From: Desulfatiglandales bacterium
Lineage (GTDB): Bacteria > Desulfobacterota > DSM-4660 > Desulfatiglandales > Desulfatiglandaceae
Direction of reading: 5' to 3'
Assembly: GCA_963662465.1 (NCBI GenBank)
Contig: OY759599.1
Span: 6,496,001-6,560,000, forward strand
DNA: 64,000 nt
Part shown: in pieces, positions 1 through 64,000 of the stretch
Position numbering within the stretch: position 1 is the first letter of the stretch
Layout of the letters: the number at the start of each line of letters is the position of its first letter
The notes under the pieces: model-generated
Told to the model about the DNA's origin: nothing
Databases searched by the model: none
The model's input: the letters and a program-made list of their open reading frames with translations, nothing else
Program-made: the position numbers and the translations under genes

Positions 1-915
1 CTTCAGTTTAATCGTTCGGTGTGGTCTGAGCTCTATGGGGCTTCAAACCTCAAGGAGGTCGCTCGACTTCGCCTGGTGGCCCGTTCAGGGGTTGAATGCG
101 CCATGGCCGTGCTTTCAGAAGACGGAAAGCAGAATAATGTGGATACCCTTCGGGAACCCTGGGCCCAATCCAGGTCACTGTCCCTGCAATCGGCCGCCCT
201 GTTTGAAGAAGGACATTTTATGGTGGATATTTCGGACCTCTCTGGAAAGATTCAAATCAATCCATTGCTTGATGAGAAGGGAAACTGGCGCCCGGCTCAA
301 AGAGATCTGTTTCAGCGGTTTCTCCTTTCAGAACCTTTTGGTCTTGAATCGGATGAGGTTGAAGACCTGATGGATTTTATCAAAGACTGGCTTGACCGGG
401 ATGACGCCGTAACCCGTTTCGGCGCCGAATCCGGCTATTATCAGAGCCTGGAGACGCCTTATGCCTGCAATAATGGCCCTGTAACGTCGTTGGGCCGCTT
501 GACCCTGATCAAGGGTATGACGGAAGAACTGCTTTACGGCACCACTGAAAAACGGGGAATTCTGCCCTATCTCAGTGTTCATGGGGACGGTAAAATCAAC
601 ATCAATACGGCGGGGCCTGTGGTCCTGCAATCCCTTTCAGGGGAATTGAATGAGGATATGGTCCGAGACATGATCGCTTATCGGGAGGATCCCACAAATG
701 ATCTGGCTGAACCCACATGGTATCAAAAGGTGCCGGGGATGAGCCACATTGTTTTTGACGCAGATTTGGCGACCACCGAAAGCCATTATTTTGACATCCG
801 GTCAACGGGCGTTCTGGGGGCCATGGAACAGCATCTCAGCGTGTCGGTATTTCGGGAGGCGGGAAAGCCCATTTCAATTCTGCAATGGAAAGCCGGCTCG
901 GAGGATCCGAAATAA
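1..915 (+). CDS. gspK: Type II secretion minor pseudopilin GspK (5'-truncated by window edge)
   Basis: Frame open from base 1; motifs ISDLSGKIQIN, IKDWLDRD, GAESGYY, KININTAGPVVL typical of GspK; directly upstream of gspL-M-N. Confidence 0.9.
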   Translation, partial: LQFNRSVWSELYGASNLKEVARLRLVARSGVECAMAVLSEDGKQNNVDTLREPWAQSRSLSLQSAALFEEGHFMVDISDLSGKIQINPLLDEKGNWRPAQRDLFQRFLLSEPFGLESDEVEDLMDFIKDWLDRDDAVTRFGAESGYYQSLETPYACNNGPVTSLGRLTLIKGMTEELLYGTTEKRGILPYLSVHGDGKININTAGPVVLQSLSGELNEDMVRDMIAYREDPTNDLAEPTWYQKVPGMSHIVFDADLATTESHYFDIRSTGVLGAMEQHLSVSVFREAGKPISILQWKAGSEDPK

Positions 916-2363
916 TGCGTCCGAACGTCACGGGCATCGATATCAACGACGATTTTTTGACCGCTGTTCAGGTCATTAAGGGGTTCGGTGGGTGGGAACT
1001 CACGGCCTGCGCCCGGATTCAACTGGAAGAGGATGACGGCCTGACCTCGGCGCTTAAGTCTCTCTCCGAATCCATGAACCTGAAGGGGGGAGAATGTATT
1101 GTTTCCATTTCGGGGGCTGGAACATTTTATCGAAATCTGGTGGTTCCCTTCAAGGACAAAAAGAAACAGCGGGAAGTTCTCCCCTTTGAATTGGAACCCT
1201 GCGTCCCCTTTCCCATAGATGACCTGGTGGTTGATTTTTTTTCCACGAATCGGTCCAATAAACCGGAACTTCTGGCGGTTTTTGCCGAGAAGCGGGTGAT
1301 CGGAGCGTTGCTGGACACCTTTCAGGAACAGGGCATCGATCCTGAATTTCTGTGCGTTCGGTGTGTTCCCATGGTCCTATGGCTGCTAAGCCGTGCGGGG
1401 GCGCCGAACAGCGGTATTCTGTTGGACCTGGGAGAAAAAAGAGCGACCATGGTGTTGTGGGAAAACCAACAGATTGTATTGATACGCAGTTTTGTCCATG
1501 GTCTTGATCTCATGCGTTCTCCTGAACCTGCGTCTGGGTGCCAGGCCCTTTTGGATACCGTACGCCATACGATCCATGCCTTCGGTGTCGGGCGAAATGG
1601 GGTCGTGTCTCCCGAAAAGGCGTTCCTGACGGGAGCGGGCGCGACATTGACGGCGGTATCGCAGTTTGTAACGGGGATTCTGGGGGTTCCGACCGAAAGG
1701 CTTGATTTGTGCGAAGATACGCGGGTGCAACTGGGGGAGCATGCGGCGCCGGGGTGGAATCCTTCCCTCATGGACGGCGCCCTTTCCCTGGCATTGGCGA
1801 ATTCCGTAAAGGGATTGGGGCTAAATCTCAGGAGAAATGAATTTGAGATCAAAAAACGATCGCTTTATCGTTCAAAATGGTTTCGAAAAGCAGGGGCCTG
1901 GGCTTTGGTGATCGTTGCGCTCTGGACCGTTGATATGGGGGCGGAGGCCTACCTGCTGAAACAGCGCCTGGCGGTCCTTGACGGACGGATTCTGGCGGTG
2001 TTCAAAAAAACATTTCCCCATGTCTCCCGCATCGTGGACCCCGTCAAACAGGCGCAGATAGAAGTCAATGAGCTGAAACGCACCTCTGCTCCGGGCCAGG
2101 TAGCCGGGATGAGGGGCAAGGCCCTTGATTTGTTGCTGGAAATTTCCGAGCGTCTTCCCGATTCCATGGATTTGCGGGTGTCGCGCCTGGTACTCGATCC
2201 CCTTTCCGTAAGAATCAAAGGCGATACGGATACCTATAATACGGTGGACAGGGTGAAGCAGGGCCTTGAGAAATCTTCCCTTTTCAAAACAACGACCATT
2301 AGTTCCGCCAACCTGGATCGGGGAAAAAACAGGGTTTTGTTTGAAATTAATCTGGGTCGATAA
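915..2363 (+). CDS. gspL: Type II secretion protein GspL (PilM-like actin-fold domain, TM, periplasmic domain)
   Basis: ATG at 915 overlaps gspK TAA; N-terminal GIDI, LDLGEKRAT, FLTGAGA actin-like motifs; single TM; operon position. Confidence 0.85.
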   Translation: MRPNVTGIDINDDFLTAVQVIKGFGGWELTACARIQLEEDDGLTSALKSLSESMNLKGGECIVSISGAGTFYRNLVVPFKDKKKQREVLPFELEPCVPFPIDDLVVDFFSTNRSNKPELLAVFAEKRVIGALLDTFQEQGIDPEFLCVRCVPMVLWLLSRAGAPNSGILLDLGEKRATMVLWENQQIVLIRSFVHGLDLMRSPEPASGCQALLDTVRHTIHAFGVGRNGVVSPEKAFLTGAGATLTAVSQFVTGILGVPTERLDLCEDTRVQLGEHAAPGWNPSLMDGALSLALANSVKGLGLNLRRNEFEIKKRSLYRSKWFRKAGAWALVIVALWTVDMGAEAYLLKQRLAVLDGRILAVFKKTFPHVSRIVDPVKQAQIEVNELKRTSAPGQVAGMRGKALDLLLEISERLPDSMDLRVSRLVLDPLSVRIKGDTDTYNTVDRVKQGLEKSSLFKTTTISSANLDRGKNRVLFEINLGR

Positions 2364-2366
2364 ATA

Positions 2367-2888
2367 ATGCAGTTAGGAAAACGGGAAAAATTTTCTTTGT
2401 GGCTGGCAGCTTTTGCGCTGACAGTTTTCTGTCTTCTTCAGTTTGTTGTCTTTCCCATGGCGGAAAATCGTAAACGTCTGAGACGGAGCATCCTGGCCAA
2501 AGAGACCGGTTTGAAGGAAATGGTTCGGCTGTCCGGAGAATATGCGGCCCTGGGACGACAATCACAGACCGTGGAAAGCGTTATTAAGGGGCGGACACCC
2601 GGTTTTACCCTTTTCTCTTTTCTTGAAAAAGCCGCGGGAGAGGCCGGCGTCAAACGCCATATTAAATATATGAAACCCTCTTCTTCAAAGGGTGAAGGTC
2701 CGTGGAAGGAAGCAATGGTGGAGATGAAACTGGATAAAATATCCCTGAAACGGCTCATGGAGTACCTGTATCTTATTGAATTGTCTAACAAAGCGATAGA
2801 TGTCAAACGGTGCGCCGTAACCGAAAACAAAGGATTGACCGGCGCACTGGATGTGGTTTTGCAGGTGGTTGCCTTTGAGTCGCCTTGA
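2367..2888 (+). CDS. gspM: Type II secretion protein GspM
   Basis: N-terminal REK + TM helix, coiled coil, ISLKRLMEYLYLIE motif; position after gspL. Confidence 0.8.
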   Translation: MQLGKREKFSLWLAAFALTVFCLLQFVVFPMAENRKRLRRSILAKETGLKEMVRLSGEYAALGRQSQTVESVIKGRTPGFTLFSFLEKAAGEAGVKRHIKYMKPSSSKGEGPWKEAMVEMKLDKISLKRLMEYLYLIELSNKAIDVKRCAVTENKGLTGALDVVLQVVAFESP

Positions 2889-2889
2889 G

Positions 2890-2924
2890 AAGTGAAAAGT
2901 GAAAAGTGAAGAGTGAAGAGTGAA
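2890..2924 (+). repeat. Heptamer tandem array (RAGTGAA)x5 at the gspM/gspN junction
   Basis: aagtgaa aagtgaa aagtgaa gagtgaa gagtgaa; gspN GTG (2920) lies inside the last unit. Confidence 0.95.
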
Positions 2925-3798
2925 GAAGCGTTTTAAATTTCTGGGTTATGGGCTTTATGCTGTCCTGGTGACGGTGGCCTTGCTCTATTATCGATTTCCA
3001 TCGGATGCGATTAAACAACACCTGATTCAAGTGGTTGGTCGGATGGAACCCGGGGTCATTCTTTCGGCCCGGTCTCTTCATCCGTCGTTTCCGCCGGGAT
3101 TGCAGTTGCTGGAACCTGTTTTTTCCCTGAAAGAACGTCCTGAAACAGCCGTTTTCAAAGCGGAACATCTGTTGGTGAGTCCCGGAATCGGATCGTTGTT
3201 TTGGGGGAGAGTTGCCTGGTTCTTTGACGCCGACGCCTATGGCGGTATTATCAGCGGCCGTATCCAGCTTGGGAAGCGCGGTGAAATGGCCGATCTTTCC
3301 GTGTCCCTTAAGGATGTTCGCATTCATGAATATGGGTTTCCGCCCGACTTGGGCATTGGCGATTTGACGGGAAATCTCAAGGGGGACGTGACCTATAGCG
3401 GACTCATGGACCGGCCCATAACGGGGGTCGGGAACGGAGATATTCTTATTTCAGAAGGGAAAATTGATCTTTTCCACCCGTTTCTGGGTCTTGAAACTAT
3501 CCCTTTTGGAAAATTACGCGCCCAATTGACCCTGAAAAAAGGGATTGTCAATTTGATCTCGATTTCCCTTGATGGAAAAGGATTTCAGGGAACGCTCTCC
3601 GGAACCATCCATCTTAATCGGATGATAGCCCGCAGTCGGCTCAATTTGAAGGGGACCATCGAACCGTTTGCGGCTTACCTCGGGACCTTGAAAGGGGGCC
3701 CGGCACTGCTGAGCCTTTTTCAGGGGGGACGAAACGACCTGAAACGTTCCTTCGTCATTCAGGGTACCTTTATGTCGCCGAAATTTCGGTTTACATAG
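2920..3798 (+). CDS. gspN: Type II secretion protein GspN
   Basis: N-terminal TM ending YYRFP, beta-rich AsmA-like body with AYGGIISG; deltaproteobacterial gene order. Confidence 0.75.
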   Translation: MKKRFKFLGYGLYAVLVTVALLYYRFPSDAIKQHLIQVVGRMEPGVILSARSLHPSFPPGLQLLEPVFSLKERPETAVFKAEHLLVSPGIGSLFWGRVAWFFDADAYGGIISGRIQLGKRGEMADLSVSLKDVRIHEYGFPPDLGIGDLTGNLKGDVTYSGLMDRPITGVGNGDILISEGKIDLFHPFLGLETIPFGKLRAQLTLKKGIVNLISISLDGKGFQGTLSGTIHLNRMIARSRLNLKGTIEPFAAYLGTLKGGPALLSLFQGGRNDLKRSFVIQGTFMSPKFRFT

Positions 3799-3841
3799 GC
3801 AATAGGCGATAGGGCCCATCGCCCATTTTTAATAGGAACTT

Positions 3842-4687
3842 ATGACCAGAGTTGCCAACATCCTGTTCAATCTTATGGCCCTGTCCATTGCCGTTTATCT
3901 CGGCGTGGATATCTTCTACCGGTTTGTGGATGTGCAATTAATGCCTGCAAAATCCGTGGAAATGGCGGCAGGGGCAGCTCCGGACCGGGTCCTGGAAAAG
4001 CTGCCGCTCCTGGCCCATTATGGAAAAATCAGCGAACGGGGGCTGTTGGGTGGTCCCGTAAAAGGGGGCATCGAAGCGGAAACGGAAGAAATGGGCGAAG
4101 AACAGATCGCGGCTCTTAAACCCACCAGTCTGGGCATCGTTTTGCTGGGGACGGTTTCTGGTCCTGAACGGGTTGCTTTTGCCGTGATGGAGGAAAAAGG
4201 GAAAAAAATGCAGGGCCTTTACCATACCGGAGACAAGGTTCAAGGCGCCCTGATTAAAAAAGTCTTGAGGGGCAAGGTGATTCTTGAGGTTAACGGGAAA
4301 GATGAAATCCTTGAAATGGAACAGACCAAAACCGGAAAAGGGGCAACCGCCGGGAACCGGAGCCATGGGGACACCATTACCGTTGCTCACGATGATCTTC
4401 AAAAGTCACTGGGTAACATCAACTCCCTCCTGACGCAGGTTCGTATCCGCCCTTTCATCAAAAATGGTCAGCCGGACGGACTGATGCTCTCCCGCATAAA
4501 GGCGGACTCGATTTTTTCCAAGCTGGGCCTTAAGAATGGGGATGTGGTCAAAAAAATAGACAACCAGTTGATCAAAAGCCCCGATGACGCTTTTGCATTT
4601 TACAACCGACTCAAGTCCGGCGCCGAGCTTTCGCTGGAAGTCGCCCGGGGAAGCGAAACGAGAACCCTTAATTACCATTTCAAATAG
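3842..4687 (+). CDS. gspC: Type II secretion protein GspC with C-terminal PDZ domain
   Basis: TM, HR domain (LLGTVSG...YHTGDKVQGA), PDZ (SIFSKLGLKNGDVV). Confidence 0.88.
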   Translation: MTRVANILFNLMALSIAVYLGVDIFYRFVDVQLMPAKSVEMAAGAAPDRVLEKLPLLAHYGKISERGLLGGPVKGGIEAETEEMGEEQIAALKPTSLGIVLLGTVSGPERVAFAVMEEKGKKMQGLYHTGDKVQGALIKKVLRGKVILEVNGKDEILEMEQTKTGKGATAGNRSHGDTITVAHDDLQKSLGNINSLLTQVRIRPFIKNGQPDGLMLSRIKADSIFSKLGLKNGDVVKKIDNQLIKSPDDAFAFYNRLKSGAELSLEVARGSETRTLNYHFK

Positions 4688-4690
4688 ACT

Positions 4691-6247
4691 ATGTATTCGA
4701 CTTTTTTTGGATTTAAGGAACATCCCTTCAACCTGACGCCTGACCCCCGGTATCTCTACTTGAGCCGGTATCACCGGGAGGCGCTGGATCACCTGCTCTA
4801 TGGCATTAACCAGCGAAAGGGGTTTATTGCCATTACGGGGGGGGTGGGCACCGGTAAAACCACGCTGTGTCGTGCCCTGTTGGATCATCTGGATGCGTCT
4901 TGCAAAAGTGCGCTCATTTTCAGTTCTTTTGTTTCGGATATGGAAATTCTGAGGTCTATCGCCCATGAGTTCGGCATCACCATTCCCGTGGAAACGGAGA
5001 GCAAAAACGCCCTGCTGGACGCCATCAACGATTTTTTGCTGCAAGTTTTCAGGGAAGGGGGCAACGCGCTTCTTTTGATCGATGAGGCCCAGAACCTTTC
5101 ACGAACGGTCCTGGAGCAGATTCGAATGCTTTCCAACCTGGAAACGGAAAAGGATAAACTCATCCAGATCGTTCTGGTGGGCCAATCGGAGCTGAAAAAT
5201 GTTCTCTCAGCCCATTCAATGAGACAGCTGGACGATCGCATCACCGTGCGCTATCATTTGAAGCCCCTGGATCGAAAAGACGTTCAGGGGTATGTGGAAC
5301 ATCGTCTGGTGGTGGCGGGGGGACGGGGAGACGTCCATTTCTCCGATGGGGCCTTCAAGCGAATCTACGCCTATTCAGGGGGCAATCCAAGGCGGATCAA
5401 TGCGGTTTGCGACCGGGCGCTTCTTCTGGCGTATACCGCTGAAAAACGGAACATTTCAGGGAAAATGACGGCCAGGGCGATTCTGGATCTTCGCGGCGGT
5501 GTGGATGAGGACGGACGCCGCCCAGCCGGTGGAATGCAATGGCTCCGGGGAAAATGGATTCCGCCTGCGATTCTTGTTTTTATGATGGCGGCCGGCATTG
5601 CCCTATGGTCTTTCGGGGGGAATATCTTTTTGTCGGCGTCCAATGGGCTGTCAGTGGCCCATTCCGTTAAATCCGTTACGGTCCCGTCAACCCATTCCCT
5701 CTTTCTGACGAAAAAAGAGAGCATTGCCGCTCTGTTTGATCTGGCGGAAGGGGCCATATCCCCGGAAGGTGAGGGTGGCGGCGCCCATATGGGCCTGGTG
5801 TCATTTCCTTTGGCGGCCGAATATTTTATGATGTTGAAAAAGCCTTTCAGAATTGAAACGTCAGTCAGTGGGAACGATGGGCAGTTTCGCTATCTTCTGA
5901 TTCATCACGTAACGCCGGGCGGCGCCGTTGCTTTGGATGTGGACGGCAATCAGAGGGAGCTTACGCGGGATTTCATTTTGAAACATTGGGGTGGTCAGGT
6001 CGCGTGGGTGTACCCATACGGCGACAACAGCCTTTTTTTGAAACAGGGAATGCGGTCTTCGAATGTCCTTGCCGTTCAAGAAGTGTTGCGGGATTTGGGG
6101 TACCTGGCGACCCCCAACGGCATTTTTGATCACCAGACCCATGGGGAAGTCAAAAAATTTCAGGATGATTTCGGTCTTAAGGCGGACGGCGTGGTGGGTT
6201 CGAGAACCCTGGCCCTACTTTACCAGATGGCGGATAAACCCATATGA
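4691..6247 (+). CDS. exeA: ExeA/GspA-family AAA ATPase with C-terminal peptidoglycan-binding domain
   Basis: MYSTFFGFKEHPFNLTPDP start, Walker A GGVGTGKT, Walker B LLIDEAQNL, PRRINAVCDRALL, TM, VKKFQDDFGLKADGVVG. Confidence 0.88.
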   Translation: MYSTFFGFKEHPFNLTPDPRYLYLSRYHREALDHLLYGINQRKGFIAITGGVGTGKTTLCRALLDHLDASCKSALIFSSFVSDMEILRSIAHEFGITIPVETESKNALLDAINDFLLQVFREGGNALLLIDEAQNLSRTVLEQIRMLSNLETEKDKLIQIVLVGQSELKNVLSAHSMRQLDDRITVRYHLKPLDRKDVQGYVEHRLVVAGGRGDVHFSDGAFKRIYAYSGGNPRRINAVCDRALLLAYTAEKRNISGKMTARAILDLRGGVDEDGRRPAGGMQWLRGKWIPPAILVFMMAAGIALWSFGGNIFLSASNGLSVAHSVKSVTVPSTHSLFLTKKESIAALFDLAEGAISPEGEGGGAHMGLVSFPLAAEYFMMLKKPFRIETSVSGNDGQFRYLLIHHVTPGGAVALDVDGNQRELTRDFILKHWGGQVAWVYPYGDNSLFLKQGMRSSNVLAVQEVLRDLGYLATPNGIFDHQTHGEVKKFQDDFGLKADGVVGSRTLALLYQMADKPI

Positions 6248-6855
6248 GCTACATCCATGAGGCGCTGAAAAAAGCCCAAGATGAACGGGACCTGGGAAAA
6301 GGCTCGTACGCCGGAATAACGGCTCCCCAGGGGAAAAAGCCTCGCGTCGCCCTTCGCAAAACCATTTTGTGGGCTATTCTTGTGTTGATGGTTCTGCTTG
6401 CTTTTGCGGCCTATTCATGGTGGGATCTGAAAAAAATAGGGACGAATCATTATTCGCCCGTGCCGGAAAGCGCTGCGGCATGCTATGAAAAGGCGAGAGC
6501 GTTTAACCGGGAAGGTCGTTTGTCGGACGCCGGAGCATGGTATGAAAAGGTCATCGCCATGGACCCGGGCCATGTTCAGGCGCTCAATAACCTGGGTGTA
6601 CTCCGCCTTCATGAAAAGGACTACCCGGCAGCCCGAAGATGTTTTGAAAAAGCAAGCCACTTGAAACCCGATTATGTGGATCCCTATTACAACCTGGCCT
6701 GTGTTTCCGCGGTCACGGACCAGGCGGATCAGGGGCTTCGATATTTGGAAAAAGCCATTTCCCTGGATCCGAATGTTAGGGAGTGGGCGCGAAAAGATCC
6801 GGATCTGGATGCGTTGAGAGAATCGGTTTTGTTCCGGGAGATGGTTGGTAAGTGA
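6244..6855 (+). CDS. ExeB/GspB-like membrane-anchored TPR protein
   Basis: MSYIHEALKKAQDER is the GspB-type N-terminus; TM; about 3 TPR repeats (ALNNLGV, PYYNLAC); ATGA overlap with exeA. Confidence 0.7.
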   Translation: MSYIHEALKKAQDERDLGKGSYAGITAPQGKKPRVALRKTILWAILVLMVLLAFAAYSWWDLKKIGTNHYSPVPESAAACYEKARAFNREGRLSDAGAWYEKVIAMDPGHVQALNNLGVLRLHEKDYPAARRCFEKASHLKPDYVDPYYNLACVSAVTDQADQGLRYLEKAISLDPNVREWARKDPDLDALRESVLFREMVGK

Positions 6856-6884
6856 AGAGTGAAAAGTGAAGAGTGAAGGGTGAA
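6850..6884 (+). repeat. Heptamer tandem array (RRGTGAA)x5 at the TPR gene/gspD junction
   Basis: aagtgaa gagtgaa aagtgaa gagtgaa gggtgaa; supplies the TGA stop at 6853-6855. Confidence 0.95.
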
Positions 6885-6900
6885 AAAAACGAGAGTAAAC

Positions 6901-8979
6901 ATGAAATATCATAAACTGTTATGCTGCTTTTTTGTTGCTTTGCTGGGAGTAGGGTTCTTTTTGATGCCCTCGTCGGTTTTGGGTGCTCGCGTGACGGGGG
7001 AAGATGGCGTCATCCCTGCCGTTCCTCAAAGCGCATCAGCAAAGGAAAAACCTGTTTCAGTTTCTCCTTCGCCCCTGAAGGGATCGGTCGAGGCCCAAAA
7101 GGAACACGCGCCGGAACCGGATGAATCGGAAGCTGCTGTGACTATCGATTTCGATCAGGTGGATATTCCCATTTTCATCAAATTTATGAGCGAATTGACC
7201 GGAAAGAATTTCGTCATCGACAAAGGCGTCAGGGGCAAGGTGACCATTATTTCCCCCAACAAAATCAGCGTGGATGAGGCTTACAGGGTCTTTGAATCGG
7301 TGCTTGAGGTTTATGGCTATACCACTGTGCCCTCAGGCAACATCATCAAAATCGTTCCCGCGGTAAGCGCTCGCACCATGAGCGTGGAAACCCGATTGAA
7401 GAAAGGCGCTCTGGACCCGGGCGATAAAGTGGTTACCCAGTTGATTCCCCTGCGGTATGCGGACCCTGATGATCTGAAAAAACTGTTTGCACCGTTTATC
7501 AGCAAAAGCAGCGTCATGGTGTCCTATTCCCCTACCCGAACCCTGATTGTTACGGATGTGCAGTCTAATATCAAACGCCTTTTGAGTATTGCCCACGCCA
7601 TTGATGTGAAAGGTGTGGGTGAGGAGATATCCGTGGTCCCCCTGGAATATGCCACCGCCGGCCCCCTGGCCAAGTCTTTGAATACGGTGTTTGAGCGGCG
7701 GGCCATGAAGCGCAAGGGCAGCGCTGATGAGCAGACCGTCACCAAGATTGTGGCCGATGAAAGGACCAATTCGTTGATCGTGGTGGCATCCGAGGACGAT
7801 TCCGCCAGAATCCGGAAACTGGTGGAACTTCTGGACAAGGAAGCGCCCCGGGGCAAGGGCGACATCCATGTGTTTTATCTGCAGCATGCCAATGCCGAAG
7901 ATTTGACCAAGGTGCTGACCGCCCTTCCGTCCAAAAAATCAAGTGGCGAAAACAAGGGGAAGGCCCCCATCCTTTCCAAGGAAGCCCGGGTTGTGGCGGA
8001 CCAGGCCACTAATTCCCTGGTCATCATGGCGGAAAAGGATGACTATCTGGTGCTGGAAGAGGTTATTCAGAAACTGGATATTCCGCGAATGATGGTTTTT
8101 ATCGAGGCCCTCATCATGGAAGTAAATGTGAATAAGGATTTCAACCTGGGTGTGGAGTGGGAGGGGGTCAAGGATATTTCCTATAATGGGAAGACCGGCG
8201 GGATTTTTGGCGGTTCCAAATCGTCAGATTCGGGTACCCTGGGGCCGATGTTGAGTACTGGAGCGCTTCCCAAAGGCTTTTCCATGGGGGTTATCAGCGA
8301 ACTTATCGAGATCGGCGGCATCAAATTTCCGAACCTGGCGGCGGTGGTGAACGCCTACCAGAAGGATCGGGACGTCCATATCCTTTCTACCCCTCAGATC
8401 CTCACCACGGACAATGAGGAGGCGGAGATCATGGTGGGAAAAAACGTGCCCTACCAGGTTCGTCAGGAAACCACGGATGCGCAGTTGAACTACAGTTCCT
8501 ATGAGTATAAGGACGTAGGCGTAACCCTCAAAGTCACCCCACAGATCAGCCAGGAACGGTTTGTTCGCCTCAATATTCATCAGGAGGTGACCCGGCTGGT
8601 CCAAGATTCCGTTTCGACCTCAGACTCAACGACGCGTCCTGAGACCTGGAAGCGTATGGCCCAGACTACGGTGATCGTCAAGGATGCCAACACTGTGGTG
8701 ATTGGCGGACTGATCGGGGATGAGACCACGAATACCGACTACCAGGTGCCCTGCCTGGGAAATATTCCCCTCGTGGGCTGGCTTTTCAAGGGGACCAGCA
8801 AATATCGGGAACGGACGAACCTCTTTATTTTCCTGACGCCTCGCATTGTCCAGAATCCGGCTGAGGCCAGAAAAATTTACCTGGATAAGAAGGACCAGAT
8901 CGAACGGATTAAGGAAGGGGTTATTAAAATGTACCATAGGACCAAACCCAAACCGCTGGAAGTGAAGAGTGAAAAGTGA
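6901..8979 (+). CDS. gspD: Type II secretion secretin GspD
   Basis: Signal peptide; N0 (IDFDQVDI...VRGKVTIISP), ADERTNSLIV N-domain repeats, secretin motifs ILSTPQILTTDNEEAEI and VPCLGNIPLVGWLFK; start could be GTG 6880. Confidence 0.95.
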   Translation: MKYHKLLCCFFVALLGVGFFLMPSSVLGARVTGEDGVIPAVPQSASAKEKPVSVSPSPLKGSVEAQKEHAPEPDESEAAVTIDFDQVDIPIFIKFMSELTGKNFVIDKGVRGKVTIISPNKISVDEAYRVFESVLEVYGYTTVPSGNIIKIVPAVSARTMSVETRLKKGALDPGDKVVTQLIPLRYADPDDLKKLFAPFISKSSVMVSYSPTRTLIVTDVQSNIKRLLSIAHAIDVKGVGEEISVVPLEYATAGPLAKSLNTVFERRAMKRKGSADEQTVTKIVADERTNSLIVVASEDDSARIRKLVELLDKEAPRGKGDIHVFYLQHANAEDLTKVLTALPSKKSSGENKGKAPILSKEARVVADQATNSLVIMAEKDDYLVLEEVIQKLDIPRMMVFIEALIMEVNVNKDFNLGVEWEGVKDISYNGKTGGIFGGSKSSDSGTLGPMLSTGALPKGFSMGVISELIEIGGIKFPNLAAVVNAYQKDRDVHILSTPQILTTDNEEAEIMVGKNVPYQVRQETTDAQLNYSSYEYKDVGVTLKVTPQISQERFVRLNIHQEVTRLVQDSVSTSDSTTRPETWKRMAQTTVIVKDANTVVIGGLIGDETTNTDYQVPCLGNIPLVGWLFKGTSKYRERTNLFIFLTPRIVQNPAEARKIYLDKKDQIERIKEGVIKMYHRTKPKPLEVKSEK

Positions 8980-8987
8980 AGAGTGAA
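8960..8987 (+). repeat. Heptamer tandem array (RAGTGAA)x4 at the gspD/gspE junction
   Basis: aagtgaa gagtgaa aagtgaa gagtgaa; encodes the last GspD residues (EVKSEK*) and its TGA. Confidence 0.95.
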
Positions 8988-10736
8988 AAGATTTTGGTTT
9001 CTGCAATAACAACGCCTATGTCATCCGGTATTCCAGACGGCCCTTGGGTCCGGCCGTTGGGAGAAATCCTTTCTGAAACCAGTGGGTTGCATGAAACCCA
9101 TCTTCAGCAGGCACTGCAGGTTCAGGAAGAAAAAGGGGGAAGACTGGGAGAGATCCTGATTCGCCGGAAGGTGATTACGGAAGGCGATCTACTCGCTGCT
9201 CTGGGATTGCAGTGGGATTTGCCGGTTTCCATGACCCTGCCCTTTGAAGATCTGAATACGGCTTTTACCGAAAATACGCCCATTCAGTTTCTCAAGAAAT
9301 TTAAACTGGTCCCCGTGGTTACCCGTCAAGGGGCCACTATTGCCGTCAATGATCCTTTACAGTTTCAGGCCCTGGATGATGTGCGGAGACTGCTGGATCT
9401 GGAGGATGCGGCCGTGGTGCTGGCGCCTGTTTCGGCGATTTTTTCAGTCATCAACGCGGCCTACGACGTAAGCGGCGATTCCGCTGAGCGGGTCATCGAG
9501 GACATGCAGGAGGGAGAAGCCGGTCGCATATTATCGGAAATCGAGGAGACAACGGATCTGCTGGAGGATACCAGCGACGCCCCCGTGGTGAAACTGGTCA
9601 ATCTCATGCTGAGCCGGGCGGTCAAGGCCCGGGCCAGCGATATCCATATCGAGCATTCCCAGCGCAAACTGCGCATTCGATACCGGGTGGACGGCATCCT
9701 TTACGACATGCTGAGCCCGCCCAAACATATTCAGTCGGCCCTGATTTCCCGCATCAAGATTATGGCCAAGATGAACATTGCCGAGAAGAGACTGCCCCAG
9801 GATGGTCGTATCAAGATCCGTATCGCGGACAAAAATGTTGATATTCGCGTGTCTACCATTCCCGTGGCATTTGGAGAACGGGTGGTCCTTCGGTTGCTGG
9901 ATAAAACCAACGTGCTGCTCAAGGCAACGGACCTGGGCATGCCCCAAAAGGATTTGACGACCTTTGAACAGCTCATTACCTCCCCCCACGGCATTATTCT
10001 GGTGACCGGCCCCACGGGCAGCGGCAAGACCACCACCCTTTATGCGGCGTTGTCCACCATCAATAAGACGGATATCAATATCATTACTATCGAGGACCCC
10101 ATCGAGTACCAGATCGACGGGATCGGCCAGATCCAGACCAACAGCAAAATTGATCTCACCTTTGCCAAGGGATTGCGCTCCATTGTCCGCCAGGACCCGG
10201 ACGTGATTCTGGTGGGGGAGGTGCGTGATCTCGAGACCGCCGAAATCGCTATCCAATCGGCCCTCACCGGGCATTTGGTTTTTTCCACCCTGCATACCAA
10301 TGATTCCGCCGGCGCTGTGACCCGCCTCATCGATATGGGCATCGAACCCTTCCTTGTTACGTCTTCAGTGACCGCTATTCTGGCCCAGCGGTTGGTGCGG
10401 GTTATTTGCGCCCAATGCCGTGAGGCGTACACCCCGGACGAGGAATCCCTCCGGAAGGTCGGCATCACTCGCGAGATGGCCCAGGGGGCGACCATCTATC
10501 GGGGGCGAGGATGTCCCGCCTGTCTGGATACGGGGTTCAAGGGCCGAACCGGTATCTTTGAGTTTATGGTGCTGGATGAAAAGATCAAAAACATGATTTT
10601 AAAAACTTCCGATGCCAATGCCCTCAAGCGGGCTGCTATCGAGGGAGGAATGACCACGCTGCGCCGGGACGGCGCCCGAAAAGTCCTTGAGGGGGTTACC
10701 ACCATCGAGGAAGTTTTCCGAGTGACCTATCAGTAA
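8976..10736 (+). CDS. gspE: Type II secretion ATPase GspE (start GTG 8976 or ATG 9018)
   Basis: MshEN-like RLGEIL, ASDIHIE, RLPQDGRI, Walker A GPTGSGKT, RQDPDVILVGEVRD, CxxC...CxxC zinc motif. Confidence 0.95.
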   Translation: MKSEKILVSAITTPMSSGIPDGPWVRPLGEILSETSGLHETHLQQALQVQEEKGGRLGEILIRRKVITEGDLLAALGLQWDLPVSMTLPFEDLNTAFTENTPIQFLKKFKLVPVVTRQGATIAVNDPLQFQALDDVRRLLDLEDAAVVLAPVSAIFSVINAAYDVSGDSAERVIEDMQEGEAGRILSEIEETTDLLEDTSDAPVVKLVNLMLSRAVKARASDIHIEHSQRKLRIRYRVDGILYDMLSPPKHIQSALISRIKIMAKMNIAEKRLPQDGRIKIRIADKNVDIRVSTIPVAFGERVVLRLLDKTNVLLKATDLGMPQKDLTTFEQLITSPHGIILVTGPTGSGKTTTLYAALSTINKTDINIITIEDPIEYQIDGIGQIQTNSKIDLTFAKGLRSIVRQDPDVILVGEVRDLETAEIAIQSALTGHLVFSTLHTNDSAGAVTRLIDMGIEPFLVTSSVTAILAQRLVRVICAQCREAYTPDEESLRKVGITREMAQGATIYRGRGCPACLDTGFKGRTGIFEFMVLDEKIKNMILKTSDANALKRAAIEGGMTTLRRDGARKVLEGVTTIEEVFRVTYQ

Positions 10737-10768
10737 ACGCCAAATTTCTTTATTGAGGCACCCTTTTT

Positions 10769-11407
10769 ATGACTAAAAACAAAGCGCTACGCGCCGTCAT
10801 TTTCGATTGTGACGGCGTCATGTTTGACTCTCGCCAGGCCAACATCAATTTTTACAACCATCTGCTGGCCCGCTTTCATTTGCCGCCCATGGACCCGGAA
10901 GAGATTGATTATGTTCATATGGCCACGGGCCGTGATTCCGTGGCGCATATTTTCAGGAAAACACCCCATTTTGAGGAAGCCGACGCGTACCGGCTGCAAA
11001 TGGATTACACCCCGTTCATCAGGGATATGATGATTGCCCCCGGGCTCAAGGATCTCCTAATAAAGCTGCGGCCGCAATTTCGCCTGGCGGTGGCCACCAA
11101 TCGGAGCAATACCATTCAGGATGTGTTGGAACAAAATGACCTGACCGGGCTTTTTGATATGGTGGTATCTTCCCTGGACGTGAAGAACCCCAAGCCTCAC
11201 CCGGAATCCGTTTTCAAAATCCTGGATTTTTTTGGTTTGGAGAGTACTCAGGCCATTTACATCGGAGATTCATCCGTAGATTATGAAACGGCCAGAGCCG
11301 CTGATGTCTGTTTTGTAGCCTATGGGAATGATCAGTTGGAAGCCGCTTTCAAGGTAAATACCATGGGGGAGGTGGCGGCGGTGCTTCGGGCCTTTGATGG
11401 GTGTTAG
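10769..11407 (+). CDS. HAD-superfamily hydrolase (phosphoglycolate phosphatase-like)
   Basis: FDCDGV motif I, ATN motif II, KPHP, YIGDS motif IV. Confidence 0.85.
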   Translation: MTKNKALRAVIFDCDGVMFDSRQANINFYNHLLARFHLPPMDPEEIDYVHMATGRDSVAHIFRKTPHFEEADAYRLQMDYTPFIRDMMIAPGLKDLLIKLRPQFRLAVATNRSNTIQDVLEQNDLTGLFDMVVSSLDVKNPKPHPESVFKILDFFGLESTQAIYIGDSSVDYETARAADVCFVAYGNDQLEAAFKVNTMGEVAAVLRAFDGC

Positions 11408-11411
11408 GACT

Positions 11412-11439
11412 GAGGTCGGAGGTCAGAGGTCAGAGGTCG
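11412..11439. repeat. Heptamer tandem array (GAGGTCR)x4 between convergent genes
   Basis: gaggtcg gaggtca gaggtca gaggtcg. Confidence 0.9.
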
Positions 11440-11457
11440 GATAGCGGAAAGTCGGCG

Positions 11458-12264
11458 TTATTTGATTTCCGTGGCGAAATTCTTCTGGATATAAGAGCCG
11501 GGAACGGCCAGGTTGATGGCGCTGTAGGCCTTGAATCCAAGGCTCACCACGCCGATGAGTTTGCCTTCCTTGTCTACAACGGGTCCGCCGCTGTTGCCCC
11601 CAATCACCGGGGCCGAAAACTGTATCCAATCCCCTTTGTAAGGGGCTTTCATTTTCAGCTCTTTTTTGAAATCCTTTTCGGGGAATATCCGGCTGAAGTT
11701 GCCGCTGGTAACTGTTTCTTTGAAAGCCAGCAGGGGGTTGCCCACAACCCAGACCTGCTCTCCCCGAACCAGCGTGTCGGTTTCCCGGATTTCGAGATAG
11801 GGGGTGGGTTTTCCCACGATGACCTGGATCAGCGCCAAATCGTTCTTTCGGCTTTTTTTTAAAATTTTCACCGAATATTTTTTCTTTTCTCCGGCCAGTT
11901 CGGCCTTCATGCTGTAGGTGGCCCCTGAAACCACATGCTTTGCCGTTATGGCGAGACCTTTATCATTGATGAAAAACCCGGAACCGCCACCTTTCCGGTT
12001 GGTCAGGCGAAAGGTGCATTGGACTGCGTGATCTATGGGGTTATCGGAAATGGCAATGGGGTTTTTTTCGGGGGGTGGTGCTTCCTTGAATTTTCTTTCC
12101 TCAACGTCTCCTCCGGCCTGGTCCGGATGGGGCGGCCGATCGGAAAAATGGACGGTGCCGTCCTTGCCGTGCCATATGTAGGCCTTTCCCGCGATGGCCC
12201 CTGCCGATAGGAAACAGACGTTTCCCAACAGGATGCACAGGACTGTTATGAAATATCGCTTCAT
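11458..12264 (-). CDS. Exported trypsin-like serine protease with N-terminal DUF4124-like domain
   Basis: Signal peptide; YIWHGKDGTVHFSDRPP; catalytic H (TAKHVV), D (NDLAL), S (GGNSGGP); no PDZ; start overlaps upstream stop. Confidence 0.85.
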   Translation of the reverse strand: MKRYFITVLCILLGNVCFLSAGAIAGKAYIWHGKDGTVHFSDRPPHPDQAGGDVEERKFKEAPPPEKNPIAISDNPIDHAVQCTFRLTNRKGGGSGFFINDKGLAITAKHVVSGATYSMKAELAGEKKKYSVKILKKSRKNDLALIQVIVGKPTPYLEIRETDTLVRGEQVWVVGNPLLAFKETVTSGNFSRIFPEKDFKKELKMKAPYKGDWIQFSAPVIGGNSGGPVVDKEGKLIGVVSLGFKAYSAINLAVPGSYIQKNFATEIK

Positions 12265-14138
12265 CGAGTACTCCTTCCCGGTTGCTTCCATACGGCCTGC
12301 TTGCCTACGCCAGGCGAGAAAGGCGCCAGCGTTATCACCCGGTACCCTTTTTGATAGAGAAACAGGGCCACTTCCGGTGGCAGGGCAAGGGGCGTCATGA
12401 AGACGGAATGTCCCTGTTCCGTAAAAAAGATAATGCCGGAGAGGGTCAGCTTGATATTGTTTTTGCGGTTAGGGGCCGTGGAGAAAGTATGGGGCCCCAT
12501 TTTATGTTGCCATCCCAGAAAAGCCAGGGTTTTTGATGCCATGTTCAGGGCATCCGCCTCTTTTGAAAGGGAGAGAACTGAAACGCCCCTCTCTTTTAGC
12601 AGGGCGACAATTTCCGGGTCCAGCCCGCTGAGATCGATCACCCGTTCCTTTCCATGAGATTGCAAATGAAAATCCGCTGTAACGGTCAGTTTGAAATCAT
12701 CATTTTGGCTTTCAAAAGCCGAAATTTTAACTTTTGCGTCATGGGGGTGCCCGGTCAGGGTCAAGAGCATTTCAATCAGGGATACCGGATCCAAGGCTGC
12801 TTCCGGTGCTTTTTGGGGAAGCGGTTTCAGGGTTTCTTCCGCTGAAGGGAATTCGATCAGCACCACATCAAGTTGTTTCAGGAAGGTCTTTATGGTTTGG
12901 GGGACCGCCTGATGTGGGTCGTCAAGAAGGTTAATCACCATAAACCCGGGATATTCGCCTGCCGGGTTTCCGGGTGGAATGACAATCCAGTCCCCGGTAA
13001 TGCTGACCGGGATAGCCCCCGAAAGTTTCAGGGGGTCTCCTTTTTTAAAAATTTTCGGGTATTGAAACGCTCTCAGGATTTCGTTAAAGGCGGATGCCAA
13101 ATCGTCTTTGGGCGAAAGGTGAACAATTCGATAGGTTCCCCAACTGGATTCGATGACCCGGCCCATTCTCGACGGAAGGGAATTATAAAGGTCTACGATC
13201 AGGGTTGTGCCTCCATGGAGTTTGACGATGGGGTAGGCGTCGGCTTTGAGGTTGATGTGTCCGCCCGATTTTATGGGAATAAAGTGTTCGCCTGAATGTA
13301 TCCATTGTTCGCCCATTTGCGGAACAATATCGCACAGGCCCGCGGCAACGGAGGTTATGGTTTGTTGTTTCTGCCCGGAGGAAGATTCTAAATCGGTAGC
13401 GACGACCGGTAAAGTCGCCTGTTTTATGGGCCTTGGTATTTCAGAAACGGGTTTTGGGTTCGGCAGCCGTAGCCTTTTGGAATCGGCCAGGTCCCTCATG
13501 ATAGGGGGCTGCGAAGGCGCTGAGGCAACCGGTTCATGCCATACCGGGGGGTAAAGGGGCAGGTTGACGATTTGCCCGGGAAAGATCCTGTCAGGATTTT
13601 TGATGGATGGATTGCATTCTTTAAATAGGCTCAGATACTCTGTTATAAAAACTTGGACTGTAAGAGGGTATCGTTTGATGGCGACTCGGCAGAGGGTATC
13701 TCCCCTCTGAATTCGGTAGGGTTCGAATTTCAATCCGGGGGAGGACGAAGAAACTTTCTTTGTGGAAACGGTGTTGGTAATTCGCAAGGGAAAGGGTTTT
13801 TCTGTGTGTCCCTGGTTTTCCACTTGCACCTCAGGGGCCGCTTTCACCATGATGATGATCCGTTCCCCCGGCTGTATCAAGTTGAAATCTTTCATGGACT
13901 TGTTGAATTCTCGAAGTATTTCAAGAAGCCTGGGCAGGTTGTTTTCTTTGAGTACCCCTTTTTCTCTCAGAATTTTAGCGATCCAGTCGCCTTCCTGGAC
14001 CACATACTCCTCGGTCTGAAAATCGATGTAGGGCGGGGCTATTTCTTCAGCCGGCGCTGTTAATGGCGCGGCGGCCAGAAAGAAAACCAGGATTCCCAGT
14101 GTCGTCAAGACTTTTTTGAGGGTGACTGTTTTAAACAT
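12261..14138 (-). CDS. Exported LysM-domain protein
   Basis: Signal peptide; two LysM-like units (YVVQEGDW...IQPGERI; YRIQRGDTL...IFPGQIVNLP). Confidence 0.75.
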   Translation of the reverse strand: MFKTVTLKKVLTTLGILVFFLAAAPLTAPAEEIAPPYIDFQTEEYVVQEGDWIAKILREKGVLKENNLPRLLEILREFNKSMKDFNLIQPGERIIIMVKAAPEVQVENQGHTEKPFPLRITNTVSTKKVSSSSPGLKFEPYRIQRGDTLCRVAIKRYPLTVQVFITEYLSLFKECNPSIKNPDRIFPGQIVNLPLYPPVWHEPVASAPSQPPIMRDLADSKRLRLPNPKPVSEIPRPIKQATLPVVATDLESSSGQKQQTITSVAAGLCDIVPQMGEQWIHSGEHFIPIKSGGHINLKADAYPIVKLHGGTTLIVDLYNSLPSRMGRVIESSWGTYRIVHLSPKDDLASAFNEILRAFQYPKIFKKGDPLKLSGAIPVSITGDWIVIPPGNPAGEYPGFMVINLLDDPHQAVPQTIKTFLKQLDVVLIEFPSAEETLKPLPQKAPEAALDPVSLIEMLLTLTGHPHDAKVKISAFESQNDDFKLTVTADFHLQSHGKERVIDLSGLDPEIVALLKERGVSVLSLSKEADALNMASKTLAFLGWQHKMGPHTFSTAPNRKNNIKLTLSGIIFFTEQGHSVFMTPLALPPEVALFLYQKGYRVITLAPFSPGVGKQAVWKQPGRSTR

Positions 14139-14219
14139 TCCGGTACTCCTGGTTTTCTGGGAAAATTAAATCTTGGGGCTGTTACATACTTCCTCAAATT
14201 TTTGAACAGAGCGAAACCT

Positions 14220-14873
14220 TTATAACCCCAGATTTTCATTAATCAGGACCACCTTGATCCGGCCCTTCGGAAAGGACTTCTGCGTAATGGTCCATGAGTT
14301 GCAGATACGGTCAGGGCTTTTGCATTCCTCACACACCGCGGTTTTGGCGCAGGGTGTTTTTTTATTTAGTCGCATGGCGTTTATGGGGGCCACATAGTCT
14401 TTGATGCGGTCCATGGCGGCTTCCAGATCCGCTACGACTTTATTCCTGCCGACCAGTACGACCACGTTTTTGGGGCCGAAGGTAATTCCCGACACGCGAT
14501 TTCCGATCATGTCCAGGTTCACCAGTTCTCCGGTCCGGGTTACGGCATTGGTTCCCGTGATAAACAGATCCACCAGAAGCGATTGCCTTCTCCGCTCCAG
14601 GCTTTCTTCCGGGGATAGGGTTTTATCAAAGGTATCCAGGATGTCGGCGTTGGGATAGGCTTTGAGCATATCATAGAGCTCTGTTGCCACAAACGTCATG
14701 GAGCCCCCCCAGGAAATGGTTTTGGGAGCGAGCTTGGGCAGGATTTTGTCCATCACCATTCGGCCTGCTTCACGGGCGGTTTCCACGATGAAGACCTCGA
14801 AATTGTTTGATTTTAAGGCTTCTTTCAGGTTTTCTAGATGAAGCTGCCAGTAATTTCGAATGGGTTTTTCCAT
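14220..14873 (-). CDS. LUD-domain (lactate utilisation/YkgG-like) protein
   Basis: SWGGSMT, DLFITGTNAVT, NLDMIGNRV, GRNKVV, C-terminal PC...C..C....RIC cluster. Confidence 0.8.
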   Translation of the reverse strand: MEKPIRNYWQLHLENLKEALKSNNFEVFIVETAREAGRMVMDKILPKLAPKTISWGGSMTFVATELYDMLKAYPNADILDTFDKTLSPEESLERRRQSLLVDLFITGTNAVTRTGELVNLDMIGNRVSGITFGPKNVVVLVGRNKVVADLEAAMDRIKDYVAPINAMRLNKKTPCAKTAVCEECKSPDRICNSWTITQKSFPKGRIKVVLINENLGL

Positions 14874-14904
14874 TGACTTTCTCCTTTTCCTTTAAGGTCT
14901 TTCA

Positions 14905-16332
14905 TCAGGGGGTGAAAACCACCCCTTGCTTGTTTCGCATCGCAGTGAATGCCAGGCCCAGGGCCTTGATGCATCGCTCCGGTTCTGCGAATACGGGGTA
15001 ACCCATTGACTCTAAACTGTTTGTTAGGTCGTGCGTCATGGCCATGCTGGGACCGTAAACCCAAGTCGCCAGGGGTTTATGAGCGCTTTCCTTCAGCGCT
15101 TCATACCCTTCGATGTAGGCCTTTGTATTCTTGCCTTCGGCATCCGCCCAAATGACATTAAAAAGGCAGTCCACGTTTTCGTCATTCATAACCGCAGTCA
15201 GTATTTTAGTGTACACGCTGGAAAAATCCTTTACGGATGGGATCATGGGACCGATGTCCACCGGCACGTGACCCAGGCCGGGAAACATTTCCTCCAGCAT
15301 TCGGGATGTATCCCTTGAGAGCCGGGCGCGAACCAGGCCGTGTTTAGCCCCTTCATCCAGTGCCGCGACCCCCACCGCCCCCGTATAACTCACCATGCCG
15401 AAGCGGTTTCCCCGGGGAAGCGGCTGGGATGCAAAAAACCTAGGCATTTCAAAAATTTCGCTGAACTGATCCAGGCGCAGCACCCCGGCCTGGCGGCAAA
15501 CCGCATCAAAGATGTCGTCGTCAATGGCCAGGCTTCCGGTGTGGGAGGCTGATGCCCGGGCCCCTTCCTCCGTGGCGCCCAGTTTCAGGAGCAGAATGGG
15601 TTTTTTTAACGCCACTCGTTTACAAACGTTCAGGAACCGTTTTCCATCCCTGATGCTTTCCACATAGACGCTGATGACCCGGGTGTCGGCGTCGTTTTCC
15701 AGGTATTCCAGGAAGTCGCATTCATCCAGATCACATTTGTTTCCAAAATCGCAGATTTTGCTGATGCCGTAACCCAGATCCCCATAGGGATAGGCCTGTG
15801 GATTGATCATTCCGGTTTGCGAGCAGATGGACACCGTCCCCTTTTTTAATGGGTAGTACCCTGCATCATAGGGGCAGGGATTGAAACCGTTTATGGCATT
15901 GGTAATGCCGGCGGTGTTGGGCCCGACGATTCGAACGCCCAATGTTTTGGCAAGACGCACCACTTCCTCCTGAAGCCGGGCTCCCTCCGCATCCCGTTCC
16001 GCAAAACCGTCCGCCACCAGGATGATGGACTTGATGCCGGTTTCCGCGCAACTTCTGATGACGCCCGGAACATGACGGGCGTTGATCATCAGCATGGCCA
16101 AATCGGCTTTTCGGGGAATTTCCCGAAGGGATAGATAGACCGTAAGGCCCAGAACTTCCTTATAGGCGCCGGGATTGACGGGATAGATGTTCCCCTTGTA
16201 GCCGGCTTTCAACAGGCTTTTGACGACCACATATCCGCCGAAGACCCCTTCCCTGAAAGAACCGACAACGGCCACGCCTTCGGGTTCAAAAAAGGGGGAG
16301 AGATCGTGTTTTTGGGCTTGGTCTTGAAGCAC
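14905..16332 (-). CDS. CoA-binding acyl-CoA synthetase (ADP-forming) alpha-type subunit
   Basis: FFEPEGVAVVGS, YPVNP, RIVGPNTAG, DFGNKCDL, phospho-His motif ASHTGSL; GTG start; no ATP-grasp domain fused. Confidence 0.85.
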   Translation of the reverse strand: MLQDQAQKHDLSPFFEPEGVAVVGSFREGVFGGYVVVKSLLKAGYKGNIYPVNPGAYKEVLGLTVYLSLREIPRKADLAMLMINARHVPGVIRSCAETGIKSIILVADGFAERDAEGARLQEEVVRLAKTLGVRIVGPNTAGITNAINGFNPCPYDAGYYPLKKGTVSICSQTGMINPQAYPYGDLGYGISKICDFGNKCDLDECDFLEYLENDADTRVISVYVESIRDGKRFLNVCKRVALKKPILLLKLGATEEGARASASHTGSLAIDDDIFDAVCRQAGVLRLDQFSEIFEMPRFFASQPLPRGNRFGMVSYTGAVGVAALDEGAKHGLVRARLSRDTSRMLEEMFPGLGHVPVDIGPMIPSVKDFSSVYTKILTAVMNDENVDCLFNVIWADAEGKNTKAYIEGYEALKESAHKPLATWVYGPSMAMTHDLTNSLESMGYPVFAEPERCIKALGLAFTAMRNKQGVVFTP

Positions 16333-16415
16333 TTTGGTCTTTTCCTCCTCGTCCAGGCATAGGCAGTAGACCCATGCGTCATTCCGGGCAATGAATATGT
16401 TTAATTTCTTATCTC

Positions 16416-16637
16416 TTATTTCATTAATATCCTGGCGCCGGCGAACCCGATGAAAACGGATGATCCGGCCACAAGCTGGTTTTTATCGTAAAACTCAATT
16501 CCAATCAAAACCGCCAGTAAAATGAATAAAAGTCCTATGATTTTGGGCCTTCTAATTTTTTTCAAGATAAAGTCGGAGAGAAACAAGCTGACCCAGAACA
16601 GAACAAAGGCCAGGCCGACCACAATCATCAATTCCAT
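16416..16637 (-). CDS. Small membrane protein (about 3 TM), unknown function
   Basis: 73 aa hydrophobic ORF with AAGGA RBS-like sequence upstream; AT-rich. Confidence 0.5.
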   Translation of the reverse strand: MELMIVVGLAFVLFWVSLFLSDFILKKIRRPKIIGLLFILLAVLIGIEFYDKNQLVAGSSVFIGFAGARILMK

Positions 16638-16855
16638 ACTTCAATCCTTTTCATTCGTTTTTTTTATCAATGCCAAAAATTTTTAAGCAACATAATATCA
16701 GATTGCCGTAAAAAAAACAGCCTTTTCATCCGACCTAGAAAAGGGCTCGCCCTTGCGTTTTGGGAATATGCCGTGATATAAATAAATCGTCCGGCATTGA
16801 ATGGTTCGATGCGGGTAAAGAGTTCCATCAGACCTGATTCTCATTGGAGTTTTAC

Positions 16856-18928
16856 ATGGCCCGGCCGTTTCATTCCATCTATTCTCATGGGTTTATCCGT
16901 TCGGCGGTTTGCGTGCCGGCCCTGCGCGTTGCCGATCCGGTCTACAATCTGAAACATACCTTATCGCTTGCCTACCGCGCTTCCGATCATCATGCCGCAA
17001 TGGCGCTCTTTCCGGAACTGGGGATTTCCGCCTTTTCCAACGAGGATCTGTTTCATCAGGATGCGTTGCTGGAAGCGGTTCGAGAGGCCGTGAGCGAGCT
17101 CATCGATGAAAGCAAAAACCTGTTTCCCGTCTTGCTGGTGGGCGCTCCCCTTCGCTTCCGGGGAAAGCTGTTCAACTGCGCCCTGGTCATCTACCGGGGA
17201 CAGGTGTTGGGGATCGTGCCGAAAACATACCTTCCCAACTACCGGGAATATTATGAAAAACGTCAGTTTGTTTCCGCTCGCCATGCGCTGGAACCGGAGG
17301 TCCGTTTTCAGGGGCAATCCGTGCCATTCGGCAACGATCTGATTTTTGAGGCGGAAAATTTACAAGGATTCGCTCTGCATGTGGAAATTTGCGAGGATAT
17401 GTGGGTGCCCATTCCGCCCAGCACCTACGGGGCCCTTGCCGGCGCAACGGTGCTGGCAAACCTGTCCGCCAGCAACATTACGGTGGGCAAAACCGACTAC
17501 CGGCGTCTTGTTTGTGCTTCCCAATCCGCCAAATGCATTGCCGCCTACCTCTATTCCGCTGCCGGCTATGGGGAATCTACAACGGACATGGCCTGGGACG
17601 GCTACGCCATGATTTACGAGAACAATGTCCTGCTGGCTGAAACAGAGCGCTTTCAGACGGAAGAACAGATTATTTTGGGGGATATTGATCTGGAGCGTTT
17701 GTTGCAAGATAGGATGCGTACTACGAGTTTTCAAGACACGGCATTCGATCATCGCGCACGGGTATCTAAAATGCGGCGGATTCCCTTTGCGTTTAAGCTT
17801 CCCGAAGGGAGTGTTTCGCTCATGAGAAACGTCTCTAGATTTCCCTATGTGCCGGGCGAATCCTCCGTGCGCGATGATCGCTGTTATGAGGTCTACAATA
17901 TTCAGGTCCAGGGTTTGATGAAGCGCATGTCGGCCGCTGGCGTCAAGAAGCTTGTCATCGGTGTTTCCGGGGGCCTTGACTCCACACAGGCGTTGATTGT
18001 GGCTGCCAAAACCATGGATCGCCTGGGTATTCCGCGCACCCACATTCTCGGTTACACCATGCCCGGGTTTGCCACCAGCGACGCCACACGGAACAATGCC
18101 CATGGGCTGATGAAGGCTTTCGGGATTTCGGCCAGGGAAATCGACATTCGACCGGCCTGTCTGCAAGTGTTTAAGGATATTGAGCATCCCTTTGCCGGAG
18201 GGGAGAAGCTCTACGACGTCACCTTTGAAAATGTGCAGGCGGGTCAACGCACGGCGCATCTTTTTAGATTGGCCAATTTTCATGAGGCCATTGTGCTGGG
18301 TACCGGTGATTTGAGCGAGCTGGCCCTGGGGTGGAGTACCTATGGTGTGGGAGACCAGATGTCCCATTACAACGTTAATGGCTCTGTTCCCAAAACGCTG
18401 ATTCATCATCTCATTCGCTGGGTGGTGAAAACCGGCCAGTTCAGCGGAGAAACCGATGATGTTCTTACGGCTATCGCCGGCACGGAAATTTCTCCGGAAC
18501 TGATACCCAACGAAAATGGCGATCAGGCGGAACCTTCACAGAAAACAGAATCCGTCATCGGTCCCTATGCGCTTCAGGATTTCAACCTTTATTATATCAC
18601 CCGGTTCGGATTTCGTCCCAGCAAGGTGGCGTTTCTGAGTTACTGTGCCTGGGGAGACAGAAACTGCGGGATCTGGCCGGGAATCCTGCCGTCGGCTCAG
18701 CGGAATCAATATGACTTGCCCACCATCAAGGGATGGCTTGAGGTATTTCTCTATCGTTTTTTCAAAACCAGTCAGTTCAAAAGATCCGCGCTTCCCAATG
18801 GTCCCAAGGTGGGCTCGGGAGGGTCCCTTTCTCCCCGTGGAGACTGGCGGGCGCCCAGCGATTCGGAAGCGACCGTATGGCTTGACGAGTTGCATGAAAA
18901 TGTTCCCGATTCTCTTAGTGACGAGTGA
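16856..18928 (+). CDS. nadE: Glutamine-dependent NAD+ synthetase
   Basis: Nitrilase domain ([24 protein letters not shown]) plus synthetase ([49 protein letters not shown]). Confidence 0.95.
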
Positions 18929-18955
18929 CAAGTATACTACTCATCACTCGTCACT
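18917..18955. repeat. Inverted heptamer hairpin overlapping the nadE stop
   Basis: agtgacgagtga (18917-18928) is the exact reverse complement of tcactcgtcact (18944-18955). Confidence 0.9.
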
Positions 18956-18987
18956 TCAAGAGGGAGTTGAACCGTGAAACATGAAAA

Positions 18988-19779
18988 ATGGAGGGGATGA
19001 AACAAATGACCAGCGACCTTTCAAAAACGCCTCCCATTGTACGCCTGTCGTACCGAAAAGGAGACCTCATCATCAAGGAAGGGGACTACGGTGTTTCTAT
19101 TTATAAAATCATGGACGGCAAAGTAGGGGTTTACAAGGAAGCCGAAGGCAGAGAGATTTTGCTGTCCACCCTTGGACCGGGAGACCTCTTTGGTGAACGG
19201 ACATTTCTTGGCAGGGCCGCGGAAATCCGTTCGGCATCGGTTCGGGCCCTTGAACATACGAGCGTGGAGGTGTGGCATACGGCAAGACTATCCAGTGAAT
19301 ATAAGGAAATGCCGCCCATTATCAAATATATCATCGATCAGGTCTTGGTCAGGTCCACTCGAATGAACAAGCTTATCGTTCAGTTGGTTACGAAGGAGCA
19401 GAAGGAAAAGGCCGCTGGAAAACGATCGGATCCATTGGCTTCGGAACGAAAGTTTTACCGGAAAAATGTGGATATTCCCTGCCGCTATCGACCGTTGGGG
19501 GCATCCAACAAATTCAGTCTTGGCGGAAGGATTAAAGACATCAGTCTCGATGGGCTGGCCATGGTGGTCATGCTCGGGGATACGGCGGGCATTTCCCATG
19601 CAAAGGGGGAAATTTTTGTGGTAAACGTTGTTTTGCCCAACCGGCGGAACCTGGAACTGGAAGCGGAAGTGGTGGCTGTTCAACGAAGTGAAATGCCCGA
19701 AGGACTCGTGTTGAGCATGTCCATCACGGAAATTTCGGCCGGTTCGAGAAAATCGCTGGGGTTTTTTTTAATGCCGTAG
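18988..19779 (+). CDS. Cyclic-nucleotide-binding domain + PilZ domain protein (start may be 19006)
   Basis: cNMP cassette (IIKEGD, GDLFGE...RSASV); PilZ RxxxR (RKFYR) and DxSxxG (DISLDG). Confidence 0.85.
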   Translation: MEGMKQMTSDLSKTPPIVRLSYRKGDLIIKEGDYGVSIYKIMDGKVGVYKEAEGREILLSTLGPGDLFGERTFLGRAAEIRSASVRALEHTSVEVWHTARLSSEYKEMPPIIKYIIDQVLVRSTRMNKLIVQLVTKEQKEKAAGKRSDPLASERKFYRKNVDIPCRYRPLGASNKFSLGGRIKDISLDGLAMVVMLGDTAGISHAKGEIFVVNVVLPNRRNLELEAEVVAVQRSEMPEGLVLSMSITEISAGSRKSLGFFLMP

Positions 19780-19782
19780 GGT

Positions 19783-20220
19783 GTGGGGGAAAAGAAAATG
19801 GATATAGAACCGATGGTGAGCCCTTATCTGGTCGGTGATGAACTGTATGAATCCGGCGATGTGATTATCGAGGAAGGGAGCAAGGGGGAATGGGTGTACA
19901 TTATTCTCGAAGGGCAGGTCAAAGTTACCAAAAGGACCTCCGTGGGAATGCTTACCATCGATGTCCTGAAAAAAGGGGCCGTCTTTGGTGAAATGGCGCT
20001 TTTTGGAAAAGCGCCGGGGGAACGGAGCGCCTCGGTGATTGCAGCGGATGGCAATGCTCGGGTTGGCGTGTTGGACGCGGGTCAATTGTTTGAGGACTAT
20101 GAATTCCTCTCCCTGGAGTTAAGGTTATTGATCAAGGCTCTGATTATGGGGCTTAAGGAGTCAAATGAGAGGGCAGCTGCGCTGGTTGTGGCCGCCAATG
20201 AAAAGGGGCGTAACGCATGA
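19783..20220 (+). CDS. Stand-alone cyclic-nucleotide-binding domain protein
   Basis: IIEEGSKG, GAVFGEMALF...RSASV; no HTH. Confidence 0.8.
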   Translation: MGEKKMDIEPMVSPYLVGDELYESGDVIIEEGSKGEWVYIILEGQVKVTKRTSVGMLTIDVLKKGAVFGEMALFGKAPGERSASVIAADGNARVGVLDAGQLFEDYEFLSLELRLLIKALIMGLKESNERAAALVVAANEKGRNA

Positions 20221-20260
20221 CGGTTTTACGGCTGAACATGCGGACCACCAGGGAGGAATG

Positions 20261-20641
20261 ATGGCAGGCGTTTTTGAAATATATGTGCAGACCCACTTTT
20301 CCGCAGCGCATGCCTTAAAGGGATACCAGGGAGATTGCGCCCGCATGCACGGGCATAACTGGATCATCGATGTTTTCGTCCGTTGCGGGGAATTGGATGA
20401 TATTGGTATCGGCATTGATTTCAGGGACATCAAAAAAGGCGTAAAGGGTGTCCTCAAAAATCTGGACCATTTCAATCTGAATGAACTGCCGCCATTTCAA
20501 AACGTTAATCCCACTTCTGAGAATATTGCCAGGTTTTTATACCGGGAGTTGAGCCGAAAGCTGAACTCCGAAAATATCACCGTGAGCCGGATCAAGGTTT
20601 CGGAAACCCCCGGCGCCGGCGCCTTCTACTGGGAGGAATAA
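20261..20641 (+). CDS. queD: 6-carboxy-5,6,7,8-tetrahydropterin synthase
   Basis: FSAAH, CARMHGHNW, LDHFNLN, NPTSENIA, VSET; GGAGG RBS upstream. Confidence 0.93.
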   Translation: MAGVFEIYVQTHFSAAHALKGYQGDCARMHGHNWIIDVFVRCGELDDIGIGIDFRDIKKGVKGVLKNLDHFNLNELPPFQNVNPTSENIARFLYRELSRKLNSENITVSRIKVSETPGAGAFYWEE

Positions 20642-20643
20642 TC

Positions 20644-21291
20644 GTGACCCTTCGCGTCAATGAAATTTTCTACAGTATCCAGGGGGAGTCGTCCTATGCC
20701 GGACGTCCCTGTGTGTTTGTCCGGTTGACCGGATGCAATCTGCGGTGTTCCTACTGCGATACGCGGTATGCTTACGAAGAAGGGGGGATGATGGATCTCA
20801 ACCATATTTTCCAGCAGATTTCCCCCATGCAGTGCCGCCTGGTGGAGATTACCGGCGGAGAACCGCTCATTCAGGAAAAAACCCCTGTTTTGATTGAAGG
20901 CCTGCTTGAAGACGGGTATGAGGTCTTGCTGGAAACCAACGGAACCCATGACATCAGTCGGGTAGATGATCGTTGTGTAAAAATTGTGGACTTCAAATGT
21001 CCTTCCAGCGGCATGAGCGATCATACGGATATGGAAAACCTGAATCGGCTTTCGGTTCGAGATGAAATCAAATTTGTTATCGGAACCCGGGAAGATTATG
21101 AATATGCCAGGGAAATGGTGGGGTATATGGCATCCCGATCGCTAACGGCCAACTCAATTAATTTTTCCCCAGTATTCGGTCAACTGGCGCCGGAAATCCT
21201 GGCGGACTGGATCCTGGCGGATCACCTGGCGTGCCGGTTGCATCTTCAGCTCCATAAATATATCTGGGGTCCGGATGTCAGAGGGGTGTAA
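20644..21291 (+). CDS. queE: 7-carboxy-7-deazaguanine synthase (radical SAM)
   Basis: [39 protein letters not shown]. Confidence 0.93.
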
Positions 21292-21302
21292 GGGGGGGGG
21301 GG

Positions 21303-21989
21303 ATGATGGCACTCAAAAAGAAGGCGGTCGTACTTTTAAGTGGAGGGCTCGATTCAACCACCGTGGCGGCCATGGCCCGTTTTGATGGCTATGATATTTT
21401 TGGTCTCAGCTTTCGTTATGGACAGCGCCACGTTGTGGAGCTGGAAGCGGCGAAACGGGTGGCTCATAGCTTGGGGGTGAGGGAGCATCTGGTGATCGAT
21501 ATCGATCTTGGGAAAATCGGGGGGTCCGCGCTCACTGACCATATTGCGGTGCCCAAGGGCCGTAACCGGGATTTGATGGAAAATGAGATTCCGGTGACCT
21601 ATGTCCCCGCGCGAAACACCATCTTTCTCTCATACGCCCTGGGCTGGGCGGAAGTGCTGGGGGCCTGGGATATCTTCATCGGGGTCAATGCCGTGGATTA
21701 CAGCGGCTATCCCGATTGCCGTCCGGAATTCATCGACGCTTTTGAGCGGATGGCGAACCTGGCCACAAAAGCGGGTGTGACGGGGCAAACACGCCTTCGA
21801 ATCAGGACGCCCATCATTAAAATGAGTAAGGCGGAGATCATCAAAACAGGGATCAAGCTGGGGGTTGATTATCGCTTGACCCACAGTTGTTATGATCCGA
21901 CGCCCGACGGGAAAGCCTGTGGCTTTTGCGACAGCTGTCTATTGAGGAAACGGGGGTTTGAGGAGGCTGGAATCGATTGGGTGTCATGA
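21303..21989 (+). CDS. queC: 7-cyano-7-deazaguanine (preQ0) synthase
   Basis: [34 protein letters not shown]...CGFCDSC. Confidence 0.95.
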
Positions 21990-22074
21990 GGATCATAAGG
22001 TGGAGAATTTCTGATTCCCCGTCAAGCGTTACTGGGTTTGAGATAAACGAGAATCGAGAGGTGGAGGCATCATA

Positions 22075-22830
22075 ATGGAGACGCAAACAATAGAAGAAAT
22101 AAAACGGGTTATTATGGCTGAACTTCCAGAGCTTATGAGAAATGACCCGGATATGCGCAGTTTTATATTGAATGTCACCCGGGAAAGCTATTCGGACAAA
22201 AGAGAAACGGAAAGCCGCTTTGACCGGATGATGGATGAGTTGAAACGGGATCGCGAAGCCCGCGATAAAAAGTGGGCAGCTCAGGAGAAGAAGTGGGAAG
22301 CCTGGGAGAAGAAGTGGGATAAGGAGCACAAAGTTCAGGAGGAGAAATGGGAAGCCCAGGAGAAGAAATGGGAAAAAAACCAGCAGGTTATCAACGAGTT
22401 ATTGGAATCCGTCAAAAAGCTGGGGCAAAAGCATGACTCTACCCTTGGGGCTTTGGGGGCGAGATGGGGCTTGCATTCCGAATCCGCTTTTCGAAAAGGT
22501 CTGCGGGCCATTCTGGAGGGATCGTTCGGGGTGAAAGTGGAACGGTATGAAGACTACGACCACGAAGGGACCGTGTTCGGTCGGCCCGAACAGATCGAAT
22601 TGGACGTGTTGATCCACAATGGGACCCTGATCCTGTGCGAGATCAAATCGTCCATGAGCAAATCGGAGCTGTATACATTCTGGCGAAAGAAAAATTTCTA
22701 TGAAGAGAAACATGCCCGCAAGGCCAGTCGGGCGATGGTTATTTCACCCATGGTGGATGCGTATGCCCTTGCCGCGGCAGAGCAGCTGGATATCGAGATC
22801 TATGGATATGCTGAAGATGTTAAACCGTGA
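22075..22830 (+). CDS. Coiled-coil protein with C-terminal PD-(D/E)xK nuclease-like domain (DUF3782-like)
   Basis: QEKKWEA-type heptad repeats; GALGARWGL..ESAFR; IELDV...CEIKS; MVISP. Confidence 0.7.
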   Translation: METQTIEEIKRVIMAELPELMRNDPDMRSFILNVTRESYSDKRETESRFDRMMDELKRDREARDKKWAAQEKKWEAWEKKWDKEHKVQEEKWEAQEKKWEKNQQVINELLESVKKLGQKHDSTLGALGARWGLHSESAFRKGLRAILEGSFGVKVERYEDYDHEGTVFGRPEQIELDVLIHNGTLILCEIKSSMSKSELYTFWRKKNFYEEKHARKASRAMVISPMVDAYALAAAEQLDIEIYGYAEDVKP

Positions 22831-22930
22831 GCAGCGGTGTTGAAATGATAACCTTTGACTTATGACGGAATTGTTTATAAAAAGCAGAGAGATTTTTGTG
22901 AAACAACAAATCAAATTAAGGAGGTAGGTT

Positions 22931-23965
22931 ATGAAAATCGGATTGCGAATTCTTGTGGCGTTCGGGTTGCTGGCTTTTGTGGCGGGGCTTCCGGTCGCGG
23001 CGGTTGCCGGAACTTCGGACAAAATTAAATTCGGTCATGTGGCGCCGCCCTTTCATGGGCAGAGCAAGGGCGTGGATGCCTTTGCGGCCTATGTGAAGGA
23101 AAAAACCAACGGCAGAATCGATATTGCCACCTTCCCAATGGGTCAGTTGGGGGGGGAACGATCCATGGCGGAGCAGGCCCAGAGTGGGACCCTGCAGATT
23201 GCTTCCATTACGACGGCGGTACTCCAGAATTTTGTTCCCGAGGCGGCCATTCTGGATATGCCCTTTATTTTTCCGGATCGAAAAACCGCTTACGCAACCC
23301 TGGATGACCCCGAGGTGCAGAAAAAGATCTTTTCCTATTTTCCGAAAAAAGGATTTATTGCCATCGGTTGGACCGAAAACGAATTCAGGGATTTCACCAA
23401 CAACAAACGGCCGGTGCGCAAACCTGAAGATATCAAGGGCCTCAAGGTTCGGGTTATGAATTCCCCCGTTTATCTGGATACCTTCAAGCAACTGGGCGCA
23501 TCGCCCGTGGGCATTCCTTTTCCGGAAATTTATAATGCCCTCCAGACCGGCGTCATCGACGCACAGGAAAACCCTCTTCTCACATCTGTTCTCATGAAGT
23601 TTACCGAAGTGACCAAGAATGTGACCATCACCAACCACTGCCTTACGGAATGCATCATTGTGGTAAGTCCCGATTACTGGGAAACCCTTTCGCCGGAGGA
23701 CCGGCAGATTTTCAGGGAGGCTGCCAAAGTGGCCATTGACACCAACCGGAAAGTCAATGCCGAACTGCACGAGAAACTGCCGAAAATCGGCATCAGTATT
23801 GCGGAATACTGCAAAAAGAACGGGGTGGAAGTGATTGAATTGACCCCGAGCGAGCGTCAGGCGTTTCAGCAGGCAATGGTTCCTGTATGGAACAAATATC
23901 GCAAAAAAATCGGAAATGAAATTTTTGATTTCATGTTGAGTAAGATCAAAGAACATCAGCAGTAG
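22931..23965 (+). CDS. dctP: TRAP transporter substrate-binding protein
   Basis: Signal peptide; FPMGQLGGE, DIKGLKVRV, EIYNALQTGVIDAQENP; AGGAGG RBS. Confidence 0.92.
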   Translation: MKIGLRILVAFGLLAFVAGLPVAAVAGTSDKIKFGHVAPPFHGQSKGVDAFAAYVKEKTNGRIDIATFPMGQLGGERSMAEQAQSGTLQIASITTAVLQNFVPEAAILDMPFIFPDRKTAYATLDDPEVQKKIFSYFPKKGFIAIGWTENEFRDFTNNKRPVRKPEDIKGLKVRVMNSPVYLDTFKQLGASPVGIPFPEIYNALQTGVIDAQENPLLTSVLMKFTEVTKNVTITNHCLTECIIVVSPDYWETLSPEDRQIFREAAKVAIDTNRKVNAELHEKLPKIGISIAEYCKKNGVEVIELTPSERQAFQQAMVPVWNKYRKKIGNEIFDFMLSKIKEHQQ

Positions 23966-23971
23966 CGGGCC

Positions 23972-23998
23972 GTAGGGGCGGACCTTTGTGTCCGCCCC
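23972..23998 (+). repeat. GTAG-family REP palindrome
   Basis: GTAG followed by ggggcggac-ctttgt-gtccgcccc 9-bp stem, between convergent dctP and purQ. Confidence 0.75.
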
Positions 23999-24002
23999 TT
24001 TC

Positions 24003-24051
24003 AAGTGAAAAGTGAATGGTGAAAAGTCTCTTCACTCTTCACTTGTCACTT
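24003..24051. repeat. Inverted heptamer arrays forming a hairpin over the purQ stop
   Basis: aagtgaa aagtgaa tggtgaa ... ttcactc ttcactt gtcactt; purQ TGA at 24046-24048 lies in the right arm. Confidence 0.88.
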
Positions 24052-24873
24052 CTTATTAAAATAGTCCACCGCATTTCGAAAGATGGCAATTCCCCCCCCT
24101 TCTTCTCCTTCAATGCTTTCCCCCCGGCGGGCAAGGGCTAGTTTACGCCGGGGCCAGTCCGGGTGATTGGTGAAATGGTTAAATGCCTCCGGGTGCGGCA
24201 TCAGCCCGAAGATGCGACCCGTTGGATCGCAGATGCCGGCGATATCGGAAAGGGATCCATTGGGATTTGAGGGCCATGCGCCATTGGCGGGGTTTCCATT
24301 GAGGTCGGCGTATTGCAGCGCCACCTGGTTGTTTTGAAAAAGCCGTTCGATGGTATCTGCTGTGGCGTAAAATTTTCCCTCCCCATGCCGAATCGGGAGT
24401 TCCACACGGGTCATGTTCCTGGTGAAGACATTCGGGGAAGCTGGATTTACCTTTAAATTTACCCAGGTATCGATAAAATTCCCCGAGTCATTATGGGCGA
24501 GGGCCACCTGCCGGTCCTCATATTTCCCGTCAAACGCCGGCAGTAACCCTAGATTGACCAGGGCCTGGAAACCGTTGCATATGCCCAGGATCAGATTTCC
24601 CGCGCCAACAAAGTCTTTGAGTTGTTGACCCAGATGCCGTTTCATTTTTGAGGCCATGAGGACTCCCGCACCGTGGTCGTCGGCCCAGCTGAAACCGCCC
24701 CCGAAGACCAGGATTTGATAGCCTTCAAGGGATCTTAAGGAATCGCTGTCGCTGATCAGTTGATTGATGTGCAACCTGTGGGAATCTGCGCCGGCCTGTT
24801 GCAACGAAAAGTCGGTTTCATTATCGCAATTCAGTCCATAGCCGGTGAGGACCATCGCTTTTACTTTTGTCAT
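24046..24873 (-). CDS. purQ: Phosphoribosylformylglycinamidine synthase glutaminase subunit
   Basis: GYGLNCD.ET, GGFSWAD, LGICNGFQ, RHGEG, GLMPHPE; ATGA overlap with purL. Confidence 0.93.
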   Translation of the reverse strand: MTKVKAMVLTGYGLNCDNETDFSLQQAGADSHRLHINQLISDSDSLRSLEGYQILVFGGGFSWADDHGAGVLMASKMKRHLGQQLKDFVGAGNLILGICNGFQALVNLGLLPAFDGKYEDRQVALAHNDSGNFIDTWVNLKVNPASPNVFTRNMTRVELPIRHGEGKFYATADTIERLFQNNQVALQYADLNGNPANGAWPSNPNGSLSDIAGICDPTGRIFGLMPHPEAFNHFTNHPDWPRRKLALARRGESIEGEEGGGIAIFRNAVDYFNKK

Positions 24874-27863
24874 ATCAGATCTCCAAAAGGCTGTTTCCAT
24901 GAATCCTTTAAACGGATGATATTTTCCCTGAGAATGGTTCCGTCTCTATCCCCGGTGATGATAAAATCCAGATGTTCAGTGACAACGCCGATCTTAGCCA
25001 GGGTCATTCCGGGGAAAAGTTTTTCAAAGGGCGCTTTTTTCTCCGGCGCCACCGTTAAAATGAACCTGCCGCATGATTCCGAGTAGAGTTTCTGAGCGGT
25101 TGTGAGTTCCTTTGCACAGGGGATCAACAGCAACGAAACGGTCATCCCCAATTCCCCGCCCATGGCGGCGAGCGCCAGGTGAACCGCCAGCCCGCCCCGT
25201 GAGACCGCGTGACAGGATGAGACCAGGTCGCGCTTTATGGCCTGGTGAAGGGCCAGGTATTGGGGAAGAAATTCTTCCGGAAAAACGTTGGGCACGTTAA
25301 GACCAATCTGTTCCATCATCTGGTAATACTCGCTCGCACCCAGTTCATTTCGGGTCTCTCCCAACACATAGACCAGGTCCCCCGGGAATTTGACGTCCAT
25401 GGTAACGGCTGTGGCGATATCTTCCATGACGCTTGAAACGGTAAAGAGCAGGGTCGGCAATCCGGATACCTTGCGCCGTTCCCCGAAGGGTCCTTTGAGG
25501 TTGCCGTCAATATACATGCTGTCTTTTCCCGAAAGAAGGGGGATGCCATATTGAAGACAGGTGTCCCGCAGGGCGCGGTTGGAGCGGACTAGTTGAGCGG
25601 CTTTGTATTTGCCGTCCGGATTGCGAACGGGATCATACTCGATGGTGGGCCAGCAGAAATTGTCCACGCCGGCCAGATGGTTCGGGTCGGCGCCCACAGC
25701 CAGAACCTTTCTGACGGCTTCGTCCATGGTGGCTGCGGTCATGTGGTAAGTATCAATTTTGGAATAGGCGGGATTCAGGGCCTGGGATACGGCAATTCCC
25801 TTCCGGGCCTTCAGTACGGGGCGAATTACCGCCGCATCCGAAGGAACGTCCCGTCCTTTTCCCACCAGGGGTTTGATGACGCTGGTTCCCTGAACTTCAT
25901 GATCATATTGCCGGCTGATCCAGTTGCGGGAGCAGATGTTGGGTCTTTTCAGCATGGCGTGAAGGAGTTTGCCGTGATCCCGGGGTTCCGTGATCACCGG
26001 TTCCGTCAGGCCTCTGATGCCGGGGGGGATCCATTCGGCATCAAACTCCCACTGGGGGAAATCGGATTCCAGGAGGTCCATTCGAATGTAGGCGCAGGTC
26101 TTCTGGTGATATTGCAGGTGCAGAAAACCGGAATCAGTATATTCCCCGATGACCGTGCTCAACACCGCATGCTTTTGGGAGAGGGCCATGAAACGGTCCA
26201 GATGTTCCGGTTTCACAGCAATGGTCATCCGTTCCTGGGATTCGGATATCCAGATCTCCCACTGGTTCAATCCTTCATATTTCAGGGGGACCCTGTCCAG
26301 GTGTACGATGCAGCCGTTGCTGAAACGGGCCGACTCGCCCACGGAGGAAGAAAGACCCCCGCCCCCATTGTCGGTGATATAGTGAATCAAGCCTTCATCC
26401 CGGGTTTCCAGGAGAAAATCGTGCATCTTTTTCTGGGTATAGGGGTCGCCGATCTGCACATGCCCCGCCGGGGTATTTTCGGAGTAGGTTTCAGACGCCG
26501 CCGTTACCCCGTGAATGCCGTCCTTTCCAACCCTTCCGCCGCTCATGATGATGAGGTCACCGGGGGATGTGGTTTTTTCGTGTGACGGTTTATTTTCCAC
26601 CATTGAAGGCATAATGCCCAATGCCGTCACAAAAACCAGGCATTTTCCGGTGAAGGTTTCATCAAAAAGAAGGAGGCCGTAGGGCGTGGGAATGCCGCTT
26701 TTGTTGCCGCCGTCGCGAACCCCTTCGATGATGCCGTCCAGGAGACGTCTTGGGTGAAGGTGGGGTTCAAGGGCGCCATGGTAATCCCTGTGCCCCACGC
26801 AATACCCATACATGCCCAAAATGAGTTTTGATCCTTTTCCGGTTCCCATGGGATCCCGGTAAATTCCCACGATTCCGGTGATGGATCCGCCATAGGCTTC
26901 CATGTTGGATGGGCTGTTGTGGGTTTCACCCGTGATGCAGTAGTAATGGTCCGGGTCGAAGCGGGCCACCCCCGCGTTATCCCACAAAACGGAGACGACC
27001 CAATCCTTCTCTTTCTGGATTTTGAGTGTCGGCGCCTCGATGCAGGTTTTAAAGAGGCTGTCGATGGTTTCCCGGTTTCCGGTGTAAAGGTTGTGATAAT
27101 TAAATTTTCCCCGGAAGGTGTTGTGGTTGCAGTGGTCGCTTCGGGCCTGGGAAATGTATTCCAGCTCCACATCGGTGGGAAGATCCAGCCCCACTTTTTT
27201 TCTTTCCCGCCGGATGTCTTCCCGTAAAAAATAGTTGCGGATGACCGGGATGTCTCGATCCTGAAGCGCCAGATTTCGCTCTTTGGAAATGTGTTTCAGT
27301 GCCTCATTGCTCTCAATGGACAAGGTGTTTACTTCCGGTTCATGGACCAGGATCACCTTGGGTATCAAAAATCCCAGGCCTTCGTCGGGATTCCAGTCCT
27401 CGGTGGAAAAAATTTTCCATTGTTGAATGGCCGCGTTGGCCAGCAGTTCCGCTGCCATGCGGTGGGCCTGGTCTCGTGTGAGGTTTCCTCTGATTTCATA
27501 GCATTTTGAGGTGTAAACCGCCTCCCCGGGTTTAAACGTAACGCCCAGAAGGTCTTCGATGGCTTCACGGGCGGTGCTCCCCGCAGTATCTCGTACGCCC
27601 GGACGGAACCCCACCCAGATAAGCCAGTCAAAATTCCTTTGCATGGGCGAATAGGCGCTTTGCTCGGTGATGGGGTTCGTAAATATATCGTTTTGAATAC
27701 GGTGCAGTTGATCGGTCGAAAAATCGGCGTCAATGGTCAGAACCCGGATGACCCGAACCTCATCCACGTCAAACCCGAAGTACGCCTTCGATTTTTTTTG
27801 AATGCCGGCCCCCGATGCATCCGGGAGCGCGTCTTTCAATCTTATTTCCAGTCTGAATGTCAT
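24870..27863 (-). CDS. purL: Phosphoribosylformylglycinamidine synthase synthetase subunit with fused PurS-like N-terminus
   Basis: SDHCNH, ETHNSPS, GRVGKDGIHG, VQIGDP, DNGGGG, SESQERM, QYDHEVQG, SGKDSM. Confidence 0.93.
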   Translation of the reverse strand: MTFRLEIRLKDALPDASGAGIQKKSKAYFGFDVDEVRVIRVLTIDADFSTDQLHRIQNDIFTNPITEQSAYSPMQRNFDWLIWVGFRPGVRDTAGSTAREAIEDLLGVTFKPGEAVYTSKCYEIRGNLTRDQAHRMAAELLANAAIQQWKIFSTEDWNPDEGLGFLIPKVILVHEPEVNTLSIESNEALKHISKERNLALQDRDIPVIRNYFLREDIRRERKKVGLDLPTDVELEYISQARSDHCNHNTFRGKFNYHNLYTGNRETIDSLFKTCIEAPTLKIQKEKDWVVSVLWDNAGVARFDPDHYYCITGETHNSPSNMEAYGGSITGIVGIYRDPMGTGKGSKLILGMYGYCVGHRDYHGALEPHLHPRRLLDGIIEGVRDGGNKSGIPTPYGLLLFDETFTGKCLVFVTALGIMPSMVENKPSHEKTTSPGDLIIMSGGRVGKDGIHGVTAASETYSENTPAGHVQIGDPYTQKKMHDFLLETRDEGLIHYITDNGGGGLSSSVGESARFSNGCIVHLDRVPLKYEGLNQWEIWISESQERMTIAVKPEHLDRFMALSQKHAVLSTVIGEYTDSGFLHLQYHQKTCAYIRMDLLESDFPQWEFDAEWIPPGIRGLTEPVITEPRDHGKLLHAMLKRPNICSRNWISRQYDHEVQGTSVIKPLVGKGRDVPSDAAVIRPVLKARKGIAVSQALNPAYSKIDTYHMTAATMDEAVRKVLAVGADPNHLAGVDNFCWPTIEYDPVRNPDGKYKAAQLVRSNRALRDTCLQYGIPLLSGKDSMYIDGNLKGPFGERRKVSGLPTLLFTVSSVMEDIATAVTMDVKFPGDLVYVLGETRNELGASEYYQMMEQIGLNVPNVFPEEFLPQYLALHQAIKRDLVSSCHAVSRGGLAVHLALAAMGGELGMTVSLLLIPCAKELTTAQKLYSESCGRFILTVAPEKKAPFEKLFPGMTLAKIGVVTEHLDFIITGDRDGTILRENIIRLKDSWKQPFGDLI

Positions 27864-27878
27864 GGGTATATACCTCTT

Positions 27879-28049
27879 TTAGCTGTTAGCCGTTAGCCGT
27901 TAGCTGTTAGCTTGTGGATAAAACTATTCAATATTCTCTTTATCGCATTGACCTTTCGAACACAATCTCTTATGAATTTATTTTAAATGTCGACCATTAA
28001 CGGCTAACGGCTAACGGCTAACGGCTAACGGCTAACGGCTAACGGCTAA
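27879..28049. repeat. Inverted heptamer arrays (TTAGCYG)x4-5 and (CGGCTAA)x7 flanking an 87-bp AT-rich spacer
   Basis: 27879-27913 ttagctg ttagccg ttagccg ttagctg ttagctt; 28001-28049 seven perfect cggctaa (reverse complement of ttagccg). Confidence 0.95.
27893..27982 (-). pseudogene. Possible 3' remnant of a four-helix-bundle (23S rRNA-IVP-like) gene
   Basis: Minus-strand frame reads NKFIRDCVRKVNAIKRILNSFIHKLTANG*, which recalls the C-terminal helix of that family; it is preceded by an in-frame stop. Confidence 0.45.
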
Positions 28050-28201
28050 CAGCTTTCTAACTTGAAACAAAGAGCGTCGTCAACTGACATTTTTTTGCAG
28101 GGCGCTTTGCCGGGCAGCACCCTGAACTTGAAATTAAAATGTCAATGCGTATCTTTTTTAAAATGTATTGACACAGGTTAATGTTAAGGAGCGACTTGCC
28201 A

Positions 28202-30028
28202 ATGGAAAAACTGGAAACAGAAGCGACCGAAAAAAAGAGTGCCGGAAGGCTTCCCAATCAGCGAGAACTTGAAAAAGAATTGGGAGATTATCTTTCAAAA
28301 AAATATGGTGATCGCGTCAAAATTATTTCTCCGTTTGTTCTTCCCAAAAAGGATCCAACAGATCAGAAGAGTCCAAAGTCCGGCCCCGACGGGGCTGATA
28401 TGGATGATTTTTTTATGATGCCCGAGGAAATGGCATCTTACCTGGATGGCTTTGTGGTGAAACAGGATCAGGTCAAGGCCGTCCTGGGAACAAAAATATG
28501 TACGCATTTTAATCGGATCAGGTTTAATCGCCAAAAGGAAGCTGAAAACCTTGGCGGAACCGGTAAAAGGTCCGGCGTCGGGATGATCAAAAATAATGTG
28601 TTGATGATCGGTCCCACCGGCGTGGGGAAGACCTATATCATCAAACTCATTGCGCAGAAGCTGGGCGTTCCCTTTGTCAAAGGCGATGCCACCAAATTCA
28701 GCGAGACCGGTTACGTGGGTGGGGACGTTGAAGATCTCATTCGGGATCTGGTTTACGAAGCGGATGACAACATTGAGTTGGCCGAGAACGGCATTGTTTA
28801 TATTGATGAGATTGATAAAATATCATCCTCCAGGAATTTAATCGGACACGATATCTCCCGGACCGGCGTTCAGCGGGCCTTGTTAAAGCCCATGGAGGAG
28901 ACCGATATCGACATGAAGGTCCCGCATGATCCCATCAGTCAAATTCAGGCCATTGAGCATTACAGGCGTACGGGAAAAAAGGAAAAAAAGGTGGTCAACA
29001 CCAAAAACATCCTTTTTATCATGAGTGGCGCTTTTGGCGATTTGACCGATATCGTTAAGAAAAGACTGCAGCGACAGGGGATTGGGTTCGAGGCCGATGT
29101 GCGATCCACCGAGATTCCGTGGGAAATATTAAAAGAGGTGCGTGCCCAGGATCTGGTTGAATTCGGGTTCGAGTCTGAGTTCGTGGGAAGGCTGCCGGTG
29201 GTGGTGGTGTTTGACGAGCTGACAAAGGACGATCTGTTTGAGATTCTCAAAAATCCGAATAATCCTATTATCATCAGCAAACGGATGGATTTCAGAGCCT
29301 ATGGGATCGATGTTAAATTTGAAGATGATGCGTTGAAACGCATTGCCGAATTGGCGGCAACGGAAAAGACCGGCGCCAGAGGGTTGGTGAGCGCCATTGA
29401 AAAAGTCCTGATTCCTTTTGAAACCCACTTGCCCTCAACAAACATCAAACAATTCCTGGTGACACGGGAAGTGGTTGATGATTCTGACGCGCAATTGTCG
29501 CTTTTGATGGAAAAGTCGGATGATGCGTGGATCGACCGTTTCGAAAAAGCGAAAAAGCATGAAATGGATGAGATCAAGCAGTATATCGTGGAACGGTCTG
29601 AGTATTTCAGCGATAAATTGGGCCTCGATTTTTATGATCGACGGCGGGAATTGATTGCGAGGCTCTATTTGCGGGATGTCACGGATATTGATATGGCCAT
29701 TGAAAAATTCAGAGCCATGTATGAGCAGATCCATGCCGAAAATGACGCCCTGAGGCAAAATCTCGATGTGAAAATCGTCTTTGATGATAGCGCCGTGGAC
29801 GAGATTATCCATCAAGCAGTAGAATCGGGCCAGGATGCCAGGCACCTGACCTTTCAATTGGCCAAGCAGCTTGAGTATGGGCTCAGGCTGGTGAAAGACC
29901 GTGCCGGTATGGCAGAGTTTATCATTAACAGCGCGGCGCTCACGGATATGGAGTCATTTATCAACGATCTTGTGAAGCGGGCATATCATGATCAAGATTC
30001 TCCCACCGCGGAGAAAACGGAAGAATGA
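28202..30028 (+). CDS. ClpX-like AAA+ ATPase lacking the N-terminal zinc-binding domain, with C-terminal extension
   Basis: NVLMIGPTGVGKT, DATKFSETGYVGGDVE, YIDEIDKI, GVQRALLK, IGF loop, EFVGRLP, TGARGL; start 28181 or 28202. Confidence 0.85.
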   Translation: MEKLETEATEKKSAGRLPNQRELEKELGDYLSKKYGDRVKIISPFVLPKKDPTDQKSPKSGPDGADMDDFFMMPEEMASYLDGFVVKQDQVKAVLGTKICTHFNRIRFNRQKEAENLGGTGKRSGVGMIKNNVLMIGPTGVGKTYIIKLIAQKLGVPFVKGDATKFSETGYVGGDVEDLIRDLVYEADDNIELAENGIVYIDEIDKISSSRNLIGHDISRTGVQRALLKPMEETDIDMKVPHDPISQIQAIEHYRRTGKKEKKVVNTKNILFIMSGAFGDLTDIVKKRLQRQGIGFEADVRSTEIPWEILKEVRAQDLVEFGFESEFVGRLPVVVVFDELTKDDLFEILKNPNNPIIISKRMDFRAYGIDVKFEDDALKRIAELAATEKTGARGLVSAIEKVLIPFETHLPSTNIKQFLVTREVVDDSDAQLSLLMEKSDDAWIDRFEKAKKHEMDEIKQYIVERSEYFSDKLGLDFYDRRRELIARLYLRDVTDIDMAIEKFRAMYEQIHAENDALRQNLDVKIVFDDSAVDEIIHQAVESGQDARHLTFQLAKQLEYGLRLVKDRAGMAEFIINSAALTDMESFINDLVKRAYHDQDSPTAEKTEE

Positions 30029-30037
30029 AAGCGAATA

Positions 30038-30088
30038 ACAGCTCACGGCTCACGGTTTTTCAACCGTACACCGTGAGCTGTAAAAAAA
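30038..30088. terminator. Heptamer-derived hairpin, candidate terminator between convergent genes
   Basis: acagctcacgg (30038-30048) pairs with ccgtgagctgt (30071-30081), followed by an A-run (U-run on minus strand). Confidence 0.65.
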
Positions 30089-30099
30089 TAGTTGCACCG

Positions 30100-30543
30100 T
30101 TATTTCGTTAAGGAATTCTCATAAGCTTCATCAATTCTTTGTCCCACATAGGAGATGGCGCCTTCGTTGTTTTCGTAAAGGTCAAAACAGTAGCCGTCTT
30201 CACCCAGCAGCCCCCCCGGCACCAGATCCCCTTCTTCGTCGGGATCCGTTACGAGGTCACCGTAAAAACATACTGACAGCCACCGGTTGTCCGGGTCGTC
30301 ATCTACGATGTCGATCATGGTGATCAGTGTTCCCTCTTCATCTTTTGCCTTGGTTCTGGCGCGAAGAGAGTAGCTGATGCCGGGTCTCGGAATAAAAGAT
30401 AAGGTGGCTCCATTTTTTTCCGAGAACCGATTGGCCAGCCTGAGGAAGACACCTTTCATATCCAGTTCATCCCGTGTCCATTTTTCCAGGATTTCTGAGA
30501 GATTAACGAAATCCTCGTGTCTTGAAAACATGTTCTCTTGCAT
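30100..30543 (-). CDS. Conserved hypothetical acidic protein
   Basis: RPGISYSLRA, DIVDDDPDNRWLSVCFYGDLVTDP, GEDGYCFD; AGGAG RBS; function unknown. Confidence 0.7.
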   Translation of the reverse strand: MQENMFSRHEDFVNLSEILEKWTRDELDMKGVFLRLANRFSEKNGATLSFIPRPGISYSLRARTKAKDEEGTLITMIDIVDDDPDNRWLSVCFYGDLVTDPDEEGDLVPGGLLGEDGYCFDLYENNEGAISYVGQRIDEAYENSLTK

Positions 30544-30587
30544 TGCTAAACTTTGCTCCTTAAAAACAAGAAATTTATTGACGGAAT

Positions 30588-30612
30588 AACTTAAAACTTA
30601 AAACCTAAAACC
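30588..30612. repeat. Heptamer array (AACYTAA)x3 just downstream of the deacetylase stop
   Basis: aacttaa aacttaa aacctaa aacc. Confidence 0.8.
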
Positions 30613-30617
30613 GCGGA

Positions 30618-31925
30618 TCAGGCCTCATCATACGACCCCCGGTCCCGATCCTGCAGGTAAACATGTCTGAATGCGCCTTTCTTCCCCTCCTGAAACCAGT
30701 CCAGACCGGTTTTACGGCAGGCCGGGCAGGCTTCCATGGGAATGTGGACGCCCATGATATGCTGGCCGGTACTGGCGGTTGACGAAATGGCAAAGGTTCC
30801 GGCACAATGGGAACAGCATCTTATTTTTTCATTTTGTCGTTCCTGAATGCCGTCCGTATCATAAAAAATGTCGCGTTTCCGTTCCAGGATATTTCCTTCT
30901 TCATAGGGTATTTTCGCAAGCCCACCCCGTAAAAATAAATTCTTTAGTTCCTCAACCTGTCGTTCAATTTGTCGCGTCACGTCCATGGTTTGAGGGCGAT
31001 AGTCTTTTTCGTAATTGGGTTCCTTTACATGCGATGTGTCCATGCCCGCCATGGCCATGATAATGCCCACATTGACATAGGGCAGGGCATTTTCAATGGC
31101 GTATCCTCCTTCAAGCACGGCAATGTCCGGCTTCAGGCGTGCATTGAGGATTGAATACCCGCGGGCGGAAAAGTTCATATCGGTGATGGGATCGTTGAAG
31201 TGGTTATCCTGGCCCGCGGAATTGATGACGATTTCGGGCTTAAATTTTTCCAGGAGCGGCATGACCAGTTCATCAAGGGTATAAAGGAAGCCCTGTTCAC
31301 CGGTTTGGGGCGGCAGGGGAATATTGATGGTTTTCCCCTGAGCATTGGGGCCGCCGGATTCACGGGGAAAACCGGTTCCCGGGTACAGGGTCCGACCGTC
31401 CTGGTGAATGGAGATGAAAAGCGTGTTGGGATCGTGCCAGTAAATATCCTGGGTGCCATCCCCGTGATGGCAGTCCGTATCCACAATGGCCACTTTTCGA
31501 ATGCCATAATGGGCTCTGATGTATTCGATCATGACCGCTTCAATGTTGATATTGCAAAATCCGCGATTACCGTGAACCACGCGCATGGCATGGTGTCCCG
31601 GCGGACGAACCAGAGCGAAGGCGCTTTCCACTTCCCCTTTTAAGACCGCGTCGGCGGCCACCAGGCAGCCGCCGGCGGATATCAGGTGGCTTTCCGTGGT
31701 GACGGAAGCTTCATTTGGAACACAGAAATGGGTGCGTTGAATGTCTTCATAGGCCGCCGGGCGTACACGATATTCCACAATTCCCGGAATATCCAGCAGA
31801 CCTTCTTCCATGACCTGGTCCTGGGTATAGAGAAGACGTTCCTCACGCTCAGGATGATCGGGGCTGATGGCCCAGTCAAAAGCGGGAAAAAAGACCAATC
31901 CGGTCCTGCGTTGTGCGCGTATCAT
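30618..31925 (-). CDS. Histone deacetylase-family Zn amidohydrolase
   Basis: HPER, RPPGHHA, GFCNIN, DTDCHHGDGTQ, SIHQ, YPGTG, SAGQD, LEGGY. Confidence 0.9.
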   Translation of the reverse strand: MIRAQRRTGLVFFPAFDWAISPDHPEREERLLYTQDQVMEEGLLDIPGIVEYRVRPAAYEDIQRTHFCVPNEASVTTESHLISAGGCLVAADAVLKGEVESAFALVRPPGHHAMRVVHGNRGFCNINIEAVMIEYIRAHYGIRKVAIVDTDCHHGDGTQDIYWHDPNTLFISIHQDGRTLYPGTGFPRESGGPNAQGKTINIPLPPQTGEQGFLYTLDELVMPLLEKFKPEIVINSAGQDNHFNDPITDMNFSARGYSILNARLKPDIAVLEGGYAIENALPYVNVGIIMAMAGMDTSHVKEPNYEKDYRPQTMDVTRQIERQVEELKNLFLRGGLAKIPYEEGNILERKRDIFYDTDGIQERQNEKIRCCSHCAGTFAISSTASTGQHIMGVHIPMEACPACRKTGLDWFQEGKKGAFRHVYLQDRDRGSYDEA

Positions 31926-31928
31926 GGG

Positions 31929-33596
31929 TCAAAGGCTCCTTTTCCATTGGGGGATGAGTCCGGGCGTTATGCTCATTTTAAGGCGGATGTTCCGGCCCAC
32001 CACCCGATAGCCTCGAATCATGTTGAAAATCTGTTTTTCCGTGATGGCGGTTTCCAGTGAATTGCCTTGTGCTCCGATCATCATGGCTTGCCGGCAAAGG
32101 GTTTCACGGGCCAGGTTGATGGCCTGGTCCATATCAAAACTACGATCGATTTTATGTTCCACCCCGGCTTCGGGGATGATGACAGTGCCCCTTTCCGTGT
32201 CCGCTTGCAGGGTAACCTGCGCCGTGACTCTGGCGACGGCGGCGCCCACGGCGTTGGCCACGTCATAATGGGGTGGTACACGGCAGGGCAATCCCAGTGC
32301 TTTTTCCACATAGGGCGCTAATTGAGGGGCGGGCCCGCCCATGACGAGTACGGATGTGGGCTCAATTTTTTCTTCGTTTAAGACCTCGTATATGGTGTAA
32401 ACCGGCTGTGCATTGATATCATAAACAAAAGCCCTGGCCGATTGGGCAATGGTGTCGGCCATCTGTTGTAAGACCCGTTCAGCGGCGGTTTCGGCTTTGC
32501 ACCCCAAGGCGTTGCCCAGGTCTTCCATGGCGGCCTTTGCCGCACGGTTGTTGCCGACGTCTAAAAGCCCGAGGGTGATCATGGCATCCGTTGGCGTGGC
32601 GGTGTCTCCCCCAAAGGCAACCGGCGGTCCTTTACGCGCGGGTCCCACAGTCAGGGTTCCGTCGGCATTCTTTTGAACGGCGCTGTCTCCCCCCGTACCC
32701 AGTGAATGGGTGATCAAGGATCGGATCAATGTTTTATAACGGCCCAGTTTAATTCCGTTGGGATTGAGAAGGGGGATGCCGTTAAGGACCACGGACATGT
32801 CGGTGGTGGTTCCCCCCACGTCCAGCACCAGGGTCGTTCCCGGGCACCCGTCCAAAGCCAGGGCGCCCATGACGCCGGCGGCAGGTCCTGATTGGACGGT
32901 TCGGGCGGGTGATTCGTTGCTTTTTATGAGATCAATGGTGCCGCCATCCGGCTTCAAAAGGTATCGTGGTGCGCGAAAGTTGCTTTCATCCAGGATGTGT
33001 TTAAGTGCATCGGAAAAGCCCTTATGGAGTTCATAGAGGGAGGCATTCAGATAGGTCGTAAAAATCCGACGGGGAAAATTGAGGATGCCTGAAATAGTGT
33101 GTCCCATGGCAACATGGGAGAACCGGTTCTTGACCCAATCGGCAATCTGATGTTCGTGAGTGGCGTTTCGAACCGAAAATTTTCCCACTACGCCAATAAC
33201 GTTGATGCCATCCGCCTCGATTTGCGCGGCGGCGTTCATAACGGACGACTTACTGAGGGGGACCGCCTCGAATCCCTGGTGATCCAGACATCCTTCGACC
33301 ACATGAAAAGACGGTCCAACGGAAAAGCAGGCCGGGTTGATGCCCGGTCCCGCGGATACGATCATGCCTGTAGGCTCAAGCTGGTCTTGAACGATGGCAT
33401 TGGTTGCCAGGGTGGTTGAAAAGGCCATGCGCTCAATCTGTTCCGGAACAATGCCGGCCAAGGTGCTTTCAAGAGCGTTTCGAAGGGTTAGAAGGAGATC
33501 TTCTCCCGTGGAGATTTTGGTTGCTGCTAAAATCCGATCCCCATCAATGAGTACCGTGTCCGTCTGTGTTCCACCTACATCAAGTCCCAGAATCAT
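31929..33596 (-). CDS. Hydantoinase/oxoprolinase-family ATP-dependent enzyme
   Basis: GLDVGGTQTD, STTLATNAI, SGPAAG, LDVGGTTTD, GTGGDS, TPTDA, ANAVGAA. Confidence 0.88.
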   Translation of the reverse strand: MILGLDVGGTQTDTVLIDGDRILAATKISTGEDLLLTLRNALESTLAGIVPEQIERMAFSTTLATNAIVQDQLEPTGMIVSAGPGINPACFSVGPSFHVVEGCLDHQGFEAVPLSKSSVMNAAAQIEADGINVIGVVGKFSVRNATHEHQIADWVKNRFSHVAMGHTISGILNFPRRIFTTYLNASLYELHKGFSDALKHILDESNFRAPRYLLKPDGGTIDLIKSNESPARTVQSGPAAGVMGALALDGCPGTTLVLDVGGTTTDMSVVLNGIPLLNPNGIKLGRYKTLIRSLITHSLGTGGDSAVQKNADGTLTVGPARKGPPVAFGGDTATPTDAMITLGLLDVGNNRAAKAAMEDLGNALGCKAETAAERVLQQMADTIAQSARAFVYDINAQPVYTIYEVLNEEKIEPTSVLVMGGPAPQLAPYVEKALGLPCRVPPHYDVANAVGAAVARVTAQVTLQADTERGTVIIPEAGVEHKIDRSFDMDQAINLARETLCRQAMMIGAQGNSLETAITEKQIFNMIRGYRVVGRNIRLKMSITPGLIPQWKRSL

Positions 33597-33635
33597 CGCT
33601 TTACCGCCATGGCATGAGTATTAATGGTTAACAAA

Positions 33636-34511
33636 TTATGCATTGATACTTCGATTCATTTTTCCGGATGTAAATTCTTCCAGGTCCAAAGCGATATGAT
33701 TAAATCCGATGTGACGAAATTTTTGGATAATGTCTTTTCGAATCGCATCATTTAGGATCAATTCGCGTTCCGTAGCTCCCACTTCGATTCGGGCCACGGC
33801 CCCGTGATGCCTCACCCGCAGTGTTTTGAACCCTTTGTTCAGGAGAAATTCTTCAGCCGTTTCAATCATGTTCAGTTTTTTTTCGGTGATGGCGCTGCCA
33901 TAGGGAAGTCTGCTGGCCAGGCATGCCATGGAGGGTTTGTCCCATTGGGGCAGCCCCATTTCTTTTGACAACAAACGAATCTCTGCTTTATTCAAGCTTG
34001 CATCCACCAGGGGCGCCCTGATGTCCGCTTCCACGGCGGCCTGAAGTCCCGGACGATAATCATCCAGGTCATCCACATTGGCGCCATGGACCACATAATG
34101 GATGCCCTTTTCCCGTGCAATTTCCCGTAGGGTTTCGAACAGGGCTTTTTTGCAATGGTAGCACCTGTCCGGACCGTTCGCCAAAAATCCTGGAAGATCG
34201 GATTCATGGGAAGAAAAGAGCAAGTGTGGTATCTCTCTTTCACGTGCGAACGCTATGGCTTCCATCCGTTCCCTAAGCGGGTGAATAGATGAAACCGCCG
34301 TGGCAGCCATTATTTTCCGCCCCAGCGCTTCCTTAGCGGCCGCTAGAAGAAATGCACTGTCCACGCCCCCCGAAAATGCCACCAGCAGGGACTTCATCTT
34401 TCTCAGCGCGACGATGAGACGTGCTTTTTTACTCCCGGCTGTGAGACTGTTCCTTATGTCGCTATGATCGGCATTCGGCAAAGCGGGGGGGGACGGTGAT
34501 TCAATACTCAT
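33636..34511 (-). CDS. larE: LarE-like ATP-dependent sulfur transferase (PP-loop)
   Basis: AFSGGVDS, RCYHCK, DDYRPG, WDKPSMACLASRLPYG, RVRHHG..ARIE, SGKMN; start uncertain. Confidence 0.82.
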   Translation of the reverse strand: MSIESPSPPALPNADHSDIRNSLTAGSKKARLIVALRKMKSLLVAFSGGVDSAFLLAAAKEALGRKIMAATAVSSIHPLRERMEAIAFAREREIPHLLFSSHESDLPGFLANGPDRCYHCKKALFETLREIAREKGIHYVVHGANVDDLDDYRPGLQAAVEADIRAPLVDASLNKAEIRLLSKEMGLPQWDKPSMACLASRLPYGSAITEKKLNMIETAEEFLLNKGFKTLRVRHHGAVARIEVGATERELILNDAIRKDIIQKFRHIGFNHIALDLEEFTSGKMNRSINA

Positions 34512-34590
34512 TGTGCTATTAACCCCATCACTTTTTCCCATGATATCAGTTATGGAAAAAAAAGTGAAGAAAGAGTTTGCGGATCCCGCA

Positions 34591-35373
34591 CTAGTCAATC
34601 TTGATCTTAAACCTGAAAGGGGACTTGTTGTTTCCCAGGATCAGAATGCCCTCCGGCCCATTAAAAAACAGGGGGCCGGGTGACCCTTCCTTACCTCCGA
34701 GCAACCGGCCGTCCACGATGGAACCCAGGTGACTTCCTCGATCGGAAACCCCGATGCGGCCGTCCTGCCGGATCAATTCCATATGGTGTCTTGAAATCTG
34801 AAGGGGTACGGCGTCCGGAATCCTCAGGTCATTATAGGACAATGGATCCCTGCTTTTTCTCCCGATAAGAAATGGGAATTTCCTGATCCGGTAGGGATTT
34901 TCCGGTAGTGCCTGGGAGGCAATGGGCGTTAGTCCTTCCATGGAAACCGTCCCCGCGTCCCCCTCCACCTTTTCTTGGACTACCGCCATGGCATCATGGT
35001 GCGGGTCACCCGTTTCGGAATGCTGCATTTGCAGTATTTTCATGTGAGAATCACGAAGACGTTCGAATATCACCTTTAAAACGGCCACGGCGGCATCCGG
35101 GTCGGTCTGAAGGCTTTCCAGAAAATCATTCCTGTGAATCTCGCGGGCCATGGTTTCTTCCATGGCCGTTACGGTGGCGCTGCGCGGTTTATCGTCGATC
35201 ATGCTCATTTCACCAAACGGTTCCCCCGCCTCAACATAACCCAGGTGAACCTGTTGGCTATCCAGCTGCTTCGTTACATGGGCACGCCCCCGCTCCAGAA
35301 TATAGACCGCATCGCCCATGTCGTTTTCTTTGATAATGATTTCTCCCGCTTCATATTGTCTTAACGTAATCAT
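34591..35373 (-). CDS. Cyclic-nucleotide-binding + FHA domain protein
   Basis: GEPFGEMSMIDDKPRSATV; FHA motifs FLIGR, ISRHH, DRGSHLGSIVDG; GGAGG RBS. Confidence 0.82.
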   Translation of the reverse strand: MITLRQYEAGEIIIKENDMGDAVYILERGRAHVTKQLDSQQVHLGYVEAGEPFGEMSMIDDKPRSATVTAMEETMAREIHRNDFLESLQTDPDAAVAVLKVIFERLRDSHMKILQMQHSETGDPHHDAMAVVQEKVEGDAGTVSMEGLTPIASQALPENPYRIRKFPFLIGRKSRDPLSYNDLRIPDAVPLQISRHHMELIRQDGRIGVSDRGSHLGSIVDGRLLGGKEGSPGPLFFNGPEGILILGNNKSPFRFKIKID

Positions 35374-35563
35374 CCGTCTTCCTCCCCCTGCGTTCCCGCA
35401 ATTCCTGATAGTTTGCCGATTTGAACATGAACATAAGCTTTCGTGTGGACGGCTCCGTGATGGCTCAGGGAAACCGGATTGGATTTGACGGATAGTAGAA
35501 AAACGACTATTCACTGTCAAGTTCATTCAGTCGCCATTCGACTGAAAAAAATCTCTTCGGGTT

Positions 35564-35592
35564 TTGACATTCCGGGACCATTCTTTTATAAT
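35564..35592 (+). promoter_or_regulatory. Consensus sigma-70 promoter
   Basis: TTGACA (35564-35569), 17-nt spacer, TATAAT (35587-35592), about 100 nt upstream of the AMIN gene. Confidence 0.8.
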
Positions 35593-35695
35593 ACTCGAAT
35601 TATCTGCCAGGCAATCATCGGTTGACTGTTGGAAACTCGCCTTAAATGTATTGCTTGCCAGGCTGTTTATCATTTGAAAGCGGAGGGATTTTTAA

Positions 35696-36145
35696 GTGAA
35701 AAGTATGCCTATTTATATCTTTGCTTTGCTCGCTTTTGTCTTGGCGGGGTATCCTTCACCTGTCGCTTCAAGTGAGCGTCTCGCAAGTGGGGCGAAAAGC
35801 GACAAGCAGGAAAAAGTCCTGGTAGGAGACATGAATTTTGTAAAAGAAGAAAATGGCGCTGAGAGAGTTTGTTTTTCACTGAGCCGTTTTTGTATTCCTG
35901 GGATCTTTTCTATTCCAGGGAAGAAACCCAGGATTGTCGTAGACATCAAAGGGGTTCCGGCATGGTATGGAAAGCCCCGAATCCAGGTCAACGGCAACCA
36001 GATTGAGCAGGTCCGAATTCATCTGCACAAGGCGGAAGACAAACTTCGGATTGTTTTGGACCTGAACCCTTCGCTGGATTTTATGGTTGAGCCCCGATAT
36101 TATGAGGCGGAACGTCTGTACTGCGTCTATGTGCTTCCCAAATAG
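35696..36145 (+). CDS. Exported AMIN-domain protein
   Basis: Signal peptide; PRIVVDI, IEQVRI, LRIVLDL. Confidence 0.75.
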   Translation: MKSMPIYIFALLAFVLAGYPSPVASSERLASGAKSDKQEKVLVGDMNFVKEENGAERVCFSLSRFCIPGIFSIPGKKPRIVVDIKGVPAWYGKPRIQVNGNQIEQVRIHLHKAEDKLRIVLDLNPSLDFMVEPRYYEAERLYCVYVLPK

Positions 36146-37025
36146 GGCCGCCGCTAAACGGCATATATTTATTCCTCTCCTGGTTTCCCTTCTGGTTATG
36201 GGGTTTTCACTGCCTGCGTGGTCCGGGGTCATTCGAACAACCGTCTCCAGCCATTGTACCATCACCCCTTCCGGTGATCTGGAATTAAACTTTGACATTC
36301 GGAATAAGGGCAACGTTACTGCCCACAAAACGGCGGCCACTTTGATCATATTTGATTCAATACGCCGTTACCCCGATTTGGGGGAAAACGCACCGGATGG
36401 GAATATTGCCCTGAAGGATAAAATCGACTGCCCTGGCTGGAAACCCGGTGTATATGTCGGTGTCGTTGTGGTTGCCTTTGAGGAAGAGAATGGTAATCCC
36501 CACATTGCTTATCATTTTTTTACCGTTAAATATCGTATGAAAAACAAGAATTTGCTCACTGCTGCCCCCCTTCAGCTGCTGGTAGACCCGCCTGTTTTCA
36601 ACCGGAAGGTCTTTTGGGACAGGGAAAAACCATTGAAGCTTATCTTGAAAAACTGCCGGAACTCAACCATTGCACCTGACCTGAACCTCTATCTTCCCGA
36701 TGGCTTCACCTCCCCGGGCGCCGGGGAGTCCTGCCAACTCCCGGCCGAAGATGAACGGGTGATCACGATTCCTGTTTTTCGAAGCGCAAATGCCGAGTCA
36801 AACAAAACCCTTCATCTGATCGTAAATTATGAATTCAACGAACTGCATTATGCTTCGCACCTCAAAAAAACGATCCGGATAGAAGAAAAACCGGTTTTTT
36901 TCAAGGCTTACCTGGTGATAAGTGCTGTTCTTCTTATTCTCTTGTGGGGGCTGTTGCTGGTTTTAAAAGAGAAAGTGAAGAGTGAAATAAATGAGGCTTA
37001 CCATGGAAACCGACGACATTATTAG
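36129..37025 (+). CDS. Exported beta-sandwich (Ig/CARDB-like) protein with C-terminal membrane anchor
   Basis: Signal peptide ending AWS; IRNKGNVTA motif; C-terminal TM followed by basic residues; start uncertain. Confidence 0.6.
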   Translation: MCFPNRAAAKRHIFIPLLVSLLVMGFSLPAWSGVIRTTVSSHCTITPSGDLELNFDIRNKGNVTAHKTAATLIIFDSIRRYPDLGENAPDGNIALKDKIDCPGWKPGVYVGVVVVAFEEENGNPHIAYHFFTVKYRMKNKNLLTAAPLQLLVDPPVFNRKVFWDREKPLKLILKNCRNSTIAPDLNLYLPDGFTSPGAGESCQLPAEDERVITIPVFRSANAESNKTLHLIVNYEFNELHYASHLKKTIRIEEKPVFFKAYLVISAVLLILLWGLLLVLKEKVKSEINEAYHGNRRHY

Positions 37026-37698
37026 AAAAGAAATTACCATTGCTATCCCTGCGCTCAATGAGGCCGGCACCCTCGCCGATATTATCACGGAAAGTAAGCA
37101 CTATTCAGATGATATCTTGGTCATTGATGGACATTCTACGGATGACACCGTGAAAATCGCTAAAGCCATGGATGTCCGCGTGATTTTTGACAACCGTAAA
37201 GGCAAAGGGGAGGCTATCAGGGTTGCCATTCCCCATCTGAACCGGAACATCGTGGTCTTCGTGGACGCGGACGGATCCCACGACCCAAATGATATACCCC
37301 GCCTGGTGACGCCGATCCTGAATGACGAAGCGGATCATGTGTCGGGTTCAAGACTCCTGGGGGGGTCAAGCGAACTTCATGGCGGATTCGACGAATGTTT
37401 TCGGCTCATGGGCAGTTCGTTTATCACGGCCTGTATCAACCATCGATTCAACGTTTCCCTTTCTGAAAGCCAAAATGGATTCAGGGCCATTCGAACAGCG
37501 GTACTCAGGTCACTTGGCCTTATTGAGGACATCACCACCATTGAACAGGAAATGATTATTAAAACCCTGAAAAAAGGCTATCGAATGGGAGAGGCGCCCA
37601 CTCACGAGCAGAAACGCAAGGCTGGATATTCCAAGATCCAAGTGAAAAGAGTCGCTTTTCGGTACGTCTGGACCCTTGTGAAATATCTCTATTTTTGA
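37003..37698 (+). CDS. GT2 glycosyltransferase (polyprenol-phosphate glycosyltransferase/DPM1-like)
   Basis: IPALNE, IDGHSTDDT, GKGEA, FVDADGSHDP, GSR, SQNGFRA, R..G.SK. Confidence 0.88.
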   Translation: METDDIIRKEITIAIPALNEAGTLADIITESKHYSDDILVIDGHSTDDTVKIAKAMDVRVIFDNRKGKGEAIRVAIPHLNRNIVVFVDADGSHDPNDIPRLVTPILNDEADHVSGSRLLGGSSELHGGFDECFRLMGSSFITACINHRFNVSLSESQNGFRAIRTAVLRSLGLIEDITTIEQEMIIKTLKKGYRMGEAPTHEQKRKAGYSKIQVKRVAFRYVWTLVKYLYF

Positions 37699-37723
37699 AT
37701 CACGTCACCCTTCACTCCGGGCT

Positions 37724-37868
37724 GGTTCCCATGCTCTGCGTGGGAACCTACCTTGGACGCTCCCGCGTCCGACAATTCGTCTTTTGAACAGCTACATGCC
37801 CATTTCTTAGGGCTCCAAACCGGGACGCAGAGCGTCCGAAAACCGTTCCCACGCAGAGCATGGGAACG
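37724..37868. repeat. REP doublet (REPIN-like): two inverted pairs of palindromes
   Basis: gttcccatgctctgcgtgggaac (37725-37747) is the exact reverse complement of 37845-37867; inner palindromes ggacgctcccgcgtcc (37755-37770) and ggacgcagagcgtcc (37823-37837). Confidence 0.88.
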
Positions 37869-39771
37869 GTGCGCCTGTGAAGGCGCTTTATCAGTGCGGT
37901 GAAAGTCCGTACCGGAGTATGCCATAGCTCCGTAGCCGAAGGTAACTGCGTCGCCGCGAGGCGGGGTGGAGAGCAACCGGAGGCGAAAAGTCAGTCCGTA
38001 GGATGACGAACCCGATTCGGTGTCATGTGGTGGCGAGCCTACCGTTCCATGGTGAAGCCTGAAACTCACAGACCACGCTGTAATGGCGGTTAAAGCGATG
38101 GTTTGACGGCATGGTATGTTTGGGGTCGGAATGACTGGAAGGTAAAGCGAGATAAGCAGGGAGACCTGTCTCTTGGGGTGACAGGAGGCAGGAGTCAGAG
38201 TCCTCATAGTACCGTAGCGACAGAACGGTCCTGCTAACAAGGCTTACGGCGTGAGACCAGTACCCGCCGCCTGCGTCGGATACCGGGTTGTGAAAAGCGC
38301 GGATAGCAAAACCGTGCCGAGGGAAGGAGGATAGGAAGATAGATACGGAAAGGTCATATAGATGCAGCTAAATCAAGCAGTCTCGGCAGTGTTGGAAACA
38401 ACTAAACGCGAGGCAGAAACCCGATGGGATTGGGTGGAAGCATCGGTGTGGACGGAACGTATGTTGGCAGCCCTGGGTAACGGGGTGAAAGGTGGTAAAT
38501 GGTACAGTTTGATGGATAAGGTGTTCGCCTTGTCGACGCTGGAAGCGGCTTGGGGACGTGTCAAAGCCAATAAAGGAGCGGCAGGGATAGACCGTATCAG
38601 CATAAAGCGCTTTAAGGAGCAGGCGGAGAAATACCTTGCCGAACTGCATGAAACCTTGAAAGCGGGAACGTACCGACCGGAAGCGGTAAAACGGGTATAC
38701 ATTCCGAAAAGCGACGGCAAACAACGCCCGCTGGGGATACCCACGGTCAAAGACCGGGTAGTGCAGGCAGCGGTTAAAATGGTTATGGAGCCCATATTCG
38801 AGCATGAATTTCTGCCGATGAGTTACGGCTTCAGGCCGCAAAGAGGTTGCAAGGACGCGTTGCGAGAAGTAGACGCGCTTATTAAGGAAGGCTACACCTT
38901 CATACTGGACGCCGACCTGAAAAGTTACTTTGATACGATTCCGCACGATAAGCTGATGCAACAAGTCGAAATGCGCATCAGCGACGGCAAATTGCTCAAT
39001 CTGATTCAAATGTTCCTGAAACAGGACGTGATGGACGGCTTGGAAAGATGGACACCGACGGGTGGTTCGCCACAAGGGGCGGTAGTCAGCCCCTTGCTTG
39101 CGAATATTTACCTGCATCCTCTTGACAGCCTGATCGCGGAATCAGGTATGCGGATGGTGCGTTACGCGGACGACTTTGTTATCCTCAGCCGCAGTCAAAC
39201 GGAAGCGGAGAATGCTTTGCAAAAGGTACGGGAGTGGGTACAGGCTAATGACCTGAGCTTACACCCGGACAAGACGCATCTTGGCGACTGTCGACAAAAG
39301 GGTCAGGGATTTGAATTCCTGGGATACCGGTTTGAGGCAGGAAAGCGCTGGATACGCAGTAAAAGCCGTAAAGCCCTTCGTGATAAAATCCGGGAAGAGA
39401 CCCGGCGCAAACGTAGCGGAAGTATGGAAAGCATCATTGATGATCTGAACCCCATGCTTGAAGGCTGGTTTGGTTACTTCAAACACGCCTACCGCACTGA
39501 GTTTGCGGCGGTGGATAAGTTTGTCCGCCGACGCTTACGCGCCGTATTATTGCGTCGTAACAAACGCAAGGGCTGGGGCAAAAGCCTTGAAGCCCACCGC
39601 CGCTGGCCGAATGCCTACTTCGCGAAAATCGGGCTTTTCACTATGCATGAGGCCCGGTTAGCAGCGTGCCGATCCCGATGAGGAAACTATCGACCGGAGA
39701 GCCGTGTGCGGGAGAACCGCATGCACGGTTCGGAGGGAGGGGAGAGCCCAGAGGCTCTTTCCTACCCCTAT
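37869..39771 (+). mobile_element. Group II intron, apparently complete
   Basis: 5' GTGCG at 37869; domain V gagccgtgtgcgggagaaccgcatgcacggttc with AGC triad; domain VI ending cctacccctAT at 39771; EBS1 cgttcc (38043-38048) complementary to 5' exon ggaacg; RT ORF inside. Confidence 0.93.
38362..39681 (+). CDS. ltrA: Group II intron reverse transcriptase/maturase without endonuclease domain
   Basis: GAAGID, RPLGIPTVKDRVVQ, SYGFRP, DADLKSYFDTIPH, GSPQGAVVSPLLANIYL, RYADDF, FEFLGY, domain X (GWFGYF); 439 aa, no HNH. Confidence 0.95.
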   Translation: MQLNQAVSAVLETTKREAETRWDWVEASVWTERMLAALGNGVKGGKWYSLMDKVFALSTLEAAWGRVKANKGAAGIDRISIKRFKEQAEKYLAELHETLKAGTYRPEAVKRVYIPKSDGKQRPLGIPTVKDRVVQAAVKMVMEPIFEHEFLPMSYGFRPQRGCKDALREVDALIKEGYTFILDADLKSYFDTIPHDKLMQQVEMRISDGKLLNLIQMFLKQDVMDGLERWTPTGGSPQGAVVSPLLANIYLHPLDSLIAESGMRMVRYADDFVILSRSQTEAENALQKVREWVQANDLSLHPDKTHLGDCRQKGQGFEFLGYRFEAGKRWIRSKSRKALRDKIREETRRKRSGSMESIIDDLNPMLEGWFGYFKHAYRTEFAAVDKFVRRRLRAVLLRRNKRKGWGKSLEAHRRWPNAYFAKIGLFTMHEARLAACRSR

Positions 39772-39797
39772 AGTGCGAAAGCGAAGTCAGTAGCGAT

Positions 39798-39824
39798 TTT
39801 CACGTTAATCCGCGGTGAGCCAAT
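39798..39824 (+). repeat. 27-bp direct repeat of 43142-43168 (right arm of a hairpin element)
   Basis: tttcacgttaatccgcggtgagccaat vs tttcacgttaatccgtgatgaaccgat; first 15 nt identical, 4 mismatches in 27. Confidence 0.8.
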
Positions 39825-39933
39825 CTTTTTTTCAATTTTAATGAAGGATGCGGAATTATGTTGGGATTGATAACCGCAATTTTTTAAATCCTCACAAGAG
39901 GACCCCATAATCTTCTGTGATCCTCTGTTTTTC

Positions 39934-39968
39934 AACCGTAAACCGGCAACCGTAAACCGTGAACGGTT
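39934..39968. repeat. Heptamer array (AACCGTR-like)x5 abutting the cyclase stop codon
   Basis: aaccgta aaccggc aaccgta aaccgtg aacggtt. Confidence 0.85.
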
Positions 39969-42900
39969 ACTTCTTAGTCAACCGACAAACACAATCCCAC
40001 TGCTCCCCGGGAGCTACCGGTGGATTCCCTTTAAACGCCCGGCATCGATCAATATACACCTGGGAAGGCGTGGTTTTTCCATCGGGAACCCGTTCCATTT
40101 TCAGGGCTTCCTCAAAGCGGGCGATGGCCAGGTCCCATGCCATATCGAAATAATGGGCCATTCCCAGGTCAAACACCTTTATTAAATCTTTTTCCGCATC
40201 GGTGAGGCCCCCTTTCATGGCGCAAAGCTCATAGACCCGTACCGGTTCGGACTTTCCCACGACGGCAATGGTGTCAATAAAACGGACTTCCACCAGGTCA
40301 AACACCTGTTTCGTGTTGCCGTCCTCATCCGTGATTCCCCTCTGAAGGGTATCGTGGCTCACCAGGATGTACACGCCGTACTGTTTGCCCGCCTCCTCCA
40401 GCCGTGCCGCCAGGTTTACGGGATCCCCCATCATGGTGTAGTTCATCCGCATGGCGCTTCCCATATTGCCCACCACGATTTCACCCGTATTGATTCCGAT
40501 GCGCATCTTCATGGTGTGAACGATTGCCGGCCATTTGTCCCCCGGCTTCCACTCGTCCGTATTTAATTTCTTGGTGTTGCGATCCGGATCATTGGGGTTT
40601 TGTTTTTCATTTCGCCATCTTTCGCAAAGCACCGTGAGTTGTCGCTGCATGGAAACCGCCACCCGGCAGGCTCTGAGTGCGTGGTCGGGAACCGCCATGG
40701 GCGCCCCGAAAAAAGCGATGATGGCATCTCCCTCGTATTTGTCCAGGGTTCCCATTTCATTGATCAGAATATCCGTCATGACGGAAAGGTAGTCGTTGAT
40801 GAGTTCCACCAACTGGTTGGCGGTCAATTTCTCGGAGAAAGTTGAAAATCCCTGAATATCGGTGAAATAGGCGGTAATGGGCCGCGCTTCCCCTCCCAGG
40901 GTGGGCATGGTTTTGTTTTTGTACATTTCGTCAATAATCTCAGGCGCAAGATAGCTGGAGAAGGTGGTCTTCAGAAATTTTTTGTCTTTCTGCTCCGTCA
41001 AAACCTTAAATACGATGATGCCCCCGAATATCATGACGTTTGAAAAAACGAGCGGCGTGGTGGTCAAAAACAGATTTGATAAGCTGAAAAGGGCAAAACT
41101 GACGATCAGGGTCCCGAGTAAAACCGTGATAAAGATAGCGCTGCCGATGCGAATACTGGTGAACCCGTAAATCAAACAGCAGAAGAGGCAAAGCCCCAGA
41201 AGTACCAACAAATCAAAATGGGGAATATCCCGAGAAAGGGTCAGCTCGTTTCGGGTAATGATCGTATTAAATGCGTTGATCAGGGTGTTAATGCCGGTCA
41301 TGGCGCCGTAAGGGGTTTGTTGGATATCTCCCAGTATTCGCGCCGTTGCGCCGGTAAATACAAACTTGTTGTAATAGCGTTTAAACTGTTCAGTATAGGC
41401 GTCCATGAGGGCCGCCGCCACCGATTTTTCGCTCAGAAAATAAGCCGGATCTTGCCCAGCCGCCATGCCGAAATCGGGGTATTGGTCAATGAGGGTTCGC
41501 AAAGTGCCGGGTGCGGCATCGAGGTTCATGAAATAGTAGGCATAAAAAAAATATTTCCCATTTTCAGGATAGCGATTCAGGTACTCCCGTAAACGAGCAT
41601 CATCCTGTACTTCATCACCCAGATCCCGGGCGGCCTGATTGAAGATATGGTAGGATTTTTCTTCACAAAAGGCAAAAAACCATTCTTCAAGGGCACGGGT
41701 GTCATAACCCGCCTCGATGTTGCCCGAAGCATCCAGCACCGGAATTTCAGGCATGGCATCCATGGCATATATTTTGCTGTAGCTCTTTGTGGGTACGGTG
41801 TTGAACATCTCGGGCGCCCCGGTCCTGGCATCGATGAAATACCGTTTTTCGGTGCCTGAATAGTTGATGTAGCCGAATCCCGGCACCGGGGTTTGGATTT
41901 CGATGGTCCCTTTTTCATAAACAACCAGATGAATCCGGTTTGCCTCGCCTTTCTGAGCCGCGTCAAAGATCTCCCAACCCTTCAGAATTTTAAAGCCCCC
42001 GGTTTCTTTCAGCACATGGAGGGGGAAATCCGGCGTTTTTTTCCCGGGCTTGGTTTCCATCCGAAGCCGGTTTGAGAGTAAGGCAAACAGGTTTCGGTTA
42101 TATGGGTATTCCTTGGGCGGCGCCGGGTTCAGAATTTTATTTTTTAACCATTTAAAATCCTTTTCAAACAGCTCGAGCCGGCGGGTCGATGGATCCAGCA
42201 CCGGAATATTTGCCGAAGAAAAAACGACTTTGTCCCGTTCTATTGAAACATCTTCATTGGCGACACGATAATATCGCTTCACCAGAACAAGGGTGGCTGT
42301 AAACAGGTTTCGAGCGGTTCCATCGCTCATTTTGTAGGTATAGTAAAGGGGGAACATACGGGTTACGCCATCGTCGTCTGAAAGGACATTGACGATGGCC
42401 GGTTGCGCGTTGGATATGAATTCGCTCAACACCGGTTCAAGGGAGTGAAAGACCAGAAGACTGCTGTTGTTTTTTAAAGGCAGTGAATAGTTTTTTAGAA
42501 TTTCTTCATTGAAGAGAATGCGGTTCAGGTAGGCTTTGGGAAGATCCGGCCGGGGGTGTTCCACCAACTGAACATCCAGAAACACATTGTGGTATTTTTC
42601 AAGGGTTTTGGAAAAGGCCTTGTCCATTTCACCAAAGGCGTTTTCCACTTTTTGTAGAAGTTCCGGTTCAGATGTCAATTTTTCCGACAGAAACGGGGGA
42701 GTGGTTTCACTCTTTACAAAGACCACATCAAACATCACCGTTCTGGGGGAAAATTTTTCCAGATTCTCCAGCATTTGCGCATGAACATCCCGTTTCCAGG
42801 GCCATTTTCCAATGGCAGCAATGGAATCTTCATCAAACCCCAGGAGGATCACCTCCTGGCTTACCAGGGGGTTGGGTTCGTGGATCTCGGGTTCCCGCAT

Positions 42901-43026
42901 GAAAAAGAGGCCGTTTATCAGGTTCCGTTCGATTCCCAGAAAAAGCCGTGTTTGTGAAGAGATGAAATGTACCACGGTAAAGATGGACAGGCCGATCAGC
43001 AGGACTATGATGGCTTTTTTCAGCAT
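39967..43026 (-). CDS. CHASE2-domain class III adenylate cyclase
   Basis: N-terminal TM; CHASE2 (DEDSIAAIGKWPWKR, FDVVF, DDDGVTR, TPYG); 3 TM; FTDIQGFST, LDKYEGDA, YTMMGDPVNLAARLE; TPR-like tail; RBS AAGGGG before ATG 43026. Confidence 0.9.
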   Translation of the reverse strand: MLKKAIIVLLIGLSIFTVVHFISSQTRLFLGIERNLINGLFFMREPEIHEPNPLVSQEVILLGFDEDSIAAIGKWPWKRDVHAQMLENLEKFSPRTVMFDVVFVKSETTPPFLSEKLTSEPELLQKVENAFGEMDKAFSKTLEKYHNVFLDVQLVEHPRPDLPKAYLNRILFNEEILKNYSLPLKNNSSLLVFHSLEPVLSEFISNAQPAIVNVLSDDDGVTRMFPLYYTYKMSDGTARNLFTATLVLVKRYYRVANEDVSIERDKVVFSSANIPVLDPSTRRLELFEKDFKWLKNKILNPAPPKEYPYNRNLFALLSNRLRMETKPGKKTPDFPLHVLKETGGFKILKGWEIFDAAQKGEANRIHLVVYEKGTIEIQTPVPGFGYINYSGTEKRYFIDARTGAPEMFNTVPTKSYSKIYAMDAMPEIPVLDASGNIEAGYDTRALEEWFFAFCEEKSYHIFNQAARDLGDEVQDDARLREYLNRYPENGKYFFYAYYFMNLDAAPGTLRTLIDQYPDFGMAAGQDPAYFLSEKSVAAALMDAYTEQFKRYYNKFVFTGATARILGDIQQTPYGAMTGINTLINAFNTIITRNELTLSRDIPHFDLLVLLGLCLFCCLIYGFTSIRIGSAIFITVLLGTLIVSFALFSLSNLFLTTTPLVFSNVMIFGGIIVFKVLTEQKDKKFLKTTFSSYLAPEIIDEMYKNKTMPTLGGEARPITAYFTDIQGFSTFSEKLTANQLVELINDYLSVMTDILINEMGTLDKYEGDAIIAFFGAPMAVPDHALRACRVAVSMQRQLTVLCERWRNEKQNPNDPDRNTKKLNTDEWKPGDKWPAIVHTMKMRIGINTGEIVVGNMGSAMRMNYTMMGDPVNLAARLEEAGKQYGVYILVSHDTLQRGITDEDGNTKQVFDLVEVRFIDTIAVVGKSEPVRVYELCAMKGGLTDAEKDLIKVFDLGMAHYFDMAWDLAIARFEEALKMERVPDGKTTPSQVYIDRCRAFKGNPPVAPGEQWDCVCRLTKK

Positions 43027-43079
43027 GGTATGCACCCCTTGTATTTGGCTGAATTTGGAATACCCTTTTTCAATAAAAT

Positions 43080-43168
43080 ATCGGCTCATCGTGGGTTCGC
43101 GTGAGATTTGGCTTCTGAACCGAAACAATCTTAAAGCACGATTTCACGTTAATCCGTGATGAACCGAT
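43080..43168 (+). repeat. Imperfect 28-bp inverted repeat (hairpin element)
   Basis: atcggctcatcgtgggttcgcgtgagat (43080-43107) pairs with atttcacgttaatccgtgatgaaccgat (43141-43168): 21 WC, 5 G-T, 2 mismatches. Confidence 0.75.
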
Positions 43169-43218
43169 AGTATTTTATGAAAAATACTTGTTTGTCAAGA
43201 ATCATGATGGTATAGGGC

Positions 43219-43239
43219 GAGTGACAAGTGACAAGTGGC
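43219..43239 (+). repeat. Heptamer array (RAGTGRC)x3 upstream of the radical SAM gene
   Basis: gagtgac aagtgac aagtggc. Confidence 0.7.
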
Positions 43240-43248
43240 GGGTAATAG

Positions 43249-44682
43249 GTGACTAAGAATCAAAAATACCGAATTTTATTGCTTAACCCTCCCCATCCCA
43301 TGGGAAAGGGTTTTACCCGGGAGGGTCGCTGCACCCAGGAATCCGGGGTCTGGGCCACCCAATGGCCACCCGTCTCCCTGGCGACCACGGCCGCCCTTCT
43401 GGAACAGGACGGGCATGGGGTCAGGGTTCTGGATTGCCCGGCAATCGCCATGGATTCCAAAGACCTTGAAGCTGTGGTCCACGTTTTTCGACCCGACTTT
43501 GTTTTTCTGAACACCGCTACCCCCACTCTGCCCCACGACCTGGACATGGCCGGATTGATGAAAAAAACCGTGCCGGAAGTTACAACCGGGGTTATGGGCA
43601 CCCATGTGAGCGCCATGCCCCATGTGGCGCTGGCCCATCCATCCGTCGATATGGTCGTCCACTGGGAACCGGAAGAAACCATTCAAGCCGTATGCCGTCA
43701 ACCAAACCGGAAATGGAACGACATTGCAGGCTTGTCTTTTAGAGATGCAAAAACCGGAAAAACCCGCCACAATAAACCCAGAGCGTTCATTTCCCCGGAA
43801 AACATTCCGTCCCCGGCCTGGGGTTACCTCGATCTTGCGCCTTACCGCCTGCCCCTCAAGGGGGCCCCGTTTCTCATTGTCGCACCTGTCCGGGGTTGTC
43901 CCTATCCGTGCAGCTTTTGTACGGCGCCCCTGTACTATGGAAAAAAGCTGCGTAAACGTCCCGTTGAAGACGTGGTGGGTGAAATCGAGGACAATCTCCG
44001 TCGATTCGGCGTGCGGGACTTTTTTGTATGGGCCGACACCTTTACGGCTGACAAGACTTATGTTGAACAGTTTTCAAGATCAATTGTGACTCGAAAACTG
44101 AACATCGCCTGGACCTGCAACAGCCGTGTGGATACGGTGGACAGGAATATGCTCGCCCTGATGAAGCAGGCGGGTCTCTGGATGATCAGTTTCGGCCTTG
44201 AATCGGGGAACGACGTCGTGCTGAAACGCTCGGGAAAACACATCACCGTAAACCAATCCAGAAACGCTGTGGGCATGGCCCATGATCTGGGCATCAAAAC
44301 ATCCGGGCATTTCATCCTGGGGCTTCCCGGGGAAACACCTAACAGCATGGCGGACACTCTCTCCCTTTCCCTTTCCCTTCCCCTTGACATTGCCCAGTTT
44401 TATGCGGCAGCTCCGTTTCCGGGCACACGCCTTTTTGATGAGGCGCACAGGGAGGGATGGCTGAACGAAGCGTCCCTGTTTTCCCAAAGCTATTCCACCA
44501 TGGCCCTGCCCGGTCTTTCCGTAGACCAGGTGGATTTGTTTCGTCGACATGCCTATCGATCCTTTTATGGAAGGCCCAAGGCGCTTCTGAACCTTTTGGC
44601 CATGGTCGACCCCAGGGCCATACGGCATATTTTAAAAAGCCTCTTTCAATTCCTAAGATGGACAAAAGTACCGGCGGTTTAG
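43249..44682 (+). CDS. Cobalamin-binding radical SAM protein (BchE/HpnJ-like family)
   Basis: LLLNPP, WPPVSL, GTHVS B12-binding region; RGCPYPCSFC; GLESG; FILGLPGET; PFPGT. Confidence 0.88.
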   Translation: MTKNQKYRILLLNPPHPMGKGFTREGRCTQESGVWATQWPPVSLATTAALLEQDGHGVRVLDCPAIAMDSKDLEAVVHVFRPDFVFLNTATPTLPHDLDMAGLMKKTVPEVTTGVMGTHVSAMPHVALAHPSVDMVVHWEPEETIQAVCRQPNRKWNDIAGLSFRDAKTGKTRHNKPRAFISPENIPSPAWGYLDLAPYRLPLKGAPFLIVAPVRGCPYPCSFCTAPLYYGKKLRKRPVEDVVGEIEDNLRRFGVRDFFVWADTFTADKTYVEQFSRSIVTRKLNIAWTCNSRVDTVDRNMLALMKQAGLWMISFGLESGNDVVLKRSGKHITVNQSRNAVGMAHDLGIKTSGHFILGLPGETPNSMADTLSLSLSLPLDIAQFYAAAPFPGTRLFDEAHREGWLNEASLFSQSYSTMALPGLSVDQVDLFRRHAYRSFYGRPKALLNLLAMVDPRAIRHILKSLFQFLRWTKVPAV

Positions 44683-44703
44683 GGAGATGGTCTCTCATGC
44701 TTC

Positions 44704-44722
44704 GTCACTCTTCACTTTTCAC
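44704..44722 (-). repeat. Heptamer array (reverse of the RAGTGAM family) after the radical SAM gene
   Basis: gtcactc ttcactt ttcac. Confidence 0.7.
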
Positions 44723-44737
44723 CAAATAAGGGAAACC

Positions 44738-46468
44738 ATGTCTAACAACTATATTTTAGGCATCTGGGATGGCCATGATGCAGGAGCTTCCCTTATCAAG
44801 GAAAAACAGGTGGTTTTTGCCATAAATGAGGAAAGGTTGACCCGTCGAAAGCTGGAGGTGGGGTTTCCCCGCCTTTCCATTCAGGCTTGCCTCGCTCATG
44901 CTGACATCCCCCCCTCCGCGGTTAAACACATTGCCCTTTCCACAACAGACCCCGCCAAAACCCTGACCCGGCTGGCGCCCCGTCTAAAGGAGGCGTATTA
45001 TCTTATCCGGCGACGGAAAAAAAGACCGGGGATTCTGGACCCCTTTAAAAAGGGCTTTAAATACCGATTTACCGAATTGCCGCCCAATCGGTTATCTCGC
45101 CGCTTGACCCGGGACCACATTCAAAAGACGCTCAAGGCCGAAGGGTTCTGTGATTTCCAGCTTTTTCTACTGGATCATCACCGCTGTCACGCCGAGGCCG
45201 CGGCACGGTTCAGCGGTTTTGAACGTTGTCTCGTCCTAACCCTGGATGGGGTGGGTGATGGCCTTTCAGGCAGCATCTGGCAGTTTCAACGTCCCCAGCT
45301 GACGCTTGTGAAGCGCATTCCGGCAACGGTTTCTCTGGGGATTTTTTTTGAACATGTGACCAACCTCATGAATATGCGGGAGCTGGAAGACGAAGGAAAG
45401 GTCATGGCCCTGGCCAATTATGCCTACCCCATCGACGATGGGGACAATCCGTTGATGAAACTGATTGCGGTCCGAGGCCTGGATCTGATTTCCCCCTATA
45501 ACTCGACGGCCCTTTACCGAAAAATGAAAAAAATCCTGTGGCAGTTCCCTTCGGAACAGTTTGCCTTCATGGCTCAGCGGACCCTGGAAACAAAGGTTTT
45601 AGCCCTGGTTCAAAATGCCCTTTCCGTCACCGGAGAAAAGGATGTGGCTCTGGCAGGCGGAATTTTTTCCAATATCAAGCTCAATATGAAAATCGAATCC
45701 CTGGAAACCACAAAGCATGTCTTTGCCTTTCCCCACATGGGCGATGGTGGACTTGCCCTGGGAGCTGCCGTCGCCGCCAATTACGAAAATGCGGGGGTGA
45801 CAAAGTACGCTTTCACAACCCCCTGCCTGGGCCCCGCATTTTCAAAGGAAAGTATCCTGAACTCTCTTAATCGATGGCCTTTCCCCTACACGCTTTTGGA
45901 AGATCCCGCAAAACGCGCCGCCGAAATCCTGCTTAAGGGAGAGATTATTCTATGGTTTCGGGGACGAATGGAAATGGGCCCCAGAGCACTGGGGAATCGC
46001 AGTATTCTGGCCAGGCCCGACCAACAGGATATCAAGGACCGGCTTAACCTGGTCTTGAAAAAGAGGGTTTGGTACCAACCCTTCTGCCCCAGCCTTTTGG
46101 AAGACGACGCCCATGCGCTCCTTCACCTGGATAACCGGGACATTGCCGACAATCGTTTCATGACCACCGGGTTCAGGGTCAGAAAGGAATATTTGTCGCT
46201 AATGGCCGGGGTCATCAATGTGGATGGCACTTGCCGACCCCATTTTGTGGGAAAGGAAAACCCCGTTTACCGGGATTTGCTGCGTCACCTTAAAAAGGAA
46301 TTGGGTTTGGGCGTAGTCTTGAACACCAGCTTCAATATTCACGGAGAACCCATTGTCTGTACGCCGGATGATGCCTTGGAGATGTTTCGGAGGACAAGGA
46401 TATCGCATTTGTTTTTGGAAGATTTTTTGGTTGAGAAGGGAAAAGAAGGAAGCCCGGGATGCCTTTAA
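44738..46468 (+). CDS. Carbamoyltransferase (NodU/CmcH/TobZ family)
   Basis: HDAGA, EERLTRRK, HHRCH, DGVGD, EGKVMALA, LAGG, GDGG, EMGPRALGNRS, QPFCP, DGTCR, LNTSFNIHGEPIV. Confidence 0.92.
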   Translation: MSNNYILGIWDGHDAGASLIKEKQVVFAINEERLTRRKLEVGFPRLSIQACLAHADIPPSAVKHIALSTTDPAKTLTRLAPRLKEAYYLIRRRKKRPGILDPFKKGFKYRFTELPPNRLSRRLTRDHIQKTLKAEGFCDFQLFLLDHHRCHAEAAARFSGFERCLVLTLDGVGDGLSGSIWQFQRPQLTLVKRIPATVSLGIFFEHVTNLMNMRELEDEGKVMALANYAYPIDDGDNPLMKLIAVRGLDLISPYNSTALYRKMKKILWQFPSEQFAFMAQRTLETKVLALVQNALSVTGEKDVALAGGIFSNIKLNMKIESLETTKHVFAFPHMGDGGLALGAAVAANYENAGVTKYAFTTPCLGPAFSKESILNSLNRWPFPYTLLEDPAKRAAEILLKGEIILWFRGRMEMGPRALGNRSILARPDQQDIKDRLNLVLKKRVWYQPFCPSLLEDDAHALLHLDNRDIADNRFMTTGFRVRKEYLSLMAGVINVDGTCRPHFVGKENPVYRDLLRHLKKELGLGVVLNTSFNIHGEPIVCTPDDALEMFRRTRISHLFLEDFLVEKGKEGSPGCL

Positions 46469-48195
46469 AAAGAATCTACAACCACCGTTTTTACCTCTTG
46501 CTGCTGGTTTTTGCCTACGTCTGCCTGCTGGGTGTCGATGTTTATCTGGTGGACCATCTTCAGAAGGGTCAAATCACTGAAATCTTGAAAAAATGGATTC
46601 CCTGGGGTCTTAAAATCAATTTTTTTCTGCTGCTTACGGCTCTTTTGCCCTGCTGCGGGGATCTCAGGAATCTGGTTGGAAAATTTTTTAACAAAAAGGG
46701 TATTCTTCTTGTAATTCTTTTCTGCGCCGCCTTTGGATTGGTTTCCTTTCTGACCCAGCAGACCCATCGCATCTATTATGATGAGGATATCTACGCCAAT
46801 GTGGGACAGAACATCGCTTTGGCCAATCAGACCGGCTATTGTAATTACGGCACCTTCGAATATGGCGAATACTTTCCTCACTGGATTAGCTACAACAAGG
46901 AGCCTAGCGGCTGGCCGTTTCTGATCAGCCTGTCCTTCCAACTCCTAGGTGTCGATGAAGCCTATGCTTTTCTCTTCAACAACCTCTTTTTCAGCATGGG
47001 GGTACTCATCGCTTTTTTTATTACCTGGCATTTAACCGAGAGTTTTTTGGCGTCTTTTTTGGCGGGTTTCGCCTATATGGTGATTCCCCATAACCTCATT
47101 TGGTGCAACACGGTCGCCGCCGAGCCTTCGGCGGCGGTGTTCGTAGGCCTTTGTGTTCTCTCCCTGGTGATTTATTTGAAAAGCGGGCGAAAACGTCACC
47201 TCTATGTGATGGTTACCCTGATCCCCATGGCATGCCAGATGCGGCCTGAATCCATGCTTATCCTGGGATGGATTCTCCTGGTATTTTTGTGGGTTGCCCC
47301 TCGATTGTTTTTTAACCGGAAACTGTGGACCTTTGGGTTGTTGACCAGCGTTTTTCTGTTGCCTCATTTCCTTCATTTTTATGCGGTCAGTGGTGATAGC
47401 TGGGGGGCGCCGGGTAGCAAGTTCTCCCTTGAGTTTCTGGCGCACAATTTTGATACCAATGGTCTCTATTACCTGAACAACCAGTTATTCCCCCTCTTAA
47501 TCACGGTCCTTGCCCTGATGGGGCTTTGTTGCCCCCAAAAGGGAAGACAGTGGCAGTGGCTCATCTTCTTCTGGTTTCTGCCATTCTGGGGTATTTTTCT
47601 CTTTTTTTATGCGGGTAGCTATACCTATGGCGCCGATGTGCGTTTTGCTTTGCTCTCCTTCATGCCTCTTGCCATACTGGCGGGCATGGGTGGCGGCTGG
47701 ATTGGCAATAAGCTGGTGAAGGCGGGGCCGGCCAGCGGTATGGGGTCAACGGGAACTGCCGGGAAAAAGATACTGGTTTCAAGCCTCATGGTCCTGATCC
47801 CGGCATTTTCTTTTCTTCAATTCATGCCCCTGGTGCGCCGGGTGGGCCAAGAGGCGTGGGGGGCGAGATATGATCACCAATACGCCAAGGATTTTGTTGA
47901 AATGCTGCCGGAACGATCCATTGTGCTGACGCAGAATCCCACCATGCTGCTGCTCTGGGAGCAAAATGCCATTCAGACCTATGCGGGTATCAATAATCCG
48001 GATCTCATCAAGACCCTTTTGGCTAAATATCAGGGAAACGTTTATTTTCATTACAATTACTGGTGCAACACGAAAAACAAGCGAAACATCAGACTATGCC
48101 GGAGCATCAGGGACAAGTACGACCTGGAAAAAACGGCGGAAGCGACGGAACAGAACTTTCTCTACGGACTCTATAAAATGACCCCTAAAAACTGA
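46459..48195 (+). CDS. Multi-TM GT-C-fold glycosyltransferase (PMT/ArnT-like)
   Basis: About 12 TM segments; acidic YYDED..Y motif after an early TM; RPE motif; DVRF. Confidence 0.7.
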   Translation: MPLKRIYNHRFYLLLLVFAYVCLLGVDVYLVDHLQKGQITEILKKWIPWGLKINFFLLLTALLPCCGDLRNLVGKFFNKKGILLVILFCAAFGLVSFLTQQTHRIYYDEDIYANVGQNIALANQTGYCNYGTFEYGEYFPHWISYNKEPSGWPFLISLSFQLLGVDEAYAFLFNNLFFSMGVLIAFFITWHLTESFLASFLAGFAYMVIPHNLIWCNTVAAEPSAAVFVGLCVLSLVIYLKSGRKRHLYVMVTLIPMACQMRPESMLILGWILLVFLWVAPRLFFNRKLWTFGLLTSVFLLPHFLHFYAVSGDSWGAPGSKFSLEFLAHNFDTNGLYYLNNQLFPLLITVLALMGLCCPQKGRQWQWLIFFWFLPFWGIFLFFYAGSYTYGADVRFALLSFMPLAILAGMGGGWIGNKLVKAGPASGMGSTGTAGKKILVSSLMVLIPAFSFLQFMPLVRRVGQEAWGARYDHQYAKDFVEMLPERSIVLTQNPTMLLLWEQNAIQTYAGINNPDLIKTLLAKYQGNVYFHYNYWCNTKNKRNIRLCRSIRDKYDLEKTAEATEQNFLYGLYKMTPKN

Positions 48196-48580
48196 CAAAC
48201 CCTTTTCCGTCCACGGTGTGTGAAATACTTCGGAATTCCTTTTTTTGAGCTTGATTACACCTTGACAATTGATTGAAAAAGTTTTAGTGATGAGATCCTA
48301 TTGTTTGAGATTATGGGATTCGTGAAATTATAGTAGCGGTGCTTTTCCTTAATTAGTATCTTATTTCCTGAAATCGTGTCGAGATAGACTGGGAATCCCT
48401 TGAGCCAAAAAATACCAAAAAACCAGTACTTGCAGTCTTAACCCCTCAATTTTAAAAACCTATAACAGAAAATAAGAAATTTATTGGCAGAAAAACCTAA
48501 AAGTAAGAAGTACGGATTACCATTTTAGTGTGCTTTTTGGTTGTTTTTTTTTTCTCATTTTTTTTATAAGGAGGCTTTCT

Positions 48581-49489
48581 ATGCGAAACATTATTTTTCT
48601 CAGTCGTTTTTTGGTAACCTTTTTGGTGGGGCTGTTTTTCATTTGTTCTCAGGCGTATGCAGGTGTACCCGTGGCCAAAATAACCGGATTCCAGGGCGAA
48701 GCCGTCATCATGTCAGGAACGCAATTTGCCAGCGTTACCCAGGTTGGCCAGGCATTAAACAATGGCGACTTTGTCCAAACCAAACAGGGTAGTGCTGACA
48801 TCACCTTTAGCGATGGTGCGGTCATGAACGTCCGACCCTTTACCAATGTGTCCATCAGCGAACGAAAAGTGCAGGATGGATCTTCCACCAACCGAAGGAT
48901 CACCTGTTTTGTGGGAAAATTCCGTTTCAAAAGTGGCCAATCACAGATGAAAAATTATCTTCAGACTCCAACGGCCGTGTGCGGACTGAGGGGCACCGAG
49001 GTTGGTTTCGCATATAATGCCGACACTCTGAACACTTATCTGCAAATGTACAGTGGGGACGCGTCTGTTGTGGGCAATGTGGTTCGGGGTGTCTTCGAAT
49101 GGGAAAGCAATGTTGACAGCGCGTACAAAAGCGCCGTTTTCCGCTTGCTGGAAGAAGCCCACACCGCTTACCAGGACGCTCAGTCCATGCCGGACGGTCC
49201 GGAAAAAGACCTGGCCATGGCAAAGGCCAGGCTCAAAGCACTGGATGTGGCCCGGGGCGCGGCTCAGCTGTTATCGGACAACAATCCAGATGAAGACGTT
49301 CGGTCGAGTGCACAGGAGGCGCTGCTTGTAATAGGCGAGGAAGCCGAACAGGCACAGTCGCAGGTCAATAAGGCTCAGAGATTACTGGATGAGGATAGAG
49401 CCATACGGGAGTCAATAACTACAACCACCACCACGACAACGACTACCACCACGACAACCATAGAAACAACTGTGAGCCCATCCAGTTAG
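48581..49489 (+). CDS. Exported FecR-domain protein with poly-Thr C-terminal tail
   Basis: AAGGAGG RBS; signal peptide (AYA); GDFVQT...ITFSDG, QTPTAVCGLRGTE FecR motifs; 14 consecutive Thr then IETTVSPSS*. Confidence 0.8.
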   Translation: MRNIIFLSRFLVTFLVGLFFICSQAYAGVPVAKITGFQGEAVIMSGTQFASVTQVGQALNNGDFVQTKQGSADITFSDGAVMNVRPFTNVSISERKVQDGSSTNRRITCFVGKFRFKSGQSQMKNYLQTPTAVCGLRGTEVGFAYNADTLNTYLQMYSGDASVVGNVVRGVFEWESNVDSAYKSAVFRLLEEAHTAYQDAQSMPDGPEKDLAMAKARLKALDVARGAAQLLSDNNPDEDVRSSAQEALLVIGEEAEQAQSQVNKAQRLLDEDRAIRESITTTTTTTTTTTTTTIETTVSPSS

Positions 49490-49617
49490 GCGTTTCGGGG
49501 GCATTTTTCTGTGGATTGATGTCCCTGAAACTGTCATTATCACGGAAGTGGTGGCTTAAAGGCGATGAACGACGTTATTTTAATGTGAAATCATGGTTTT
49601 CCAGGAGGAAAAGTAAA

Positions 49618-50940
49618 ATGAAAAAGAGATTTTTGTTTTTGGCGTGTGTGACAGGAATATGCCTTGGGTTCTTTTCGTCCCAGGTTATGGCGGAAATTAT
49701 CTGGCAGCAGGGCGCCATTAGTGTGGAAGATGAATTGTCTGGAGAAGGGGGAAGAATCCATGTGGGCAAATTGACGGTGACGCCGGCGCTCAGGTTGTCC
49801 GAAGTTTATGACAGCAATATTTATTTGGGCAACGGGTATACCAACAATCCCAACAACCCCAATACCACGCTTAATGGAAAACTTACAAAACCCATTGAAA
49901 ACGATTATATTTTTCATGTTAACCCCGGGGTCCTGTTTAGTTACCAGCTTCCCGAGCGGGGCCATGTCAACCTGCTCTATGAAGGCAACTGGGCCTTCTA
50001 TAATGAATATACGGTCCAGAACTGGAACAACCAGCGAGGGGTTTTCGATTTTGACTACACCGCGCCCACGGGTCTTATCGCAGGTCTTACCAATGTTTAT
50101 AATAATGGAAACGATCCCTATGGTGATGCCACGCAGTTTGGTTTGGGTTATAACCAGAAACGCTGGAATAATGACTTGAATGCTAAAGTGGGATGGGACT
50201 TTTTCAACCGGTTCAAAGTGGTTGGTTTCTATAATTTCTATAAGCAAGAATATGATTTCGATAGCAATGCCACCCAGAACTGGACCGACAATGTGTTCGG
50301 TCTTGAGTTCGCCATGCGGGTTCTGCCCAAAACCTGGGCCTTTGTTCGCTACCATTACGGTACCCAGAGTTATGACGATGACCAGATCAGTTCCGTTAAC
50401 GATGCCAGCAACAAACGCAATCGCGTCAGCGGTGGTCTTGCCTGGGATGGGGGTGGAAAATTGGGGGGTGAGTTGAATTTCGGCTGGCAATGGCTGAATT
50501 ACGATAACGATCGCGATACAAACGGCAGAGCTTATGAAAACCGGAATACCTGGTCCGCCGATACGTCCATTAATTACCGTGCCACCCAGAACACGGTTCT
50601 GACCCTGAACCTTGCCCGGGCCATCAGGAGTACAGGCGCTGCAAGACAGGAATATTATGACGACACCAATGTGGGACTCAACGTCTCCCAGGACCTTCCC
50701 TACAAATTCAGCGCTAAGGGAGGGTTTATTTACGGCAGAAACGACTACAATACCCTGAATTACCAGAAAACAGAGGATCGAGTAGACGATAATTACAACT
50801 TCTATGCCGGTGTCAGCTATAAGATTCGGTCCTGGCTCAGCGCGGGCTTGAACTATCGATATATGAAAAAAGATTCCAATGATGTTACGCAGAGTTTCAC
50901 CGACAATCAGGTAGCCCTGAGTCTGGGTGCATCCTATTAA
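49618..50940 (+). CDS. Outer membrane beta-barrel protein of polysaccharide export loci (BBP2/EpsX/VpsM-like)
   Basis: Signal peptide; LTVTPALRLSEVYDSNI; alternating Tyr/Asn-rich strands; C-terminal aromatic (VALSLGASY); directly upstream of the OPX gene. Confidence 0.8.
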   Translation: MKKRFLFLACVTGICLGFFSSQVMAEIIWQQGAISVEDELSGEGGRIHVGKLTVTPALRLSEVYDSNIYLGNGYTNNPNNPNTTLNGKLTKPIENDYIFHVNPGVLFSYQLPERGHVNLLYEGNWAFYNEYTVQNWNNQRGVFDFDYTAPTGLIAGLTNVYNNGNDPYGDATQFGLGYNQKRWNNDLNAKVGWDFFNRFKVVGFYNFYKQEYDFDSNATQNWTDNVFGLEFAMRVLPKTWAFVRYHYGTQSYDDDQISSVNDASNKRNRVSGGLAWDGGGKLGGELNFGWQWLNYDNDRDTNGRAYENRNTWSADTSINYRATQNTVLTLNLARAIRSTGAARQEYYDDTNVGLNVSQDLPYKFSAKGGFIYGRNDYNTLNYQKTEDRVDDNYNFYAGVSYKIRSWLSAGLNYRYMKKDSNDVTQSFTDNQVALSLGASY

Positions 50941-50978
50941 GCGCAAGGGAATTCTGGTTTATTTTTAAGCGGATTTAG

Positions 50979-51015
50979 AAAGGAAAAGGGAGCGCCGCTC
51001 CCTTTTCCTTTTTTT
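50979..51015 (+). terminator. Rho-independent terminator
   Basis: aaaggaaaagggagc-gcc-gctcccttttccttt perfect stem followed by a T-run, 40 nt after the barrel stop. Confidence 0.85.
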
Positions 51016-51187
51016 CTGAGGTTGTATAAGCCTTTTTTCAGCTGTTGATCCTCGGGCTAAAATAGAAATGAATGGCGTTCCTTTTCGGTTTGGCGCCTTA
51101 AATTGTTTTTTTTCTATTGATTTCTCGTCGCTAAAAGCCTAAAATCAGCAGTTGTATTAAACTTGAAATTCCAACCGCGAGGATACG

Positions 51188-52288
51188 ATGAAGACTTTCC
51201 CGATCCCTTTTTTTCCGGTTAAATCATTCCGAAAAACCTTTATTTATCTTTTGACGCGTTCCTCAGCCTTGACTGTCCTCCTTTTATGTCTTATGGCCTG
51301 CATGGGTGGAGATGTGGTGAGTATAACATCGCATGATGGCGCAAAGAATCTTGAGGGTCTCAAGGAAAAAGATTTGGCCATGCTGGAAGAATTGAAAAAA
51401 GGCAAGGACAAAAAGGAGGTTGATTCGGGTATCACCAAGGTCATTGAAAAGACACCCCATTATACGGTCTCCGAATATCTTGCCAAATATCCGCCGACTC
51501 TGGGAGAAAAGGCTGACTATACGGTAGGCGGCAACGATGTTCTCAGCATTGTTGTTTATGAAGAGAAAGATCTTTCCAAGGAATCCATCCGTGTCTCCGG
51601 AAAGGGCTACCTTTCCTTTCCATTAATCGGTCGTCTGAAGGTGGCGGGCCTTACCACCTCGGCAATTGAAAACCTGATCGCCGAAAAACTGGCCGCGCAG
51701 CAGTATCTTTTGAACGCTCATGTGGACGTCCAGGTGATCGAATACAACAGCAAGCATTTTTTTGTGCTGGGGGAAGTGGGCACCCCGGGCAGCCATCCCA
51801 TACAGGCGCGGGAGCGCATCATGGATGCTTTAACCAAAGTGGGCGGGGTGGAAGAAGAAAAGGCCAGCAATCGGCTCATGCTGATTCGAACCCTCAATCA
51901 TGATACCTCAGAGGAAAGCAAACTGGTGATTGACATTAATCTTGTGGACTTGCTGAAAAAGGGAGATCAGAATTCCAATATCCAGCTTGAGGATCGGGAT
52001 GTCCTCTATTTTCTTCCCGTTGAGCAATTTTACATTATCGGCCAGGTCAGAGGGCCCGGCTCTTATGATATGCCCGAAGATGAGCTGACCCTGGTGGAGG
52101 CTATCGGCATGGCGGGCGGATTTACCCGCATTGCCTCCCGAAACAGCACCCGCATCATTCGCTTGGAAGACGGGGTTGAAAAGGTCATCGAGGTGAAGGT
52201 GGATGAAATCACCGACGCCGGGAAAAAGATACAGGATGTGGTGATTAAGCCGGAAGATATTATTGTGGTGCCGGAAAGCTTTTTTTAA
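51188..52288 (+). CDS. Polysaccharide export OPX (Wza-family) lipoprotein
   Basis: Lipobox-like LMAC; PES domain DYTVGGNDVLSIVVY...FPLIGRLKVAGLT; two SLBB domains; ends VVPESFF. Confidence 0.88.
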   Translation: MKTFPIPFFPVKSFRKTFIYLLTRSSALTVLLLCLMACMGGDVVSITSHDGAKNLEGLKEKDLAMLEELKKGKDKKEVDSGITKVIEKTPHYTVSEYLAKYPPTLGEKADYTVGGNDVLSIVVYEEKDLSKESIRVSGKGYLSFPLIGRLKVAGLTTSAIENLIAEKLAAQQYLLNAHVDVQVIEYNSKHFFVLGEVGTPGSHPIQARERIMDALTKVGGVEEEKASNRLMLIRTLNHDTSEESKLVIDINLVDLLKKGDQNSNIQLEDRDVLYFLPVEQFYIIGQVRGPGSYDMPEDELTLVEAIGMAGGFTRIASRNSTRIIRLEDGVEKVIEVKVDEITDAGKKIQDVVIKPEDIIVVPESFF

Positions 52289-52297
52289 AGGGAAACC

Positions 52298-54628
52298 ATG
52301 AACAACGAATACAGCCGTGACGAAGAACACATCGATCTAAGGGACTACCTCAGGGTTCTGGTTAAACGCCGTTGGACCATTATCGCCGTATTTGCCGTGA
52401 TTTTTATCACGGTGGCCATCCACACCTACACCGCGACCCCCATCTACCAGGCCACGGTCCGGCTGGTGATTGAAAAGGAAAACCCCAATGTGGTGTCCAT
52501 TGAAGAGGTGATGGCCGTCGATTCCTCGGGAACCGATTATTATCAGACCCAGTATAAAATTATCGAAAGCCGGGGTGTGGCCCGAGAAGTTATCAAGCGA
52601 CTTCATTTGGAGGATAGTGAAGAGTTTTTCCCCAAACCGAAGGATGATTTTTTTTCAAACCTAAAACGTTCCATTGGGGAAACCATTCAGTCATGGAAAG
52701 ATTCCATCAAGGACCTCATCTCCAGCCAAAAGGAAGAAACTTTCGGTTTGGAAGATCGTGATTCGGATTCGGCGCTGGTTTCCGATTTTATCAGCCGGAT
52801 CGAGGTCTCCCCCATTCGAAACAGCCGTCTGGTGGATTTGAGCTTTGAGGCCAAAAATCCGGTGCTGGCCACCAAAATCGTCAATACCCTCGCCCAGGCT
52901 TACATGGCCCAGAATCTGGAGATAAAACTGACGGCGGTTAAAGATGCCGTTGCCTGGTTGAACAAGCGGGTGGATGAAGAACGAAAAAAGGTGGGAAAAG
53001 CCGAGCTGACCCTCATTCAATACAAGGAAAAGGCGGGTATTATTACGGATTTTTCCAGCGATACCGAACGGGTGACCGCTCAGAAACTGGCCCAGTTGAA
53101 TGCCCAGGTGGTGGATGCGGAGTCGGTTCGGGTAGAGGCCGAGACCCGTTATAACCAGGCCTTGAGCTTGAAAGGGTCTCCCGACATGCTGGGGTCCATC
53201 CCCGAAGTCATCAACAATGAACTCATCCGTGAAATCAGTAAAATGGAAGTGGAACTCTACAAGCGGATGAGCGAACTCTCCAAAAAATATGGGCAAAATC
53301 ATCCCCAGATGATCGCCATTGACTCGGAGCTAAAGACCCTGGCCAAGCGGAAGGCCAATGCGGTGGAGCGGGTCATTAATTCCCTCAAGACCCAGTATCT
53401 GGTGGCACTGGCCAAGGAGGAATCTTTGAGGGCGGCTTTTAACCGGCAGAAACAGGAAACCCTGGACCTCAATAAAAAGGCCATTCAGTTCAGCGTCCTC
53501 CATCGGGAGGCCCAGAGTGCCAGGGATATGTACGAGTTACTGGTGAAACGGTTCAAGGAGGCCACTCTCACCGAAGATATGCGGACCGGCAATATTCGGG
53601 TGGTGGATCGGGCCGAGGTTCCCCGGGCGCCGGTGAAGCCCAAGAAGAAGCTGAATCTGCTGCTGGCTATTATCGTGGGTCTGGTGGCCGGTATCGGGCT
53701 TGCGTTCTTCTTTGAGTACCTGGACAATACCATCAAAATTCCCGACGATTTAAAACGGCATCTCGGTATTGCCTATCTGGGCCCCACACCCCTGGTTGAA
53801 TCAAAAGAGGACGACGGTGGGGGAGGCAGCGGTGACCGGCTCAAGGATCTTGTTTGCCTGAATGCGCCCAAATCCACCGCCAGTGAGTCCTATCGCGGCA
53901 TTCGCACCAATATCCTGTTTTCCTCCGCGGATGCTGCTCCCCAGGTGATTCTCGTGAGCAGTCCGGGACCCCGAGAGGGTAAAACCATGACATCCAGCAA
54001 CCTGGCCATTACCATGGCGCAATCCGGCAGCAAGGTGCTGATGCTGGACTGCGACCTTCGAAGGCCCAAGCTTCATCGTATGTTCGGTTTTGCCAAGGAC
54101 AAAGGGATTACTAACCTTCTGACGGGAAATGCCTCTTTTGAGGAGGTGGTCGTTCACAGCAAAGTTCCCAATCTGGATCTGATTTTTTCGGGACCCATCC
54201 CTCCCAACCCTTCGGAAATGCTGGGCTCAAAGCGAATGACAGAATTAATTGGTGAGCTTCGGAAACGCTATACGCGCATCATCATCGATTCGCCCCCCAT
54301 CACCGCCGTGACCGACGCGGCCATCCTGGCCAAGGCCGTGGACGGCGTGGTTCTGGTGATCCGGGCTGGTCAGACAATCCGTGAGGTGGCCAAGAACAGC
54401 GTCCATCAACTTCAATCGGTGGGGGGCAACATTCTCGGGGCCGTCCTCAATGCGGTGGATATCGGCAAGGACAAATACTATTATTATTATTACTATCAGT
54501 ACTACCATTATTACTATGGCGACGACGGTGAGAAAAAGAAACGCCGCAGCAAAAAGAAACGGAAAAAGCGGTCCAAGAGCGCCTATTACGGCCATGAGGA
54601 AAAAACCGAAAAACCCATTGAGACGTGA
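52298..54628 (+). CDS. wzc: Polysaccharide co-polymerase / BY-kinase (Wzc family)
   Basis: IDLRDY, TM, coiled-coil periplasmic domain, P..PKK + TM, ESYRGIRTN, Walker A SPGPREGKT, DCDLRRP, IIDSPP, C-terminal Tyr cluster. Confidence 0.9.
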   Translation: MNNEYSRDEEHIDLRDYLRVLVKRRWTIIAVFAVIFITVAIHTYTATPIYQATVRLVIEKENPNVVSIEEVMAVDSSGTDYYQTQYKIIESRGVAREVIKRLHLEDSEEFFPKPKDDFFSNLKRSIGETIQSWKDSIKDLISSQKEETFGLEDRDSDSALVSDFISRIEVSPIRNSRLVDLSFEAKNPVLATKIVNTLAQAYMAQNLEIKLTAVKDAVAWLNKRVDEERKKVGKAELTLIQYKEKAGIITDFSSDTERVTAQKLAQLNAQVVDAESVRVEAETRYNQALSLKGSPDMLGSIPEVINNELIREISKMEVELYKRMSELSKKYGQNHPQMIAIDSELKTLAKRKANAVERVINSLKTQYLVALAKEESLRAAFNRQKQETLDLNKKAIQFSVLHREAQSARDMYELLVKRFKEATLTEDMRTGNIRVVDRAEVPRAPVKPKKKLNLLLAIIVGLVAGIGLAFFFEYLDNTIKIPDDLKRHLGIAYLGPTPLVESKEDDGGGGSGDRLKDLVCLNAPKSTASESYRGIRTNILFSSADAAPQVILVSSPGPREGKTMTSSNLAITMAQSGSKVLMLDCDLRRPKLHRMFGFAKDKGITNLLTGNASFEEVVVHSKVPNLDLIFSGPIPPNPSEMLGSKRMTELIGELRKRYTRIIIDSPPITAVTDAAILAKAVDGVVLVIRAGQTIREVAKNSVHQLQSVGGNILGAVLNAVDIGKDKYYYYYYYQYYHYYYGDDGEKKKRRSKKKRKKRSKSAYYGHEEKTEKPIET

Positions 54629-54645
54629 TCCTTCATTGAAAACCC

Positions 54646-55464
54646 ATGATTGACCTTCACTGCCACATCCTTCCCGGCCTGGACGACGGCGCTGCTTCCC
54701 TTGAAGAGAGCCTGGCAATGGCCGGACTGGCTGTGGCGGACGGCATCAAGGGTATTGTGGCGACGCCCCATACCCTGAACGGGGTCAGTACCAACGCCGT
54801 TTTGGACATTCTGTTCGCCGTTTCAGCGCTGGAACGCGCTCTTGCCGCCGGCGGCATCTCTTTGAGGATATTCCCCGGATCCGAGGCGCATCTGGTGACC
54901 CGGATGGCTTTGAAAATCAAGAATGGCGAGATCTGTACCCTCAACAATAATGGAAAATATGTACTCATCGAGCTTCCGTCTCAGTCCGTCCCGGCCGGCG
55001 TTAAACAGGAAGTGTTTGAATTAAAGCTTGGCGGCATCACCCCCATCATTGCGCATCCCGAGCGGAATGCGGCCATTCAGAACAACCCCGATATCCTTCG
55101 CGAACTCATTCACATGGGCGCCCTGGCCCAGGTGACCGCCATGAGCCTGTTGGGGGACTTCGGTCCCGGCGCCGGGGAATGCGCTAAGCGCCTTCTGGAA
55201 AATCGCCTGGTACAGCTCATCGCCAGTGACGCTCATTCTCCCAGAACCCGTCCACCCCTGCTGTCCCAGGCCGTGGAGGAGGCGGCAAGGATACTCGGAA
55301 ACCCGCGCGAAGCCGAAGCCATGGTATTCGGTCGTCCCGCCGCTATCCTGACCGGGCATCCCCTGGATTGTCCCAACCCCACAATGCCTCGCCAAAAGCA
55401 CAAGCGGAGCAATCGTCCCGGGACCTTTGTCAGGCTCTGGAAAACTTGTTTTGGCGGCAGGTGA
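54646..55464 (+). CDS. PHP-family protein tyrosine phosphatase (CpsB/CapC/YwqE-like)
   Basis: MIDLHCHILPGLDDG, ATPH, IAHPERN, ASDAH; follows wzc. Confidence 0.9.
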   Translation: MIDLHCHILPGLDDGAASLEESLAMAGLAVADGIKGIVATPHTLNGVSTNAVLDILFAVSALERALAAGGISLRIFPGSEAHLVTRMALKIKNGEICTLNNNGKYVLIELPSQSVPAGVKQEVFELKLGGITPIIAHPERNAAIQNNPDILRELIHMGALAQVTAMSLLGDFGPGAGECAKRLLENRLVQLIASDAHSPRTRPPLLSQAVEEAARILGNPREAEAMVFGRPAAILTGHPLDCPNPTMPRQKHKRSNRPGTFVRLWKTCFGGR

Positions 55465-55511
55465 AAGAAGGCGTTGCGATTAAAACAATTCCGTCAATTG
55501 GAGGAGGGTCC

Positions 55512-55994
55512 ATGAAAGCAAAACCCTTTGTGTTGATGTTTCTGCTCTCGGCTCTTATTTTCCTGGGAGGCTGTTCCTTTTATCCCCGGAAATTGTATTC
55601 CGGTCCGGACCAACCCAAAACAAGTCTTGCCCTCATCAAACAAACTGACGATTTGGAATCCCGCCCCATTTACCTGCTTAACCTCCATAAAGAGGGAGAA
55701 CCGGAAATACGGGTGGATGATCTGGGAATCGTCGTTTTGCCCGGCGCCTATACCTTCAAGGGCTATTTGTATCATTACCGTTATCAGGAAAGTGCCAGGC
55801 TTGTGGATGCAACGGTTTACCCGGGGCAATCCAGCTTTCCCATGCATGAGCCGGTATTGCGGAAAGTGAGATCAGTCAAACCCTACGCTGAAACGGATGC
55901 GGTAAAATTGACGGTAAAATCGGGGTTCAGCTATGCTCTATGGTGTTCCGATGATGCCAAGATCCATATGAAGGTGCTGGGTTCTTACCCTTAA
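55512..55994 (+). CDS. Lipoprotein of unknown function
   Basis: GGAGG RBS; signal peptide with lipobox LGGC. Confidence 0.7.
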   Translation: MKAKPFVLMFLLSALIFLGGCSFYPRKLYSGPDQPKTSLALIKQTDDLESRPIYLLNLHKEGEPEIRVDDLGIVVLPGAYTFKGYLYHYRYQESARLVDATVYPGQSSFPMHEPVLRKVRSVKPYAETDAVKLTVKSGFSYALWCSDDAKIHMKVLGSYP

Positions 55995-56015
55995 ACTCTT
56001 TTCATTGAGTCGCCC

Positions 56016-57851
56016 ATGACGCGTCCCGATTGCATCAGCAACAGAAATCTTAAGATCATCGACGCCTATGTCAAAAGTCGCCTGGGCCGGGAACATGACC
56101 TCTTTAAAGGGCTTCCCATGCCGGAAGGGTATCCTTCCCTGGAAAGTTTTTTCCTCAATGAGGACCAGTGGACCACCTATGATAATTTTGACCGGGTGTT
56201 TCGGCGGGCCAGGGAACTGGTGGGGGAACCGAATTTCTTTTTTGATTGCGGCGCTTCTTCGGCCCATCTTCGGTCTTGGGGTCGGCTCCATTACTTTGTG
56301 CGGGTTTTTGCCTCTCCCGGCGATGGGTACAAGCGGCTTCCCTTTTTCAATGAAAATTTCAATGACACAAAAACCCTTGAGATTATACGCCCACCCGCCT
56401 ACGATTCCGCGTCAAGAAAGGTCAAAACGCTCCTGAAAATAGCCTTTCACGATAATTTCGATCCAAACCGGGACTATATGGGAGATGCCTTTATGAGGGG
56501 CATCCTATCCTCCATTCCCACCATCTGGAATCTGCCCCCGGCCCTCATTGTGCAACCCCTGTCCCCATATGATCCCGAAATTGTGTTGAATCTGGACCCC
56601 GAATTTCTTCCCTACGGGCTGAAGGTACAGATCAAAAAAGACCGCATGTCCCTGCGGGATCCCGCCACCGGCGATACGGTTATTGTGGGGAAAACGGTTC
56701 TGCTGGAACCGGAAATGGTTAACGGCAAAAGTATCTATCTGGGGAAATACAGAGCGCTTTACGATAATTTTGAAGAGAATGCGAACGGCATGCAGAAAGC
56801 CATTCTGATCACTCGGACGTTCTCTTTAGACGGACGAAACCTCCTGCGGGAAGGGGAATTTTTTAAAGCCCCTTATTGTATTTTGCGGGTGTCCTTTGAT
56901 CGCATGTCCGTTTCCCACCGCATTTCCGAGGCTCTCAAATTGGGGAAGCGAAAAGGGGAAACGGGAAGTGAGGTGAGTGAGGTCATTGACCGGCTCCGTG
57001 AGAGCATCAAGGAAAAAAATCAAGTAAATCTGATGCTCCAGAAGACCAATCGAAAGCTCCGGGAAGCAAGGGACAGGCTGGATGCGGCCAACCGGGAATT
57101 GGAAGCCAAGGTGGAAGAGAGAACGGCAAAACTCCAACAGGCCCAGCAGGATTTGATCGTACTCAATCAGGGACTGGAGGATAAGGTCAAGGCGCAGGTC
57201 GTTAAGTTGCAACGATATGACCAACTGCGCCGCTATCTCTCCCCGAAGCTTGCGGAAACCATCCTGGCCGATGACAAGGGTCTGGGGTCCGAACCCCGGA
57301 GAAAGCTCCTGACCATTGTTTTTTCGGATATTCGTGGGTTTTCAAGCTTGACGGACAGTCTGGAACCGGAAGAATTGTTTCAACTCCTGAGCCATTACTT
57401 TTCCGTGATGACCGAGATTGTCCATCAACATGACGGTACCTTAAACAAAATGATTGGAGATGGTCTTCTGGTCTTTTTCGGTGATCCGGTCCCCATGGAC
57501 GATCATGCCGAACGGGCGGTGCAAATGGCCATTGCCATGCAGAAAAAAGTGAAGCAACTGAAACAGGCGTGGGGCCGTTATGGCCATGATTTGGGGGTAG
57601 GCATTGGTATCAATACCGGTTATGTGACCGTCGGCAATGTGGGTTCCGACATGCACCGGGACTATACCATTATCGGCAACCAGGTCAATGTGGCGTCACG
57701 ACTGGAAAACCTGGCAAAACCGGAGGAGATTCTCATCAGTCGACGAACTCTCAGTCTGCTGAAAGACCCGGGACCGGTGAAAGAGATGGGGGATATTGAG
57801 GTTAAAGGGATTCACAGCCCCGTTAAAACCTATCGGGTGCCCTGGGAATAA
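56016..57851 (+). CDS. Soluble class III adenylate cyclase with uncharacterised N-terminal domain and coiled coil
   Basis: LEAKVEERT signalling helix; RYLSP; FSDIRGFS, NKMIGDG, GINTG, YTIIGNQVNVASRLE, VKG; no TM. Confidence 0.88.
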   Translation: MTRPDCISNRNLKIIDAYVKSRLGREHDLFKGLPMPEGYPSLESFFLNEDQWTTYDNFDRVFRRARELVGEPNFFFDCGASSAHLRSWGRLHYFVRVFASPGDGYKRLPFFNENFNDTKTLEIIRPPAYDSASRKVKTLLKIAFHDNFDPNRDYMGDAFMRGILSSIPTIWNLPPALIVQPLSPYDPEIVLNLDPEFLPYGLKVQIKKDRMSLRDPATGDTVIVGKTVLLEPEMVNGKSIYLGKYRALYDNFEENANGMQKAILITRTFSLDGRNLLREGEFFKAPYCILRVSFDRMSVSHRISEALKLGKRKGETGSEVSEVIDRLRESIKEKNQVNLMLQKTNRKLREARDRLDAANRELEAKVEERTAKLQQAQQDLIVLNQGLEDKVKAQVVKLQRYDQLRRYLSPKLAETILADDKGLGSEPRRKLLTIVFSDIRGFSSLTDSLEPEELFQLLSHYFSVMTEIVHQHDGTLNKMIGDGLLVFFGDPVPMDDHAERAVQMAIAMQKKVKQLKQAWGRYGHDLGVGIGINTGYVTVGNVGSDMHRDYTIIGNQVNVASRLENLAKPEEILISRRTLSLLKDPGPVKEMGDIEVKGIHSPVKTYRVPWE

Positions 57852-57875
57852 CCTTTTAAGGGGCGGATTAGATGG

Positions 57876-58328
57876 CTACAGCTCCAGTTTCTTGGTGAGA
57901 TGAATAAAATCACTCCGATTGAATCCGAGCGTTTTGAAAAAGGAGAGAAGGTCAACAGAGTCCCAGCGAACCGTTGTGAAAATATAATCAATGCCCTTTT
58001 CGCGATAAACCGTTACCAGCTTTTCCGCCAGTACACGACCGATGCCTTCCCCCATATATTTTGGGTGAACTCCCAGGGTGGCGATCCATGCGCTTTTTTT
58101 AAGGCCAAACCCCCCGAAAACAATATAGCTGATCATGTAACCCACGATTCTGCCATTCAATTCCGCTGAATAGCTGACATCTTCGTTTTTTTGAACCTGG
58201 TCTTCAATGATTTGCTTAAAATCGATAACGGCCGGGGGGTTGGTAATGGTTGAATGTATGGCTGTGATCTCCGGTGCGTCTTCGGGCTTAATTTTTCTGA
58301 TCAGCAAATTATTCAACACATCATCCAT
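57876..58328 (-). CDS. GNAT-family N-acetyltransferase
   Basis: IVGY, LGVHPKYMGEGIGR motif A, FFKTLGF. Confidence 0.85.
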   Translation of the reverse strand: MDDVLNNLLIRKIKPEDAPEITAIHSTITNPPAVIDFKQIIEDQVQKNEDVSYSAELNGRIVGYMISYIVFGGFGLKKSAWIATLGVHPKYMGEGIGRVLAEKLVTVYREKGIDYIFTTVRWDSVDLLSFFKTLGFNRSDFIHLTKKLEL

Positions 58329-58340
58329 GAAGCAAGTCCT

Positions 58341-58529
58341 TTAATCCACTCTGACGATTTTTACGCGGCAACCCACCCAGTCCGGCGGAAGATAGACCCG
58401 CCCACTGTTTCCGCTTAGTTTAACGATCTTTTCGACCATTTCCTCGCCATAGATCTCCAACTTGACTTTCCCCCTGCCCTTGGCCGGAGCGGTGTTCTCT
58501 TCGTTTTTTGATTTCTTTTCATCCGGCAT
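58341..58529 (-). CDS. DUF2080-like small protein (AbrB-like fold)
   Basis: YGEEMVEKIVKLSGNSGRVYLPPDWVGCRVKIVR; 62 aa. Confidence 0.7.
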   Translation of the reverse strand: MPDEKKSKNEENTAPAKGRGKVKLEIYGEEMVEKIVKLSGNSGRVYLPPDWVGCRVKIVRVD

Positions 58530-58749
58530 TTTGTTAGACTTTTCCGCAATACCCTTTGGAACCGCAATAGGCAGCAAGCTGCTGATTTTAATAGTGGTTA
58601 GAAAAAACATGCCTATGACGAGCTGCATGACGTGATTACAATCTAGCTACATCGTAACTACCTGTCAAGAAAAATGAGGGGTTTGCGCCGAGCCCATGCA
58701 TTTTTTTGAAAATGCGTGGGTTCAATTTGGGCACTTGAGCAAGGAGTGA

Positions 58750-59454
58750 ATGATAATGCAAAAAATGGACCCCCGGTACTTGAATTCCACCGCCATTCTC
58801 GACAGCGACCACCCGGCTGTAAAAGCCCATGCGGAAAAGACCGTCGGCAATGCCAATGATCCCGTGGAGAAGGCGGTGAAACTCTACTATGCCGTGAGAG
58901 ACGGCATCTGGTATGACCCGTACTATCCATTCTATCTTCCCGAACACTACCGCGCCAGCAATGTGCTGCAAAGCGGCCGGGGATACTGCGTTTGCAAGGC
59001 ATCGCTCCTTTGCGCTCTTGGCAGGGCCTGTCAAATTCCCGCCAGGATCGGTTTCGCCGATGTGAAGAACCATCTGGCTACACGGCAACTGCTGGAATTT
59101 CTGGGGAGCAACCTGTTTGTGTACCACGGCTACGTGGAATTTTATCTGGAGGGAAAATGGGTCAAAGCCACGCCCGCCTTTAACCGGGAGCTGTGCGAAC
59201 GACACCATGTGGCCCCTTTGGAATTCAATGGCCGGGATGATTCCATCTTTCATCCCTACAACCTGGAAAGCCGGCAGTTCATGGAGTATGTGGCCGATCA
59301 CGGGACCTATGCGGATATTTCCGTGGACATGCTGGTGGCGGGCTGGAAAGCCGCCTATGGGGAGACCCGGGTCCAGGGTTGGATCGAAACTTTCAAAAAG
59401 CGGGGCGGGACAAGCGGCCGGGACTTTTTCAAAGAGGAAATTGTCAAGATTTGA
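58750..59454 (+). CDS. Transglutaminase-like domain protein
   Basis: LYYAVRDGIWYDPY, GYCVCKA, PARIGFADVKNH, HGY, WVKATPAF; AGGAG RBS. Confidence 0.85.
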   Translation: MIMQKMDPRYLNSTAILDSDHPAVKAHAEKTVGNANDPVEKAVKLYYAVRDGIWYDPYYPFYLPEHYRASNVLQSGRGYCVCKASLLCALGRACQIPARIGFADVKNHLATRQLLEFLGSNLFVYHGYVEFYLEGKWVKATPAFNRELCERHHVAPLEFNGRDDSIFHPYNLESRQFMEYVADHGTYADISVDMLVAGWKAAYGETRVQGWIETFKKRGGTSGRDFFKEEIVKI

Positions 59455-59482
59455 AAGTAGATGATATGGTTGCTGTTTTTTT

Positions 59483-59515
59483 ACTTAAAACCTAAAACTT
59501 AAAACTTAAAACCTA
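59483..59515. repeat. Heptamer array (ACYTAAA)x4 overlapping the methyltransferase stop
   Basis: acttaaa acctaaa acttaaa acttaaa accta; TAG on minus strand at 59513-59515. Confidence 0.88.
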
Positions 59516-60505
59516 TTTTGTCCCCACCATAATGCCTGAATCGGTGGGCCCTCTAAAGGGCAGCCGTTCAATATGGTGCAAACCGGATTTTTCCATCATC
59601 TCATGAATCCGGTCTTCGGTATAGGATCGTCCTCTTTTGGTGTTGATCAGCATGTTCAGGGAAAAAAGGGCCGGAAAAAGGGGCCCGTCGGACATGTTGT
59701 TTAAAATGAAATCGTGTACCAGGAGGGTTCCCCCGTCATCCAGGGCCGACGCCGCTTTTTGTATGATCATGTCACATGCATCCGGTCCCTCGCCGTGCAG
59801 GATATGGGAAAGCCATGCCACGTCGTAGTGTCCTTTGATGTCCTCTTTTACATAATTGCAGGGCGTAAAATGGATCCGGTCTGAAAGTCCGAAACGGGTG
59901 ATGGTTTTTTCCGCAAAGGGTCGGGTGGCGGCAAGGTCCGCCACCGTTGCTGTTAGTTCCGGGTTGGCCAGGCAAAAATGGATGGCATAGGTGCCGGGAC
60001 CGCCGCCCAGGTCCAGAAAACGTGTTTTTCCCTGAAGATCAATTTCCTTTGAAACCCGGGGCGCAATGGCCATGGCCAGATTGAACATCCCCATGAGAAA
60101 ACTTTCTCGGGTTTTGTCGTCGCGAACCACGCTTTTCCCGACGGACCGTCCGGTTCTGGCGGCCTCATCCAGACGGGACCAGGGTTCCACCAGGTGATGG
60201 TGGTGCATGATCATGAAACCGATATACCGGGGAGAGTCCTTGACCAGAAAGGTGAGACCCTCCGGTGTATTGGCATACTGATCCGCTTTTTTGACCAGCA
60301 GTTTCATGGCTGAAAGCCCATTTAAGAGGGTTTCCATGCCGCGCAAGTCAAAATCGAGCCGTTGGGCCAGTTCATCCGCCCCCATCTTTCCGTTGCCGAT
60401 TTCCGAAAACACGTCCAATTTTACACCCGCATGAAGGGTGCAGGTCTCCCAGTATTTTCCTGATAATGCCAGCAGTTCTCCCGCATTCCATGCCGCCATG
60501 GTCAT
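59513..60505 (-). CDS. SAM-dependent O-methyltransferase with dimerisation domain
   Basis: LHAGVKLDVF wHTH, LDLGGGPG, SHILH, LFSLNML, GRSY. Confidence 0.85.
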   Translation of the reverse strand: MTMAAWNAGELLALSGKYWETCTLHAGVKLDVFSEIGNGKMGADELAQRLDFDLRGMETLLNGLSAMKLLVKKADQYANTPEGLTFLVKDSPRYIGFMIMHHHHLVEPWSRLDEAARTGRSVGKSVVRDDKTRESFLMGMFNLAMAIAPRVSKEIDLQGKTRFLDLGGGPGTYAIHFCLANPELTATVADLAATRPFAEKTITRFGLSDRIHFTPCNYVKEDIKGHYDVAWLSHILHGEGPDACDMIIQKAASALDDGGTLLVHDFILNNMSDGPLFPALFSLNMLINTKRGRSYTEDRIHEMMEKSGLHHIERLPFRGPTDSGIMVGTK

Positions 60506-60650
60506 TTTCCCCCGATCCATTTTGTCAAGATGCTTCAATGCCCCAGATCCGGCATTCTCTACCAATAGATGGAAAAAATCAAGTTCCGAAAATGGTTTTT
60601 GGTTTGCCTTGGCATATTGACATCCACCGGCAATGGGAATAGGGTAGAAA

Positions 60651-60678
60651 TTTTGAGTTTTGAGTTTTGGGTTATGAA
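60651..60678. repeat. Heptamer array (TTWTGRR)x4 in the divergent intergenic region
   Basis: ttttgag ttttgag ttttggg ttatgaa. Confidence 0.75.
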
Positions 60679-60714
60679 GTTTCTGGGGTCTGGGCATTTT
60701 CTGGAGAAAAACAG

Positions 60715-61296
60715 TTGGAAAACACAAGTCGTTATGCCATTACCGTCATCTGTGAGGATCGGGTGGGGCTGGTGGGTCGATTTACCGGGGCCATCACGCG
60801 CCTCGGCGGCAACATCGAGGTGCTGGATCAAAATGTTCGCCTGGGTTATTTTGTCATTACCCTGATGGCCACATTTGAAACCGGTGTCACCGCCGAAGCC
60901 GTTCGCGGGGGGTTGAAAAAAATCGGTGAAACCGGGGCCATGGCGGTCAGTGTTCTGCCCCGCCGCGAAGCGCTGATTCCCCCGGCCGGAGAGGGCGCGC
61001 CGTTTGTTCTGGCCATGGCGGGAATCGATGTGCCGGGCAATTTTTCAATGGTGACCACCTGTCTGGCCCAACACCGCATCAATGTGGAAGAACTCACCTG
61101 TCAAACCGAAGGGAATCGCTTTACCATCATCGGAGAGATTACCGTCCCCCATGAGGTCGACGCCAAAGCGGTGAGAATGGAGTTGACGCGCCTTTTGGCC
61201 GACAGGGAAGTGAAGGTCTCCCTGATGCACGCGGACATTTTTGATGCCACCAACCGGATTCCCATGCCCAAACGTCATACGGAAAGTCTATTATGA
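60715..61296 (+). CDS. Tandem ACT-domain protein (GcvR-like)
   Basis: ITVICEDRVGLV...GGNI and AGIDVPG...INV ACT motifs; C-terminal DIF; TTG start after GGAG. Confidence 0.78.
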   Translation: MENTSRYAITVICEDRVGLVGRFTGAITRLGGNIEVLDQNVRLGYFVITLMATFETGVTAEAVRGGLKKIGETGAMAVSVLPRREALIPPAGEGAPFVLAMAGIDVPGNFSMVTTCLAQHRINVEELTCQTEGNRFTIIGEITVPHEVDAKAVRMELTRLLADREVKVSLMHADIFDATNRIPMPKRHTESLL

Positions 61297-62666
61297 ACAG
61301 AAAAGAAGATATCCTCTCAACGGTTCGCATGTTTCAGGAAGAAAATCTGGATGTGCGCACGGTGACCCTCGGCATCAACGTCACCGACTGCATATCCTCG
61401 GATGTTTCGAGGTTCTGTGAAAATCTGGAAGAAAAAATTAAACGGGTGGCGGGTTCCCTGGTGCCCGTCTGTGAGCGTATTTCGGAGCGTTACGGCATTC
61501 CGGTGGTGAACAAACGCCTGGCCATCTCGCCTGTCGGGTCCATTTGCGGTCGGATGGAGGGCCCTGGCTTTCTGCAACTGGCCATGGCCCTGGATCATGC
61601 CGCACAGTCCGTGGGCGTGGACCTTCTGGGGGGCTTCACGGCCCTGGTGCAAAAGGGCGCAACGCCGTCGGAAACGCGACTCATGGACAGCCTGCCCGAG
61701 GTCCTCTCTCGAACGAATCGGGTTTGTGCTTCCATCAACGTGGCCACCTCCAAGGCCGGCATCAATATGGATGCCATTTTGAGACTGGGGCATATTATCA
61801 AACTTGCGGCGGAAAAGAGCGCGGAGCAGGGCGGCTTTGCCTGTGCGAAACTATGTATCTTCGCCAATATGCCCGAGGACAACCCCTTCATGGCCGGGGC
61901 CTACCTGGGGTTCGGAGAAGGGGAGGCCGTGATCAATGTGGGCATCTCCGGCCCCGGCGTGGTGAAACGAGCCATCGAACGGTTGCGGGCCGCGACCCCC
62001 GATCTGGATTTGCAGATGCTGGCCAGCGAGATCAAACAGACGGCGTTCCGGGTAACCCGGGTGGGCGAACTCCTGGGCCGGGAGGTGGCGCAGGGCGTGG
62101 GTGCGGCCTTTGGGGGGATCGATCTTTCCCTTGCGCCCACCCCCAAGGTGGGGGATTCCGTGGGTGAAATCCTGCAGGCCATGGGCATATCAAAAATCGG
62201 GGCCCCGGGCAGCACTGCGGCGGTTGCCATGCTGAACGATGCGGTCAAAAAAGGGGGGTTGTTCGCGTCTTCTTCGGTGGGGGGAATGAGCGGTGCTTTT
62301 ATTCCCGTGGCTGAAGACAGTGCGCTGGCCCAGGCTGCGGCGGACGGGACCCTTTCCATTGAAAAACTGGAGGCCATGACGTCCGTCTGTTCCGTGGGGC
62401 TGGACATGGTCTGTATTCCGGGCGACACGGATGCGGACACCATCAGCGCCCTCATCGCTGATGAAATGGCCATCGGCGTCATCAACAACAAAACCACCGC
62501 CACACGCCTGATCCCCGTCCCCGGGAAAAAACCGGGGGAATGGGTACACTGGGGCGGACTCTTCGGGGCCTCTCCCATCATGGCCATCCGTGCCCCCGGC
62601 GCTTCCAGCGCATTTGTCCGTTGCGGGGGCCGCATTCCGGCGCCCGTTCATTCCTTTAAGAATTAA
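61293..62666 (+). CDS. DUF711/UPF0210 (PFL-like) family protein
   Basis: LDVRTVTLGI, VVNKRLAISP, DNPFMAGA, VGISGPGVV, DLSLAPTP, EKLEAMTSVCSVGLDM, GRIPAPVHSFKN; ACT partner upstream. Confidence 0.88.
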   Translation: MNRKEDILSTVRMFQEENLDVRTVTLGINVTDCISSDVSRFCENLEEKIKRVAGSLVPVCERISERYGIPVVNKRLAISPVGSICGRMEGPGFLQLAMALDHAAQSVGVDLLGGFTALVQKGATPSETRLMDSLPEVLSRTNRVCASINVATSKAGINMDAILRLGHIIKLAAEKSAEQGGFACAKLCIFANMPEDNPFMAGAYLGFGEGEAVINVGISGPGVVKRAIERLRAATPDLDLQMLASEIKQTAFRVTRVGELLGREVAQGVGAAFGGIDLSLAPTPKVGDSVGEILQAMGISKIGAPGSTAAVAMLNDAVKKGGLFASSSVGGMSGAFIPVAEDSALAQAAADGTLSIEKLEAMTSVCSVGLDMVCIPGDTDADTISALIADEMAIGVINNKTTATRLIPVPGKKPGEWVHWGGLFGASPIMAIRAPGASSAFVRCGGRIPAPVHSFKN

Positions 62667-62682
62667 TTTTTTATCCTCCCCC

Positions 62683-62699
62683 CTAACGGGATCCTAACA
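62683..62699 (+). promoter_or_regulatory. Candidate OmpR/PhoB-family operator (11-bp-spaced direct repeat)
   Basis: ctaacg-ggatc-ctaaca upstream of the response regulator. Confidence 0.35.
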
Positions 62700-62749
62700 T
62701 TTCCGTATTAGGTTAAATCACAACATAATTTCATATGCGAGATTGCAAT

Positions 62750-63439
62750 ATGCCGAAAGAAAAAATCCTTGTGGTGGATGACGAAGAAGACATCCTGGAA
62801 TTGGTACGATTTAACCTCTCAAAAGAAGGATATCAGGTGGTTTGCGCGGCAACCGGGGAGAAGGCCGTTGAAATGGCGCGATCAGAACTCCCGGATCTCA
62901 TGGTGCTGGATCTGATGCTGCCCGGTATGGATGGCCTTGAAGTCGCTGGATTCCTCAAGAACCACCCGGAAACGCACCATCTCCCCATTGTGATGTTGAC
63001 TGCCAAAGGGGATGAATCGGATGTCGTGACGGGTTTGGAGCTGGGAGCGGACGATTATGTCACCAAACCCTTCAGCCCGAAGATTCTGGTGGCCAGAATC
63101 AAAGCGGTCCTCCGTAGGAAGGCAACGGATACTCCGGACGATTCGGAAGTGGTCAAAATCCACAATCTGGTCATCCATCCGGGTCGCCGGGAGGTTAGAG
63201 TGGCCGGCAAACCGGTCGATTTGACCTTTACGGAATTCGGCGTTTTGAGTTATCTGGTGCGGAGGCCGGGATGGGTATTTACCCGTTCGCAGATTGTAGA
63301 TGCGGTTCGAGGGTCTGATTATTTCGTTACCGACCGTTCCGTGGATGTGCAGATAGTGGGTCTCAGGAAAAAACTGGGCAGTATGGGTCAATATATTGAA
63401 ACGGTTCGAGGCGTCGGATATCGATTCAAGGAGGAATAG
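62750..63439 (+). CDS. OmpR/PhoB-family response regulator
   Basis: VVDDE, LDLMLPGMDG, MLTAK, GADDYVTKPFS, wHTH with RSVDVQI..LRKKL, TVRGVGY. Confidence 0.92.
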   Translation: MPKEKILVVDDEEDILELVRFNLSKEGYQVVCAATGEKAVEMARSELPDLMVLDLMLPGMDGLEVAGFLKNHPETHHLPIVMLTAKGDESDVVTGLELGADDYVTKPFSPKILVARIKAVLRRKATDTPDDSEVVKIHNLVIHPGRREVRVAGKPVDLTFTEFGVLSYLVRRPGWVFTRSQIVDAVRGSDYFVTDRSVDVQIVGLRKKLGSMGQYIETVRGVGYRFKEE

Positions 63440-63442
63440 TTT

Positions 63443-64000
63443 ATGGCGGTAAAAAGGCGGTTGTTCTGGCAGCTCTTCCCTTCCTATTTGCTGATCACCC
63501 TCATTTCTCTTGTGGCTGTCGCCTGGTACGCTTCAAGCGCCATCAGGCACTTTTATATCGAACAGACAACGACCGATCTGGAGGCCCGCGCACGTCTTTT
63601 TGAAGAGCAGATCTCGGGACGGATCAATCCTTTGGATGTCCACACCATAGACCGATTGACAAAGAAAGCCGGGAAGCATTCTTTAACCCGCTTGACCGTC
63701 ATCCTTCCTTCCGGAAGGGTCGTCGGCGATTCCCATGAAGATCTCGCCGCCATGGACAACCATGCGGATCGTCCAGAGTTCATTGGCGCCATAAAAGATC
63801 ACCGCGGCGCTTCTCTGAGGCATAGCATTACCCTTAATCAGAACTTCATGTATGTTGCGGCGCCCGTTAAAAAAGATTCCCATACAATTGCCGTGGTCAG
63901 GGCTTCTATTCCCATCAGCGCCATTGACAATGCGCTCGATGCTATCCAGGTGAAGGTGTTGCTTGCGGGGCTTGCGATGGCGATGTTTGCTGCAATCCTC
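63443..64000 (+). CDS. PhoR-like sensor histidine kinase (3'-truncated by window edge)
   Basis: ATG 63443 after GGAGG; MAVKRRLFWQLFPSY TM, periplasmic RLTVI...GDS...MDNHADRPEF, second TM at window end; follows the response regulator. Confidence 0.8.
   Translation, partial: MAVKRRLFWQLFPSYLLITLISLVAVAWYASSAIRHFYIEQTTTDLEARARLFEEQISGRINPLDVHTIDRLTKKAGKHSLTRLTVILPSGRVVGDSHEDLAAMDNHADRPEFIGAIKDHRGASLRHSITLNQNFMYVAAPVKKDSHTIAVVRASIPISAIDNALDAIQVKVLLAGLAMAMFAAIL

Follow-up and report, generated by a model that had tools for sequence, protein, structure and literature searches.

Tandem repeats with a 7-nt period are known to be in excess across bacteria, for which polymerase slippage has been held responsible (Mrazek 2007, per the summary in PMC4679880). 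In Xanthomonas (GGGAATC) and Nostoc, G-rich heptamers lie between aligned genes with the G-rich strand just past the stop codon; repeats of this polarity are therefore already in print, in a paper whose main text contains neither 'helix bundle' nor 'intervening' and makes no link to a mobile element (Rehm et al. 2015, PMC4692102). The TAACTGA repeats of the Beggiatoaceae have been read as regulator-binding sites or slippage products, and the main text of that account likewise does not contain 'helix bundle' (MacGregor 2015, PMC4679880). Separately, the ORF-bearing intervening sequences of 23S rRNA (S23p; Coxiella, Leptospira) are described as having variable-number tandem heptamers upstream of an ORF that is prone to decay, and their excision by RNase III has been shown (PMC4990558). 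A search of the literature outside subscription journals and supplements found no paper linking heptamer repeats to the PF05635 gene family, to which these ORFs belong.

We examined a 64,000-nt stretch of a Desulfatiglandales genome (the window), for which the original prediction, made from sequence alone, had described 7-nt arrays of differing sequence at gene junctions. The units were present at 17 of 17 listed positions (Table 1), with TGA at 2893, 2900 and 2907; the array at 36973 has two units only, and those at 18917 and 44704 fall under the threshold of Tandem Repeats Finder, yet are visible in the sequence. The expected genome-wide enrichment was borne out, with 492 arrays of period 7, far above chance, against 0, 5 and 38 at periods 5, 6 and 8. 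Exact runs of at least 14 matches numbered 183 at lag 7 (1 in a shuffled genome) and 0, 2 and 10 at lags 5, 6 and 8. Orthologous arrays often differ in length by multiples of 7. Both the period-7 excess and the whole-unit variation in copy number of heptameric long simple-sequence repeats are found here. An assembly artefact is unlikely, because the listed pieces match run X2 without differences (X2 is possibly the source data) and arrays are shared with other genomes.

Table 1. Heptamer arrays and related features of the window (G004 and G010, other genomes).
Feature	Position	Strand	Remark
Solo G-rich (5'-type) arm, RAGTGAA x5-6	2886..2926	+	Begins in stop of gspM-like gene
Decayed TAGGCRA hairpin	3795..3828	+	On gspN stop
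Solo 5'-type arm, RAGTGAA	6850..6884	+	Holds TPR gene stop; G010 two units shorter
Solo 5'-type arm, RAGTGAA	8960..8990	+	Holds gspD stop; different heptamer array in G010
Solo 5'-type arm, GAGGTCR	11408..11438	+	Just past HAD hydrolase stop
Gene-less hairpin, AGTGACR / YGTCACT	18912..18961	+	Holds nadE stop
Gene-less hairpin, RAGTGAA	24003..24051	-	Holds purQ stop
Internally deleted four-helix-bundle cassette	27879..28054	-	Upstream of purL; 5' arm 28054-27998, 85-bp spacer, 3' arm 27912-27879
Relic of PF05635 gene 3' end	27913..27952	-	Continues into 3' arm
Gene-less hairpin, CRGCTCA / CGGTTYR type	30039..30082	.	Convergent junction; kept in G010, partly in G004
TTTTAAG arm with conserved flank of 26-copy non-coding family	30560..30611	-	
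Two-unit RAGTGAA remnant	36973..36990	+	
Half of miniature inverted-repeat element	39822..39970	-	End GTAACCGTTCAC, CGGTTYR arm, relic of gene's first codons
AGTGACA arm	43219..43237	+	Divergent junction
Solo C-rich (3'-type) arm	44704..44722	+	16 nt ahead of carbamoyltransferase start
TTTTAAG arm	59483..59515	-	Holds O-methyltransferase stop; two units shorter in G010
TTTTGAG / TTTTGGG arm	60651..60682	+	Divergent junction; absent in G010

The placement of arrays at gene ends and starts was upheld: 315 of 522 lie within 50 nt of a gene boundary in our own gene calls, compared with 101 under random and 199 under random intergenic placement. In the window the called stops of the TPR gene, gspD, nadE, purQ and the O-methyltransferase gene fall inside arrays as predicted, and so do those of gspN and of gspM, the latter assigned through a Pfam match under its cut-off. 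Placement is also polar. G-rich arrays stand close to the upstream stop and C-rich arrays near the following start. Among solo arrays, the stop is the nearer of the two for 117 of 133 G-rich ones, at a median distance of 5 nt, and for 30 of 72 C-rich ones (Fisher p = 7e-12). Where arrays share a single gap, the order is G-then-C in 58 cases, C-then-G in none and same-type in 10; mismatched families make up 20 of the 58. Stop-hugging in wide gaps (11/31 vs about 5) is suggestive only. The intergenic position, the G-rich strand after the stop and the convergent pairs are as in Xanthomonas and Nostoc (PMC4692102), although each of those genomes has one unit, whereas at least eight distinct families occur here and most cannot form quadruplexes. 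With the TAACTGA repeats (PMC4679880) they have in common an intergenic period of 7, three-frame stops, overlap with gene ends and a patchy distribution; those repeats come with no described cassette.

The polarity of the arrays and their G-then-C order match the arrangement of the inverted heptamer arms that flank PF05635 four-helix-bundle genes. In this genome a heptamer 5' arm stands at 8 of 10 PF05635 loci, and both arms were called at 6. Among 107 such genes of relatives, which are non-independent samples, a period-7 array lies upstream of 73, downstream of 65 and on both sides of 56, with an inverted match in 45; other periods flank both sides of 0-8. The 5' arm of intact cassettes begins, at the median, 2 nt into the upstream stop (40/41 within -41 to +23), and the cassettes are co-directional with host genes in 41/49 and 47/52 cases. 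Intact copies pass the PF05635 and TIGR02436 cut-offs, the window having a relic only, and the closest structure to the four-helix protein is 2gsc (XCC0516, E 1e-22). Like the 23S intervening sequences (PMC4990558), the cassettes carry a PF05635-family gene between terminal inverted repeats that can pair into a stem. They differ in lying between protein genes, with relics also in a 23S-5S spacer, and in having left hundreds of gene-less relics; none of the 11 matches lies in a 23S gene. Two intact proteins show weak homology to Avd of diversity-generating retroelements (NF033474, E 3e-11 and 4e-8; 43 and 34 bits, below the cut-off of 80), and in the cassettes examined neither a reverse transcriptase nor a template repeat lies alongside.

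Array units across the genome also point to these cassettes. The units of 244 of the 522 arrays recur in cassette arms of relatives, against a mean of 52 and a maximum of 72 for shuffles. The other 278 have no exact match among the sampled arms, and of the 17 units in the window just 8 have one; the unit at 60651..60682 is identical to that of intact cassettes elsewhere in this genome. Arm units agree within one mismatch in 73% of pairs at 70% protein identity or above and in 1-2% of pairs below 45%, so each arm sequence evidently travels with its own protein lineage. Gene relics occur inside 9 of 26 long hairpins; none was found in the other 17. The arrays are thus probably what is left of the arms of small cassettes, each with a PF05635/TIGR02436 gene between G-rich heptamers and their mirror image. 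Against this count the imbalance between about 500 arrays and about 10 gene loci, and the fact that most arrays have no direct cassette trace.

The original prediction had taken the arrays for footprints of an element that targets gene boundaries, pointing to 27879. That part is sustained, since 27879-28054 is, by comparison with its full parent, a four-helix-bundle cassette from which the middle has been deleted. Its relic agrees with the intact gene of L163 at 32 of 38 bases (score 52, shuffle maximum 26) and matches the PF05635 profile at p = 0.013. G010, other congeners and run X4 have the empty allele; relative to the empty site, the element replaces about 35-40 bp with no target duplication. 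A scan of 27700-28300 for promoters and terminators gave chance-level results.

The empty, array-only and array-plus-gene alleles that had been predicted were all found at orthologous junctions, and sequence comparison there indicates that cassettes have been gained, replaced and internally deleted. Between cheR and cheB, G010 has a full cassette, G000 a 315-bp internal deletion and G003 a different cassette. A cassette separates atpB from atpE in G001, while G000 is empty. After gspC, G074 has the full gene and G119 a gutted copy, the junction being empty here. Where a relative has a cassette, an array is present here at 6 of 19 junctions against 343 of 5002 (p = 0.0013), some of the 19 mappings being weak paralogues and five coming from one 10-kb region; the remaining 13 have no array here. 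At the junctions that carry arrays in the window itself, comparison with 25-29 genomes per secretion-operon junction and with 30 purL loci revealed no intact cassette. The 2886..2926 junction has a related RAGTGAC array in G010 and is empty in eight congeners. G010 also lacks 46 bp of the nadE-stop hairpin, which were added at the filled site with no target duplication, and has a full hairpin adjoining the next ribosome-binding site at the 36973 junction. The purQ-stop hairpin is absent from G010, replaced by another heptamer hairpin in G004 and two units longer in run X4. Along the chromosome a single family does not cluster locally (34/142 neighbours vs 27.8 expected, p = 0.10), and the four secretion-operon RAGTGAA arrays are therefore not shown to be local hops.

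About a quarter of the arrays lie on multi-copy non-coding elements: outside three repeat-dense islands, 91 of 373 have an inner flank in common with arrays elsewhere (control 6). The GTAACCGTTCAC family (228-256 bp) has terminal inverted repeats, nine near-full non-coding copies at 93-97% identity, presence/absence polymorphism and, at paired ends, an 8-bp target duplication in 11 of 13 cases (at most one mismatch), all as in bacterial MITEs. The window copy keeps one end and is absent from G010, where the 3795..3828 site has itself received a 226-bp miniature element. The flank of the 59483..59515 arm resembles a 13-copy family, but did not cluster with it. These duplications and common flanks, together with gutted copies of the 27879 parent that are multi-copy in other genomes and carry their own inverted ends, could suggest that all arrays are ordinary MITE- or REP-like pieces moved by insertion-sequence transposases, with the gene as incidental cargo. 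We consider this very unlikely, as 262 of 370 arrays have no common flank and keep closer to stops than the others do (116/262 vs 31/108), and 27879, 18917 and cheR-cheB show neither duplication nor extra terminal repeat. Furthermore, the GTAACCGTTCAC ends are possibly IS66-type, and although IS66 transposases are present, none of nine transposase loci is bounded by them. Unlike a typical MITE, the GTAACCGTTCAC family has a gutted cassette for a body, and it accounts for a single array of the window and for a minor share across the genome. Some gutted cassettes now ride as cargo on multi-copy non-coding elements, of which two kinds have 8-bp target duplications.

Every family had been described as bearing a stop codon on at least one strand. 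Beyond the window this fails, since in 169 of 522 arrays the unit lacks a stop on both strands. Nor is a stop a defining trait of the units: 49 of 81 distinct ones carry one against 45.1 expected from letter-shuffles (p = 0.17), which is no enrichment. Stops are weakly enriched on the opposite strand of relatives' cassette arms (13/39 vs 7.7 expected, p = 0.02). For the proposed translational insulators, position is the sole support. The arrays might still be host-selected signals at operon junctions (three-frame insulators, terminators or RNase III sites), given their proximity to stops, the 81 of 133 solo G-rich arrays that close all three sense-strand frames, the strong fold of the 27879 element (z = -9.8) and the reuse of junctions by different families in relatives (10/25, 10/26 and 11/27). 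Such selection accords poorly with the stop counts, with the closest relative having no called array at 23 of 40 sites, with secretion-operon junctions that are bare in most congeners and with the sharp differences in dominant families between them. Additionally, the same hairpin also lies in an untranslated 23S-5S rRNA spacer and is missing from one of three rRNA operons. We give host selection of this kind hardly any credence.

It is somewhat less improbable, though still unlikely, that the arrays are slippage-born simple-sequence repeats kept as hairpins, between whose resident arms four-helix-bundle genes merely land. The slippage ascribed to heptamers across bacteria (Mrazek 2007, per PMC4679880), the changes of length in steps of 7, the absence of a relic from most arrays and the G010 counterpart of 11408..11438, which is 21 bp shorter and a degenerate seed of two units only, all agree with such an origin. 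It is already weakened by the 58-to-0 arm order, least of all explicable for mismatched families, by the virtual lack of periods 5, 6 and 8, by the units common to cassette arms and by the different arms that different cassettes bring to one junction. The original denial of ordinary slippage goes too far in one respect, since the multiples of 7 allow slippage as a second step.

The junction heptamers are likely to be leftover mirror-image arms of mobile cassettes carrying the gene of 23S intervening sequences. Intact cassettes share the orientation of the neighbouring host genes, and their 5' arm sits over the upstream stop codon. If cassettes insert again and again at the same junction, mostly within the loop between older arms, and then suffer deletions, what remains would be hairpins, lone 5' arms at stops and lone 3' arms ahead of starts, which slippage might then maintain. 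The arms may pair in the transcript to form a stem cleavable by RNase III, by analogy with 23S intervening sequences; the assembled contigs of one low-share metatranscriptome yielded no sign of RNA ends or processing. Arm duplexes show no strand asymmetry (gene-strand vs opposite-strand stability 25 vs 19, p = 0.37), and therefore nothing favours RNA over DNA; nor do intact cassettes show a target duplication or an enzyme that would account for insertion. Avd binds RNA, and the Avd-like protein could conceivably help to copy the element by way of RNA, using a reverse transcriptase borrowed from elsewhere, a doubtful but possible route. More broadly, we tentatively suggest that the cassettes are self-spreading, transposase-free RNA stem-loop elements, in which an Avd-like pentamer would recognise its own arms and insert at translation junctions or older-arm loops, and whose decay would be the main source of bacterial heptamers and would seed new miniature transposons. 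The arrays themselves would be passengers, an arm overlapping a gene end persisting when it supplies a stop.

As a caution, annotators should not label arrays of this kind as control signals of particular genes. Among the long simple repeats of bacteria, heptamers have been noted as the most common since 2007; in the accounts cited here they have no agreed origin, and for the S23p/four-helix-bundle protein a structure is available and a function is not. Named junctions of this genome and its relatives display every stage (empty, full, gutted, replaced and captured by miniature transposons). This makes both questions testable and, if our reading is true, a long-unexplained class of bacterial repeats gains a source.

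The arrays are real. Repeats are present at all 17 window positions listed in the original prediction, and the expected excess of period 7 over periods 5, 6 and 8 extends across the home genome (G000, a single contig, C1, of 8.16 Mb). At lag 7 there are 183 exact runs of at least 14 matches (1 in the shuffled genome); lags 5, 6 and 8 yield 0, 2 and 10. Tandem Repeats Finder (score 40) returned 492 arrays of period 7 and 0, 5, 38 and 94 of periods 5, 6, 8 and 9. Our own caller identified 522 period-7 arrays with 78 units. As predicted, these favour gene ends and starts: 315 lie within 50 nt of a boundary set by a home-made gene caller, whose start positions are uncertain, compared with 101 under random and 199 under random intergenic placement, and about 62 fall within called genes. 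Window arrays do contain the stops of the TPR gene, gspD, nadE, purQ and the methyltransferase, as proposed, and also those of gspN and a gspM-like gene.

The broader claim, that every family carries a stop on at least one strand, is true of all window families but not of the genome, where 169 of 522 arrays have none. Distinct units contain a stop in 49 of 81 cases against 45.1 expected from letter-shuffles, i.e. without enrichment. Arms overlapping gene ends seem to be filtered for stops, which do not look like the purpose of the arrays. Of three adjacent rRNA operons, two carry AGCYRTT hairpins in the 23S-5S spacer, directly before the 5S gene, and one has a bare spacer. The in-frame 3-base and 21-base tandem repeats within called genes of the window are unrelated to the heptamers. 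Elsewhere, GATTGTT-type arrays occur in or beside the linker preceding receiver domains of paralogous signalling genes, and 10 kb of sequence at the end of the contig recurs near its start at 99.5% identity, reflecting either a recent duplication or an assembly overlap.

Widely spaced inverted arrays in this genome enclose four-helix-bundle genes (PF05635), forming a cassette. The profile has 11 matches at 10 loci, with a heptamer 5' arm at 8 and both arms called at 6. Relatives were sampled through the best-scoring matches (114 stretches, with 178 weaker matches outside the sample), leaving 107 genes once those of G000, duplicates and three at contig ends were removed. Among these best-scoring genes a period-7 array lies upstream of 73, downstream of 65 and on both sides of 56, with an inverted match in 45; the 5' arm starts at the upstream stop (median -2 nt; -41 to +23 in 40/41), and the gene is co-oriented with its neighbours (41/49 and 47/52). 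Arm units agree within one mismatch in 73% of 15 cassette pairs with at least 70% protein identity and in 1-2% of 883 pairs below 45%; this tracking of protein identity demonstrates linkage by descent, not co-evolution. Units of 244 of the 522 G000 arrays recur among the sampled relatives' arms (shuffle mean 52, maximum 72), with exact matches for only 8 of the window's 17. Most solo arrays are probably descendants of cassette arms. A parallel cassette system comprises GxxExxY genes (PF13366, 12 matches in C1) with inverted repeats of their own, of period 8-10, on either side; such units are the genome's top families of those periods.

Arms have a defined polarity. Among 56 inverted pairs no more than 500 bp apart, 48 run from a G-rich (5'-type) to a mirror-image C-rich (3'-type) array and 2 are reversed; the remaining 6, skew-neutral and of one family, follow the majority order. 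Where the flanking genes are co-directional, solo G-rich arrays begin a median of 5 nt past the stop (117/133 closer to the stop), and solo C-rich arrays end a median of 26 nt ahead of the start (30/72 closer to the stop). Outside three repeat-dense islands, 68 pairs of neighbouring arrays share one gap: 58 read G-rich to C-rich, 20 of them with mismatched families, 10 are of the same type and none reads C-rich to G-rich. Since side-by-side insertion with deletion should frequently produce the latter, this implies that new arrivals nest inside older arm loops, or that selection removes the other order. The islands are rich in arrays and small genes, and their left arms themselves repeat with periods of about 44-105 bp. 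Six relatives' loci (L252, L253, L255, L221, L222, L223) stack three to six heptamer families in a single secretion-operon junction, mostly with G-rich types first.

Alignment of orthologous junctions, where allelic variation had been anticipated, revealed empty, full, gutted and replaced alleles. At cheR-cheB, the relative G010 has an intact cassette, G000 has the same arms and lacks 315 bp, and G003 has a different cassette with different arms. At atpB-atpE, G001 carries a cassette and G000 is empty; after gspC, G074 has an intact gene with period-8 arms, G119 a gutted copy and G000 a 3-bp junction. The window's own relic lies upstream of purL. Its spacer end matches the C-terminus of the gene profile (p = 0.013), and relics of this kind occur in 9 of 26 long hairpins of G000. 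A pattern scan turned up L163, an intact cassette sharing its arms, and nine further loci, mostly gutted or truncated by contig ends. L163 matches the relic at 32 of 38 non-repeat bases. G010, whose PurL is 96% identical, has an empty junction, as do several other congeners and sequencing run X4; compared with this allele, the element stands in place of about 35-40 bp and is not accompanied by a duplication. In other genomes the parent cassette has a multi-copy gutted derivative with its own inverted ends, in which a deletion at a short repeat leaves a 29-codon frame (L159, L162, L165, L166, L168; L265); an apparent 8-bp duplication accompanies two copies.

An array is present at 6 of the 19 G000 junctions that hold a cassette in a relative (background 343/5002; p = 0.0013), in a test that includes weak mappings and one over-represented region. 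Four secretion-operon junctions of the window carry arrays of many families in 10/25, 5/29, 10/26 and 11/27 genomes, G000 included, and no intact cassette gene at these junctions in the 25-29 genomes compared for each. In a comparison with 878 kb of G010, 40 G000 sites could be anchored: 13 have the same family, 4 another array and 23 no called array, and 8 of the 23 differ in length by a multiple of 7, a unit-wise change. Dominant families are lineage-specific: RGTTTTA has 179 matches in G000, 87 in G010 and 73 in G008, with no match in five congeners, and AGTGAMR has 57 in G000 and at most 10 in the other genomes compared.

Arrays also spread on non-coding elements. Excluding the islands, 91 of 373 share their inner flank with arrays elsewhere in G000 (control 6), in families of 26, 25, 13, 8 and 6 copies; window array 30588 belongs to the largest. 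In the four largest an arm comes after a small hairpin, and one has an apparent direct repeat at both ends. A 228-256 bp miniature element with GTAACCGTTCAC ends has captured CGGTTYR arms together with the opening codons of the cheR-cheB gene of G010; 8-bp duplications flank 11 of 13 paired ends. G010 also has such an element at the position equivalent to window 3796. No IS66 element bounded by these ends was found at the 9 transposase loci examined. In the window, a group II intron is inserted beside half a miniature element and at the margin of a small palindromic repeat; G010 lacks the whole 2.27-kb block.

Locations of features discussed in the text
Feature	Location	Strand	Remark
Gutted cassette	window 27879-28054	minus, as purL	5' arm, 85-bp spacer, 3' arm
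Half miniature element	window 39822-39970		GTAACCGTTCAC end
Group II intron	window 37700-39820		
Group II intron reverse transcriptase	window 38389-39678		TIGR04416
In-frame tandem repeats	window 49421-49460; 22255-22319		3-base; 21-base
rRNA-spacer heptamer hairpins	G000:C1:6657918-6657974; 6663649-6663705		
PF13366 matches, examples	G000:C1 108665; 5563239; 7021931; 7091744		
Repeat-dense islands	G000:C1:85500-104000; 7.09-7.125 Mb; 8.10-8.16 Mb		
Non-coding families, examples	G000 555394; 469399; 573734; 831196		26, 25, 13, 8 copies
GATTGTT-type arrays	G000:C1 716665; 3111942; 3248543; 3978129; 4601260; 8010888		
10-kb repeat	G000:C1:8151577-8161625; 91899-101959		

If they behave like the Coxiella 23S element, which is described as having heptamers upstream of its ORF and a demonstrated excision (PMC4990558), the arms would pair as a stem in mRNA and be cut by RNase III; arm duplex stability showed no strand preference. 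The cassette might conceivably be copied through an RNA-mediated step, although this is doubtful; what suggests it is weak Avd similarity, the in-line placement of the gene and the absence of duplications. Single heptamers of Xanthomonas and Nostoc with the position and polarity seen here are described by Rehm 2015 (PMC4692102), and TAACTGA arrays by MacGregor 2015, which also summarises Mrazek 2007 (PMC4679880). The main texts of Rehm 2015 and MacGregor 2015 do not mention the helix-bundle gene, and a literature search for a link between it and heptamer repeats found nothing relevant. Overall, an architecture that we did not find in print links a known repeat class with a known gene family. 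New here are a relic whose parent and empty allele are both identified, a series of full, gutted and replaced alleles at one junction, cheR-cheB, and an arm order of 58 to 0 that holds with mismatched families included.
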